Positions 1 to 64,000 of a stretch of 64,000 bases of DNA are shown piece by piece. Each line of letters begins with the position of its first letter. Position 1 is the stretch's first letter. Where the stretch lies: NCBI GenBank assembly GCA_965112155.1, contig OZ218102.1; one strand, written 5' to 3'. The position numbers and the translations under genes are program-made. The notes below the pieces were generated by a model. The model had not been told where the DNA came from and did no database searches. It saw only the letters and a program-made list of their open reading frames with translations. The DNA is from Podarcis liolepis. Lineage: Eukaryota.

Positions 1-1573
1 AAGACAATCCTAGTTGTTCTTAGGTTACAGTAGCACCCCCATGCTCAGCCCCTGCAAAAAGTAAGAGAAAATGTTCCTGCCTATGCCCCCCCCCCCAAAG
101 GCATAGGTAGCGAAGCTGGACAATGAAAGAGAAGAAGACAGAAAACTTGGCTGCAGTGCAGTTTTGGATGGGAAGAGAAAAAGGTGGTGCAGCTCTTTCT
201 TCATTGCTCCACCAATGGTACAGTAAGCCTGCTTTTCAGCCAGAGCTCACAGGAGAAACAGAAAGTGGGGCTGTTCATACGGATTATAGCCAAGGGCTCA
301 ATCCCAGCATTAACAATCTGGTATTATCAGGCCCCATCCAAGAGAAGCCATTTTTAATTTAGGGTTGGGATGTGGGAAATTCCTACAGATCTTTTATTTG
401 CACTCTTCCACAATTAAAGATCAAAGAGATCCAACATATTTCGGTCTATAAAGCACAAAGCCTTGTATCCATTAACACAGCTTTCATTAGGATAAGGTCA
501 GTGTTTCTGTGCAATCAGCTTCCACTCACAGCCACCTTGCTGAGTGCTCAGCAGTTCTCGTGAGCCAAGACTGAGCCCTAGCACTGAGCCAAACCTCCCT
601 TTGACAAATTCACCCTGTTCCATCTTTATGCCCGCACAATGCCAAACTGTATTTTAGCCTTTACCCAGTAATACTGCAATGCCAGCAGAGCTTTTTCCTC
701 TGTGTGCATTACATTGCCAGGGGGGCAGGCCAGGCAGAATAAATTTCAAGGCCCCTCCTTAGAGTTGTTTATCTTTAAATGGACTTGCACCAGACGGCTC
801 TTCAAATAGAACTTTCAGATAGAGGACTGTGCTTTCCATACTTCAGATAGAGGACCATGCATATGATCACCTTATGTATGTAAGAGTTTATTAATAGTAA
901 ACAGACATTATTTGAGGGGCTTTTTTTTAGTTTTGCTCTCGCCATACTTTTAAAGTTTTAGGATTCTTTTTCAGTTTTTCTTTTTAAAAAGTATTTGAAT
1001 CTTACATTTTGTGGCATTTCATAGTATATAGAGTCTAATAGCAGAAAACAAGGTTTTTAAATATCTGGGGGAGGGGAAATATTCCCTGGGTAGAACATCA
1101 TCATGAAATACATAAACACAAACTCCTCTCAGCTGAGCACCACCCTGAAATTCAGTAGGTCTGGACAGATTTTACTTCTGCTTAAACAATCACAACTTGG
1201 TTATGGGAGACTAAAGGAGGGTTAACTCCTGCTCTCCAAGGGGACTAGTTTGACAGGAGGAACTGCTGTACCCATGCAGGAGAGGCAGAATAAAAGAATA
1301 AAATAACAATCACCAAAAGATTCACAAAATGGGAGGAAATCAAAAACCCACAGTAGGACAATACTTTAATTAGAACCAATCATGATGCCACAAAATAATT
1401 CACAAGTTTTTGATCTCTTCAGAACAGTTTCTCAGAATGCTAAACAAAAGAAAACAAGGTTGGAGCGAGGGGGGAGCTGAAACAGTCTTAAGATGGGCTC
1501 TGCTCTGTTGGGGACAAAAGGAGCAACGGTCTTACTAGAGTTTGCTATTTTGAAAAAAGAGCTACGTGTTCTA

Positions 1574-1710
1574 CAGGTGTGGGGAACATTTGGCCTTCCT
1601 GGTGTTGCTGAACCACAACTCCCACCACCCTGGCCGTTGACCATGCTTGTTGGGGCAGATGGGAGTTGTAGTCCAGTAACAACTTGAGGGCCAAAAGTTG
1701 TCCACACCTG
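1574..1710. mobile_element. ~140-bp palindromic hAT-type MITE; other copies at about 15269-15406, 19631-19771, 23616-23740, 29351-29441, 30208-30333 and 32968-33105
   Basis: CAGGGGTGGGGAAC-like terminal inverted repeats and internal ACAACTCCCATCA...TGATGGGAGTTGT arms. The 19631 copy has a near-identical 8-bp flank duplication (ctgtattt/ttgtattt). Confidence 0.8.
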
Positions 1711-1806
1711 TTGTGCAGTGAGCACAGAATTACAAAATGTTAAATCTGTGTATGTGTGTATTTTCACGTTTCCCTCATTTTGTGTGTGTGTGTGTGTGTG
1801 TGTATA

Positions 1807-2047
1807 CAGTAGTACCTCGGTTTATGAACTTAATCCGTTCTGGAAGTCCGTTCTCAAACCAAAGCTGTTCTTAAACTGAGGTGCGCTTTCCCTAATGAAG
1901 CCTCCCGCTGCCGGTGCCCTTCCACCGTTTGGCTTCTGTTCGTAGACTGAGGTAAAGTTTGGTAACCGGAACACTACTTCCGGTTTTGCGGAGTTCGTAT
2001 ACCAAATAGTTCGTAAACAGGGTTGTTCTTAAAGTGAGGTACCACTG
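1807..2047. mobile_element. Tc1/mariner (Tigger-like) MITE
   Basis: CAGT(A/G)GTACCTC terminal inverted repeats with TA target duplication on both sides. Confidence 0.9.
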
Positions 2048-2954
2048 TATACACACACACACACATTCACAAAATGAGGTAGACATGAGGATAGGAGAGT
2101 TGCTAATCATTAATTACACTGTGAATAATAATCCATAGGCTGCCCCGGCACTTGTAGGTAGGCTTGTTTGGGATCAGGTGCCTCTGAATTGAATGACTTT
2201 CCAAGGGAGGACAAAAAGAAGCTGCTTTCGCCATCCTGCACCATCTCGGGATTCATCGTCTCCCACCTACCTTGTCCTGCCCTTTTCTTATGCTGGGCAA
2301 CAGCCAGAAAAAAGCCAGTCTAGTGCTTGGCATAGACACAGGGATGATCAGCGTGGACTGCAGTGGGGCTGACTGCAGGGCCGCATCCATTAATATCTGC
2401 AAACCATTAGGGGATTTTGTTTCACCAGCTGGCATGATGCAGCAGTGCCTGGCCTGGGAGCACTTTTGTGGTCAGAAATAACACACGGAGGGAGGGGGAG
2501 GCAGGGACCGGAGGATCAGCTCGGAAACAGGGATGGATCCTCACTCATGCCCTCGAGCAATGTACTTGCTGGGTGGGAAGGTGGAGACCAGGGCAGAGCC
2601 ATATAGGCCAAAGAGAACAGGTAGGTTCTCATTTCTGCTTCAAGGGTGACAAAAATTTGTAGGAGGGAAATGGCACATAAGAATTCCTCTCACAAGTTCC
2701 CAGCATTGTATCAGTCTTGAGCAGGGCACTCTAGGGAACTTGTCTTGAGTTACAGGATTTCCCACAGACCTAGTAGCGATGGCAGGCTACTAGATCAGCT
2801 GACTGGCAGAACTTCAGGAGTCATCTTTTACTTTGGCAGGTGGGTGTGACATGGCCAGAATGGCCTGAGGGCCCAATGATGTGAGGCCTGGCAGGCCTAA
2901 TTAAGCCTATGGAAGTTCCCCTCTCCCACTGCTCTAAAATAAAACTGCAAATAT

Positions 2955-3597
2955 CACAGTGCTGTTACACAAATCTACGGTGTGACTGCATTTGGAATAT
3001 TGTGTACAGTCCTGGTCACCTCACCTCAAAAAGTATATTGTAGAGTTGGAAAAAAGATTCAGAAAAGGGCAACCAATCTGATCACGGGGATGAAATAACT
3101 CCACTATGAGGAAAGGTTGCAGCATTTCAGGCTTCTTAGCTTAAAGAAAAGGTGAATGAGAGGTTTATAAAATTATGTGTGGCATGGAGAAAGTGAATAG
3201 AGAGCAGTTTTTCTCCTTACACTCATTGACATCCCATGAAGCTGAATGTTGAAAGATTCAGAACAGATAAAAAGAAAGTACTTCTTCAGAAGGTTGACAG
3301 TTCAACTATGGAACTTGCTCCCACAGGAGGCAGCGATGGGCACCAATGTGGACAGCTTTAAAAGAGGATTAGATGGATTCATGGATAATAACACTATCTG
3401 TGACTACTAGCTATGATGGCTATGCTCTGCCTCTGTGATCAGAGGCATTAGGTTTCTGAATGCCAGTTGCTGGAAACAGCAGGAGGGGAGAGTGCTCTTG
3501 AATTCAGGTCATGCTTGCAAGTTTCCCATATGTATCTGGCTGGCTATTGGGAGAACAAGAAGCTGGACTAGATAAGCAGACTCTTCTTACATTCTTA
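2955..3597 (+). mobile_element. Old CR1 LINE 3' fragment
   Basis: Degenerate CR1 ORF2 C-terminal sequence (catttggaatattgtgtacag...cctcacctcaaaaag) plus 3' UTR shared with other copies in the window. Confidence 0.8.
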
Positions 3598-4203
3598 CAC
3601 CATTTACAAAGTGGTTGTGGAAGAAATGAAAAGCAGGGCTCGCTCCCATCAGCTCTGCTGAAAGACCAGCTCCATCTGGCACATCCTGTCCCTGAACTAT
3701 TTAACTTTAGGAATTGGTACCTGAGTTTGCTTTTCCCTCTTCGCTACCTGTCCATTTCCCCATGTGTGTGCCATGCCTTTTATAATGTAAGCTTGTGGGC
3801 AGGGACTATCTTATTTGTATGTAAACCACTCTGGGAGCCTTTTGGGGGTACAAATGCACTAAATAGATAGATAAATAATTGTGGAGGACTAGGGACCTCT
3901 AGCCACATGCCTGCTCCTGTGCTCCTGCAAAGGTGCTGCAAATGACTCTTCATGCAGTTCTCAAGTCATTATTGTGCCCTACAAGACCAGATTATGGAGA
4001 ACCGCAGAGCAACCAATGACAACATTTTGCTGGACAAAGCAAAACAGGACTTGTCGTGGTACTCTATTCTTTAGTGGATGTACCTATATAGGCATAATAT
4101 TCTGATTAGATACCATAATTGCAAATCAGAGGCATCAGATTTGATTAGGCCCTACACTTCATGCACAAGGAAAATAAAGAAGCATTATAGAGAGACACTG
4201 TAT

Positions 4204-4392
4204 AGGATCACAGGAAGGTGCCTTCTACTGAGTCATACCATTGGTCCATCTAACTCAGGGTTGTTTTGACTAAATGGCAGAAGCTCTCTGAGGTTTCAGG
4301 AAGGGGACATTCCCAGCCCTACCAGGAGTTGTCGACTGACCCTGGGACCTTCTGGATCCAAGGCAGATGCTCTAACACTGAATGCACTTCCT
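4204..4392 (-). mobile_element. Old tRNA-derived SINE; related copies at about 6080-6210, 24630-24800, 33527-34697 (split), 38951-39130, 48770-48947, 55165-55375 and 56780-56962
   Basis: Shared tRNA-like head (gctcagtggtagagc...tgcatgcagaagg...ggttcaatccc) and shared tail (...tataaggcagcttcct). Confidence 0.7.
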
Positions 4393-6035
4393 TTATGCAT
4401 GTAGGCAACTGGCGTGGCTGCTAGAAGAGGCACAGAATGCACCCACCACAGAAACCAAGTGGGCTGTCAGAGGGTTAGGGAAGCCCCCTGCTCCACAGCC
4501 AGCAGAGAAATACAACAGGCTGCTGCAAGAAGGATGGAATTCTGCATCGCATCTCTACAAACTCCAGCAGGCCGTTAAATCCCCCCCCCCCAGGCTAGTG
4601 TGGGTTTATTGACAAGACTCCCTTTCTCTGTGATCTTGAACTCTGCCATTCTCTGCTATGTGACCCATTTTCCCTTACCCATTTGCCAAGTATCAATGTT
4701 ACCATGTAGGTTGTGAACAGATTATTGGTTATGTTAATAGCAATGCGTTTCTGGTTTTGTCTCTTTGCTAAGTTTATAGCCAGGGGTGACTGTCTATGCA
4801 CGGGAAACAAGAGGTCAGACTACAATAGTGTTGTGAAACAGATAGATGACGAAGTAAAAGGTGCTTCGTAGGGCCATCTATAGAGATGGTGTTTTACTGG
4901 CTCTGCAGCCATGCATTGAAGAAGTGCGACCATCAGACAACTGGGGTGACTTGTTAACCTTGGATATGCCACAGTTTTATCTGCCAGACTATGATCTCTC
5001 TCCTTGTGTAGACACATATTGAATGTCTGCATCCTCTCAGGCAGAAAATCCATTCTAAAAACCAAACAGCCAAAGAATTAGACTCCACTCCCTGTAGCCC
5101 AAACTAAGTCATCTGCAAAGCAACTGGATGCTGCCCTCCAACACATAAATCTCTGGGAAGTCCCAGTCTCAAGCAGCAACAAGTAGAGCAGCCACAGATC
5201 TCTGTCCAGAATGTCTGCACAAAGAGATAACGCAGCAGGCACAATGGAGGGGGCAGAGTTAAGCCCAACTCTCAGTGGAGAAAGCAGGCAGGAATGGAAA
5301 ACCCATGAAAGGCAAAGCACCATAGCTGCAGCAAAGCATGTAATCCACTTCTGTGACACCTAACTTGCCCCTCTCCGCCAAAGGGGTGGGGAAAATGGGA
5401 CTGGTTTTTTCCAAGGTGAAAGTAGGAACTGAAACAAACTTATTTACACTCGTGGCTACATGGCCAGTGTGAAAATGGAATGTCCCATGAATGGGGAAGG
5501 GTGGGAAAGATCCTTTATGAGCTCCCAGAACCACGAAATCTCCTCCAAAATATCATACTAAGCAATGGAGTCCAGCTCTGGGAGCAGCCTGTCACAGGGC
5601 AGGAGTAGGCAAGTGACACAAGGGTCAAACTATGCACAGAGCATTCTTGCCCAAGCAGAATCTACGGTGGCTTGCTTGCTTTTCTTATTTCCCTGTCTCT
5701 GCGTCTTGGAACTGTATTGGTTTTCAGGGCTAATGCCCAGAGTCCTACAGGCAAGCAACCTCAGGCAACTTGTTCAACACTCAGGGCTTAGCCACACTTC
5801 CTCTCATTCTGCCACTTTCCCCTGGGGGAAACTCTGCTTTTTCAATTTGAGCAAACAGCATTTTGCCATTTGTTCCAATCTATCACTAAAGAATGGCTTT
5901 TCACTTGCAGAGGAGCGGGGCAAGGGGAAAACCACTCAGACCTGTCCTTCCATGCATGGCACAAGCAGAAGTGCGGATGAGCCCACAGTGGAGAAAGAAC
6001 ATGTGAGCCATCTAATCACCTGGTCAAACTATTAC

Positions 6036-6050
6036 CCTTATATGGCGTCA
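6036..6050. promoter_or_regulatory. CArG box (SRF) overlapping a CRE-like site
   Basis: CCTTATATGG at 6036-6045 overlapping TGGCGTCA. Motif match only. Confidence 0.3.
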
Positions 6051-7700
6051 TCACATATTATTTTCATTCTGCAATGTTATAGGAATATTGGAAGCTGCCT
6101 TATACCATGTGAGATCACTGGTCCATCTAGCTCAGTACTAGATGGTGGGGATTGAACCTGGAAACCTTTGCATGCAAAGCACATGCGCTTCACTGAGTTA
6201 CAGCCCTTCCTCTTCTATTTTTTTTAAAAAATAAATTTATTTAATTTTCAGATTTTGAAATTTACAATCAATCGTCAAGCAATCAAAATGAAAAGAGACT
6301 TCCATAAATTCCCATGGACTTCCCTCCTCCGCTTTGTGGGTCCTTATGTTAACATTTTTCCTCCTGCATCTTCCTCTTCTAAGTGCTGCAGTGAGGGACA
6401 ATGGGTTCCTCCAGACAAGCACTATTTTCAGGGAGGGACTCAAGGGCATACTGGAAATATAGGTTTGTGCTGTTGAAGTGGATTAAAGTGATCTGTTGCC
6501 CCAGACTTTTTGCAGCTAAGAAAGTGACTAGGAAGTGCACTTAAAAGGATGGGATGAGCAAGTGATTAGTAAGAAGATCATTTCCTATTAATCAGAATGA
6601 ATGTTCATTTCCACATGACCCCCCCTTGCAAACAAATCAGAATGAATGCTTAATAAAGCCTGGTCATAATCTAAGTTCCAGGTAAGATCTGTGCAAGCAA
6701 ATTAGCACGAGTGCTTAATAAACAGGTCGCCTAGAGAAGCCCAGTCTCAAGGAAGTCTAGCATAGGAAGAGAGGGGCTGACACCTTGAAGCAGAAGGGCA
6801 TTTGCAGAGTCCATCACATCAAAGCACTGTACAGAAACAGAGATCGTTATACAGGGCTCAGCAATATTTTCACACTTCCAACTAGAATAAGCACACAGTG
6901 CCTGTCTCTAGTCATACAATACTACTGCTTCACATGTGTTTATTGCCAACAGAAAGCAAGCTACCACCTCTATCAACATAATAACCCATATACACAGTGC
7001 CCCCTCCACCTTCCAATGCCATCCGTCACACATCTCCTGCTCAGGTTCACCATGCTTGTTTACCAGTCCACACTCCAAGCATGCACCCCTAAAATGTTTT
7101 TTGCATGCAAGGTGAACGCATGTATTAGTGGCACCAAGTTGGTGCCACACTCGTGCCCACTTGCTACAGATCTAGATGGGGTTCAGAAAGTTCCATGGTT
7201 TCCTGCCTCTTTAAGAAGTCATCACCCTGGCAGGGGACACTGTGTCCAACACAGGCTTGTGGCTTAGATGACCTGCCTGCTTCAAAGTTCTACTTCCCCC
7301 AAGGCTCACCCATTTGGTGTAGAGCTTCTCTCTTACTTTGCACAAAGTACAAGTTTATTTTAGTTTCCAGTTCTCACCTTAAGGATAGGCATTGCTGCTT
7401 ATCCTCTGTATTTAGCATGGTCTTCAACTGCATGCACTCCAAAAGGTGTACGACCCTTTCCACACTCTCATTGCCCCTTAGAGACCATCCAAGTATTATT
7501 ATTTTTTATTTTCGAAGGGATAATAAAGCCTTCTGGGTTGCAGCAGAGGCTCCCTCTCCACTGTTGAACTAAACTTAACTACCCATTGCCCTGTCAAAAG
7601 TGATAGATTTGGCTAATCAAGGCTCACCCTACAACCAGCCAGAGGAGTACAGATTAAGCAGAGCCAGTTCCCCAGGACCACCCCTTTCCCTGTGCATTAC

Positions 7701-7803
7701 CTTCCAAGGAGACCGGCTCAAAGAGTCCAAACTGCTCCAGCACCTTGACGAAGAGGACCAGAACCACCAACACGGCAATCATCTCCAGGCCTTCCAGGTT
7801 CAT
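7701..7803 (-). CDS. KCNIP2: KCNIP2 alternative first coding exon, KChIP2x/KIS-type N-terminal transmembrane segment (MNLEGLEMIAVLVVLVLFVKVLEQFGLFEPVSLE)
   Basis: ATG at 7803 (context ttcaccATG), 34 codons + 1 nt, then GAAG|GTAATG donor (phase 1). The peptide is nearly identical to the mammalian KChIP2x N-terminus as I recall it and homologous to the KChIP4a K-channel inactivation suppressor domain. Confidence 0.95.
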
Positions 7804-8688
7804 GGTGAAGGGGACTCATGGCATCAAGGCCCTCAAGCCCACCCGTGCCTGCTCTCCCAGCTCCTCACTCACCCCAGTTCAGCCAGGGTCACCCACATGC
7901 CCGTGGGTCCTTGTATTCCCTTTGAAACGGTGCTGCTGCTTTCAACCCTGCTGCTGAAGATCAGCCTCCATCAGGAACAGCACTGAGGGCACCTCTGACC
8001 CTCTCCCAAGGGGCACAGAGATTGCTGTGCCTGCTAAGGGGAGAAAAGGGTCACACAGTGCAGGGCAGGGAGTTTGCGAAGTCTGAGGCAGTGGAGTCTG
8101 AGCTGCGCTTGCCTGGCTCACAGAGATGAAAGTGAGAGGGAGAGAGGGAGCGTGGCAGCAGCGCCAAGAGAGAAATGCAAGGGGGGGGGAGAGGAATGTG
8201 TGCAGAAGGAGCCCTGCCCTCCCATCCCATCCCAATGACACCAACACAATCGATTTGCTTAATGCAGCTGCTAAGGAGATGGGAGAGTTAAGAGGATCTT
8301 GGCTTGTGCCCAGGAAAGTTCAGTGCAGATAGGAGGGGGCATTAAACAGGGAGAGACCTTCCTGTGACGCCTCAACATGTCCAGTCCCAGCACTGCTGCG
8401 GGAGGACACCTGTATCTCTCTAGGCACTGCCCTTGCCCATCTCTTGCCGCAGAGGAAACAACGGAGCTTAAAATGTGCAGAGGACAACATACTCTGGAAA
8501 ACTTCAACCCAGCCTGAGAGTCCACCCCAGAACACCCAGCTGAGCAAGGCTAGCCCATATGGTGACTACCAGTTTCTTAATGTTCTTCCCATCATCCTAC
8601 ATGGTTCTCCTTTCTATTTTTTTTTACAATGGTTCTCCTTGATAATTCCACCATCGCAAAGTGCATCCTAGCTGCCTCTGCTTGGACG

Positions 8689-8730
<42 letters not shown>
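8689..8730. repeat. (TG)n microsatellite; (CA)n tracts also at about 11257-11300, 13091-13118 and 24927-24950; (TTG)n at about 41891-41934
   Basis: Direct reading. Confidence 0.95.
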
Positions 8731-8731
<1 letters not shown>

Positions 8732-10664
8732 GGTGGTTAAGAAGTATCATGCTGGACTAAAGGGTGAGGATTGCATAGTATCATAAGACCAAGGGGGGAG
8801 GGTAATGATAAACTAGCTCACTGGGCAGAGAAGGAACACCCAATGCCTGACTTTAGAAGGAATCCCTATCTAAGGCAGCATCCAAGCCTTCAGAATTTCT
8901 TCCCCAATAATGCCCCACAGACGCCAAGGGGAGAACTGGCCTGGGGGTGGAATTCTAGTGCCAGAGGAGAAAGCAGCCTGCTTTGCAGCTGGCAGCAGTC
9001 AGGTATATTTACTGATGTTGTTTCAGCCGCTACCTGTAAATTGATAGCCAGGGCTCAAAGCAGACACTAGAAATACACTACGCACACCAATATTCAGAAA
9101 GCTATTGATTGCCTGGCATGGGGAGGGGAAGGGTTTGTCAAAGGATATAAAAGTAGCAGCATGGCAATAAAAATAGCCTGCCAACACCTGACAGGTCCCC
9201 TACTTGTTCACCTTCTAGATACTTCTATTTATTTTTTCTACTGCCTGACTTGTTGTTTTTTAAATCCACCGTCAGCAAAAATGGCACTAACAAAGACGTT
9301 GCCAAAGGTATGCAAGTTTTTCCCCCAGCCATCAACCTGATTGGCATCTAAAACACCTGACTAGCTTTCAAATCCATTCCTATCCCTGCCTAAGGAGGGA
9401 GAAGAGTGGAGAATGGGAGCATCCAATATCCCACGTACAAGTTCTACTACTTCTGGGTGTCTCCACGACTGTGCCCCAAACTCCTTCAGCCCCAGCTTTT
9501 AGATACCTCCGTTGTGCTGTTGGTGTTCTCCCTTAGCCCTTCTCACCCACCTGGTCTATATTTTTGTCACCACACATACCTAGAAGTGCCCGGATCTTAA
9601 CAGCTTAGTGAGCAGCAGCATTGGCAGTTTCTGACTGGCTAAGCCTTTCACTTGTAGAACTGGATGTGCCTGAACCAGAGTCAAGAAAAATGCCAGGGCC
9701 TGGTGCCAGGATTCAGGGGAGGGGGAGGGCCTGCCCAGGCTCTGCATATTACTCATACCAGCAGAGCCCAGGGGAGGCTGCCAGCCTGGCATTGGCGCCT
9801 GCTCTTCAGATAGACGAAACCTGAAACAAGAGCCCCAACTGTGGCCTGCTGGAAGAGGGCAAGGGTTGCCCAGGCCAATGATTCTCCCATTGCAAGAGTT
9901 AATTCCTTAATCCCCACAAACCATTGGTTATTATCACTCATCAGAGACAACTCTGCACCCCAGTCCAGCCAGCCACTCTTATTACAGAGCAGAAGAGAAG
10001 AGTGCACTTATACCAATGGGATAGTGAGTAGAGATGTCAGTGTATGTGTCATCCTCATCCCTCTAGTCACTTTGCATCTCTTTCCAAACGTTGAGTCCAA
10101 AGGAGAAGAGGAACTGGGTACAGATCCCTGGTGGATCTGGAGGTTCCTCCTACTCTCCCTCACCCCGCCAAACACCATCAGGTCAGGAGATTTTGCTCTG
10201 CACCTCTGCAGGGCTGGATTACGCTAGCCTCGCTCTCTCATTCTGATGCATTCATTCCGTCCGAGAAATCCCTCCTGCCAGGCATAAGCTTTCATGGACT
10301 AGCGTCCACTTCTTTAGATGCACAAAAGTGTTACCCTAAATTGGCAGTACATACACACAGTTGTGGAGAGGAAAGAATATGAGCTGTGAAGTCAGAGGGA
10401 GGTGGGGAAATGAGAGAGCGCAGACTGTAACTTGTACGTTAAGGCTGAGTTAAATGTATGTAAAATCATTAGTAACCATTCACAAAGCAGTGTTGATGAT
10501 GATGCACAGCATCTGTCCTTACAAAAGGGGTAAAATGTGCAAACTCATTTAGCAGAGATTCCCTGTTGAAAGACACAAAGGAATGTGTGGGGGAGATCCC
10601 GGAGCTTGAGCAGCTACACAGCTAAACGCAGAGAGTAGGCCTTTTTGCAGGGAAGCCGAGTGCT

Positions 10665-10736
10665 TTGTTGTTGTTGTTTAGTCGTTTAGTCGTGTCCGAC
10701 TCTTCGTGACCCCCCTGGACCAGGGCACGCCAGGCA
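10665..10736 (-). mobile_element. Extremely 5'-truncated Bov-B (RTE) 3' end
   Basis: Matches the tail of the 18.5-kb Bov-B copy, with a (CAA)n tail and GAGTGCT target-site duplication. Confidence 0.85.
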
Positions 10737-10987
10737 GAGTGCTAACAGGTGCCAAAAGCCAGAGATACTGTTATCTCAATGCAGCCTCAGGACACAACAA
10801 AATCCCACCTCCTCCTTAATGTTCATGTATGTGGGAGGGGTTGGGGAATCTTTGTATGATCCTTGTGACAGTAGGGCTGGCACCCAGGTCAAATACTGTA
10901 TGTAGTGAATTACAACACTAAAAACTACCTCTTGCTATTAGATCAGGATTTATAATTATGTATGTGCATTGCCAACTGTATATCTAC

Positions 10988-11253
10988 AGCTCCTGCCAAC
11001 CTAGCAGTTCAAAAGCACTCCAGTCCAGATAACTAGGTACCGCTGTGGTGGGAAGGTAAGCAGTTTTTCCATGTGCTCTGGTTTCCATCATGGTGTTCCA
11101 TTGCTCTAGAAGTGGTTTAGTCATGCTGGCCACATAACCTGGAAAGCTGTCTTCTGTGAACAAACACCAGCTCCCTTGGCCTGAAAGTGAGATGAGCGTT
11201 GCAACCCCATAGTCACATTTGACTGGACTTAACCGTCCAGGGGTCCTTTACCT

Positions 11254-11255
<2 letters not shown>
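10988..11255 (+). mobile_element. Sauria SINE, 5'-truncated and diverged
   Basis: ctcctgccaacctagcagttc...ggggtcctttacc matches the full-length copies in this window. Confidence 0.9.
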
Positions 11256-11302
<47 letters not shown>

Positions 11303-11688
11303 AATAGGAGACAGAAGCTCTGGAACCAGTAGCCTTCAGACAGATAATGTGAAGGCAGCATTTATCCCCTTAAATGAAAAGCTATTGCAAAGTCAGCCAC
11401 AGTCCACTACAGTCCATACACTCTAAAGTATGGGGTGCTGTCATCCTGCACACTGCTTAGTCCAGCAGCAGCTCCTTAACATAGAATAAAAACTCACAGA
11501 AGTGGAAAGTGTCTATCAAAAGGCAATCTATTCCAGCAGTGAGACAGAATTACGCATCTACCAGCCAACTCCTTTCAAACTAAGCCAAGGTCAGTTTGGC
11601 ACAAAGAGAGGCTGATCTGTTCTCAACCTTGCTGTGCATCTTAAATCCATGCAAACGGAGGCTTGTCGTGTTCCAACTCAGGACAGTG

Positions 11689-11826
11689 TTAAAAGGGCTT
11701 CAGGAAGCTATGGGCACAAGGATGACTAGGGTTGAAGTACCAGAACAGGGTCATCACCAACAAAAGGAGCAGGTCAAAGTAGATGTAAGCCAACACAGCA
11801 ATTATCATCCTGACTATAATAGCCAT
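11689..11826 (-). CDS. Stand-alone 45-aa hydrophobic small ORF (MAIIVRMIIAVLAYIYFDLLLLLVMTLFWYFNPSHPCAHSFLKPF)
   Basis: ATG at 11826 to TAA at 11691-11689, long hydrophobic segment, TATAA-like motifs about 50 and 130 nt upstream on the same strand. No phase-1 donor found. Confidence 0.3.
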   Translation of the reverse strand: MAIIVRMIIAVLAYIYFDLLLLLVMTLFWYFNPSHPCAHSFLKPF

Positions 11827-11989
11827 GAGTTCAGCAACACCAACAGAAGGTTACACCCACAGATTCTTTAGGTAGTTATAAGACACAGAAGTGGGGAGTG
11901 TGACAAGAGGCTCTCTTTGACCTTGCCCCTTCCTTTGAACTTAAATGGACTCTTATAGAAACAAGGGCTTCTTGGCTTGTTTGCACTGT

Positions 11990-13052
11990 GTGCTGAGGGT
12001 CTGTGAGGTGGGTGCTCTTCACATAGATGAAGCAGAACAGGGTGCTCTGCAAGTGCTTGTGTGGTATCCAAGAAGCATCTGGGGAACTTCACCTGCTTAG
12101 AAACCCTCAAGACAATAAACATCTGGCACCAAATTAGTGGTAGCTAGTGGTTTCTAGTGGGGGCTGGCTTGGGACAATGTGCTTCACCCCACCTTGCTTT
12201 GCCAAGAGGATCACATCACTCCCACAACAGCCCACCAGCCACACCTTTGAAACCCGGATGATGAGATGAAGGACAGTCAGGTCACAACACAAATAAAGCT
12301 CAAAAAAGAATCAGCGCAACACTAATGTTTAATTGCTTTCACACTAGCACTCTGCTCAAGACTGCTGCCATCACCACACCATGTATTTAAGCTAATTCCA
12401 TGCAGATAAATAGAGATGGTTCACATACATCGTACACATACGCACAAGAAACTCCAAGCTGATGTGAAGCCTAAGTACTCCTTTCTTATTTAACTCATAA
12501 GGATCTTATGGCCCACTTTACTAAAGAATATTAAGGCAAGCAGGTTAAGTGTATGGGGGTTACATTTCCTGCTCCTATTTCCAGGTATAGTTCGCAATCT
12601 CAGGAGCCAGGTGCTTCTGGAAAGCAATCAAAGCATTCTGATAAAACTGCAGATTGGAACAAACAGCAATATATATGTTATCGCAGTGAGATGAAGAGTG
12701 TTACTTGATCAGCACTTCCAAGTTGTGTCTTGTTAAGCAATGGACTTAGACTGCTGGAGAACTTAAAACATGAGGAGATAACAAAAGACAAACTAAACAC
12801 TTCATTTCTGTGGTTTTTCAATTTTGGTTAATGAAGTTAATATACAGGACATGCATTATTCCCATTTTCTCCAGAATTACTTTTTGTTGTTTAACATGGT
12901 CTTACATGGACGATGCCCTTATATTGCAGGGACATTACTCCCACCTACCCATATTAGATATTTCAGACATGAGAAAATGTGACACTTTCCACAGAAGCAA
13001 TCTCAATAGCTTTGGATGTCTAATGGATAAACAAATATTGCATATGGTACAT
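11990..13052 (+). repeat. Copy 1 of a diverged ~1.05-kb direct duplication
   Basis: Colinear similarity with 16345-17914, e.g. tctggcaccaaattagtgg, accatgtatttaagctaattcca, caatcaaagcattctgataaaactgca. Confidence 0.9.
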
Positions 13053-13087
13053 AGTGAGGAGTAGCAACAAACCAACTATGTGCAATC

Positions 13088-13122
<35 letters not shown>

Positions 13123-16100
13123 GCCTTCCCTGGTTGTGTGCCACAGTTGCTCACCAGTGCAACCTTGGTGTACAAGAGAACATTCAGCTCAGTTTTTAAA
13201 AAAAGAATCCAAAGAGCAACAACATTATCCTCCTCCCTACCATTTAGCTTTCAATTTAAAACAGAATTCACCATGAGGGGAGGGAAGCAATGTACTCCCC
13301 TGGTCTATAACCCATCAGGACCTTAGGAGCCGGTCCTTCTCATATACTCCAGTGATGCTGTTTACATTGATGTGTGAATGGATGAAAATTGATTGCTGCA
13401 TGCACGAGCCAAGACCTGAACACCAACAACCTTCTTTGTGCTCCATTCTGAAGCCACTAATTTTGCTGTCAATATCCAGTCTGGGCTCCCTGCTTGAGGG
13501 GAGGAGACAGCAAGATCCCACAGGCACACACCAGAGTGGCCTCTAGTGGTCAAATGTTATCGCTGCATGAAAACGCGGGCTCCTCCAGAGAGGAAGGTTA
13601 GAATGTGTCTAGTCTTTGTTGAACATTTGTCCTGATCAGTTTATGGGGTGGTTATATGACAATGAGCATTTGTCCTGATTTGCTTGTCCATCTTCCTGTG
13701 TCATTTGTTCGTCTCACACTTTTCAGTGCATTTCCCTGTCACTTTCCTAACAGCAAAAAGTTAAATAAATAAATAGTGATATTTGTGCACTATGTGGGCA
13801 GAGTGCAAACCTAAACTTCCAGTAGGCACTTGAATCCCTCATGCAAAATACTGACATCCTGGAGGCAATCTGAGAATTAGCTACTTTGAAAAGTCCACTT
13901 AAAGAACAAGACCCATAAATTAAGGTCACCCCAGAGCCACCTGTGGGCATACACATACAGGATCATATGACATGATAGTGTTACTCCTTAACAACTATTA
14001 AATACCTTGTTGTTCTCACACAGTATGGGTGATTAAATGCAAAAGATTCCCCACTCTTTCCAGGCATACTTAGAAGGGAGTTGGACTGCAAGCACAGATC
14101 CAGGAATAATTCCAGATTAATCAACAGTGCTGTGATCTGTTGTCCCCATGCCAGGTACTGCAAAGGAGATGTGGGTTAGTGGGATCTCATGCTCCAATGA
14201 TTTATTGTTAACATGTTGTTTGCTTGTTTAGCATTAGTGCTTGGGAAGATTAGTACAAGGTGGATAATACAGAACAAGATAAATAAAAAGAACAAGATAG
14301 CAAATAGTCAAAGCAGAGGGGAACAGAGATTTTGCACATAACAAAGCTACAAAACTACAAAGGCAGGAGAACAAAGGCTTAGTGCAATTTATTCAAGGGA
14401 TTAACGAAATTCTAAATATGGCCAGAATGATATTTGGGAAGATACAGAACAAAACAAAAGCACTGCTCTAAAATGCAGCTTCATTACACCCTCTGGTGGC
14501 TAAAGTCTACCTGGACAACCACAAACAAGAGTTCAGCATCCCTTTGTAGCACATCTTGCTAATCCCTGGCTTCAGATCAGATCTTTCCCCTGCCATGTGC
14601 CAGGAATCTTCTCTCCTTCCTCCATCTGGAAACCTCCCTTGCTCAGGTTTCCTAGCAATAACCAAGGCCAAAACCTTCAGAATTACTAAACAGAACTGTT
14701 TCTGTGCTTCAGGCAGATAAAACCTTTTGAGCTTTCTTTCTTTTCTTTTGAAAAAAACAACACAACACTACTTAATGCACTCGGCTGGCATGAAATCTCC
14801 AAAAAAGTAGAAGACTATTAAAAGCATTTATTATTATTTTTTGTAAAGCTGATCATCTTGTTGTGGAACCACCAAACAAATTTTAAACATCAGAATTTAA
14901 ATTATCTCGCTGCCAACCATCATATTGGCTGTCAAACTCAAAATAGTTTTTCATGAAACATGCACATTCAAACACATATGAAGAACAAGATTCTAAAACA
15001 GATTCATTTAGTTAGAACATTTACTACCTAACATTTCTATTAACAATCAGCAGTGCATTTAAGTTCCGACTCACGCATTGATATGCATTGAAAATGTAAC
15101 CCCTTTGCCACAAAAGGAAAATGACTATTGTTCAGTGGTTTACATAGGTTAAAGTGCCGCAAGTGCTTTTGTTGTTTGTGCTGCAATGGACTCACAGGGT
15201 TAACCTTCTGAAAGGATGTTAAAGATTGAGTAATCCACACTGATTCATACAAAACACACCTTCTACCTCAGAGGTAGGGACCCTGTGGCAGTCCAAATGT
15301 TGTTGGACTCCAACTCCCATCAGCCCCAGCTAGCATGGTTAATGGTCAGGGATGATGGGAGTTGTAATCCAGCAACATCTGGAGGACCACGGTTTCCCCA
15401 TCCCTACTTTACCTCATGAATGTCATATGGGAAATGAGACTGGAATGTAAATGATGCAGCAACTTGTCTGGAAGCACCAGAGACAATAAGGGAGAAACTT
15501 CTTCAAGCGAAGTTAAGAGCAATACTTGCCTACAGAGATCAAGAACCTGGAGCAACTATTCAAACATGTGGACTAAAGTCAAGGAAGAGTCCACATTGCT
15601 GGATCCATCAATGTCTACATATGCAATAAAGTACTTCTCTCTTTAATGTATGTGTAATTTTAAATACACACTCCTTGAAACAGTGAAGGCTTTTTGTTTT
15701 TGTTTTAAAAAAAGGGTTTGCTATTAATTTGCCATTACATATGGTTCCATCTTATCTGTGACCAAGGTGTCACTTGTTGTAGCTGCAAAATTAATACTGC
15801 AAATGCAGAAGCATGCAAAATGACGTATTAGCCTGCTAAGGCTTATCATTGCACCGATTCTCCAATCTAATTCACAATTATTATAAATTCATCTTTGATT
15901 TAGCAAGTCATCTTTCCATGCAGGTGAGCAAAAGAACTCTGGGAAGTCAGGAGAGATAACATTAAAAGGATTTACGACCGAGCCTATTCTTGTCTCTGAA
16001 CGCAGCCGAGCCCTAAATTGAATCACCCTTTCCATTCCCCAAATCTGTAGCATATTAATTACAAAACTATGTAGGGAAATGAAGCTTCAAAGGAAGGCCA

Positions 16101-16344
16101 TGGTTTGGTTGGGATTGTGAAGAGTTAAGCATTTAATCTCACAGGGGTGAATTCTCTGTATTTGGCTGTAGAGACCTTCTGTTCCTACCCTCCTTTTCAC
16201 AGATTTTTCTTTTAAAAATGTTTCTTAAAATAATGAGGCCTTCTATGTGCCTGGTAATGAAGCACATGAACTGTCCAGGGTGCTGAAACGGAAAGCTGCT
16301 CAGATCTAAATGCAAGAGCAAAATTCCTTCTAACACCCTGCATT

Positions 16345-17914
16345 ATTTGTAGGGGTTCTGTGGGGTGGATGCTTTTCAGGTAGATGAAGCAGAACTCAGG
16401 GGATGCTGTGCAAGGACATGGGTGGTATGCAAGAAACATCTGGGGACCCACATCTACTCGGGGACCCTCAAGACAATAATAGTCTGGCACCAAATTAGTG
16501 GGAGCTAGTGACACTGACTTGGGACAATATTCCTCACACCACTGTGCTTTCTTAGCCATAAAATGGCCAAGTGGATTTCATCACTCCCACAGCAGACCAC
16601 CATCCATACTTTAGAAACCTGGATGGTGAAATGAAGGACATGCATGTGACAATGCAGCCTAGAGGAAATCAGGAAGTAAGCAGCCTAGAGGAAATTCAGG
16701 AAGAGAAGGGGAAGTCTGGTAAGATCTGAAGTACAGAACAGCATTATGTAGCAGAGGAATCTGGAACGTAGCAGTTAGCATCGCACTACAGACACAAGAG
16801 ATTCAGGCTTTAAATGTAGGATTGGGCACCTCATGGTTGGAGAAACAACTCCTGCGTTCCTTGGTAGATAGCTTAGCAGGGCTTGGAGGTGGCTCAGCCC
16901 AGGCTTGGGATGTTAACAGTCTAGCCTGATAGGCCTGGGTCTGCCTCACTTCTTCCTCCATATGGTTCCCCCCAGGGAGCAGCAATTTTTCATCTGAGGA
17001 GGACTCCTCTAGCAGAGGCATGACAGAAGGCATGAAGGAAAATGATGCAAAAGACCACGAATAATCACACACCCCTCTTCCTGAATAAGGGAGGCTTAAT
17101 TTTCATGCCCAAATTTAAAGCTCAAAAAAATCTGTGCAACCTTAATTTTTAATTGCTTTCACCCTAGCACCCTGCTCAACACTGCTGACATCGCCACACC
17201 ATGTATTTAAGCTAATTCCATGTACATAAATAGATGGTTCACATGCACCATACATTCCCACCACCTTCCCACACACTCCCTCCCACCCTCACATCCCACA
17301 ACTCGAAACTGATGTGAAGCCTAAGTATTTCTTTTTTATAAGGAGTACACATAAGGATCTCATGGCCCACTCTTCTAAAGAATAGATCAAGCAGGTTGAA
17401 GCGTATGTGGGTTACATTTCCTGCTCTTATTTCCAGGTATAGTTTTATAATCTCAGGAGCCAGGTGCTTCTGGAAACCAATCAAAGCATTCTGATAAAAC
17501 TGCAAATTAGAACAAATGGCAGTATATATGTCATCCCAGTGAGAGATGAAGAATGCTAGTTGATCAGCACTTCCAAGGAACTGTCTACACAAGTTGTGTC
17601 TGGTCAGGCAATAGCAAGAGATAGACTGAATACTTCACTTCTGTGGTTTTTCAATGGCTCACACTTTTCAGGCTCCTTTTTGGTTAATACAGGACATACA
17701 TATTCCACTTTTCTCCAGAATTACTTTTTTTTTTTTTTTGCTGAACACAGTTCACATGCCTTTCATGGAAGATGGCCTTATGTTTCAGGGACATCACTCC
17801 CACACTCCCCCATATTAGAAATATAAGACCTGAGAAAATATGACACTTTGCACAGATGGCAATCTCAATAGCTGTGTATGTTCAGTGTGGACAAACATAT
17901 TGTAGACGGTATAG
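16345..17914 (+). repeat. Copy 2 of the duplication, with a ~450-bp insertion at about 16656-17110
   Basis: Aligns to copy 1 on both sides of the extra segment. Confidence 0.9.
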
Positions 17915-18487
17915 AATTCAGAATAAGCTTCTCTCTCCAGTCTTCTTCACAGCCCCTGACCTATTGTGTCCTAGAACCTGGTGTCCAGCCTTAGTCTTCA
18001 TTTGCCTGCAGCTCTCCTGCCTCAGTTCACAAGTCCATGCTGGCTCCCATGTTGCTGGGAACTGGACACAATTCCAGCACTGGCACATTCATCCAAACAA
18101 CAGCAACTAAAACTTAAATAAGCAGCAAAGGCATCAAAATTACATCCACCCACCAACTCTCAGCTGCCTTGAGTTCACAAAATCATGAATTGGGAGAGAC
18201 ATTGGGGGCCATCAAATCTAACCCCATGGTCAATGCATGAATCTTCTGGGTACATCAGGAATGGGGAAGCTTTGGGTGTGGTCAGGCTCCAACACTTATC
18301 AGCTCCAGCTGGTATGGCCAATGGTCGGGGAAGATGGGAGGTGTTGGACTGCAACTCCCATCATCCTTGAATGACAGCATCCATGAGATGCTTCCTTCCT
18401 TCCTCTCTTCCCTCCCTCCCTCCTTCATTTGCTGGCAAATGTTAGAAACAGGACTTAGTGGTTTTATGAGTGGGTAGGGGTTCTTAA

Positions 18488-18840
18488 TGGTGCTGGAGGA
18501 AACTCTTGAGAGTCCCATGGACTGCAAGAAGATCAAACCTATCCATTCTTAAGGAAATCAGCCCTGAGTGCTCACTGGAAGGACAGATCGTGAAGCTGAG
18601 GCTCCAATACTTTGGCCACCTCATGAGAAGAGAAGACTCCCTGGAAAAGACCCTGATGTTGGGAAAGATGGAGGGCACAAGGAGAAAGGGACGACAGAGG
18701 ACAAGATGGTTGGACAGTGTTGTCAAAGCTACCAGCATGAGTTTGACCAAACTGCGGGAGGCAGTGGAAGACAGGAGTGCCTGGCGTGCTCTGGTCCATG
18801 GGGTCACGAAGAGTCAGACATGACTAAACGACTAAACAAA
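18488..18840 (+). mobile_element. Bov-B (RTE) LINE 3' end
   Basis: Translation RVPWTARRSNLSILKEISPECSLEGQI..KLRLQYFGHLMRREDSLEKTLMLGK..WLD is the Bov-B ORF C-terminus. Near-identical flanks ggggttcttaa/gggattcttaa. Confidence 0.95.
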
Positions 18841-20345
18841 GGGATTCTTAAATGGCAATGTATGTTGCTTCACTTCCTGCACACTGTGGTGAGTCCCCCC
18901 TCCTGCTGCATATGTGGGAGGGGGCTACCCATTCTGCTGAGTGAGGCCCTGGACTCCTGCTCTGAAGACCTGCCCTGGCCCCACTGTGTGATGGACTACA
19001 TGTAGTTAGTGGGAGTTACTCCAGAAAGGGGGAAAGGAGAAAAAGCAGCAATAGTGCACTCTTAGGACTGGATTCAAATTTGCAAGAGCATCACACAAAT
19101 CAGGAAATGTGGCTGGGGCACTTTTGTTTGATCCTGCAGAAAGGACTTCAGTCTTGACTTATTGTCCTTATAATGGAAATTGCAATGACCTACTTCACAG
19201 GGATAGAGAGGTAAGTGAGATGACGAGTAGTAAAGCACTTGACATACTGAAGTGCTTCAGAAATTATTTATAACAAATAAGCGACATCACTCTGAATTCA
19301 TTAATAGCAAGTAGCAAATTCACAAATGAATTACCAACAAATGCTTCTGTCAGTATAGAATACTGAGTCCATAAATCTGGGGGTGGAAAGAAGAGATGAG
19401 ACTCTGAAATGTTGTCCAGTTTGCTTTCGCTTTGCTCTTGAGTTTTTAAGTGTCAGCACTTGGCAGGCACCCACCTACCCTCCCTCCCTCCCTCTTTCTC
19501 TCTCTGTTGGTTCCACCCTCTTAATGCATTGGGCCCCACAGCTTGCAGCCTCTTCTTTGCACCTTCTGATGCAGGGAACTTGGATGCACTGAAAGCTACA
19601 TTAAAGTTAGAAGGTATCGATTCTGTATTTCAGGAGTGGGCCAACCTGTGGCCCTCTGGATGTTTCTGGCATACAACTCCCATCATCCCTGATCATTGGG
19701 CCATACTGGCAGAGGGCTGATGGGAACTGGAGTCCAACAATGTCTGGAGGGCCACAGGTTCCCCATCCCTGTTGTATTTCGTGCGACACCTCTGTTGTCT
19801 GAAACACAGCTGCTGCTCCTGCTGAAGAAACCCCACTTCCTACTCCAAATGAGCATGGCAGGCAGGGTCCCTGCCAAGAAGCTGCATCTAAAAGCATTTG
19901 AAATAAATGGCACAGCAGGACTAATTGAAGGCATGGAGGACTTTGCCTGAAAATTACATTCTCAGTACGTTCACACTTAGGGAGATTGCCACTGGATGCT
20001 GAAGTCGGTCTCATTTGACTATAACAGCCAGAGTGTTAGATTGGAACTGGGGAGGCCTAGGCTGAAGTCCCCACTCAGTGTGGGTAGCAGCTATCTCTCA
20101 GCCTCACAGGGTTGTTGTGGAGAACCACATATACTGCCTTGAGCTCCTTGCAGGAAAGGTAAGATAGAAATGTAATGAACAAGGAAATGCGTATCAAGCA
20201 GCTAAGGACTATGGGCACACAGAATACCAGTGTAGAGTCTACAATGCATGGCTATTTGGAGCCCTGTGGTGGAGGAGGTGGGGGGGCAGAAATGCCCAGG
20301 ATTCCCCCATTTGGGCCGTATCCTGGCCCCTGTGCTCACAAGCAC

Positions 20346-20832
20346 ACCTAAGGATGTAAGAAGAGTCCTGCCAAAGGCTCCTGTAGCCCATTTCCTGCTC
20401 TCACACTGGCCAACCAGATGCCCATTATAGGAAACCCAAAAGCAGAACTTGAGTGCAATAGCACTCTCTCCATTTCTGATTCCCAGCAATTCTGATTCCC
20501 TCTAAAAGTGGAGGCAAAGCAGAGGCATCATGGCTAGGAGTCACTGGCTACAAGCCTTCTTCTCCAGGTGCTTGTCTGCTTTTAAAGCCATCCAGGTCGG
20601 TGGCCACGACTACATCTTGTGTGAGCAAACTGCATAGTTTAACTACATGACGTTGTGAAGAAGAACTTTCTTATGTTTGCCTTGAATCTTCTGATGTTGA
20701 GCTTCATTGGATGGTCCTGGAGTTCTGGTATTACAAAAGAGGGAGAAAAAATACTCACTTTCTCCACACCATGTATAATCTTAATACACCTCTTTCGTGT
20801 CCCCTGTACTTTGTCCTTTCTCTAAACTAAAA
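20346..20832 (-). mobile_element. Old CR1 3' fragment
   Basis: Reverse-complement similarity to the 2955-3597 element. Confidence 0.7.
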
Positions 20833-21047
20833 AAAAAAAAAAAAAGGCTGTCCTTCTGGAATGGATTTTCAGCCTCTACAGCAACTGGTACTATCCATTA
20901 TCATAACCAGGGTTGCCATCTTCTTTTTCTTTCAAAAGCACCATCTCCTTCTCAGGTCAGTTTCTCTCTCTCTCTCTCTGCATGTACCTTGCATCCCTCT
21001 CTATGCATGTCCCAGGCACAACTGCCTAGTAGTTCATTGGTCTAGCA

Positions 21048-21371
21048 CATGGGTAGGCAAACTAAGGCCTGGGGGCCAGATCCAGCCCAATCTCCTTCTA
21101 AATCCGGCCTGCGGATGGTCCAGGAAGCAGCGTGTTTTTACATGAGTAGAATGTGCCCTTTTATTTAAAATGCATCTCTGGGTTATTTGTGGGGCCTGCC
21201 TGGTGTTTTTACATGAATAGAATGTGTACTTTTATTTAAAATGCATCTCTGGGTTATTTGTGGGGCATATGAATTAATTCATTTCGCCCCCCCAAAAAAT
21301 ATAGTCCGGCCCCCCACAAGGTCTGAGGGACAGTGGACCAACCCCCTGCTGAAAAAGTTTGCTGACCCCTG
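21048..21371 (+). mobile_element. hAT non-autonomous element
   Basis: CATGGGTAGGCAAACT / AGTTTGCTGACCCCTG termini and a perfect 8-bp TSD GTCTAGCA. Confidence 0.92.
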
Positions 21372-22702
21372 GTCTAGCAGGTACGATTGCAGCCAAAGCC
21401 CATCCCCTCACTCTGTCTGTGGACAGCTCCAAACTAGTCCTTGTCTTCACCTTCACTTTTCTTAATCTGCCGTTTTGTGTATGTGTAAAATCATACTGTG
21501 CAACTGGCAGAAGAACCACCCTGATGAAGCTTCTCAGACAACAACAGAAACAAACTGGTCTGTCAAAAGAACTGAGAACTACAACATGATCCAAAGAATG
21601 GACTGCAAAGTGCCATTCTTTCCTACCCATAACCCCCACCTCCACAAACACTGCTGGCATTACAGAGTGCCAACATGATGGAAAGGAGCACAATATGTCC
21701 TCCAGTCATAAACTGTACGCTAAAGTTCAGCGAAGCTAAGGCAGTGGCATCCATCACATCACACCCACACCAACAACTTCTGGTGCTTATGGAACTCACA
21801 GCACCTAAGACCTATTCTTCCCACTTCAGAACTGGGGAAAGCTAATTTCTCTACTTCTCTATATTGTGAAAATCACTCAGAGTTCAGAATCAAAGGACAA
21901 TTATTCAGGGAGCATCCCATTCAGCAACAGTAACTCCAGAAGTCAACTAGAGCTGAACACACAAAGCATTGATCTCGGAGGCTCAATTCAGAAGCACAAA
22001 GATCATGGTGCTTTCATAATAATTAAGAGCATGTGCAGAGTGCTTTCTCCTACCACCAAGTAACCATAACTAGACACAACACAACTGGGTTTAGATGGGG
22101 GAAAACCCCACCACAGGTTAGAGAATGACATCCTTCTGTGGTTCTCCGAAGTCTCCCTTTAGGAATTTAAGCCCCAAGGCTGTCCATTAGACCACTGGTC
22201 TTCAGCTGGTGAGTTGGGACCCACTATTGGGTTGCAGCCGAATCCAAGGTGGGCCACAACAGGAGCACTACCACCATGCAAATATATGGTAAAAGATTAA
22301 GCAGTAGATCCCCAAATGAATGTTTGGACTAAAAGCGGGTCCTGGGTCTCAAAACGCTGAAGACTACTGCATTAGACCATGTGTTAATTTGGGAACATGG
22401 ATCAGTGCACAGGTATGGGGACCTTATAAGCTGAGGGGAACTGGGTAGCCCACTGCCGACATGTTAAGAGATCAGGGACCCAGGGAAGGAAGAAAAGTGC
22501 AGGTAGAGTAAAGCAATTGCAAAAGAAGAAAATGAGAAGACACTGCGGCTGCAAAGGAGCTGGGAGCCCCTAATCCTTGCTGCCTGCTATGCGGCAAGAA
22601 ACCCCTTTCCTCCCAATTTCCAGCCTTTCCACCTGGGGTTTGCCTTCAGCCCTTCCTTTCCACCAGACACCCTCCACCCCCCCCCCGCAGCCCACAATTT
22701 AC

Positions 22703-22820
22703 CTTCGATGCCACTGAGGATCTTGAAGCACTTGGTCGTGAACCAGTAGGACATGACCAGGAGGATGACGATAAGGGAGGCATACAAGAGGCTGTCACTG
22801 TGTGGCGTTTCCCTCTCCAT
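22703..22820 (-). CDS. KCNIP2: Putative additional KCNIP2 first coding exon with a transmembrane helix (MERETPHSDSLLYASLIVILLVMSYWFTTKCFKILSGIE)
   Basis: Strong Kozak context (gacATGG), GC3-rich codons, 39 codons + 1 nt, GAAG|GTAAAT phase-1 donor. Same strand and phase as the two recognised first exons, with a ~17-aa hydrophobic stretch followed by basic residues. Confidence 0.75.
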
Positions 22821-22982
22821 GTCTCCATGCCAGATGCGTTGCCCCCCCCCTGCTTTCTCTTGGCTCCCCCTGGTCCTCTGCTACATTGGTGCCAGCCTCT
22901 TCCAGGCAGATTCAGAGCCACTCTCGGCCCCGTGCACAAACGAGGCTCCCCAAACCAATTACATTAATTGTTCTCCTTCCAA

Positions 22983-23280
22983 CACATGGCGCCTGTCTAA
23001 AAATAACTGGCTGGCCCGGGGGGAGCCCAGTGGGGTGAGCATTGGAGAAGGGGAAGGTGAACTACTTGGGCAGGATCAGGACCTACTGTGTTGGATCTTC
23101 CTGTGTGAACTCACTACCCCCCACCCCACCCCACAAACAGAGGCCGCCTCTGTCCCACAGCAAGGGTTGCCACCTGGCAGTTTGGGGCTTCTCTCCCCCC
23201 CTCCCCACGGAGCTTTATATATAATGAATGGGAAGATATTAAATTGTGCTTAATTAAACTGCACATTAAATGAATGTGCA
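22983..23280 (-). promoter_or_regulatory. Putative promoter/5' region of the 22820 exon: MEF2 site, E-boxes, TATA box
   Basis: CTAAAAATAA (22997-23006, canonical MEF2 element), CACATG (22983-22988), CACCTG (23171-23176), minus-strand TATATAAA (23221-23214), and TAAT-rich non-repetitive sequence. Confidence 0.5.
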
Positions 23281-24415
23281 GAAGTAGCTGGGTTTCTGCT
23301 TTGCTTTTTGCCTGCTTGAAGAAGCAGTAACTCCCTCCACAGCTCAAATCTCCCCCAAGGTAAGATATGGAGGCCAGGAGTGTCCATCCTCACCTACGGC
23401 AACTTTTTATGGTCTTTCAAATTTAATTCTTACTCACACACACTTCCTTCTTCTCCCTAAGCCAACTGTTTAGAGTAGCAGGGCTCACTGTTCTGAAACC
23501 TTGGTTAGATATCAATACAGAGGTGTTTCGTGCCCCACCCAGGGAGTAAATGGTCGGCAGGGAGCTGCCCTATACTCTCAGACCATTGACTCATCTTGAT
23601 CAGCATTGTCTAGATCAGTCTTCTTCAAATGGGTCCTCAGATGTTGTTGGGCTACAACTCCCATCATCCCTGACCACTGGTTAAGCTGGCTGGGTATGAT
23701 AGGAGATGTAGTCCATCAACATCTGGAAGACACCCCTAGTCTAAATTCACTAGCAGCAGTCCTCCAAGCTTTCTGCCAGGGGTCTACCCCAGCCCTACCT
23801 ACAAACTTTGCTGCAACTCTTCTCCAGGAGGCATGAGATGCCAGTTAAGAAGCACTATGTCTCTGAAGTCTGTATGTGTGCACACATGTGTGCGCGCACG
23901 CATGAGTGTGATCAGTTAAGCTTCACCCACCTCCAGATGCCAAAATAGCTTTGCTCTCAAATTTCAGTAGTGACTGAAGGAAGTGTTTTACTAGCAGTAT
24001 TCATTGCATCAAAGCTGAGAGGCAGCAATCCAGCCTAGTGTTTAAAATGAAGGAAGCAAACTTTCTGGTTAGACAGAACGCTTCCTTAGCTGCAGGTGTT
24101 CTCAGCAACAAACAAACAATAGTTGGCTGATATCAAAGACAGGCATGGGGGAAAGCAATCTCTGTTAAACTAAAGGGGTACCTGGGAGTAACAGTCCAAA
24201 CACTTCATGTCACCACTGGGTAACCCACAGGAATAAACAGTGTCACCTTCTTCCATTTCAGAGAGGGAGAATTTTCCTCCTTCACTCACGAAGTTACTGC
24301 ATTTTTGCAACACAGACAGACCAAGAGGAAACAGGTGTATTTATCCTTAGGGGTCTGCAAGTCTCTCTCTAAACACTAACCAGATATGATTCACCTGAGG
24401 TGCATAAGGACTTAC

Positions 24416-24454
24416 CTTTAACACAACAAAGATAATCCCCCAAATATAAGTACC
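24416..24454 (-). CDS. KCNIP2: Candidate 39-nt cassette microexon (phase 1-1: G-YLYLGDYLCCVK)
   Basis: Acceptor tgctgcatttcag|, consensus donor AAG|GTAAGT, length a multiple of 3, and open in the phase used by the KCNIP first exons. Confidence 0.5.
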
Positions 24455-26668
24455 CTGAAATGCAGCATACACAAGCAACATTGCCTCCTCCCAGCCCTTC
24501 ACCACAATCCTTTTGTGATCTATATGTGAAGCAGATGACAATGTCCAGGGGACTGGGCTCAGTCGCTCACCCTTTGGCCTAATAATACTACTGTATAATA
24601 ATATAGCATCTTCAAATGTTCAAAGCACTTAGGATAACAAGAAACTGCCTTATACAGAATCAGAGCATTGGTCCATCTAGCTTAATATTGTCTACACTGA
24701 CAGTGGCTCTCCGGGGTTTCAGACAGCCTCTCCCTGCTGGGGATTGAACCTGCGACCTTCTGCATGCAAGGCAAATCCTCTACCACTGAGCTATGACTTT
24801 TCTTCGTGTAGCCTGTGTTGTCATAAGTGCACCACTGTGCTGTCACCTTTGCACGCAGTCAGAGTCTAAGAACCAGGTGTCATCACCCCACTTATCTCCC
24901 TCTATATGTAAAAGAAAGCTGTGAGAACACACACACACACACACACACACCCCAGTTCCCTGGCGAGACAGTGCTGGCACTGAGCTAAAATTAAACAGTC
25001 ACCCACCTGCCTGGGTAAAAATAGCAGACAGAGTTGCACATCGGCAAGACTTCAAGCACAGCCACTAATTTTCCATGCCATTGTGAATGTGTGGCCCCAT
25101 GACCCAAGGGCATGGAGTCATATTCTGCAGCCTGCCCCCATCAAGCACTGTGCAGGATGGGTTGCCAGATCACAAAAAGCCATTTGCATTCAGGTGTTGT
25201 TGTTTTTAAAAACCCAAAACTCAGGATAGCTGCCTTCTTCTGCAAGCCCAAGGGAGACTGGCGGTACTTGGAGAATATGACCTGAAGGCTCTGGACACCA
25301 GAGCATCCTTTATCGCTCTTTCCCCAGAAATAAGCCAGAAATGCAGGCAGCATTTTCTGGATACCACACTGTTCAAGACCATCACAAAACACTCTGTCCT
25401 TTCTCAGCAGATTCCCTGATTTGATCTAGAGAGGGAAAAGGTGCTCCCAGGAAGCGCTTGCTCTTTGCCAAGACAGCCAGAACCACCGCAGGGAACAGCA
25501 AGGGAGGCAGGCAACTCCATCAAGGCCTCTCTTTAGGATTCTGACTGTCCTCGAATCAGCTGACTGAGGGAAGAACTGCGTGCCAAGAACAATCCTGCCC
25601 TCTTGACACAAACATTTCCACCTGCTCTTTTCCTAGATACTGTATAACCTTGAGGAGGAGGGAGCACTTCCAGGGAGGGGCTTCTCTCCAGAATCTGTAG
25701 GTAGAACTATATAACTGCGTTATAAATACTGTAACTTTAAGAACTGGTTCCTGAGCTTGCTGTTTCCTTCCTCCCTCCCCACCCTTTTTCCTTCTGTGCC
25801 ATGTCTTCTTATAGAGTCCCTGTCCTCAGGCTTACAATCCTACTACTGGTTATTGTAAGCTGCCCTGGGATCCCATTTATCTGAACAGCATAAATATTAT
25901 ATATATATTCCAACACAATCCCATCTCTGTCAGTTATGGGTTAATTACACATACCTCAGCTTTGATTTCTTTCTGAAATAGGGCAATGGATCACATGGAC
26001 CATTTCATAGTTATATAACAGCAACAGATTCCTTAAAACGCAACTCAGCCAGCAGCGGAACGTGGGTCCTACAGAATTTGAATCTGCCTGCGCCGTCTGT
26101 TCAGCTAAGGCAATGCTCAGGAAATGAGGGTTCATCACTGATGACATGGGCGCCCTTTCCTGCAGCTGGGAGCTCACTCACCTAGATTACCTGGCCTGGT
26201 CAGGCTGATCTAATGATGGCTAATACCTTCTTCTTCTTCTTCTTTTGCTTTATCCATTAGGAGAGTTAAATTTAGGTCACAGCTGAATCTTATTACAGAG
26301 CTGCTAATCAGAGTGGGAGCTGATTATTAATAAAGCACAGCCAAATATTGACAAAAGGCTATTTTTGGCTACAGATGTTACTGTTTCAATCTGGTTAATT
26401 GATCCAGAATCATTTCTCTTCGCCCAGTGTCACAGGGAGCTCCCAGCATTCCAGGGCACTTTTAACAGGAGAGTCTGTGCTTTATTTAGACTGGGCCCAG
26501 CTCTAATGGCATGTGAATGAATAATACAGAAGAGAGCACCTTAGGGCATGTGCAGAGTGCCTTTCATTCATTAGCCACAATCTGCTTCTGCACACCTAGT
26601 CCAGACTGTTTTATTTCATATGCATTAATGCAACTTGCTCTTGACACAGTAATAGTCCATTAGCAGTA

Positions 26669-27011
26669 CAGTGGTGCCTCGCAAGACAAAAAGAATCCGT
26701 TCTGTGATTCTCTTCGTCTAGCGGTTTTTTCGTCTTGCGAAGCAAGCCCATTGACGGATTAGCGCTATTAGCGGCTTTTAGCGGCTTAGCGGCTTTTAGT
26801 GGCTTATCTGCTGATTGGATCAGCTGATTAGCGGCTTAGCGGCTTAGAAAAGGGGGGGAGGGGAAAAAACCAGCAGTAACTCGCAAGACATTGTCGTCTT
26901 GCGAAGCAAGCCCATAGGAAATTCGTTTTGCGAAGCACCTCCAAAACGGAAAACTCTTTCGTCTAGCGAGTTTTCTGTCTTGCGAGGCATTCGTCTTGCG
27001 GGACACCACTG
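26669..27011. mobile_element. Tc1/mariner MITE with internal TTAGCGGC tandem repeats
   Basis: CAGTGGTGCCTCGCAAGAC TIRs and TA TSD; same family as 43321-43673. Confidence 0.92.
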
Positions 27012-30000
27012 TATGTTTATTCTGCTTCATTAGTTGTTCTGCAATGCTTCCCCAAGGCTACCACATTATTGGAGGGGCTACAGTGCAACAAGATAAACCA
27101 GTTTGTTGGTGGTATAATAAGTTATGGGATTTTAGCAGGAAGTTATAGGATAGGCACTGATTGGGAATGCAGCAGTGTGACCACCCCAAAACGTTTGCAA
27201 ACGTTTCAAACAGTACTGAAAGTGGGACTGTGTATTACCACCTAGGTAGCACTATGAATACATGAATGCATGATAAAAATGATGTACTAAGGCCCTAAGA
27301 TTAAGTACAAAGGTTTTATGGGGAAAGAGTCAAACTCTAAGCAGGCTTGTATCCCAGTACCACTGAAGCTCCTCTGGAGCAGGAACAAAGCACTTGCAGA
27401 CCAAATAATAAGGGTGCAGACCCTTGAATCCTAAGGGGAAATATGGTAACAACTTGCATTATATTTAAGAAAAGAAATTGCATTAAATGTAATATAATTT
27501 TACCATTAAAAAAATGCATCTTCTCACTAGTTAATATTAGATGATACCCTTGCTTATGGTAGAGTCCAAAAAGTCACATTCTCATGGCCAAAATTCAGGT
27601 TTTTATTCTTGCAGAAAAAGAGAGATGACATCAGGCCCACCTGAGCTTGGAGTTTGAATCAGAGGTACCTTTCCTTGCAGGCCACTGGCAAACCCCCTCC
27701 ACTAATAAACATGTGTGTCTGGGAGGGGGGCATGATAGATGCAAAAACCTTCCATCCAGCTCCACACTTTATGCCGGATATTGCATAAATATTGGCAGTC
27801 CAAGATTTCAGCAAATCCGGGCTGATACATCAAGTGCCTAGTTGTTGCGATTCGGTCAGTCCCTGGAGAAGCTGCTGCGAGGATACCAGTTGATCCCTCA
27901 CACCAAATATTTTGTTTTGAACCAAGTTAATCTTCTTTCCCACCCTTTACACAAATTGAATCTCTCTTTTCTTGGGGCAATTTGATTAACTGTCTGCAGC
28001 CAGCTACAGGGGAAATGTTCTTAATCTACATTGTCTTTGTATCAGGTAGGAACATTAGGGGAGCAAACCCCATTGAGCAGCATGTTCCGTGAACGGGTGG
28101 AGTCATTTAAAGAGGCAGAGCCAGGGAAAGACGTCTGGGGGGAAATTCCATTTGTTTTAACAGGAAGCAAAGAAGCCAACTTTCCCCTTTGCACCTGCAG
28201 TATTTGATTGGAAATATCCCAATTCTCACAAGGATTTCACCACGGTGGAACAAACGACACTGCACTTAGGGTGAGACAAAATGTGTGTGTGGCAGGAAGA
28301 AGGGCTTTTTGCAAATGCTTTTCCCACTGGGGTGGGTGTTAAAAGGGGTGATGGCCCTACCGCCCTGATAAGCACTCTCCCTGCCATCCCCAGAGCATAT
28401 TGAGAGTGAGGATAATGTGATGCAGGAAACACTACTCTCGCTATGAATTGGCTTGACAGTGTTTGCACACAGCCAAATCAAATTGGCTGCATGACATCAT
28501 CTTGCTGAATACATACTCTCCCTCCCCACCCCAAACTGACACTGAAACATCAGTTGATCAGGCAGCAAAAAGCCTGGGAACAGCAGTGAAAGGGGTGGAC
28601 AAAGGGGACTTGGGTGGAGACACTTCAGCACCCTAAAAGTGCTACTTTTAAACAAACAAAAAAGTTCACACGTGAACAGTTGGCACAGATGAAATCAGAA
28701 TACCAGAATTCATATTTTCTAGTGTTTGCCACCCAAGCATGGGTGCACCTGTGTTAAACATAAAGTCAAACATAAAGCATACAGCCAAAGTGGCTTTAAA
28801 TCTTGAGAAGAACACAAGCTGCTGGCTAAACCTGATGGTTCTGTTTCTGTTTGCCTCCGTTAAACCTCAACCATGGATGCTGAGCTAAGGTAGACTGACA
28901 AATTCTGAGTGCCTTGGCTCCAGAGTAAACTAAAGTTATTCATTCCTGACTAACCATAAATGCCTATTGCATGACCTAGGAAAACTGAGGCATGGCCCAT
29001 GAGGAACTTGTCTTGATCCTCAGGCAAACACAAGGATGACTCTAATATGCCAGTTTTAGGGACTTGGGTGCTACAGCCAATGGCACATAGGACAAAATGC
29101 ATCCTTCTGAATATGCATTATGAATATACACCTGAATATGCACCTAAGCTCTGATGCCCAGCTGTGAAATGAACTTTCCTGACATATAGTATGGGAAACT
29201 GGCAAAGTAGGGCAGAAAAACCAATGGTGTCCTCTTTCTACCTGGGCAATCAGGTAGTGTGTGGTGTGGCTGACAGGGCATGGGGCTTGGAGAACAAGGA
29301 GTTCAGAGCTGAAATACATTTTCAATCATTACTATTCAGTTACATTAAACCAGGGGTGGAGGACCAGATGTTGCTGGAGGTCAGGGATGGTGGGAGTTGT
29401 AGTCCAGCAGCATCTGGAGGGCAGCAGGTTCCCTACCCCTGGGTTAGGTACTTAAACAATAAATGGTATCATTACTATTTTCCCAAGGAGATCATCATTA
29501 CAGCAAGCACACTTTCAGCCCAAGGGCCTGGCATCATTTAGAATCTCAACTTCACTCTCCAAGAAATGGGCTTAAGTTCAATAAGTCCTCATGGTAAACC
29601 AGAGCTATCGTAGTCATCTCCCGCAGGCAGGTAAGTTCCACCCATATTCAGTCCATCCACAAGTTAGGCTATTTCTCTGCCTTCCTCAAGAAGATACACC
29701 TATCACAATGAAATTTACAAAACTCAAGACTGGCACCCGCTAAATACAGAATTAGCATCACTAGGGAGTGAAGTTGGGAGATACATAATGCAGCCCTTGG
29801 TGCTCCTCAACTTTTCAGCGATCAGTGCTAGCATCCTACCAAACTGTTGCGTGTGACTCTGGAAATGGCAGAGACAGCTCCATGCTTCAGAGCAATGTGC
29901 CACTCATTGGGTCCAGAAATAGGCTGGGATGGACAGTGAATGCAGGAGGAAGTACCATCTTGAAATACTGAGCCCAGGTCTAGTAGGGGAGAGCTGAAAG

Positions 30001-31210
30001 CGAGTTTGACCACCTCCACTGGGCAACTTGACCCAGCGACAGAAATCCTTTGAATATTCACTGAATTCTAGAGACCAACAAGCAGAGGGAATATGTTGGG
30101 GCTGTGATTCTTCCTCAACTCAGTGAGCTTCTAGATCAGGAAAGGATGACACCAGAGGAGAACCATTTGAGATTTAACTAGAAAAGGAGGACAACACACA
30201 TTAGAAGTGGTGCGGGGAACTTGTAGTACTCCAAATGATGTTGAAGTAGAATTCCCATCATCCCTGACTATTTGCCTTGATGATGGGAACTGGAATCTAA
30301 CAAGATCTGGATGGCCACAGGCTCCTCATCCTTGCATTAGAATGTGAACTTAAATCATGACTCACTCTTTGCCCCAAACCTACGCCTGGGAAGCACAGGA
30401 CACTGAAGGAATGGAGAAAGGCTGTTGCACATTGGGACAGGAAAAAGCTGAAAAAAGCCCAGAATCTCTGCATAAGGCTGGACTCTGCTCGAGCTCAACC
30501 ACCTGAGGCTTGCTTTTCTGGGTCAGGTAATAGGAATAAGCATGAAGTTTGGGTGCACAGATCAAACGGCATCAGCTCCAATACGAAGTAATGGGCTCCA
30601 GTCCAACTCTCGGTGCTTCTGCTGGGTACATATAATTCTGTTTGCAGAGCAGAGCTTCCATCTCTCTGCAAAGAGGCCTTTTACAGGGTGGGGTGGAAAT
30701 GGGCCGTGGGAGCCAACACATTAAATATGCCTCATGTTTAAAGCAAGAGAGTCTGAAAAGGGTGTGATGCAGGAACGATTTCTTCCCAGCCAGCCCTGGA
30801 GCTCCCAGCAAGGTTGCAGAAAAACCCAGCCACCAATTCCAAGGACCTGGTTGGGGGTCCTGGCCCTGAACCAGAACAGAAGTGTATGTGTGGAGGCGCA
30901 ACTGAAACTCAGTGTGACTCCATCATCTCTCAGGCATGTCATTTTGGTGCCCAGGATCCCCAGGCGATTTTCATTCTGGACTAGCCACATAAATTTTGTT
31001 TTCTTCTTCCCCTACTCCAAAGAGGCAGGATGACCTACAACTAAAGGGGGGAGAGAGAGACAGATTGCTCCCCCCTTGTGCTTCACTGCAGAGCCCATGG
31101 CTTTAAAGACCACCCCACAAAATGCTCATGATCTCTAGCCATCTGCCACAGTTCCTTGCCATGCCAACTCCAGAGCCCACCCCTCCACCAGAAGCCCGGA
31201 AGCAGCCTAC

Positions 31211-31298
31211 CTTGAGACAGGGTCCCCGTGACCAGCTGGTAGAAGAAACGGATCGCCCGCCCCAGCTGCCTCTTGCACCGTCGCTGGCAGTGAGTCAT
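31211..31298 (-). CDS. KCNIP2: KCNIP2 alternative first coding exon, KChIP2e-like basic/Cys N-terminus (MTHCQRRCKRQLGRAIRFFYQLVTGTLSQ)
   Basis: ATG at 31298, 29 codons + 1 nt, CAAG|GTAGGC donor (phase 1). The CxxRC...YQLVTGxLS pattern matches recalled human KChIP2e (MNRCPRRC...YQLVTGSLSP) and the paralogous KCNIP1/KCNIP4 MSGCxKRC exons. Confidence 0.92.
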
Positions 31299-31850
31299 GG
31301 TGCCAATACACAGTGGCAGGGTGGTCCCCGGTCAGAAAAACAACTCCCTGGGCAGGGTGAGAACTAGATGTGCTCAAGGAGTAGGGGGCCCTTCTGTTCC
31401 TGCCTCTGACCGTGCCCAGACATCCGAGCCAGAACAACCCCCTGATCTCAGACAGACAGCAGGGCTAGGTGGGAGGAAGAGGAGGAGGTTTGTGCTCAGA
31501 TAATTCCGCTGGGATTGGTGGTGGCACAGGCAATGTCTGGGTCACCGCGAGAGCAGCGGCTGCCAGTCAGGGGACACGCCCAGAGCTGTGCTCCCCATCC
31601 AGATTCAGAAAGTCCCAGCACTTTCGAGGGCTTCTGAAAACTTGGAACAATTGTAGCACAGGACAAAGCTGAGCACGGAGTGGCTTGCTGCTGTCTTAAC
31701 TGCGAGCTTCTCCAATGACACACGCAAGCGACGCTCCCTCCTCGGACCCTCCTCCTCCTCCTCCTCCGTGCAGCAAAGTTGCTGGAAGAAGCAGCGAGGA
31801 GTGGACAGCGAAGCAAGAACCACAAAAGAGGCAGTGCTAAGTGGCTCTCC
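31299..31850 (-). promoter_or_regulatory. GC-rich 5' UTR/promoter region of the KChIP2e-like exon
   Basis: Repeat-free, GC/CpG-enriched sequence with a (GGA)n tract directly upstream of the ATG at 31298. Confidence 0.45.
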
Positions 31851-33666
31851 CAGCCAGTCACATAGTTCCATGAAGGGGGGCAGCTGGCAATGCCCTGCCT
31901 TGGGGGAGTGTCCCCTTCCAGGCAACGTTGGGCAGCAGATGCCTCTTCGGTTCCCTGCTCTGCCTGGCATCTTCCTCTGCCACACCCAGCGCTCTACAAC
32001 AGGCTCCCGGGAAACCACAGGCAGTGTCGGTTGGCATGGCAATGGTCTGACTCCACAGGTCCTGCTGGCCAATGGGGCGCTGCCTCCTCCTAACGCCTTT
32101 CCTGCAGACTGCAAGGATGTGCCTTTTCCATCAAAGTGGGGGAACATGACAGGACAGGGCACAGAGACAGACGCCTAGCACTGCTCCACATCTGGCTCTG
32201 TGCAAACAAAGGAGTGCTGGCAACGTAATTCCTCAAACTATCGGGGCGATACATCAGCGAGTGACAAGGGAAAGCTGCAGCTGGGTGGAAATAAAGAGGT
32301 AGGAAGAGACGCAGCTGTGGACCACAAATCCACCTGCCTCTGTATCTGAAAAGGATCTGGGTTAACAACCAGGAAGGAGAATGGCAGCCCCAAAGGAGGG
32401 GGTGGTGGCTGGCCACACACCTATAGTTGTGCCCACTGCTTTTGACAGTTTGCAGCGACATCCTTTATTACACTTCGGCACAGTTTGGTTTCCGAAGATA
32501 ACAGGCAAATGGATGGGGCTTTGTTGCATGGCGTGTAAGAGAGGTGATGCAGGTGTCACAAACCAAGTAACTTGTCCAGACAACCCAAGATGGTTATCTT
32601 GCTAAGAGCTAGCATATTTAAAAAAACACACATGCAAGAATGCGAGAGATGGTGAATCTGCTTTCATACACACCTTTACAACTCAGGCTTTCACTGCCAT
32701 TACCAGGTAGCAAGATAATGAGTGGACACCAGACAGAAGTACCTGGAACAAAGGATATACGAAAGCAAAGCATATACAGTACGTATGTGGTGACATACTT
32801 TCTTACTCAGTTTTACCCCATTTCTTATCCTGAAGAGTATTACACACAGTAGCTTAAAGTGTTCAGAGACTTATATAAGCAAATGCGCTTTGTGAATAAC
32901 CCAGAGCAAGCCAGACCTTAGCAAAAACAGAGGTTTAGTTGGGGAAAGCAAACAAAAGCACGGAAATCAGAGGTGGGGAACCTGTGACCCTCCAGATGCT
33001 GTTGGACTTCAACTCCATCTTCCCTCACCACTGGCTGTGAAAGGCTGTGAGCAGATGAAAACTGGAGTCCAAAAATATCCTGAGAGTTGCAGCTTCCCTG
33101 GCACTGCTTTAGATGCTCTAAAAAGCTACAAAAGACAGAGTACGGATTTCATTTATTCACTTCAAACATTCATGGATTGCCTTGCAGCAGAAAACTGTTC
33201 ATAGGGCAGCTTACAACACTTTAACCCAAAACACAAACAAATGCAACCTATACAAAACTGAACATCCATTCAAACCTACATTAAGAACAATTGAGCTTTG
33301 TCGTTAAATATATTACATAATCTCCTGGGAGAACAAGCCTTGTCTCTCCCACCACAGAATCTCCCAAACAATACATAGGAGTCTGCTAAATCAAAGCATG
33401 GATCTCTTTCATGGAAAAAAGCCTTTCTGATAATTTTGGAAGTATATTGTTATTACATGCCCACGTGACTCAGAGCCAGTTCCAACATGTTTCAGGTACA
33501 CTCGTGTTGCATGTACACTAAATTTAGCAGGGAACGTAACAGAGTGGTAGAACACATGCGTTTCATGCAGAAGGTTCCAGTTGCAATTCCTGGCATCTCC
33601 AGTTACAATATAGGATTTGCCCAAGACTACTGCCAGTCAGAGTAGACAATACTAGACTAGATAGAC

Positions 33667-34653
33667 CAGTGTTTCCCAACCTTTTTTGGGCAAAGGCACA
33701 CTTGTTTGATGAAAAAAATCTCGAGGCACACCACCATTACAGCCCCGTGACGTCAGCGCGCAGCGTCACGCCGGGAGGGACGCACGAAAGTGTAACTTTC
33801 AATTTTTTTCCCTCCCCCTTGCCGGGGAACCTCCAAGCTTTGGGGGTGGGGGGGGAGGAGGCAGCAAAGCGAGGGACTGAGGGACTCCTCCAACGACAAG
33901 GGTTGGGGAAGAAGAGAAAGGGCTATTCCGCTCCAGTCACGGGAGGGGAATATGTACTGGCCCAACTGGTGTGCGGTCTTCGGAAAGCCTAGGCTCGGGG
34001 TCCACCGACCTCGGCGGAGAAAGGCAACAACCGGAGCCAATGACGAGCCGGCGCGTGCGTGCAGCGGCTGGCCTCGAGCTCGGGAAGCTGCGCGCGGCGA
34101 TGTTGACGCGGGGCGCGTGAGAGCTTGGGGGCGGGGCGGGAGAGAGAGAGAAAGAGTTGGCAGCACCAGGCGCTGTTACTTATTGCGCTGCGGACGCTGC
34201 CAGCAACTGCGGTGGTTGTGCGGCGGCCACCGCCGCAGAACGTCCTCGTCAGTCAGCTGAGCTGCCTGGCGGCGTAGGGAGCCGAGGGGCGGGGCTTCCT
34301 TTCTGAAGGAGCTGAGGGTGGGTGTCCTCCGGCACCTTCGGCGAAACGGCGCCGGCCCAGAGCGCTTCTAGGAGGCTGCCTTTGTGCGCGACCTAAAGCC
34401 CTCTTTCCCTCCCTCCAGCCCCGTGTCACATGTGGAAAAGGGGGCTGGATCCAGTGACGCAACTCGGAAAACTGTTAGGCCAGGGAAGCCAGAGCAGGAA
34501 AGTGAGTGGGAGGCGGCGTCGCCGCTTTAACCCACGTTTCCTTTTTGAAAGAGAAACCAGTGTTTCCCAACCTTTTTTGGACTCGCCCGCCTCCCTCCAG
34601 GCAACATCTCGCGGCACACTAGTGTGCCGCGGAACACCGGTTGGGAAACACTG
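33667..34653. mobile_element. Young hAT element with a CpG-rich interior and an internal extra left end
   Basis: Perfect 15-bp TIR CAGTGTTTCCCAACC and perfect 8-bp TSD AGATAGAC; it splits a tRNA-derived SINE. Confidence 0.93.
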
Positions 34654-36725
34654 AGATAGACAAATAATCTTCCCTGGTATAAGCCTGTAATGTTCCTGTT
34701 GTCGTGTGGCTTTGAGTATCAGTTGGAGGTTAGGTTTTTCCCCTGACTGTTGGGAAACCTTGAACTGAACTGAACTGAACATTGTTCAAAGAAACAGATA
34801 AACATTGGCAACTTTCAGATCATCAACTGTCTCTATACACCAGTGGTGAGAAACCCATGACCCTCCAGATGCTGACTGCATCATCCCTGGACATCCCATG
34901 TTGTCTGGGATGGATGGGAGTTGGAGGTACAACAGACTGTCAAATCCTCTTTAAAGTCAGCCAAGTTGATGGTCATCACTGCGGGAAATTTTACACTTTG
35001 CCATTCCTCCTGTTGCCATTAGCAGGACCAGTGGGGGCAAAGCGTTAAGGCCCCCTTCCCCCCACTCACAATGTGGTCCTGATCCAACTCAGCAAACCCC
35101 TCATCCCTGACTATCTGTCTGTCTGTCTGTCTGTCTACTTATCTACCTATGACAACACTCCAACCAATCCAAGGCCAAAATCTTGGTCCTTAGACATAGG
35201 GGTCACCTCCTTGCATCAGTGTGGAAGCTTGTCTTTAGCTAGTTGTGCATGTAAGAGAAAGGGTCATCTCTTTGGCCCAAGAATATCCTCAAATCATGTA
35301 CTAGTCTGCACACACATCCCTCTCTATACTGCTGATCCTTCCTAGCTTAGAGGCAGACTCAAGACCACCATGCCATACTCACTACGGGTCAGATCAAGAC
35401 CAAGGGATGGCATACAAGCTTACTGCGCGGTGTCTGCTTAAAAACTCCCTGGTGCAGCAGCTCTGAACACACAGAGAATCAACAATCTGTAGCCTTCAGC
35501 TGCCACAAAAGCTGAGCATTACAATCTTTCCCCACTTCTCCACTTTCTTGAATTCCCACGCACGGCAATGCTTGGCTCGCTACATGACTGGTAGTCACAG
35601 ATATCTGCCTCTCAGTGTGCTTACAGTCAAAACATCACACGTTTTGAAGGAGCCCCCTGCACAGTCGCTTGATTCCCATTGAGAGTGATAATCAAGTATG
35701 GATTTCCCTATTGCTTCTAAGCATGCTTATGGGTGAAGTGGGGTTGTTCTAGCCTCTTCACAGTTCACAGTTATACTCTCCCTGCAGTGTATAGATTCTA
35801 GAAGAAGTCATGGGAGCAAGTCTCTGGCCCATTGGTCTGAGCCTGCGCGCGCACACCATGTGGAGAATGCCATGTTTGATCAATGCATACATCCCTGTAT
35901 AACTGTGCCTTACAATGATGAACTTTCTGATGCAAGAGAGATGTATAAGTTAGGCTAAATATACATGGATTACTTGTCAACAGAGTACCAGTAGAGCGTG
36001 TGAATACAAACAACACTTTGCTCACTGTCAGTACTCTGCATATTGAGTTTATTGTATACTAATTCCTCCCCCCGCCTTACCTGGTGACAGTGGCCACCAG
36101 CCAAGCAGCGCCAGGTTGCTGGGCTGAGCCACCATGTGAATTGACCACAATGCCTCTGGACTGAAGATTCCGCTGGGGCATTGTGGGAAATGAAATCAGC
36201 AGGCAGACCCATTTGCCTGGTGCTTCTTGGAAGTGCCAGGATGAAGACATGGGGGCCGGAGCAGGCATTAGTGGCGGCCCCTGCCAGTCTGCTGGTGCTC
36301 TGGCAGCTGCCCAAAGATGCCAGGTGCTGCTGCCAGCCATGAAACAGGAAGTGGTAGTCATCCTAGATTGTGTAATAAAAAAGAATGTAAGAGTGCAGCA
36401 TTCTGTGGGAGTCTTTGTTTATCTTGGTGCTCAGTGACATCCTTTGCAGGAAGAACAGCAGCAGGAGGCACAAGAAGGCAATGCTCGTCATAGCTGGGCC
36501 TCCCCTGCATGGCCGGGAGTATTTAATAAACCACCCAACATGGGTTTTCTTTTCCTGAAGATCTCAGTTCTAGCCTACTTGAAGGCATATTTGCAGATAC
36601 ACTGGCTGATCAAGTACAAGAAGAGCCTTCTGGATCAGGCCAGTGGCCCATCTAGTCCAGCATCCTGTTCTCATAGTGGCCAACCAGATGCCTGTGGGAA
36701 ACCAGCAAGCAGGATTTGAGCACAA

Positions 36726-36964
36726 GAGCCAGTGTGGTGTAGTGGTTAAGAGCGGTAGTCCCGTAATCTGGTGAACTGGGTTCGCGTCTCTGCTCCTCCA
36801 CATGCAGCTGCTGGGTGACCTTGGACTAGTCACACTTCTCTGAAGTCTCTCAACCCCACTTACCTCACAGAGTTGTGGGGGAGGAAGGGAAAAGGAGAAT
36901 GTTAGCCGCTTTGAGACTCCTTTGGGTAGTGATAAAGCAGGATATCAAATCCAAACTCTTCTTC
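36726..36964 (+). mobile_element. Squam3-type tRNA-derived SINE
   Basis: Head gagccagtgtggtgtagtggttaagagc with A/B boxes and a (CTT)n tail. Confidence 0.8.
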
Positions 36965-37357
36965 CCCTCCTGTGGCTTCCAGCAACTGGTATTCAGCCAT
37001 CGATAGCCCTCTTCTCCATGGATTCTCTTTTAAAGCCATCTAGGTTGGTGGCCATCACTGCCTTTTCTGGGAGCGAGTTCCATAGTTTAACTACGCGCTG
37101 GGCAAAGCACTTTCTTTTATCTGTCCCGAATCTTCCAGCATTATTTTTATGCCCATGAGTTCTCGTGTTGTGAGAGAAGGGAGAAAAGCTTTTCTCTATC
37201 CACTGTCTTCATACCATGCATGGTTTTATAAACTTCTAGCATGGTGCCTCTTGCTTGCCTTTTCTCTAAGAAATCCCAAATGCTGCAACTTTTCTTCACA
37301 GAGTAGTTGCTCCACCCCCTCGATCATTTAGGTTGCTGTTTCTGAACCTTTCCCAAC

Positions 37358-37533
37358 CATAGCTGTCAACCTTCCCTTTTTTGGCAGAAAATTCCCTTAT
37401 TCCAGCGCCGTTTTCCGCTGCTATCCTGGATTGTTAGATATCCCGTAGACTGTCCCCAGGACAGGGGAGGCTGCTGTTTCCTTATTTTCGAGGCTGCTGA
37501 TTCCTTATGTTCAAATCTGAAAGTTGACAGCTG
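37358..37533. mobile_element. hAT MITE
   Basis: AGCTGTCAAC / GTTGACAGCT inverted ends and 8-bp TSD TTCCCAAC. Confidence 0.85.
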
Positions 37534-37989
37534 TTCCCAACACTACACAATACCCTTTTTTCAAGGTGAGAGGACCAGAAACGAAGCTGCAGTTTTGCTC
37601 CCTGTTTTTTGTATTTTGTAGGCTACCAAGCCTTTGTTTAAAGAAGCCAGAGAAGTGGTTTTTAGAACACACGGTGGATGACAGTACTGGAAGGGCCTTT
37701 TTAATCTACGCACACCTCTGCACAAAGGCTTTCTCAGCTACCTAGCAAGTGTTAGAGGAGGAGCACATCTAGTGGAAGAAGGCAGTACTACTATCCTTTA
37801 ACCAAGGCATCAGTTTGTGGCAGCCATAATATTGGGCCCAGCCAGATACAGATGCACCTCAGACATGACCGCCTCCAGCACTTCTCTGGTGAAAATAGAG
37901 GTGTCCTTTCCTTAATAATAATTATTATAATAATATCCCACCCATCTGACTGGGTTGCCCCAGCCACTCCGGGAGGCTTCCGACATATA

Positions 37990-38231
37990 CAGTGGTACCT
38001 CGGGTTAAGAACTTAATTCGTTCTGGAGGTCCGTTCTTAACCTGAAACTGTTCTTAAACTGAGGTACCATATTAGCTAATGGGGCCTCCTGCCACCGCCG
38101 TGCCACCGCCTTGCAATTTCTGTTCTCAGCCTGAAGCAAAGTTCTTAATCCAAAGTACTATTTCTGGGTTAGCGGAGTCTGTAACCTGAAGCGAATGTAA
38201 CCTGAAGTGTCTGTAACCCGAGGTACCACTG
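37990..38231. mobile_element. Tc1/mariner MITE inserted in an L2 3' tail
   Basis: CAGTGGTACCTCGGGTT TIRs and TA TSD; same family as 54818-55042. Confidence 0.92.
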
Positions 38232-38548
38232 TATAACATATATAAAAACATAACAAAGCATTAAACATTAAAATGCTTCCCTATACAGGACTACCTTCAG
38301 ATGACTTCTAAGGGTTGTATAGTTACTTATCTCCTTGGCTCAGGGGGTCACACACCCTCCAACATTTCTCCGATGAAAATAGGGACATCCTAAGGAAAAA
38401 AAGGGGCATTCTGGTATCAAATCAGAAATTGGAATGGCTTCTGTAAATACGGAACTGTCCCTGGAAAAAAGGGACACTTGGAGGGTCTGCCATCTGGGTG
38501 AGCTCCTGCTTGGTCTACGCTCTGGGCTATGGTTGTGTGAGGCTGCTT

Positions 38549-38836
38549 AAAAAGGTAAAGGGACCCCTGACAGTTAAGTCCAGTTGCAGACGACTCTGGG
38601 GTTGCGGCGCTCATCTCGCTTTACAGGCCGAGGGAGCCGGCGTTTGTCCGCAGACAGTTTTTCTGGGTCAAGTGGCCAGCATGACTAAGCAGCTTCTGGC
38701 GAAACCAGAGCAGCGCACGGAAACACCATTTACCTTCCCGCTGGAGCGGTACCTATTTATCTACTTGCCTTTTTGGTGTGCTTTCGAACTGCTGGGTTGG
38801 CAGGAGCTGGGACCAAGCAACGGGAGCTCACCCCAT
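38549..38836 (-). mobile_element. Sauria SINE, 5'-truncated
   Basis: Reverse complement of the 42150 copy. Confidence 0.92.
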
Positions 38837-39168
38837 CTCATAAAAGTATTTCTTCGCACAGTGTGTAGTTAAAATATGGGTCACCTTCCTATTTTCTTCT
38901 GGCATTGGCAAGCGGCATCACCTTTTGGTTGATTAGCACATCACCTACCAAGGGCCACAGCTCAGTGGAAGAGTGCCTGCTTTGAATGCAGAAGGTCTGG
39001 CATCTCCAGGTAGGGCTTGGACAGACTCCAGTCTGAAACCCTGGAGAGTCTGCTGCCATTCAATGTGGACATTACTGAGCTAGAGAGACCCATGCTCTGG
39101 TTCAGTATCTAAGGTACCTTTTTATGCACCATGCCATGTCAAAACATAGAAAGATAGGAAGCTGTCTT

Positions 39169-39301
39169 AGAATCACAGAACTGAAGAGTTGGAAGGGGCC
39201 ACAAGGATCATCTAGTCCAACCCCTGCAAATGCAGGCATCAACATGGACTCGAACCCACGGCCCTGAAATTAAGGGGCCATGCTCTACCAACTGAGCTAC
39301 C
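39169..39301 (-). mobile_element. tRNA-head SINE with a CR1-derived tail; a similar architecture at about 61217-61368 (+)
   Basis: tRNA-like A/B boxes followed by the CR1 3' end ggactagatg...cccttccaac...tgattcta. Confidence 0.7.
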
Positions 39302-40311
39302 TGAAGCAGGCCATTAGTCCATCCAGCTGTGCTTTGTCTACACTGGCAAGTGCTCTTCGGGATTTCAGACTGGGATCTCTCCCAGGAATTGACAGGGATT
39401 GTGCCTGGGCTGACCACATGCAAAGGTGATGTGCTACCACTGAGCTGTGGTTCTTCTCCCACTACCTTCCTCCCATGGAAACCATCCTTCTCATCCCACC
39501 ATAAACACTCTCTTCCTGTCCTACCCCTTCTGTACTTTCCAGAGCACACCTGCTCTATGTTTACTCAGAAGAAAACCCCCATCGTGCTCACTGGATCTCT
39601 CTCTCAGGAAAGTATATAAAGGACTGCCGCCCCACTGGCCTCGTGCCAAGACCATTTTAGCTTCCCGGTCGACTCATAAATAGAACTGCTGTTTAATTAC
39701 AAAGATAAATATAAAACTATTCCCAAATCTGTCTTAGGCACAAAGTGTTTATGTTCATAGTTTAATATTTCAATTGCCCCAGAGTCATTGCTCCTGATTA
39801 TAAAGGGATCCAAGGCTGCATTTGCAATAACATTTTGCTGTCAGTTTAAACATGCTATTTACAGTGAAAATTGCCTCTCCCCGTGCAACAGCAGCAGTTC
39901 ACACTTCTTAATGGAAAATGCTATGAGGAAAAACTAGCTCTGGCCTTGCAAACATGAACTCATGGCAGTTTTGGGGCTCCCAAAGGACCATGCCACTCCT
40001 GGCCTGCAAAGTATTCATGACCGAAACCACATGGGGACTTTCAGTCCCAGTCCTCTTTACCATTCTGCAATGAGGTATGGTTTGACACCAGCAAACCACC
40101 GGGCTCTGCAGCATGCCACATCCTCAGGGGGAAGGCACCAATCATTGCTTAAATCCTGGGGGTGGGGAATCAGATAAGTCAATCAGTTGGATTTCAAGTT
40201 TTATAATCCAGCTTTGAAATTGCCATGGAAGAATGAACTTTGGCAAGAACCTAGCAGCACCCAAGGCCTTTTCTTATCTTTTTAAAGTGACGTTAAGTGA
40301 AAGGCCCTGAA

Positions 40312-41022
40312 TAAACGTAAGGTTCTGCACTTAGGCAGGAAGAACCAGATGCACAAATATAGGATGGGAGACACCTGGCTTACTAGCAGTACATGTGAAT
40401 AGGATTTAGGGGTCTTGGTGGACCACAAGCTTAACATGAGTCAACCGTGTGATGCAGCAGCAAAAAATCTAACGCTATTCTAGGTTAAATATAGTGTCCA
40501 GATCAAGGGAAAATAATAGTACCACTCTGTTCTGCCTTAGTGAGACCACACTTGGAATGCTGTGTCCAAGTCTGGGCAGCACAATTTAAGAAAGATGTTG
40601 ACAAGCTGTGCAGAGTAGGACAACCCTGATGATCAAGGGTCTGGAAAATAAGCCTTATGAGGAACACTTGAAGGAGCTGGGTGTGTTTAGCCTGGAAAAG
40701 AGGAGTCTGAGAGGAGATAGGATAGCAATCTTCAAATATCTTAAGGATATATGGAGGAGGGAGCATGCTTGTTTTCTCCTGCTCTGGAGGGTAGGACTCT
40801 AACCAGTGGGCTTCAAGTTGCAAGAGGGGGAAACTTTCTGACAGTAAGAGTTGTTCAGCAGTGGAACAGTCTCCCTCAGGAGGTTGTGGACTCTCCTTCC
40901 TTGGAGGTTTTTGAACAGAGGTTGGGTGGCCATCTGTCATGGGTGCTTCAGAGGAGATTCCTGCCTTGCAGGGGGTTGGACTAGATGGCCCTTAGGATCC
41001 CTCCCAACTCTTCCATGATTCT
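40312..41022 (+). mobile_element. CR1 LINE 3' fragment
   Basis: Translates to the CR1 ORF2 C-terminus ([39 protein letters not shown]; WNSLPQEVVDSPSLEVF) with a typical 3' tail. Confidence 0.92.
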
Positions 41023-41882
41023 ACAAAATACTCCCATAGGGGCACCAGGATCTAAGAAACGAAGGAAGCAGGATGACAAAAGCACACAAAAAGTGATAGA
41101 GGCCCTGGAGAGTAATAACAACAACAACAGGCAGGATTTCTGTAGTGCTTTCAAGTGTTCAAAGCACTTCACATGCATTATTTTGCCGCAGTTGTAACAA
41201 CAACCCTGCAAAGTGAGCCATGCTGCAGGTGGGTTCAGGAGGAGCACTGAAGCTGGCAAAACAGTGGCTTGCCTAAAGCTATCTACGAATTAATGGCCAG
41301 AGGTGAGATTTGAACCAGGAACTTCACCTGGGGCTGATGAGAGTTGCAGGCCAAACCAGCGGGAGGCAGACGGAAGCACACAGATATAGACATAAACTTA
41401 TATCCTGGCCTGCAATGAGTTTTCCTTGAGGGTCACTTTGAGAAACATTGGAGGGGATAATGGATGAATGCAAAGTCCCCAGACTAGTCTACCACCACCA
41501 GTCTCCCCCTCTGTCTCTGGGGTGACAGCTGTCCTTAATGGCCTGTTTGGGCTCAGGAGCTTCCAGTTGCTGACCCCTGTCCACATAGGAAAAAGCCAAA
41601 GTTGCTCTGTTCCCATGGTGTTGTACTGGGATTTATCAGTTTGCTTTCAAGGGCCATTAAACAGTTTCTGGCTCAAATGCCAGCCGGGAGGAACAGCTTC
41701 CCCTTCCCCAGAGGCTAATTACTTGCAGCACCAACTTGGGAAGATCCTGATAAGCCTTGGTTAAAACCCACCTTCCACTCTTTTTTTCAAGTTGGTTTCT
41801 GAGCAATGCCAATATAGTCTCCAAACAGCATTCTCATCTGCAATCCGTAATACAGCATTTTATACAAATGCACACATTATGC

Positions 41883-41889
41883 TATTATT

Positions 41890-41934
<45 letters not shown>

Positions 41935-42925
41935 ATTAAATTAAATTTATATACCACCATTCACCTGAAGATCACAGGGTGGTTCACAACATAAAAATAC
42001 AGCATGAAAATGCAAAAAAACAAACAAACCCCAAAACCAAAACAATACCCCCAACCCCAACAGACACATGTAAAAGGCCAAAGAATGTTAATCAGCCAAA
42101 TGCCTGGTTGAAGAGAATTGTTTTTTGCCAGACGCCTAAAGTTATTTAAGGGACGCGGGTGGCGCTGTGGGTTAAACCACAGAGCCTAGGACTTGCCGAT
42201 CAGAAGGTTGGCGGTTCGAATCCCCACGACGGGGTGAACTCCCGTTGCTCGGTCCCTGCTCCTGCCAACCTAGCAGTTCGAAAGCAAAGTGCAAGTAGAT
42301 AAATAGGTACCACTCTGGTGAGAAGGTAAACGGCGTTTCCGTGCACTGCTCTGGTTCGCCAGAAGTGGCTTAGTCATGCTGGCCACATGACCCGGAAGCT
42401 GTACGCCAGCTCCCTTGGCCAATAAAGCGAGATGAGCACCGCAACCCCAGAGTCGGTCACGACTGGACCTAATGGTCAGGGGTCCCTTTACCTTTACCTA
42501 AAGTTATGTAATGAAGGTGCCAGGCGAGCCTCTTTGGAGACAGCATTCCACAAATGGGGAGTCACTGCAAAAAAGCCTGGTCCCATGCTACCACCCTCTG
42601 GACCTCTCGTGGAGGAGGCACGTGAAGAAGGGCCTGAGATGATGATCACAGGGCCCGGTTCAGTTTAAATGGAGAGAGGCAGTCCATGAGTTATTGTGGT
42701 CCTGGGACATTTGAGACTTTATAGGTCAAAAGCAGCACTTTGAATCAGGCCTGGAATCTAAGTGGCAGCCAGTGGAGTCAGGCCAGGATCAGTGTACTAT
42801 GCTCAAACCGTCTTACCCAGTAAGCAACCTGACCACCAAATTCTGCACCACCTGGAGTTTCCAAAGCATTTTCAGCGGCAGCCCCACACATAACACATTG
42901 CAGTCATCTATCCTACAAGTTCTGA
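41883..42925 (-). mobile_element. L2-type LINE 3' fragment interrupted by a Sauria SINE
   Basis: Reverse strand reads as a degenerate L2 ORF2 end (LWNA-like motif) with an A-rich/(CAA)n tail. Confidence 0.65.
42150..42498 (+). mobile_element. Sauria SINE, full length
   Basis: gggacgcgggtggcgctgtgg head, (ACCTTT)n tail, TSD taaagttat(t/g)taa. Confidence 0.96.
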
Positions 42926-43320
42926 TGCCCTTCCCTGGCATGACAGCAGCTCCTCCAATCCCAGGCACATTTCTAAAGCTGCCTTTCCTTTACAAGGTGA
43001 AAAATGCATGTTTGCCAGCTGTTGCCTCTCCAGTCCATGTTCACCCCATCTGAAACTGGTTTTTTTGTTATTTAAAAGGGAGGCGGGGGCGCTGGAGCTT
43101 TAATGTACATTTTTGCAATTATAACCAATTATAACTGTATCTTCCTGGCTGGTAGAGCAATTGTGTTTTTAAATACATCTCAGATATACTACTGCAGAGA
43201 ACAATTACATTTGTGGAGAGGCCAAACTTTAGCGGTTGAACATGGACATTGCTTATTACTGGGCACAGCAGGCAGGAGAGCTGAGCAAAGTTAGGAGCTG
43301 AGTTCCAATTGCCCTGAGTA

Positions 43321-43673
43321 CAGTGGTGCCTCGCAAGACGAAAATAAGAAAATAATCCGTTCCGCGAGTATCTTCGTCTAGCGTTTTTTTCGTCTTGCGA
43401 AACAACCCTATTAGCGGCTTAGCGGCTTAGCGCTATTAGCGGTTTAGCGGCTATTAAAGGCTTAGCGGATTAGCGGCTAAAAGGCTATTAGCGGCTTAGC
43501 GGCTTAGAAAAAGGGGGGGGAGTGAAAAAAATCGCAAGACTCGCAAGACATTTTCGTCTTGCGAAGCAAGCCCATAGGGAAATTCGTCTTGCGAAGCGCA
43601 TCGAAAAACAGAAAACCCTTTCGTCTAGCGGGTTTTTCGTCTTGCGAGGCATTCGTCTTGCGGGGCACCACTG
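43321..43673. mobile_element. Tc1/mariner MITE with TTAGCGGC repeats
   Basis: TIRs and TA TSD. Confidence 0.92.
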
Positions 43674-44744
43674 TATAGCAAAAAAGATCAAGCACCACAG
43701 CCAGAGCTGTGTATCACACTTCCACAGGAGTTCATAAAAATATAAAGGATGCAATACTGGACAAAGAAGGAAACTTCCGGGGGGGGGGGAATCTCAGCTT
43801 TCATTACTAAAACATTTAAGTTTCTATCCCACATGGCTATGAAGACAGGCATGAAATATCGCCTGGAATTTAAAAGCAGGTTGGAAGCTGCAGCTGCAGT
43901 TGCCAGCCTCATAACTGGAACAGGCTACAGAAAGCACACAATTCTGAACTTGGCTTAAGACGGAATGGCTGCATATTTCAAAACTCAAATTGCGGCTGAA
44001 TTTCAGAATTCAAAGTGATATTTTTGATCATTAAAGCCTGAGATAGCCTGAACCCTTCGTACTTTGGGGGGTGGTTGTTCCCATTCTCTTGTTGATTAGC
44101 AGGAGGCAAGCAGCTCCACATCCCATCCTTTGTTCAAGTAAGGCCAGGGAGAAGGAAAGGTTGGACGTGATCAGGGAAGGTGGCATTCCCCTTTGCGGAG
44201 CATCCTTCCTTGGGAACTCCGCTCTGCTTCGCTGCTTACTGTTATTTCAGCAGCTGGTAAAACCTTTTGTCTTGAAAAGCCATTTCCCTCTGGGTGACTG
44301 TGCAGTGTGTGATGTTTTATATCATTGCTGCTTTGGCTTTTAGGTTTTTTTATTAATGTTCTACCATTTTTTAACTCATGCTGTTTCATGCTGTTCTGAT
44401 GCCTTGCTGTACATTGCCTTTGAGTGCCATTCTCACAGAAAATGAGTCTTTAAAATGCCTGGGATGTGAATTTTTTTAAAATAAATAAATAAAGTGTGCA
44501 TCCAAAGCCTGCTAAACGCTCAGAAGTCTGAAAGGTGCCTGAATATGATTTCCAGTTGCTGAAGAGTGGCTACCCTACCCAGTACCTGTTAGAAGCATTA
44601 TGCCTCCGAATACCAGTTGCTAGAAATCACATAGGTGGGCAGAGTTACTGGCGAGTCTCCACTTGCTAAGGGGAGAAATAACTTTTAGTCCTGAATTGCT
44701 GCAGAACAGATAGTTGTCACTAGGTGGCACTGCAAACCTATCAA

Positions 44745-45263
44745 TGGCATTTGGGTTCAAGAAACAAGTACTGTACTGACAACAGAACCGTACAGAACAA
44801 CCTTGCATTTACAGAACAAAATATCCTTTTGAATTATATGCCCAAAAGGACAATATGAGTGGACTCTCTGTGCCCTTACCACAGCAAAGCGACTGATACT
44901 GATGAACTGGAAAAATAAAAATGCAGTTCCCTTCTTTGATTGGATTGAAGATATATACAAACTCGCAACATATGACAACTTGCATATAACAACAACAACA
45001 ACTTGTATATAAATGCAGACTTGCCATGGACGAATTCAGTGATATTTGGAATCCATTCTTACAAATACTGTAATAGGTTAAGATCTGGTGAAGTACAACA
45101 ACAACTTTGTAAAGTATACAAAGTTTGGGGGTTTTCCCCTCCTCCTTTTACCGGTACTTTCCCTTCTATACGGGTGCTGTTTTTCTTTTTCTCTCTTTTA
45201 TGTATGTCTCACCATGTTTTGAGCACATATAATTATGTAGTTTTAAACTTTCAGTAAAGTATA
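44745..45263 (+). mobile_element. L1/Tx1-type LINE 3' end
   Basis: Reads ALTTAKRLILMNWKNKNAVPFFDWIEDIYKLATYD...EFSDIWNPFLQIL*, resembling non-mammalian L1 ORF2 C-termini, followed by a T-rich 3' UTR. Confidence 0.75.
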
Positions 45264-46739
45264 AGGGGGGCGGAGAAACAGTTACGGATAAATAGATCAT
45301 CCATTTGCTGGTTGTTCTTCCCATCCGCCCGTAAACTAAGCCCCACTGACATCAGAAACAAATTCCCCCCCAAAACTTTGCAGTTCTAAAAGGGTGGGAG
45401 GCAGAGAGAGGTGCAACCCCCTCAACTTTGACTCTGGAAGAACAGAGGTGAAGTCTCACGGCAGCAATTATGGAAAGAGAGAGAATGATGTCTAAATACA
45501 TCCATTTCAGATCAGAAAGGAAGAGAAATGCATTTAAACAGCAAAGGTAATCTGATGCAGTTGCTGACGCAATATTGGGAATATGGAACATTATTCTGAA
45601 AGGGGTGGCTCCCCCCCCCCCAATTGAAATGTTCTGAAGCTTTTATCTAAATGGCCATAATGAGATGAGACTGATTATTTTCAGTCATTTTCCAGGTCAT
45701 GGTGAACTGCAATTTTCCAGATGGGGGCATCTATCTCACTACATAGGAGGATGGTCAGAAGAAAAGTATCAGTATACAAAATGTAAAAATGAGGCGGGGA
45801 AGAGACATAATCTCTTTGTGGTTTTATCACATCATAAATGAAAGTAGGAATCAGTTCTCTGTAGGTCCACATGCTAAGATTGTAACACACATTTCTCCCA
45901 GTATAAAAAACATCTATATGCTGTTTGTTTCTAATATACACACAATTATGCAAACAAATTCCTGAAAAAAAATAATGCATTTTAATGTTAATTTCAGTAA
46001 AATATGCATTTTTGTGCACACTCTTCCCTAATTCAGACTTTAGGGGCAGAAAATTGCGTTGCAAAAATCAGAACAGTGAGAATTTCAAAGGCTAGCCATG
46101 CTTCAGTTTGCATATTGGTTCAAGGAGTGCAAATGCAAGCTTAACAAATTTCCCTCTGCTCCTTTCTCCTAAGTAAGAGAATTGCAGCACCAGGCTTCAA
46201 GCGAGATGTGTTCACAGTACTGTTCTAATGACAAGAGTTTGCTCTCAACGATACAACCCCTGAGGCTCTTTTCCTAAGATTTGGCAATGTCTGTGCAACC
46301 CGGAGGGGCAAGGACTTGGCAAAGAAACCGTCTTCCTAATACAGCACCATCTGGGCTGCTACACAAAAAGCGCATCCCAACAAGCCAACATCAGGGAATG
46401 CAAAGTTTTTATTTGCAGTGAAATATTTATTAGAACAGCTGGAGAGCTAAGAAGAAACAAAGGTGGAGGAAAGGTGGGGCTAGTTGAGATTTATTTGGTA
46501 CTTGAGAAACATGACCGGGCCATCATTGTCCTGAAGACCAAATCTATGAACCAGATATGTGAAAAGAAGCAGTCTTACCTCCACAAATGCGCACGTGGAT
46601 ATTGGGTCCTGATCTGATGGGTCGTTTCATCAAACATGACAGGACTTTGAAGAGCTAATGTGCCACCTCGCCCCTACGCAATGCGCTGTGCGCACATGTC
46701 ATGAGACATGCTGACGTCAGTCACACACGTCGCTAGAGA

Positions 46740-46821
46740 AGGTGCTTTATCTGCACATGCACTTTTATGTACACAGGGTATATCCTGTGCACATAAATGT
46801 GCACGTGCAGATAAAGCACCT
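46740..46821 (-). repeat. 82-nt near-perfect inverted repeat (hairpin)
   Basis: 38-nt arms aggtgctttatctgcac...acacagg / cctgtg...gtgcagataaagcacct with 3 mismatches. Confidence 0.9.
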
Positions 46822-48987
46822 CTACAACTTTTGGTGTAGTCCTCTAAACTCACAGCTGATGATAAAATTGATAAAAGTGCCACTTGTCCAACTGTTCCCC
46901 CAGAGCTCTATCAACACCAGTACTGCCCATGACTAGGTAGGCTGCCTGGTGTGACTGCAGGACAAAGGAGGAACTGTGTATGGAGGCAGCCCTTGGATTC
47001 TGGGCCTCTCTTCCAGGAAAGGGAACCTCAGCAGGAGTCAGCATCTTTTCTCAGCCAAGGCAAGGCCATGGTGATGACATTGCCTCCCACCTTCTCTAGG
47101 AGCGGCAGTCTGAGAAGCATCACTTAAATAAAGGCAGTGTGAAGCCCAGGAAATAAAGAGGGCAGATAACGAGGTTATTTGCATAGCTATTAGCCTCCAG
47201 GATTCGCAATCATTTTGACATGGGACGTGCTGTCATTATATGTCATGTCATCACAGTGCCGGAATTTAAGAGCTGAGAACTAATCATGGCTTCCCTCCTC
47301 CCTGCCCTCCTGGAGAAGCAGCAAACATTCCCTCCCAAATGATGGTCTTCCACACATAATTAAGCCCCTTGTGTTGCAAGATCGCAGCCTTGCTGCGCAC
47401 TCCCCTCCTGCCAGTCAGAGAATACTGCCACTTGTCTGTTTCTTGCTGGGACCTGATGGATCTTGCAGCAAGTTCCAGCTGCGCCAAGCAGAACCAAGAA
47501 ACCCCAGCTGCCAGATTCTCTCTTGATCTAACTGAGTAGATTCAGAGCGAGATCTCTATATAAGTACTGCATCTAGTATCATTATGATCTTACGAAGTCT
47601 AGGACAGCACTCTGAAAGGGGCAGCAAGGGGATGGATGTTTGTTCCAGTTCAGCAGTAAGCAGCGGGTTTTCCGGCAGAAAGCAGGGAAAAAGAAAAACC
47701 GATGCCTAGAAAACATGGGGGGAACGGAAGGAGGGATGAGCCCATCATGAACCTGGAGGGTGGATTCAGATGGCCCAATGTGTTTCTCACATTCAAATCC
47801 AGGGAAGACAGAATAAGCTAGCTGAGGTTTCCTACTAGTGCTTGATTCAGGTGACATGCCACCACTCATTTGTAGCCAAACAGGCAGGGACGCATGCTTA
47901 ACACTCAAGCAAAAGGGGGCTTGGGAGTGCCATGAAGTTCTGTGCACTGTGCATTTCAAAACACAGGAAAACTTTCTAACCTACTCAAGAATATTGTATG
48001 TCCCACTAACATAGTACTAAACCAGATGAGACCCATCAGCAAGTGAAAGCTTTTCAACAGCCCCAGGCAAAATAGCTGTTCTCAAACAATGAACAGTTTA
48101 TTTACTGAAAATAGTGCATAAAACCAGGCACACAAGTAAACAAAACCTGGAAGCAGCTTGCTAAACTTAGTTAAAATTCTGACAGGTGGAGGCAGAACAT
48201 GCTGTGCATGTGGCTTCAGACATCTGAAAAGCAGGAAAATGGGAAGAACAACTGGGATCACAGCACCCGTTTTTGTAAATCTGTGTAATATCCAGATAAG
48301 TAGCTCATGCTTATCCCCCAGGGCAGGGATAATCTTGTCCTTCTCTATGGACTTCCTGAAGAGATGATTTAAGTAGCAATATGATAGCCATCTCCAAATA
48401 TCCAAAGGCCTGTCTCATATAGATGATGGAGCAAAGTTTTTTCCTATTGCTCAAGAGCAGGACTCACCAAATGTATACAGGCATATTTTGAAGTTTGGAG
48501 GGAGGACCCTAAAAAAAACCCAAACCTACCCAAACAGCATTTCCACCCACCCTTTTGAAAAACAAAAACAAATACTGAAGTACACAGGCAACATCACCAC
48601 CACTACAAGCAAACTCTTTACAAACAAGCCTGGGCAGCACAGCACAGCTGCCCTCCAAAGAAACCACAAAATCACACACTCAAGAAATTAAGAGAGGCAA
48701 CACTCCCCAACACTTCTCACTCTCCAGCCCCTCAGACGCTCACCTCAACCACCAGACATTTACCAGGAAGAGAAGGGTCATAGCTCAACATTGCATACAA
48801 AAGATCCCAGGTTCAAGATCCGGCATCTCTTAAGATTAGGAGAGACCTTTTCTGAAATCCTGGAGAGCCACTGCCAGTTGGTGCAGGCAACACTAAGCTA
48901 GACATCCCAATGGTCTGACTCAGTGTAAGACAGCTTCCTATGTTCCCATCCAGTCCCTTTTCACCTCCTCCTGTTGCTTACAAAAAT

Positions 48988-49044
<57 letters not shown>

Positions 49045-49047
<3 letters not shown>

Positions 49048-49231
49048 CTTTTCGAGGCTATACACCACACCTCCTCAACAGTATTTATAGGAACTCAAAC
49101 ACTGAGATCCTGCTCTGTTCCAGTAACAAGAAGCCGAAAGCACCAGCCTGAAGATGACGAGTGAGACCTCGTCGAAACGTCGCCTAGACACCCCAACTCT
49201 TACACGGGAAGACACCCGAAGACACCAAAAC

Positions 49232-49234
<3 letters not shown>
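49045..49234 (+). mobile_element. Penelope-like element terminal fragment flanked by (TA)n at 48990-49044 and 49235-49291
   Basis: Contains cctgaagatgacgag...ctcgtcgaaacgtcg, a hammerhead motif of the kind found in Penelope pseudo-LTRs. Confidence 0.75.
49143..49187 (+). ncRNA. Minimal hammerhead ribozyme motif
   Basis: CUGAAGA (49148-49154), stem II GACGAG/CTCGTC, GAAA (49174-49177), then CGUC. Stem I is weak. Confidence 0.6.
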
Positions 49235-49295
<61 letters not shown>

Positions 49296-49627
49296 AAAAC
49301 TGGGCATACTGGAATGCAAAGAACCAGCTTCCTCTGCCTCGCCCTCTCTCACCCAAGGGGGACCCAGAGGTATCCTGGGAAGAAGCCATCCCTGGGTACC
49401 GTTCTGCAGAGGGTAGAGCCCAGAGCAAAGCATTCAGATTATAATGAAGGGAATTGATGACTAAACATTAATAAGAACTTCCTGACACGACGAGCTGTTC
49501 TGCAGTGGAGCAGACTTCACTGGAAAGTAGTGGAATCCCTTTTAATAATAATAATAATTTATTATTTGTACCCCACCCATCTGGCTGGGTTTCCCCACCC
49601 ACTCTGAGCGGCTTCCAACAAAAATTA

Positions 49628-49987
49628 GTAAAGGTACCCCTGCCCATACGGGCCAGTCGTGTCCGACTCTAGGGTTGCGCGCTCATCTCGCTCAAGAGGC
49701 CAGGAGCCGGCGCCGTCCGAAGACACTTCTGGGTCATGTGGCCAGCGTGACGAAGCTGCAACTGGCGAGCCAGCACCAGCGCAGCACACAGAAACGCCGT
49801 TTACCTTCCCGCTATCAAGCGGTACCTATTTATCTACTTGCACTTAGGGGTGCTTTCGAACTGCTAGGTGGGCAGGAGCTGGGACCGAACGACAGGAGCT
49901 CACCCCGCCGCAGGGATTCGAACTGCCGACCTTACGATCAGCAAGTCCTAGGCACTGAGGTTTTACCCACAGCGCCACCCGCGTCCC
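49628..49987 (-). mobile_element. Sauria SINE, full length, inserted in an L2 tail
   Basis: TSD ttccaacaaa(a/g)atta. Confidence 0.95.
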
Positions 49988-50691
49988 ATTCCAACAAAGA
50001 TTAAAAATACATTAAAATGTCACACATTAAAAACTTCCCTGAACATTAGAAGTTTTCAAGCAGAGATGGGAAGCCTCTCCTATCTTGAGTGCTGTAGTTG
50101 GGTTCCCCCCAGCTCTGAGATACTAAGACTTTCTTAGCCTCTTGTCAGTCATACCAGTTCCCCAACATCGTAGTTCCCTCTGAGCCCTTGGATTCAGAGC
50201 AAGAGATGGAGGCGCCTGAGGATAGAGTCAGGGTCATGCTCCCACCGCGGTGGTGCCACAGGGCTAGTCTGGGTAAGCTAGCGAGCTCCACTCTGGAAGG
50301 ATCAAGTACTGGGTAAGCAGGGTGAGACAAGTTGCCTGCTCGAGCAGGCTTGCATTTTTCAGACAGTTCTGCTAAATATTTCAGGGCTGTACATGGGAAA
50401 GCTCTCCGTCCGTCAGCCTAGATCGGAGTCAGGCAAGGAAGGAAGGCTGCAGTGTATACCAGGGGAGGGATGAATAATGCAGGCCTCCTGTCTTGCTGGT
50501 GAAGGAGGAAAAGAGGGCTCCATGGCTGTATCTGGCACTGGGGATGGCTCAGAGATCAAGTGCGACACACACGCACAAGCACAACAGAGCTTGTGAGCTG
50601 AGGAGCGAACCTGGGTCTGGCACACTAGGCGAAGACGGGCAGAGGCATGCCTATAACATCACAAAACTGAAAGAGGCTACTATCTATCAAG

Positions 50692-50945
50692 CATGGGTAG
50701 GCAAACTAAGGCCCGGGGCCCCGATCTGGCCCAATCGCCTTCTCAATCCGGCCCATGGATGGTCCAAGAATCAGCATGTTTTTACATGAGTAGAATGTGT
50801 CCTTTTATTTCAAATGCATCTCTGGGTTATTTGTGGGGCATAGGAATTCTTTCATTATTATTTTTCCAAAATATATAGTCTGGCCCCCGACAAGGTCTGA
50901 GGGACAGAGGATTGGCCCCCTGCTGAAAAAGTTTGCTGACCCCTG
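50692..50945 (+). mobile_element. hAT non-autonomous element (family of 21048)
   Basis: Same termini; lacks one internal tandem unit. Confidence 0.9.
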
Positions 50946-52624
50946 CTCTAAAGCAACAGCTAAACAAAAACCCCTGTGTGTGAATGTATGAACACTCAAC
51001 TGTGACTCAGGGGTCATGCTAGATGGGCTCAGCATCCCCCACCCAAACCCTGGGCATATTTCAGGCGGTGCTGCCACAGGAGCAGCCAACCTGCTCCCAT
51101 GTCCCCTGAGCTCCCACCACAGTGAAGAGTGTCTTTGCTCTACGTTGAAAATAAGATCTGCTCACTGCAAACTGTGCTCTCTGCCAAGGGTCACTGTCTT
51201 TGTGACAACGAGAAATTAATGGCTTCTCTGAAACTGTGCACTGGTTGCTCCTTTATAAACTGAAGGCCGTGTTCGGCTAATTCCCTTATGTTCGCATTGC
51301 TTTCTGCTGCGCACGTGTGTGAATCTGCAAGGAGGTGTGATCTAAAGTGGTCCCCATCTCCATGGGAATGGCATTTACTGTCGCATTGTGACTTCCTTTG
51401 CCCCCAGAGTGAAAAGCCTCCCCCAACGCCAGGAATGAACTGCTAAAGAGCAAATCAAAGGCTGTGCTCTGTTGAAGGCAGTGGCGTGGAATGAGACGAG
51501 GAGAGCACCTCGGAGTCCCTGTTGCATCTTGTCGAAAGAGCTGACAGATCAAAAAGGCCATCAGTGGTCTTTCTAGAGAAGCGTAGAGAGTTTGGCAACT
51601 CCAAACAATTTTAGCAGGGAGGTGATCTGCTGTGAGGCAATCTGCCTCCACATTCGTATCAGTCTCACAGCCACCATTAAGAGGACAAAAGTCACCCAGT
51701 CAAAGAAAAATGCTCAGAAGAAGAGCAGGATTGGGGGAGCAATTTAGTTTGCTTCACATCTGAATGTAATCCTACCTAATGTGCACTTCCTGAAATGGTG
51801 CAAGAACCAAAATGCAGCTCTCCTCTGAATTTTGCTATGCAGTTCTCCAACCAAAAAGGGGAAATTGTGTAGTAAAATGCAAATATTAGAGAAAATAAGA
51901 TACAAAATTTATTAGAGAAATTTGTTTGCACAAAATGCAAATATTAGAGAAGATGCACACTAAAAATTGTAGCATTTTTTCCTGAGGACTTTAAAAAATA
52001 AAACAAAAATAGATCACAAACTGGTACAGAAATGTCAAGAAAATGAGCTTAAATTTGGAAAAAATGAGAAACACGGAGATAGGGAAATTCACAGATTTAT
52101 CCACTACTAAATAAGTGTCACCCTTTAATCACTAGTGTGAAATCCTGGGGTCCTTTGCTGAGCCCTTAAATCAGCACCTGAGAAATCATTTGGTATGACA
52201 TCTAGTTACTTTACCACTGGAACCAAATCCATCTCCAAACACTTGCCCATCACTGGAGAGTGCAATGAAAACTCTTGCTAGCAGGAGTGAGGGCTTCACA
52301 CTGGAATACTACACCACAGATCTGCTGGCCTCTAACCTCTCTCCATCCAAAGCCTCACTCAGAAAGGTTAGCATCCTCTTTCTCTTCCTTTCTCTGTGTA
52401 ACTTGGCTGAAGGGACAAAGGGCCTTAACATGGGGGTGAGAACCAATTAGTTAGAAATCCCCCAGATCAGAACATGTTCCTAACAAGAACTTAAGCTTCT
52501 TAACACACACACAGACAAAAAAGAATGGAAGGAGAGCAACACTTCTGCTGCCTGAAGTTTGCAGGCCATGCACTTATTAGGGAGAAGGAGAAAGAGAAAG
52601 GAACAAGCTGTGGGGAAGGCAAAA

Positions 52625-54655
52625 AATATTAAGATAAAATCGCTCAGATTCAGGAAGAGGTAGACTCCACCGTGGGAGCAGGGCCGGGGTGGGAGAGTGC
52701 TAGAGTCCTGTCTAGTCAAGTTGCATGGGATCACTTCTAATCTGTTACCTCCGAGGATGTGGACAGGCTGCTTGGACGAGTGAAACCAACCACCTGTCTC
52801 CTTGATCCTTGCCCATCCTGGCTTATAAAAGCTAGCCAGGAAGGACTGGGCAATGAGCATCACAGGGTGGTGAATGCTTCTGTCTGTGAGGGAGCCTTCC
52901 CAGACCTGCTGAAAGAGGCGGTCATTAAACTGCTTCTTTAAAAAACATCTCTAGACCCGGCCAATATGGCCAACTATCACCCAGTCTCAAATCTTCCATT
53001 GTTGGGCAAGGTGATTGAGCGAGTGGTTGCTGAACAACACCAGGCACGCCTGGAAAAGGCAGACCACTTGGATCCCTTCAAGTCAGGATTCAGGCCTCAT
53101 CATGGGACTGAAACTGCCTTGGTCGCGCTGGCTGATGATCTCCAGCGGGCTAGGGACAAAGGTGAGAGCTGTTTCCTAGTTCTGCTGGATCTCTCAGCAG
53201 CTTTTGATATCATGAACCATAACATCCTTCTGGACTGTCTAGAGGGGCTGGGAGCTGGGGGCACTGTTATACAGTGGTTCCACTCCTTCCTCCTGAGCCG
53301 TGTTCAGAAAGTGGGGGGGATGGGTGTTCAGACCCCTGGGCTCTCACTTGTGGGGTGCCTCAGGGTTCTGTCCTCTCCGCCATGTTTTTCAATATTTGCA
53401 TGCAGCCGCTGGGAGAGATCATCAGGGGGTTTGGGTTGGGTGTTCATCAATATGCAGATGATACACAGCTCTACCTCTCTTTCAAATCAGAACCAGTGAA
53501 GGCGGTGAAGGTCCTGTGTGAGTGTCTGGAGGCAGTTGGAGGATGGATGGTAGCTAACACATTGAGGCTGAATCCTGACAAGACAGAAGTACTGTTTTGG
53601 GAGGACAGGAGGTGGGCAGGTGTGGAGGACTTCCTGGTCCTGAATGGGGTAACTGTGCCCCTGAAGGACCAGGTGCGCAGCCTGGGAGTCATTTTGGACT
53701 CACAGCTGTCCATGGAGGCGCAGATTAATTCTCTGTCCAGGGCAGCTTCATCTGGTACGCAGGCTGAGACCCTATCTGCCCACTACTGTCTTGCCAGAGT
53801 GGTGCATGCTCTAGTTATCTCTCGCTTGGATTACTGCAATGCGCTCTATGTGGAGGTACCTTTGAAGGTGACCCGGAAACTACAACTAATCCAGAATGTG
53901 ACAGCTAGACTGGTGACTGGGAGCAGCCACCAAGACCACATAACCACAATGAAAGATCTACATTGGCTCCCAGTATGTTTCCGAGCACAATTCAAAGGGT
54001 TAGTGCTGACCTTTAAAGCCCTAAACACAGGGCCCTGCAGAGCCAGGCAGAGGCCCGGGCCAGGTAGATAATGTGCCCCCCCTTTTTCACCCTGGGGATA
54101 ACTGAAGTCTTATAAATAAGTAAGTATATAAATAATTTTCACAAAAGTTATGCTGACAAATAATTTTATTTCAAGGCTTGAACCGTATCTGCATGTAAAG
54201 AAAAAATGGAAAATATAGATAAATATGCTGACCGAGGCCCCCTTTGGAATCAGAGGCCTGGGCCAAGTGGCCCATATGGCCCCCCCCTCTGTCTGGGCCT
54301 GCCTAAATGGCCTCGGTCCAGTATACCTGAAGGAGTGTCTCCACCTCCCATCGTTCTGCCCGGCCGAGGGCCTTCTGGCGGTTCCATGCCTGCAAGAAGC
54401 CAGGTTACAGGGAACCAGGCAGAGGGCCTTCTCGGTAGTGGCACCCGCCCTGTGGAATGCCCTCCCACCAGATGTCAAAGAGAAAAACAACTACCAGACT
54501 TTTAGAAGACATCTGAAGGTAGCCCTATTTAGGGAAGCTTTTAATGACTGATGTTTTAATTTATTTTTAATCTTTTGTTGGAAGCCGCCTAGAGTGGCTG
54601 GGGAAACCCAGCCAGATGGGCGGGGTATAAATAATAAATTATTATTATCATTATT
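52625..54655 (+). mobile_element. L2-clade LINE, 5'-truncated, with a frameshifted reverse transcriptase
   Basis: Motifs NYHPVSNLP, SGFRPHHGTETAL, LLDLSAAFD, GVPQGSVL, QYADDTQLY, LNPDKTE, SRLDYCN and LHWLP spread over several frames; AT-rich tail. Confidence 0.95.
54028..54301. mobile_element. hAT MITE nested in the L2
   Basis: CAGGGCCC...GGGCCTG ends; flanks cctaaaca/cctaaatg; L2 sequence resumes after it. Confidence 0.8.
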
Positions 54656-54817
54656 AACCTTGAGCCATGGCAAACCATCAGCTGCCAAAACAGTGTCCAG
54701 AAAGGCTAGAAAGAACCAGAGCCTCAAGCCTACCCCCTACCCGACAGTCTATGGATGAAGCTGGCTCCCCCTAAGAAGAGTCTCCTGGATTAGGTCAGTG
54801 GCCCACCTAGTCCAATA

Positions 54818-55042
54818 CAGTGGTACCTCGGGTTACAGACACTTCAGGTTACACACTCCGCTAACCCAGAAATAGTACCTCGGGTTAAGAACTTTGCTTC
54901 AGGATGAGAACAGAAATCGCGCAGTGGCAGCGCGGTGGCAGCGGGAGGCCCCATTAGCTAAAGTGGTCTTCAGGTTAAGAACAGTTTCAGGTTAAGAACA
55001 GACCGCCGAAACGAATTAAGTTCTTAACCCAAGGTACCACTG
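54818..55042. mobile_element. Tc1/mariner MITE
   Basis: TIRs and TA TSD; inverted relative to the 37990 copy. Confidence 0.92.
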
Positions 55043-57862
55043 TACCCTGATCTCACCAGATGCTTTTGGGAAGCCTGAGAGCAGGACCCAAGGACAACAG
55101 TGAAATCTGCAGCACCTAATAATCATTGCCTGTGGCAGTGGAGGTAGAGGATGACCATCAGGGTTCCGTTCAATGGTCGAGCAGATGCTTTGCTTTGTAC
55201 GCAGAAGGTTCCAGGTTCAATCCCCTATTATCAGCAGCATAAAACAGCAACAACCCAGGGAGCCGAAGATGGGAAAGAGCCTAAGGCTTTGGAGCCCTGC
55301 TGTCAATCAGAGAAGACCACACTGGGCCAGAAAGACAAATGGTCTGACAGGGTGTAAGGGAGCTTTCTATGTCCCCTAATACATCCCTCTCTCCCTAGTC
55401 TCTATGCAGTACTTTTCTCACAGGGCAAATGACTCAGGTTTTCTGAAGCTGGCGAGTCATTAAAGAATCTCCCTAAGGGGAAGGTGCTAGCAGGGTTCCT
55501 CAGCTGCTCAAGAGTGCTCCGTAGGCTCCTGGAGTGAGAAGCCCGTGCCAAGTGATGAGCATGCCTAGATTTGCTGTGTCACAGAAATGCCCTGCAGGGC
55601 ACCACAGGATTTGCCATCCTTTTCCTATACAGACAGCTCGGCTTCTGTTGGGTCATTAAGGAAAGGCAAAGGGAAGCAGATGGTTCTGAGGCTTCAGAGC
55701 AGCACAAACAAAGGCATGGGTGTAACCTGGAATCGCTGCCTACGGCTGGCTTTCTCTTCTCATGTGGCTCCTCACTCACATCTACTCTGCCTATAAACCT
55801 GGAAGATGCATTGCAAAAACCATGCCCCTACAGATACCTCTTGGGAGCAGTCCTGTACAACAGCTTTAGTAAATTCCACACAAACGATCCCAATACAATG
55901 ATTAGGTGGGAAATTGCAATCAAACATAACTATGCATGAGTGCTAGCTAGTGCATGAAGGGGTTAAGACCTTAGAACTGTGTTCCTAGACTCAGGTCATG
56001 TCCCCCTGGTGAGGAAGGAAATGAAGCACAGACTGCATGTTTGAAACCATCTTTCTGTATTTTGTACCCAAGAGTATTCTACCTGTGTTCTCCTTGCTGC
56101 TGCATGGAATAGTACATGAATCAGACCTTTGGATTTTGTAAGTAAATTTTTTAAACTTACTCAGGAGCGTTGTCTGCTCATTGCCAGAAAGATAAGAGAG
56201 AGGGGCAAGCACTGTAGGCAGATTAAACAGGATATGAAAGGAGATTTAACAACCCATATTCCCACACTATACTGCTGCTTAACTCTGTGGCTGTTTATAA
56301 CTTTGCTGGGGGCTCTCTTCTGCTGAAGAGTGTGCAAAACCTGTTTTGAATCCAGGCTTCCAGCTGGTTCGTTTGTTAATTAACCCACACGTGAGTCACA
56401 GATCTTATCCCCCCCCAAACAGACAACACCTCCCTCATTACCCTCTCCACCCCACTGAGCAGCCTCAACAAGCCTCAGGCTTGCGAGGAGGAGCAGGGGG
56501 CTTCCACAGCTGATGTACAGGAGAAGCAGCTGCTGCTGCTGTGCTACCCCACACAGCAGCTGTTAGGCGGGGAGGCCTCAACAAAGCCCCATTGGCTCGT
56601 GAGGAGACCCAAGTGATTTCAATTACATGTGGGGAGGCCCAGAACACAACGCTCCTCAGCCTGTATATTCAAACCAAGGACATTGGTCTCCATCAGGCTG
56701 TTGGTAAGGCCAAACTCCATGACTTCACCCCCAAAAGCACACTCTTCCAGATGAATGTCAACAGAGTATATTCAAATCTTGGGCACCATGTGTTGCAGTC
56801 ATCAAAGAATTTGTCCGTCTGTTCCAGCATCGTCTGTTCTGCCCGGCAGAAGCTCTCTGGGATTTCAGGTACAGCCTTTCGTTTTTTTTTAACTGGTGAG
56901 GCCAGAGATCGAGCTAGGGACCATTTGCATGCAAAACATATGCTCTGCCACTGAGCTGTGGTATTAACTCACCACCCATCCCCAGGGCTTTGGTTCTCTT
57001 TGGAGCTTTTGCACGCCAGTGCAAGCACTCAAAAACTACCCTTCCAGTGACATTCCCAAATGCCAGGCCATGAATAGCATTAGATCTTTCCACATTATCA
57101 TTTCAGCACATGGCGTCTGCAGATGGGAATCGGCCTTTGCAGAGGTGCAAGAAAATGAGTCTGAACTTAAGGATGGCAAAATTGAAGTAGTTTCTTGCGG
57201 TTGAGGCCGCATGCTTCTTAAATTCAGAAGCAGCCCTCTAGGGTGATGATCAAATTTCACATTAGCCCTTCATCTAGTTCAGCGACCATCACTCAACTAT
57301 GCATTCATATTCAGGACAGAAAGCTAGCTAGCACCAAAGCAAGAGTACCAGGGTCTGATATGAAGCCTAGACACCCCTCTTTAAGTTGGGTGAGCTTTCA
57401 AACTTCTTAATTCCTATGGGATACTTGATTTGAAGGCTCTCAGGCTCCGAAGCTGCTTTTGGTAGGGATTGGGGATGTCAGGGATGTCCAGAAGGACAGC
57501 ATCTTTGGGCACCCCATTGGTGCAGCAACCCATTTTGAAACCTTGATGTGTGTGTGGGAGTGGGGAAGCTGTTTGGGGGAAATTTGGAGCAGGGAAATGG
57601 CAGGTGAGAAAAGAGTTAAGTGCCCCTCCTTATTCATTGCTTCTCTACCGCTACTAGGTTCGCTCTCTGGAAGCTGCTTTTCTCCTTCAAGAAAAACCGT
57701 CAGGCTACAAGTTACACATTTTTCACATACGTATATTTTGCCTCACACAGCTTTAACACAGCATTCTTGCTGTCATGGAAGCAGAACAAAAAACGCAACT
57801 CAAAATGTGACATTAGCATTATCCAAGCAAATCCATTCTCTTTGTGCCTTGAGTGACTAGGC

Positions 57863-58180
57863 CAGGGGTCAGCAAACTTTTTCAGCAGGGGGCCGGTCCA
57901 CTGTCCCTCAGACCTTGTGGGGGGCTGGACTATATTTTGAAAAAAAACAAAAATGAACAAATTCCTATGCACCACAAAAACCTAGAGATGCATTTTAACT
58001 AAAAGCACACATTCCACTCATGTAAAAACACCAGGGAGGCTCCACAAATAACCCAGACATGCATTTTAAATAAAAGGACACATTCTACTCATGTAAAAAC
58101 ACGCCGATTCCCGGACTGTCCGCGGGCCGGATTGAGAAGGCGATTGGGCCGGCCCCCGGGCCTTAGTTTGCCTACCCATG
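57863..58180 (-). mobile_element. hAT non-autonomous element (family of 21048)
   Basis: Reverse complement of 21048-21371. Confidence 0.92.
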
Positions 58181-58909
58181 TGCTAGATTAATAGAGGGGT
58201 TGACTTGAATAGGAAGACCACTGTTCGTTTATTTATTTATTTTTGTTTATCCCGATTTATTTATGTTGTGGATGTATTGGTTAGTGAGGGAGCAGGGATC
58301 TCCCAGATTCTTGGGGACCAGATTTCCCCTTCTAGTTTTTTGTGTGCTGGAGTTTAATCAAAGTGTTGGTGATTAAGGTGAGCTGACAGGCTGAGATGGT
58401 TTTCTCCTGGCAGTCAGCTTACCAATGTTAATGTGGTGGCAGCTCCTCCTGCTCCTGCCTTCTGCAGGGTCTCATGCTCCAGGTGCTTTTCCTGCTCCCA
58501 CCAGCTGCTCATCCTTGGCTGAGAGCTGTGGGATGAGTGCCACTGCTCTCCTGCCCTTTGGCTCCTTCCCCAAAGTGTAAGCTTTGTATTACCTGGAGGG
58601 GGGAGGAGATGAAACAGTCCACATCACTTAGGCAACCACCAAGAAGCGGCATCTCTTCCACCTGACACTTGTGTGGGAGGAGGATTTAGCATCAGCTCAA
58701 ACATTCAAAGGAGGGGGGGAACAGGCAGTACAATCGTTTGTGCTCCTTCATGGCAAAACATACTTGTATGTAGAAAGCAACCACTTCAGATTTTTGTTTG
58801 ACCTTAGCATTCAATGTGTACGACATTTTTCCTTTCTGTTCCTCCCCCCCCTTGAATCCTTCTGTACCATATACATTTTATTAATTCTGAATTGTCTGTC
58901 AGCACAATA

Positions 58910-59271
58910 AAGGTAAAGGTACCCCTGCCCGTACGGGCTAGTTGTGTCCAACTCTAGGGTTGTGCGCCCATCTCACCTAAGAGGCCGGGGGCCAGCGCTG
59001 TCCGGAGACACTTCTGGGTCACGTGGCCAGCGTGACGAAGCTGCTCTGGTGAGCCAGCACCAGCGCAGCACACAGAAACGCCGTTTACCTTCCCGCTATA
59101 AAGCGGTACCTATTTATCTACTTGCACTTAAGGGTGCTTTCGAACTGCTAGGTGGGCAGGAGCTGGGACGGAAAGACGGGAGCTCACCCCGCCACGGGGA
59201 TTCGAACAGCCGACCATACGATCGGCAAGTCCTAGGCACTGAGGTTTTACCCACAGCGCCACCCGTGTCCT
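58910..59271 (-). mobile_element. Sauria SINE, full length
   Basis: Perfect 15-bp TSD tctgtcagcacaata. Confidence 0.96.
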
Positions 59272-60749
59272 TCTGTCAGCACAATAGTGGAGTGCAAAAC
59301 AGTTCTATGGAACATCAGACCTTATGTGCACAGATCCATGAGCTGCTCTGGGCATGACACCAAGTAGAGGGATTGGAGGGGGGGGCAGGAATTGAGCCAC
59401 AGAAAGGCCAATTCCAGTATTGCAAAGCTGCTGTCAAATACTACCGAAATTACTCAAGAGTTGCACAAACAGTCCAAACCAAAATAGAGCTCCATCTGTT
59501 GATCTGATGGAGAGCCATGCTGCCATCCCTGAGGTTTCTTTCCTTTACACTCCAGCAACGATGGCAGCCTGTTTAAAGCATGCTGTTGAAACGGCCTGGC
59601 CAATGCCATGTTCTTTCTGGCTGTGGCACCTTTGGGCGGTTGGCTGCCAACTCCAAGCACCAAACTCCTTCTAATGGAGGATGCCAAGCCTTTTAGGGGA
59701 GCTCCCCAGAGCACAAATGCTGCTTCTTGCAACCAAAATTTCACAAGCAAAGAAGCCAATGCTTCATACACAAGAAGAACGGTTTTGGATGCAAGCAGAG
59801 AAACAGATCCAGAATTTCAAAAATTATAATAGCTTATAATGCAGCAGGGAGGTCCCCTTGTGCTATTCTGAAATGCACACACTCTCTCATTTCATAAAAC
59901 AAAATGCAGGTGTGCCATAGATTAATCACAGCCAGGATTCTGTACTGCACACTAATAAATCCTGCTGTCATGGGTCTCCCAAGCTCCCAAACTTGTTCTC
60001 ATTGCCAACCAGGGAATCTCCCTTTGCCACTCTTAGCCTTCTAATAGCAGCTGCTGGGCTCCCAAACAGGATAAAGGGTTGAACAGCTGAACACAGCCTG
60101 TTTTCCTCCACTTGGTCTGCTTCCTCTGGCTCTACCGATCAGCACACAAATAAGCATGTTAATAACCAGTTTGCACGAAGCCACGGCACTGACTGGAGGC
60201 CTCGGGAGTCTAATTAGTGGCACATTTGCCTTGCCTCCTCTTGCGCTGGAGTGAGATGCATTAAGGTTTCTGCAGCAGCAGAATCGTAACTATAATGGCC
60301 CTCAAACACTGCACCTGCATGGCTTGCCTGCACTATTCCACCTTGCCCAGTGAGGGAGGGGTGCTACATTTGCATTCCACAAAAGCTATCTGTGCAATAG
60401 GCTGCAAGTTAGCAAAAGGAAAGTATAAATTGTGCAGACAATGAACTGGGAAGAGCCTACTTCCCACGGCGGAGAAAGACCCCACCATGAGCTTCAGAAA
60501 GTGTTGGGCATTATTATGCAAGACAGACAACTACCCAGGCCCAGATTAATATGAAGAAACAGACTGTGTTCTTACTTCTTACCAAGTGCACTGGAAGCCC
60601 GTTTACTTAGAAATATAGTCTGGCCCATGTGGGCGAACAGGGAAATCTTTACTGATGCTATAAAATACTGTTTGTAATTTTAGAGTATTGAACTATAAAA
60701 CAACCCCCCAAGATGCTTTATTTATTTTGCTCTATTTAAAAGACTTGGA

Positions 60750-61096
60750 GGGACGCGAGTGGTGCTGTGGGTTAAACCACAGAACCTAGGACTCAGGTCA
60801 GAAGGTGGGCGGTTCAAATCCCCACGACGGGGTGAGGTCCCGTTGCTCGGTCCCTGCTCCTGCCCACCTAGCAGTTCAAAAGCACGTCCAAGTGCAAGTA
60901 GATAAATAGGTACCGCTCCGACGGGAAGGTAAACGGCATTCCGTGCACTGCTCTGGTTCGCCAGAAGCGGCTTAGTCATGCTGGCCACATTACCCAGAAG
61001 CTGTACGCTGGCTCCCTCAGCCAGTAAAGTGAGATGAGCGCCACAACCCCAGAGTCGGCCATGACTGGACCTAATGGTCAGGGGTCCCTTTACCTT
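60750..61096 (+). mobile_element. Sauria SINE, full length
   Basis: TSD tttaaaagactt. Confidence 0.95.
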
Positions 61097-63336
61097 TTTA
61101 AAAGACTTACATGCCGCTTTCCAGAAATACTGACTTATAAAATGGTTTCCAGCTACTAAAATGCACCAATAACAATAATTAGGTTCTAACAATAATAAAA
61201 CTATTGAATCTGATTGGATGGCTCCATTGGATAGAGCATGGTACTGATAATGTCAAGGTTGCAGTTTTGATCCCCATATGGGGCAGCTGCATATTCTTGT
61301 ATTGCAAGGGGTGGACTAGATGGTCCTCAGGATCCCTTCCAACTCTACAGTTCTATGATTCTATGATTATAAGAAGACAAAGAAACAGACTACAGTAGCA
61401 TTGGGCACATAGCCCAACTATTCTATCCATCTCACACCTTTCTCACCCTCAGAGTCAAATAAGACTCATCTGAAGCTCACGATCTCTCTGAGAAGATTTT
61501 TTTTAATAAAAAAAGATAGAATTTTTAAGTGAAGCATAAAAGTTACAGGTTCAGCTAAAGCTTGTGAATCTCTGGGAATGTTCCCTCTGAGCCAGGCAGA
61601 GGGCAGTAAACACAAATACCAGTTATGAATTCACCACTGAAATTATTCTAGAATGAATGAGGAGGAAACTGAGTCAGGGATTTCACCAGAGGAGGAAGCG
61701 CATTAATGCCTTCAGATATTCTAAGCTGGGGAAGCAAGAGACAGCTTGGGGAAGAAGCTGCTTTCGCCAAATAGCGTTTGTCTCGTGAAGGAGAAAGGGT
61801 TGAATTTAAAACACCACCTAGCTTAGAACTCAATTTGTCTTTTCTATAACAGCACAGCAGTACGTTGCCCATGTAAATGCAACCAAATTTAAAGCAAGCC
61901 TTTCCAAGTGAACTTATATCAGGAAGCAGGATGTGTTACAGATCACTTGTCCTAGGCAGTTAGTGAGCAAAACTCTACTGTCTAAGGGTCAAATGACACG
62001 CTTAATTGCTGTTTCGTGACTGGAATTCTCAACATCATTTTCTTCTTCAAAGAATAAGTCATGGACCCCTTAGTTTAGATTGGGGTCGTGGCACAGGTTC
62101 ATGCCGACAGCTGGATAGCCCAAGATGTTTATAATCCCAGCGACCAAGTAACATAATGTACAGGTTTGGGGAGTAAGAACCAAGCTGCTGGAAGGCTCGG
62201 GAATTAAAACAGGAAAACCAGAGACGCAGGGAAAGATCCAGAGTAACTGATCTGATCCTTATGTCATGATGGACAAAGCTAGACTCCCTGGATGTAAACC
62301 ATCCAACCCTGTTTGCTTCTGGAAACAAGCAAACAAGCTAATCACTGGCACCGTCTCTTGCTAGGGCACATCCTCTCCAGCTGAACAGGAAAGTGGCCAC
62401 ATTCATTCCTCTATTGCTTGCAGGCTAATGTAGGCATCACAATGTTGTCCTCCCATTTGGTAATGGAATTCCTTGTCTCTGAACACATCTGTGATGGCTG
62501 GGAAAGGCAGAGGGAGACAAAAAAAAGAGGGGTATGTTTGGCTCCATCAGGTATCAAGAGTGGAGTCTGCTACATGACCCTAGCATGCTATTCCGCAGCA
62601 GAGGACTATAGGCAAGTCCACTCCTCCTCTGGCATGCTGGAGCTGCACTCCCTTGTGGCTTCTGTAGAGGTGCAGTCCTGATGTATAGACAGGACTCTGA
62701 TAATGACAACTGAGACCCCTACGTTCCAACACAAGGAAACCTTCATCCTTGATGGAGCAGAAGCATGAGCCTGCTAGTGAGCCTGAAAGTCAGTTGCAGC
62801 GGCTGCTGCTGAAGAGTGTGTTAGCAAGATGCCTGCACTACCTAGTGTCCCTCTTGGTTTCCTCTGCTGTCTGTGAGCCACTCGCTCTGCATGTACTGAT
62901 ACCTTGACTAGCCTGCAGAAGATTTAATTCTCTGCTTCTGGGTTTCCCCTGCCCCTCCCCTTCTTAGCATCCAGCTAGGCTTCAGGTTCTTCTGAACCAA
63001 TCCCAAGGAAGCGGGGCAGCAGGAAATTGTGTCATCACACATTAACCCTTTGCAAGGAGCACCTGTTTATATCCCACCACCACCACCACCCCTTTCTGTA
63101 TTAATTACAGGCTGCCAGAATCCCCAGGGCAACGAGGTTTGCTTTTATTGGCAGCTAATTAAATAACTGTGGAAGTGTGAGGCCATTAGCACTTCATTTA
63201 GTTGGAATTAATCACATTATTTAGTGAGTCAGGGAGCAGGGAAGACTGGGGGTGCCAGGGGGATTCTGGGGCTTCCAGGTGAAAAAGGAGCTATCAATCA
63301 GGTATGCAGGAGGCAGAAAGAATATTTTCAACATAA

Positions 63337-63612
63337 AGGTATTAAGAAGATCCTGCTGGATCAGGCCAATGGCCCAGCTAGTCTGGCATCCTGTTCTCAC
63401 ATGCCTGTGAGAAGCCTGCAAGTGAGACATTAAGTGCCACAGCACTCTGCCCACCTGCAATGCCTGGAAACCAGGTGTATGCAGGAGGATTCCTGCCTGT
63501 GACCATGGAGGCAGAACATAGCCATGATGTCCAGTAGCCATCAATAGCCTTTTGCTCCATAGATCTGTCTAATCTTCTTTTAAAGCCATCCGAAGTGGTG
63601 GCTATCACTACT
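63337..63612 (-). mobile_element. Old CR1 3' UTR fragment
   Basis: Similar to the 36612 and 20346 copies. Confidence 0.75.
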
Positions 63613-64000
63613 GTACTTCCCCCGGGAGCTTTGCCCTTTTCTCGCAGGCATTTCCTCGTCTTCCTGCTGGTCTCCCCACGCTGTGAAGGAACAACTTACC
63701 TGGCAACTCCCTTTCCCAAGCAAGCAACTTTCTCATCAACCCCCCCCCCCATCACCACCTCCACCATTAAATTACCGGTATTCATTTCCAGGTTTTTTAC
63801 CATTTTGAAATGGGCAGCTGCCTAAGGGTGGAAATAAAATAGAGGCATCGTTCTGGTGGCTGAAGCCACATATCAATCCCCTTGGGTCATAGGCCATGTG
63901 GATGTAGTCAGTTTCCCACTGCCCATGACAAACAGGTCAAAGGGGTAGAGGATGCTTTCACTGTCTCTAGGAAGACGTGCCTGATTTAGGGGTCTTGGGA

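Follow-up and report, generated by a model that had tools for sequence, protein, structure and literature searches.

The N-termini of KChIPs determine the surface arrival and inactivation of Kv4 channels (I_to / I_SA). Transmembrane KChIPs (tmKChIPs) with a KIS domain, namely KChIP2x, KChIP4a, and KChIP3x, were reportedly described by Jerng and Pfaffinger in 2008. An alternative-first-exon architecture is common to all KCNIP genes, and a reviewed list of 17 mammalian variants gives the KChIP2 set as 2al, 2a, 2b, 2c, 2g, and 2x (PMC3973911). The KIS tmKChIPs carry the ER-retention hexad LIVIVL and, at residues 19–21, a gating motif VKL or VKV, the latter being that of KChIP2x (PMC3973911). KChIP4e, a tmKChIP of the second type, has a predicted transmembrane segment at residues 10–32 and 'LLH' in the VKL position (PMC3973911, PMC7269670). 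In rat hippocampal interneurons, the choice between the KChIP1 and KChIP4e isoforms was correlated with firing type (PMC7269670).

The window analysed here, a 64,000-nt stretch of Podarcis liolepis DNA, corresponds to the 5′ part of the KCNIP2 (KChIP2) gene, located on the minus strand. Very probably, the first coding exon of this squamate gene exists in three mutually exclusive versions, A, B, and C, arranged in that order. As judged from the sequence, the locus appears to be a genuine alternative-promoter array, the architecture of which is ordinary and already annotated apart from one functionally uncharacterised, sauropsid-conserved transmembrane variant, exon B.

The identification as KCNIP2, made in the first-pass annotation, agrees with the match of all three exons to the N-termini of named bird KChIP2 isoforms. 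In the comparison with Tyto alba and Cygnus olor KChIP2 isoforms, 34/34 residues of exon C, 25/29 of exon A, and 30/39 of exon B were identical. The EF-hand core had no match anywhere in the window and is placed beyond position 1; the core exons being outside, the paralogue is not directly readable there. Translation of the core exon gives DSVEDELEMATVRHRPE... in the KChIP4 type vs. DSVEDEFELSTVCHRPE... in KChIP2. Exon C is identical to mouse KChIP4a at 25 of 29 positions, and the locus might accordingly belong to a different KCNIP paralogue, e.g., KCNIP4, the KChIP4a exon of which is very similar to exon C. This is highly improbable: the identities of exons C and A given above are with N-termini of isoforms named KChIP2 by NCBI, and exon B is confined to KChIP2-named models. 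The core of these exon-B-bearing bird models was closest to human KChIP2 (346 bits, compared to 311 for KChIP4, 282 for KChIP1, and 274 for KChIP3). Finally, exon C has the VKV state of KChIP2x, whereas KChIP4a has VKL.

Direct reading confirmed the three ATG exons reported earlier on the minus strand at 31298, 22820, and 7803; their positions are exact, and all three close on a G|GT in phase 1. By itself, an ATG followed by a phase-1 G|GT is not above chance. In the window, the minus strand has 20 and the plus strand 17 open segments of 18–70 codons that start with an ATG, close on a phase-1 G|GT, and have a donor scoring 7 bits or more. Exons A, B, and C are validated by their homology to annotated KChIP2 N-termini and not by the bare pattern; all searches were run with single exons. 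They were also proposed to be interchangeable, and genuine phase-1 first exons joining the core at ...E/Q|D-SVEDEF are indeed seen in bird models P0026, P0027, P0025, P0046, and P0047. The order of exons agrees with that in other species: A precedes B in alligator and Turdus models, B precedes C in P0021/P0024, and C precedes exon 2 in isoform X3 of the owl Tyto alba. The array is not specific to lizards, since NCBI bird models already carry all three exons and the alligator has A- and B-type exons. The first-pass annotation also allowed that all the exons might be characterised KChIP2 isoforms. This holds for A and C, which match known isoform types; exon B is a membrane-anchor exon already predicted in bird annotation, and a literature study of it was not found. 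A literature search on non-mammalian KChIP2 variants gave nothing relevant, and peptide fragments of exons A, B, and C and of the cassette described below had no match in a full-text search of 8.4 million papers.

Canonical exon 1 and exon 2 were not found in the window by regex scans and tblastn with bird sequences. A CpG island at 33.7–34.7 kb of the window was considered as the canonical promoter/exon 1 and rejected, as it contains no KChIP-like ORF. None of the CpG islands overlaps exon A, B, or C.

Exon A (31211–31298, minus strand) was read directly as an ATG at 31298, 29 codons in total, and a G at 31211, ending in phase 1 with the donor AAG|gtaggc. It encodes MTHCQRRCKRQLGRAIRFFYQLVTGTLSQ plus G, with aCCATGa as the Kozak context. 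The peptide is basic and amphipathic, contains two Cys, and has its peak of helical hydrophobic moment at residues 6–23. The 25/29 identity given above is with the start of KChIP2 isoform X8 of Tyto alba (P0047), whose N-terminus is joined directly to DSVEDEF; Turdus P0006 was matched as well. No match to exon A was obtained in the PDB search.

A candidate cassette (24416–24454, minus strand) was read directly as a tttcag acceptor, 39 nt, and a gtaagt donor, entered and left in phase 1. Its translation entered in phase 1 is GYLYLGDYLCCVK, noted as (G)YLYLGDYLCCVK. The cassette could be a genuine lizard microexon between exon A and the core, adding a segment that is aromatic and palmitoylatable at two Cys. 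Its donor, AAG|GTAAGT (12.2 bits), is perfect, its acceptor is tttcag (5.9 bits), and its phase-1 frame is open. It lies outside high-copy repeats, with zero read depth compared to the deep neighbouring repeats. On both strands of the window (128 kb), it is the sole segment at its joint splice score, where a Markov model expects 0.05 per 31 kb, the candidate's own score having served, post hoc, as the threshold. A real microexon is nevertheless unlikely, given this post hoc threshold, the lack of mapped RNA reads, and the lack of relatives in a word search among eligible proteins of 36–114 aa. It is also missing from all eight bird KChIP2 isoforms compared. Its inclusion in the array as a di-Cys anchor was therefore not upheld: the cassette showed no conservation, and the real di-Cys palmitoylation exon of birds is a different, conserved exon of 32 aa, exon 2, which follows exon C, the two being joined in owl isoform X3. 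Bird exon 2 (taken from P0049/P0045) had no match in the window, and the cassette, which shares with the S-palmitoylated KChIP2 exon 2 one Cys-Cys pair only, is not homologous to it. As a real exon, the 39-nt cassette is unsupported.

Exon B (22703–22820, minus strand) was read directly as an ATG at 22820, 39 codons in total, and a G at 22703, ending in phase 1 with the donor AAG|gtaaat; it encodes MERETPHSDSLLYASLIVILLVMSYWFTTKCFKILSGIE plus G. All 39 residues are identical in ORF P0001 of another squamate, where the flanking sequence has diverged. The 30/39 identity is with a block common to 20 bird-type ORFs and proteins, across which it is 98–100% alike while their read-through introns differ. 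Models that join this block straight to DSVEDEF include XP_032850107.1 (Tyto alba X6), XP_040419226.1 (Cygnus olor X2), and a UniRef Phasianus KCNIP2. Exon B is conserved in lizards, alligator, and birds; outside sauropsids, nothing was found in protein and ORF searches, including phmmer against 1.84 billion representatives. The PDB search returned no match, KIS included, and the ESM Atlas gave short hypothetical clusters only, all sub-threshold.

The highest 17-aa Kyte-Doolittle mean of exon B was 2.22 at residues 11–27, and this hydrophobic stretch is flanked by an acidic N-side and by K30/K33 on the C-side. For exon C, the mean was 2.81 at residues 6–22. Hydropathy thus supports transmembrane segments in both exons. 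The earlier description of exon B as a second transmembrane type is sustained; this type is non-KIS and outside the mammalian KChIP2 set, and its block is missing from the whole reviewed list of 17 mammalian variants (PMC3973911).

An out-of-frame upstream ATG in strong context was read directly at 22826–22828 on the minus strand, 8 nt before the ATG of exon B. Its frame reaches the exon B donor in phase 0, so no read-through into the core is possible. It seems to be retained also in the related squamate, as judged from residues ...GYGDM of P0001, i.e., from codons and not from DNA. This upstream ATG could pre-empt translation in the lizard, or exon B could be used only in archosaurs; the lizard would then keep it untranslated, as a conserved relic or for regulation. 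A search for annotated squamate proteins of 100–327 aa that carry exon B returned none, and the exon, like the cassette, had zero depth in two runs of bulk RNA-seq from unspecified tissue, each sampled at about 12%, in which the stretch offered no positive-control exon. We consider an untranslated relic improbable, because the ATG, the frame, and the donor are all intact and the peptide is fully identical in the second squamate though both flanks diverge. In addition, the differences in birds are conservative (I/V/L/M, K/R), as expected where purifying selection acts on the peptide. In both RNA runs, coverage was dominated by repeats, and unique sequence was uncovered. Two contigs over exon B, X1 and X2, were rejected as evidence of expression: they extend 4–11 nt into the intron and are thus unspliced, are of read length, and were picked by word search. 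They resemble duplicated DNA reads. A reading in which exon A is spliced into an internal exon B, the arrangement of the Turdus and alligator models, was also rejected for the lizard, where only weak purine-rich in-phase acceptors are present upstream of the exon B ATG.

Exon C (7701–7803, minus strand) was read directly as an ATG at 7803, 34 codons in total, and a G at 7701, ending in phase 1 with the donor AAG|gtaatg; it encodes MNLEGLEMIAVLVVLVLFVKVLEQFGLFEPVSLE plus G. All 34 residues recur unchanged at the N-terminus of KChIP2 isoform X7 (P0046) of the barn owl, Tyto alba. In the PDB, it matched chain A of 3DD4, the KIS domain of KChIP4a (E=2e-9, 25/29 identical). With this significant similarity to KChIP4a and its transmembrane stretch, exon C belongs with the KIS-type tmKChIPs (KChIP2x/3x/4a). 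It contains LVVLVL at residues 12–17 and VKV at residues 19–21, motifs that, by their sequence, fit the KIS-type ER-retention hexad and VKV gating motif.

We propose that a promoter before one of the exons would drive the mRNA and that the chosen exon would be spliced to common downstream exons. Exons A, B, and C each have their own ATG, lack a usable upstream acceptor, and end in phase 1 on a single G, so the mRNA of each promoter, if expressed in the lizard, should splice its exon to the common ones. Beyond position 1, the latter would comprise an optional exon 2 with a palmitoylatable Cys-Cys and the EF-hand core, the single G completing an Asp codon to give ...|DSVEDEF. The outcome would be a single Kv4-binding core with varied N-terminal modules of membrane association. 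If they behave like mammalian KChIP2x/4a and KChIP4e, the transmembrane forms B and C would anchor the core in the ER or plasma membrane with a lumenal N-terminus, a topology that the acidic N-flank and K/K C-flank of exon B would suit. By the same analogy, these forms would alter Kv4 trafficking and inactivation.

Tentatively, exon B may represent a fifth tmKChIP class, a non-KIS, KChIP4e-like anchor on a KChIP2 core that mammals lack as far as known. It has been kept through roughly all of sauropsid history (lizard, alligator, birds), and its ohnologue in KCNIP4 is possibly the KChIP4e exon. If the two are ohnologues, the ancestral vertebrate KCNIP already had exons of the 2g/4d, 4e/B, and KIS types in that order, and in mammalian KCNIP2 the B type was lost or never annotated. 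As such a class, exon B would be a regulator of Kv4 in the reptile and bird heart and brain without a mammalian counterpart. As a second transmembrane KChIP2 variant of lizards, crocodilians, and birds, it would extend the mammalian catalogue of 17 variants, and it could be a useful marker for rebuilding the ancestral KCNIP first-exon array.

Compared to the KChIP2 isoforms modelled in birds by NCBI Gnomon (Tyto alba X3, X6, X7, X8, X12, and X13; Cygnus olor X1, X2, and X4), which are computational models, the lizard shares all three first exons, which in birds are joined to the same core, and this set is therefore already public annotation. Birds add a canonical exon 1, a palmitoylated CC exon 2, and two short first exons (X12 and X13), none of which matches the window. 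Human KChIP2g starts with a peptide similar to exon A (...RRC...YQLVTGSLSP). Exon A, which is short and basic, contains Cys, and joins the core directly as an alternative first exon, resembles KChIP2g (CCDS7525) and KChIP4d in these respects; its orthologue in birds is the first exon of isoform X8, and it is probably of the mammalian KChIP2g type. As in KChIP2x, KChIP4a, and KChIP3x (PMC3973911; PDB 3DD4), exon C starts with MNLEGLEM, is hydrophobic from residue 3, has LVVLVL in place of LIVIVL, and ends in phase 1 before DSVEDEF, with VKV at residues 19–21 as in KChIP2x. There is no material difference from a KChIP2x-type exon, and exon C is the squamate orthologue, its protein being the same as that of the barn-owl exon. 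The layout of exon B is that of KChIP4e, the second-type tmKChIP: about 10 polar or acidic residues, then a hydrophobic helix of about 17–20 residues, predicted as transmembrane from near residue 10, a short linker ending in E, a phase-1 junction to the core, and no KIS motifs. The similarity of the two peptides in sequence is presumably weak, and phmmer with exon B against the 1.84 billion representatives returned no KChIP4 protein. Exon B differs from KChIP4e in being carried on a KChIP2 core instead of a KChIP4 core and in being found in sauropsids only.

Reading of the minus strand gave the same ATG and donor positions for the three alternative first coding exons as the first-pass annotation. 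Exon A begins with ATG at 31298 and encodes MTHCQRRCKRQLGRAIRFFYQLVTGTLSQ followed by a G at 31211 (donor gtaggc); exon B runs from ATG at 22820 (MERETPHSDSLLYASLIVILLVMSYWFTTKCFKILSGIE) to a G at 22703 (donor gtaaat), and exon C from ATG at 7803 (MNLEGLEMIAVLVVLVLFVKVLEQFGLFEPVSLE) to a G at 7701 (donor gtaatg). The window was free of N and lacked any exon of the EF-hand core. The phase-1 pattern alone is not unusual: 20 ATG-initiated open segments of 18–70 codons, ending in phase 1 at G/GT with a fair donor, were counted on the minus strand of the whole window and 17 on the plus strand. Therefore, the evidence for the exons must rest on homology.

Exon C matched the N-terminal KIS domain of KChIP4a (PDB 3DD4; E=2e-9, 25/29 match) and shared 34 of 34 residues with the N-terminus of Tyto alba (barn owl) "Kv channel-interacting protein 2 isoform X7" (P0046), a model in which the exon C peptide is followed without a gap by DSVEDEF, the start of the common core. 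Exon A was identical at 25 of 29 residues to the N-termini of owl isoform X8 (P0047) and a Turdus model (P0006), and in the X8 model its peptide is joined straight to DSVEDEF. By position and type, exon A corresponds to the mammalian KChIP2g/KChIP4d class; presumably its peptide specifically matches that of human KChIP2g. Upstream of exon C (7804–7826) lie two out-of-frame ATGs (~7824 and ~7819), one opening a 2-codon uORF and the other overlapping the main ATG.

When the stop-free frame surrounding exon B was used for a word search, one Logan ORF was returned, P0001, from another squamate, with the 39 exon B residues identical to the lizard and the 40 residues before and 21 after differing; selection in this ORF is confined to the exon B residues. 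Searched exhaustively with phmmer, a set of 1.84 billion representatives yielded ten matches at E<1e-10, namely P0001 and nine bird-type ORFs carrying a near-identical block, MERTSLHNDSLLYASLIAILLLISYWFTTRCFKIISGIE, 30/39 identical to lizard exon B. In eight of the nine, the block runs from Gly into differing read-through intron sequence, and in the ninth (P0004) it is followed by a different peptide. With residues 1–40 of one bird-type ORF as the query and an eligible length of 100–327 aa, a second word search found 21 proteins, of which 20 had the bird block (98–100% identity) and one was an alligator model. Among the named proteins, exon B is carried by KChIP2 isoform X6 of Tyto alba (XP_032850107.1), isoform X2 of Cygnus olor (XP_040419226.1), and a Phasianus colchicus KCNIP2 entry in UniRef, in all three of which the splice product reads ...SGIE followed by DSVEDEFELSTVCHRPEG; the KChIP2 model XP_006033818.2 of Alligator sinensis is of exon B type. 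Among PDB entries, the core of these exon B-bearing proteins scored best with human KChIP2 (346 bits), ahead of KChIP4 (311), KChIP1 (282), and KChIP3 (274). This best score of the bird cores and the owl KChIP2 matches of exons A and C bear out the original assignment of the locus to KCNIP2. Exons A, B, and C are real.

No exon B relatives from mammals, amphibians, or fish were returned, which does not prove absence: clustering at 50% merges isoforms, and in a library of this size a 39-aa query must reach ~40 bits. As judged by sequence comparison, exon B is the sole element beyond the mammalian catalogue and is conserved across sauropsids. We found no published characterization of it in the literature, and it is already predicted in RefSeq models. 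The proposal of an array larger than the mammalian set thus holds for exon B, but the general first-exon picture is already known and annotated in birds.

From A at 31.3 kb through B at 22.8 kb to C at 7.8 kb, the exon order of the lizard agrees with that seen elsewhere: alligator and Turdus models place A ahead of B, Hirundo and Bambusicola models place B ahead of C, and in owl isoform X3 exon 2 comes after C (...PVSLE, then exon 2). Homology search with bird sequences and regex scans gave no match in the window to the bird canonical exon 1 or exon 2, which places the palmitoylated Cys-Cys exon (exon 2) downstream of position 1. Two more first exons, both very short (MGAQCRFALRST and MGSAPAPWCELIPPGRK), are spliced to DSVEDEF in owl isoforms X13 (P0043) and X12 (P0044); the lizard window had no match to either. 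In the Turdus (P0006) and Alligator (P0028) models, the reading frame of exon A carries on into an extended form of exon B (…TLSQ, then DSTAGLPVGTGHGA-MERTS…), so that exon B would be an internal exon in these animals. Lizard acceptors in phase for such joining were only weak and purine-rich.

The 39-nt cassette on the minus strand (24454–24416, tttcag/GG TAC ... AAA G/gtaagt) had a donor matching the consensus, and its acceptor was reasonable. The cassette was unique at its joint score among phase-1-preserving open cassettes on both strands; the threshold was chosen post hoc, and simulation gave an expectation of 0.05 per 31 kb. A word search (candidates of 36–114 aa) found no protein relatives, none of the eight bird KChIP2 isoforms examined contained it, and the real di-Cys exon, bird exon 2, was not homologous to it. 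With no reads over it either in ~12% of two bulk RNA-seq runs, its proposed membership of the N-terminal menu was not sustained; it is very unlikely to be a real exon and should not be counted in the array.

Reads were mapped to 21000–26000 only, a stretch that spans exon B and the cassette and holds no known exon; in two bulk RNA-seq runs (same species label, ~12% of each, tissue unstated), depth there was zero over exon B and the cassette, and only high-copy repeats were covered. Such interspersed repeats (21000–21500, 23505–23838, 24507–24840) were heavy in DNA-like and RNA runs. The repeat at 23638–23725 is a hairpin with 33-nt arms, 85% complementary, within which many "opposite strands" read joints fell (23664–23681). 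Contigs of 151–194 nt over 22692–22973 came from two small runs, one under the same species label (X1) and one from another species (X2). These contigs extend 4–11 nt into the intron past exon B and are thus unspliced; picked by word search and resembling duplicated DNA reads, they were rejected as exon B expression.

The hydrophobic stretch of exon B comprises 17 residues (11–27; Kyte-Doolittle mean 2.22), with an acidic N-side (E2, E4, D9) and a basic C-side (K30, K33). This arrangement fits a putative N-out/C-in signal-anchor, the orientation experimentally established for KChIP4a (PMC3973911). No KIS motifs were present in exon B. An out-of-frame ATG lies 8 nt 5' of its ATG, and a G9 homopolymer ~20 nt upstream (22842–22850), where the related-species contig is short by 2 bases and the same-species contig alignment breaks. 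The 100 nt upstream of exon B are partly kept in P0001 (~65% at the amino-acid level). A TAAT-rich element, caattaatgtaattgg, ~100–170 nt upstream (22900–22990), may be a promoter or homeodomain site.

CpG islands occurred in the window only at 33.75–34.75 kb and 49.5–50 kb, and none of the three exons had one. The first (33751–34750; GC 0.65, CpG o/e 0.9–1.0) is located 2.4 kb 5' of exon A, has no KChIP-like ORF, and is flanked by perfect 15-nt inverted repeats, CAGTGTTTCCCAACC / GGTTGGGAAACACTG (33667–33681 and 34639–34653), with a third copy at 34558–34572. The second (49501–50000, 500 nt; GC 0.55, o/e 0.80) adjoins a (TA)n-type microsatellite (49000–49260) whose translation is IYIYIY; no recognizable coding content was found around 49000–50000.

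We propose that alternative promoters would pick one ATG exon, and that first exons further downstream, having no acceptor, would be removed as intron. The common phase, with a lone G completing Asp, makes the exons interchangeable on one core. The same alternative-first-exon architecture has been described for all four KCNIP genes (PMC3973911). By analogy, the exon A N-terminus would be peripheral and possibly palmitoylated via two Cys, that of exon C would confer KIS-type ER retention and slowed inactivation, and that of exon B may be a KChIP4e-like membrane anchor. At residues 19–21, KChIP4a has VKL, KChIP2x VKV, and KChIP3x IAV (PMC3973911); lizard exon C carries VKV, the KChIP2x state. 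The nearest described counterpart of exon B, likened by description and layout, is KChIP4e, a tmKChIP described as "considerably different", for which a TM segment is predicted at residues 10–32 (PMC3973911).

Follow-up and report, generated by a model that had tools for sequence, protein, structure and literature searches.

The 64,000-nucleotide stretch of Podarcis liolepis DNA analyzed here (assembly GCA_965112155.1, contig OZ218102.1; hereafter the window) probably contains a genuine coding exon of KCNIP2 that is used alternatively and is most likely a first exon; it would splice to the core of the gene and yield a membrane-tethered KChIP2 with a new N-terminus. The exon lies on the minus strand at 22703..22820, and its predicted product, MERETPHSDSLLYASLIVILLVMSYWFTTKCFKILSGIE, is most likely a second, non-KIS transmembrane N-terminal variant of KChIP2. 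That it is a first exon, which we also consider most likely, rests on gene models from other species and on the non-coding behavior of the upstream flank. The exon is deeply conserved and uncharacterized, yet it is already present in the public automated annotation of birds and alligator.

Read on the minus strand from 22820 to 22703, the 118-nt exon consists of 39 codons, beginning with ATG, and one additional G, after which the intron begins with gtaaat (phase 1). The start codon (22818..22820) stands in the context gacATGG, with G at both -3 and +4, and the GT of the splice donor (GAAG/gtaaat) occupies 22701..22702. The GC content at third codon positions (GC3) is 0.82, compared with 0.37 at codon positions 1 and 2. 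Codons 11-27 (22740..22790) encode the hydrophobic core LLYASLIVILLVMSYWF, a predicted membrane helix, which is followed by TTKCFK; codon 31 (22728..22730) encodes a juxtamembrane Cys within the motif K/R-C-F-K. The original prediction had named the same span, a strong Kozak context, GC3-rich codons, a phase-1 donor and a hydrophobic core followed by KCFK, and all of these are found as described, with the strand being minus. The window sequence around the exon contains no N.

Upstream of the start codon, the nearest in-frame stop is a TAG at 22883-22881, and no in-frame ATG lies in between. An out-of-frame ATG is located at 22826..22828 on the minus strand, 8 nt before the start codon, and it also has G at -3 and +4. 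Its frame runs without a stop across the entire exon, over 42 codons up to the donor, and this ATG would compete for initiating ribosomes if the 5' UTR includes it. The residues that precede Met1 in relatives (H-G, Y-G, D-G) are compatible with the same upstream ATG, as seen at the protein level. The presumed 5' UTR also contains a run of 9 G (22842..22850 on the minus strand; 9 C on the plus strand) of variable length, with a weak, possible in-frame AG acceptor at its 5' end. Among the read-derived contigs described below, one from run X2 lacks 2 letters of this run, and the alignment of the contig from run X1 breaks inside it. There is no CpG island around the exon (observed/expected ratio of 0.21 over 22001-24000) and no mapped transcription start.

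The conservation of the exon was examined by a phmmer search with the 39 residues against 1.84 billion representative proteins, a library that holds one protein per 50% cluster and called ORFs only. The search gave 12 matches at E<=0.001, ten of which had E<=1e-10 and spanned all query residues from 1 to 39. The remaining two matches (E 1.3e-4) are unrelated repeat proteins. In total, the exon is carried by 61 database proteins, making 62 rows when aligned with the window, and Met1 and Cys31 are invariant in all 62 of them. The bird form, MERTSLHNDSLLYASLIAILLLISYWFTTRCFKIISGIE, is identical to the window exon at 30 of 39 residues (77%); for the alligator form, identity is 75.6% over 41 aa. 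The differences between lizard-type and bird-type sequences are conservative replacements (V/A, V/L, M/I, K/R, L/I), and the 39 codons are without any indel, unlike the flanks of the exon, which do carry indels.

Most of the rows were called as ORFs on genomic contigs without splicing, and these ORFs continue past the donor into the intron. At least 19 residues after the donor are present in 53 rows, of which 33 are distinct and 32 are bird-type (496 pairs). The mean identity between these 32 bird-type ORFs is 99.4% within the exon compared with 42.2% over the next 19 residues, and it is 26.3% over residues 7-19 after the donor. In all read-through rows, Glu39 is followed by Gly, as G/GT requires. 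A near relative, P0001 (from Logan), has 39 residues that are 100% identical to the window exon. Upstream of the exon, it is only 65% like the window, and this match is gapped, lies in another frame and meets a stop on the window side; downstream, the two sequences part immediately after the donor. Hence, between-species similarity ends at the GT of the donor. As conservation begins at the ATG, holds one frame for 39 codons and ends at the donor, the exon behaves as coding sequence. Frame and donor are both kept in birds and alligator, and P0001 is the only non-archosaur relative found. The hydrophobic character of the reading frame is by itself not beyond chance, as the window has 598 ORFs that start with ATG and span 30 or more codons, and 12 of these contain a 17-mer just as hydrophobic within their first 45 residues; it is the conservation that puts the exon beyond chance.

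The representative phmmer search returned no mammalian, amphibian or fish matches, which is a weak negative given a library of one protein per 50% cluster. Two word-index protein searches returned only bird-type ORFs (16 of 16 candidates) in one case and the query alone (1 of 1) in the other. As the word-index search also missed P0001, which fits its length range, such blanks say little about other taxa. In a look-alike search of the ESM Atlas with the 39 residues, the top-scoring entries were unnamed clusters (0.81), which offered no lead, and a metagenome scan for the DNA of the bird exon matched its pattern in 593 stretches, none of which was a relative.

Two other KCNIP2 first exons are found on the minus strand of the window. 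A motif scan located a KIS-type (KChIP2x) first exon at 7701..7803, which encodes MNLEGLEMIAVLVVLVLFVKVLEQFGLFEPVSLE plus 1 base and ends in phase 1 at the donor G/gtaatg. Residues 19-21 of this exon are VKV. According to a 2014 review of KChIPs, this motif is VKV in KChIP2x, VKL in KChIP4a and IAV in KChIP3x (PMC3973911), and the KIS exon of the window is thus assigned to the KChIP2 type. The other is a 2g-like first exon at 31211..31298, which encodes MTHCQRRCKRQLGRAIRFFYQLVTGTLSQ plus 1 base, also in phase 1 (donor AAG/gtaggc), and matches the start of the Turdus rufiventris model P0006 with 86% identity over 29 aa. This 2g-like exon is 52% identical to the alligator model and contains two Cys spaced C-x-x-x-C. 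In minus-strand order, the 2g-like exon is followed after 8.4 kb by the candidate exon and after a further 14.9 kb by the KIS exon, with the core coming last, and all three exons in the window share phase 1. No core EF-hand exons and no canonical KChIP2a-type exons 1-3 were detected in the window by motif scan or by tblastn with bird models, so the acceptor partner of the candidate exon lies beyond the window. The first core exon shared by the variants starts with DSVEDEF in birds. None of the three N-terminal exons is represented by a Pfam family. The assignment of the candidate to the 5' coding part of KCNIP2 that was originally proposed is borne out by this position, on the strand of the gene and between two first exons of the same phase, and by bird KCNIP2 models that start with the exon.

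The original suspicion that the exon may exist in automated gene models proved right, as it is present in models from 8 named species, i.e., 7 birds and Alligator sinensis. It is carried by Kv channel-interacting protein 2 isoform X6 of Tyto alba, KCNIP2 isoform X2 of Cygnus olor, KCNIP2 of Phasianus colchicus (UniRef A0A669QBH7) and the KChIP2 model P0028 of Alligator sinensis, and by hypothetical proteins of Bambusicola thoracicus, Hirundo rustica, Turdus rufiventris and Mimus melanotis. At least 6 of the 8 models leave the exon exactly after Glu39. The models of Tyto alba, Cygnus olor and Phasianus colchicus begin at the Met of the exon and join the core directly (SGIE/DSVEDEF), although the two RefSeq models have an odd insertion of 30-odd residues in the core and the Phasianus model is without part of it. 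The Alligator (P0028) and Turdus (P0006) models put the 2g-like exon before the candidate exon, and the Mimus model continues into unrelated sequence. Overall, the bird and alligator models disagree on the sequence both 5' and 3' of the exon, and the protein searches gave no squamate-type gene model containing it. NCBI isoforms with numbered X designations normally need transcript or RNA-seq alignments, and the X status of the owl and swan models would in that case amount to indirect transcript support in these two species.

In the Bambusicola and Hirundo models, the exon is spliced into the KIS exon at an internal AG (SGIE/GLEM), and the resulting protein has two tandem hydrophobic segments. 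A phase-compatible AG just after MNLE (ctggaAG/GCCTGGAG) is also present in the KIS exon of the window, at 7789-7803 on the minus strand. This tandem splice from the candidate exon into the KIS exon is probably a prediction artifact. We rejected a reading with two membrane anchors, because a protein that crosses the membrane twice would have its core on the wrong side, and because the models in question are hypothetical proteins.

Evidence at the read level was sought in sequencing runs. Of the 24 runs listed, 13 cover a 401-nt stretch around the exon in whole or in part, and none of these 13 is on record as RNA. Four runs were aligned to 19800-25799, including X16 and X17, which are bulk RNA-seq of organism A and of which about 12% each was read. 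Run X1 gave a 194-nt contig on 22699-22848, which is unspliced and extends 4 nt into the intron, and had low depth in 17 of 30 bins. Run X2 gave 151-nt contigs on 22692-22842 and 22821-22973, likewise unspliced and reaching 11 nt into the intron. The contigs of both X1 and X2 look like genomic DNA. Neither X16 nor X17 had any depth over 22600-22999 or over the rest of the unique sequence in the 6-kb stretch, and none was seen over 24400-24599; depth was found only over the repeats at 21000-21399, 23600-23799 and 24600-24799, mostly at 90-95% likeness. No spliced reads from 22703 were seen in X1, X2, X16 or X17, and none of the Logan-derived ORFs among the 61 proteins contains a spliced junction to the core. 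For runs of unspecified tissue, and with the core exons outside the window, the zero depth in X16 and X17 neither supports nor refutes expression. KCNIP2 itself may be off in both runs, which have no unique coverage anywhere in the 6 kb. Transcription of the exon in Podarcis liolepis is thus something that we infer.

The three repeats mentioned above are present in high copy number, with a depth of hundreds in the RNA runs and a contig word depth of tens of thousands. Many reads switch strand at 23664-23681, which suggests a palindromic or hairpin repeat unit. Elsewhere in the window, two overlapping ORFs in different frames at 52966-54071 on the plus strand match Pfam RVT_1 (E 9e-10 and 5.6e-15) and represent a frameshifted retroelement fragment.

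The exon might be a real coding exon that serves as an internal cassette after the 2g-like first exon (31298-31211), which would place the hydrophobic segment about 40 residues into the protein, as the Turdus P0006 and Alligator P0028 models with the 2g-like exon in front imply. The AG at 22851-22850, together with the 29 nt that follow, would also keep the phase-1 donor of the 2g-like exon in frame with the ATG. However, the sequence upstream of this AG is purine-rich and without a polypyrimidine tract, and the G-run in which it lies varies in length between relatives. Nor is the frame before the ATG kept between the window and P0001, with the window having a stop in frame at codon -21, while Met1 itself is invariant and the three models that reach the core cleanly all begin at it. 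A cytosolic N-terminal extension would moreover clash with an anchor whose N-terminus faces out. We therefore consider the internal cassette unlikely, and a first exon with its own start codon remains the preferred reading.

Two further explanations would leave the lizard exon without a protein product, and both are improbable. One is that the exon is functional in archosaurs and a silent relic in Podarcis liolepis. The zero RNA depth in two runs and the competing upstream ATG would be in line with this, although these runs are the ones without unique coverage anywhere in the 6 kb, where the gene itself may be off. Against a relic, reading frame, start codon and donor have all stayed intact, and the 39 residues are identical in P0001 despite diverged flanks, which points to ongoing purifying selection; we regard such a loss as quite improbable. 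The other explanation, that the sequence is a conserved non-coding element such as a KCNIP2 promoter or enhancer, open in one frame by accident and taken up by gene models as an ORF ending in a GT, is to our judgment highly improbable. It would account for the lack of spliced reads in the runs examined, and it draws on the fact that several of the models with the exon are plainly ab initio and mutually contradictory and that equally hydrophobic ORFs arise by chance. A non-coding element would nevertheless not be expected to show conservation that starts at the ATG and ends at the donor, conservative in-frame replacements with indels confined to the flanks, a GC3 far above the GC content of the other two positions, and the phase of the other first exons.

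From the arrangement of the sequence, translation of the variant would begin at the exon's own start codon at 22820, and the phase-1 donor at 22703/22702 would be joined to the first shared core exon, with the KIS exon 14.9 kb downstream being skipped. The new N-terminus would then consist of about 10 mostly acidic residues, a hydrophobic helix of 17-19 residues (11-27/29), the K/R-C-F-K motif and a short linker that leads into the EF hands of the core. The mean Kyte-Doolittle hydrophobicity of the candidate is 2.22 for the 17-mer (11-27) and 1.92 for the 19-mer (11-29), compared with 2.81 and 2.36, respectively, for the KIS exon of the window. The core follows the helix after only about 10 residues, in the candidate as in the KIS exon. 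Hydrophobic runs as short as 17-19 residues are commoner in proteins that reside in the ER and Golgi; the length of the run is a suggestive hint of such a residence.

The N-terminal flank of the candidate, MERETPHSDS, has a net charge of -2, and the C-terminal flank begins with TTKCFK, which provides K30 and K33. Based on this charge distribution and the positive-inside rule, the short N-terminus is predicted to be translocated, facing the ER lumen or the cell exterior, with the rest of the protein being cytosolic and the core binding the Kv4 N-terminus. This is also the sole orientation that lets the EF-hand core bind the cytoplasmic N-terminus of Kv4. The same orientation has been shown for KChIP4a, whose N-terminus was found to be extracellular by biotinylation of N-terminal cysteine mutants, as reported in the review (PMC3973911). 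An AlphaFold2 model of Cygnus olor isoform X2, built from a 6-row alignment, had a mean pLDDT of 50, with residues 1-56 below 50; it shows a helix that spans residues 2-37 in the bird sequence at pLDDT 34-39, which is uninformative on topology or docking. The charges fit the original description, in which the protein passes the membrane once, keeps its C-terminus in the cytosol and has a Cys next to the membrane. The Cys is found in every row, and the membrane insertion and topology are what we infer from these features. Placed at the cytosolic side of the membrane, Cys31 would be a candidate palmitoylation site. A KChIP2 tethered in this way would be expected to alter the trafficking and/or the inactivation of Kv4, with the direction of the effect not being predictable.

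The candidate exon differs in sequence from the known membrane-spanning KChIP variants. BLASTP of the 39 residues against the window's own KIS exon gave no alignment at E<=100, in agreement with the earlier claim that the exon is non-KIS. Homology to KIS was rejected on this basis, and the exon also lacks both the MNLEGLEM start and a VKL/VKV motif. Its residues 16-21 are LIVILL (LIAILL in birds) and are followed by VMS (LIS in birds), and not by V-K-L/V. LIVILL is one residue off LIVIVL, given as the ER-retention motif of KChIP4a in the review (PMC3973911), which is a likeness of low specificity within a membrane helix. Like the KIS-type exons of KChIP4a, KChIP2x and KChIP3x, the candidate is a phase-1 and probable first exon with a predicted membrane-spanning segment, a short linker to the EF hands and an expected N-out/C-in orientation. 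It differs from them in having no detectable similarity to the KIS sequence, and the true KChIP2x exon is a separate one at 7803-7701.

The comparison with KChIP4e, which can be made by described architecture and not by sequence, brings the candidate closer to a known variant. In the review, KChIP4e is considered "considerably different" from its paralogues of KIS type; its putative membrane segment covers residues 10-32, and its membrane insertion is itself disputed (PMC3973911). Like the candidate, KChIP4e is encoded by an alternative first exon, next to which the same KCNIP gene carries one of KIS type, and its sequence differs from KIS. According to the review, its membrane segment starts from about residue 10, and not at residue 3, leaving a longer N-terminal stretch outside (PMC3973911); the segment of the candidate starts at residue 11. 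KChIP4e differs in belonging to another gene, the candidate being in KCNIP2, and in having LLH at the position homologous to VKL (PMC3973911), to which nothing similar is evident in the candidate exon. By analogy of architecture, the candidate exon thus appears closer to KChIP4e than to KIS. The review describes different effects for the two kinds: KChIP4a, 2x and 3x keep Kv4 in the ER and slow its inactivation, whereas KChIP4e gives higher surface expression of Kv4 and does not slow inactivation (PMC3973911). The closest counterparts in databases are the orthologous exons near the KChIP2 N-terminus in the bird and alligator KCNIP2 models, which are 77% and 76% identical to that of the window; these models are predictions, several of them visibly faulty (core insertion, missing core exon, KIS fusion).

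The mammalian variants of KChIP2 listed in the 2014 review are 2aL, 2a, 2b, 2c, 2g and 2x only, out of a total of 17 KChIP variants (PMC3973911). The original statement that the exon is not among the characterized mammalian KChIP2 isoforms is consistent with this list. A 2023 review, in the parts available to us, gives only KChIP4a and KChIP3x as membrane-spanning (PMC10377897). We found no description of the exon in the literature searched, although the figures or supplements of earlier KChIP isoform papers might list it, and a 16-residue stretch of the bird exon was not found in the text of the papers searched. The gain in knowledge is modest in that the exon is already in automated annotation and transmembrane KChIPs are known as a type of molecule.

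The N-terminal variants of KChIPs decide whether Kv4 channels arrive at the surface and at what rate these channels inactivate. In the heart, the main KChIP is KChIP2, and a second transmembrane KChIP2 would add one subunit to the set that mammalian reviews count as complete at 17. Switching between N-terminal KChIP variants can also define neuron types, according to a study in eLife (2020, PMC7269670). The exon has been kept nearly unchanged across the window species, a crocodilian and birds, and it is absent from the mammalian lists; it also bears on the origin of the alternative first exons in the four KCNIP genes. A tentative and rather doubtful extension of our results is that this exon represents the KChIP4e class within KCNIP2, in which case two unrelated kinds of transmembrane first exon (KIS-type and 4e-type) would be ancestral in the vertebrate KChIP gene, with sauropsids having kept both in KCNIP2 and mammals having lost the second. 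If this is true, the heart and brain of sauropsids would be provided with a palmitoylatable, membrane-spanning KChIP2 that tunes Kv4 currents differently from KChIP2x.
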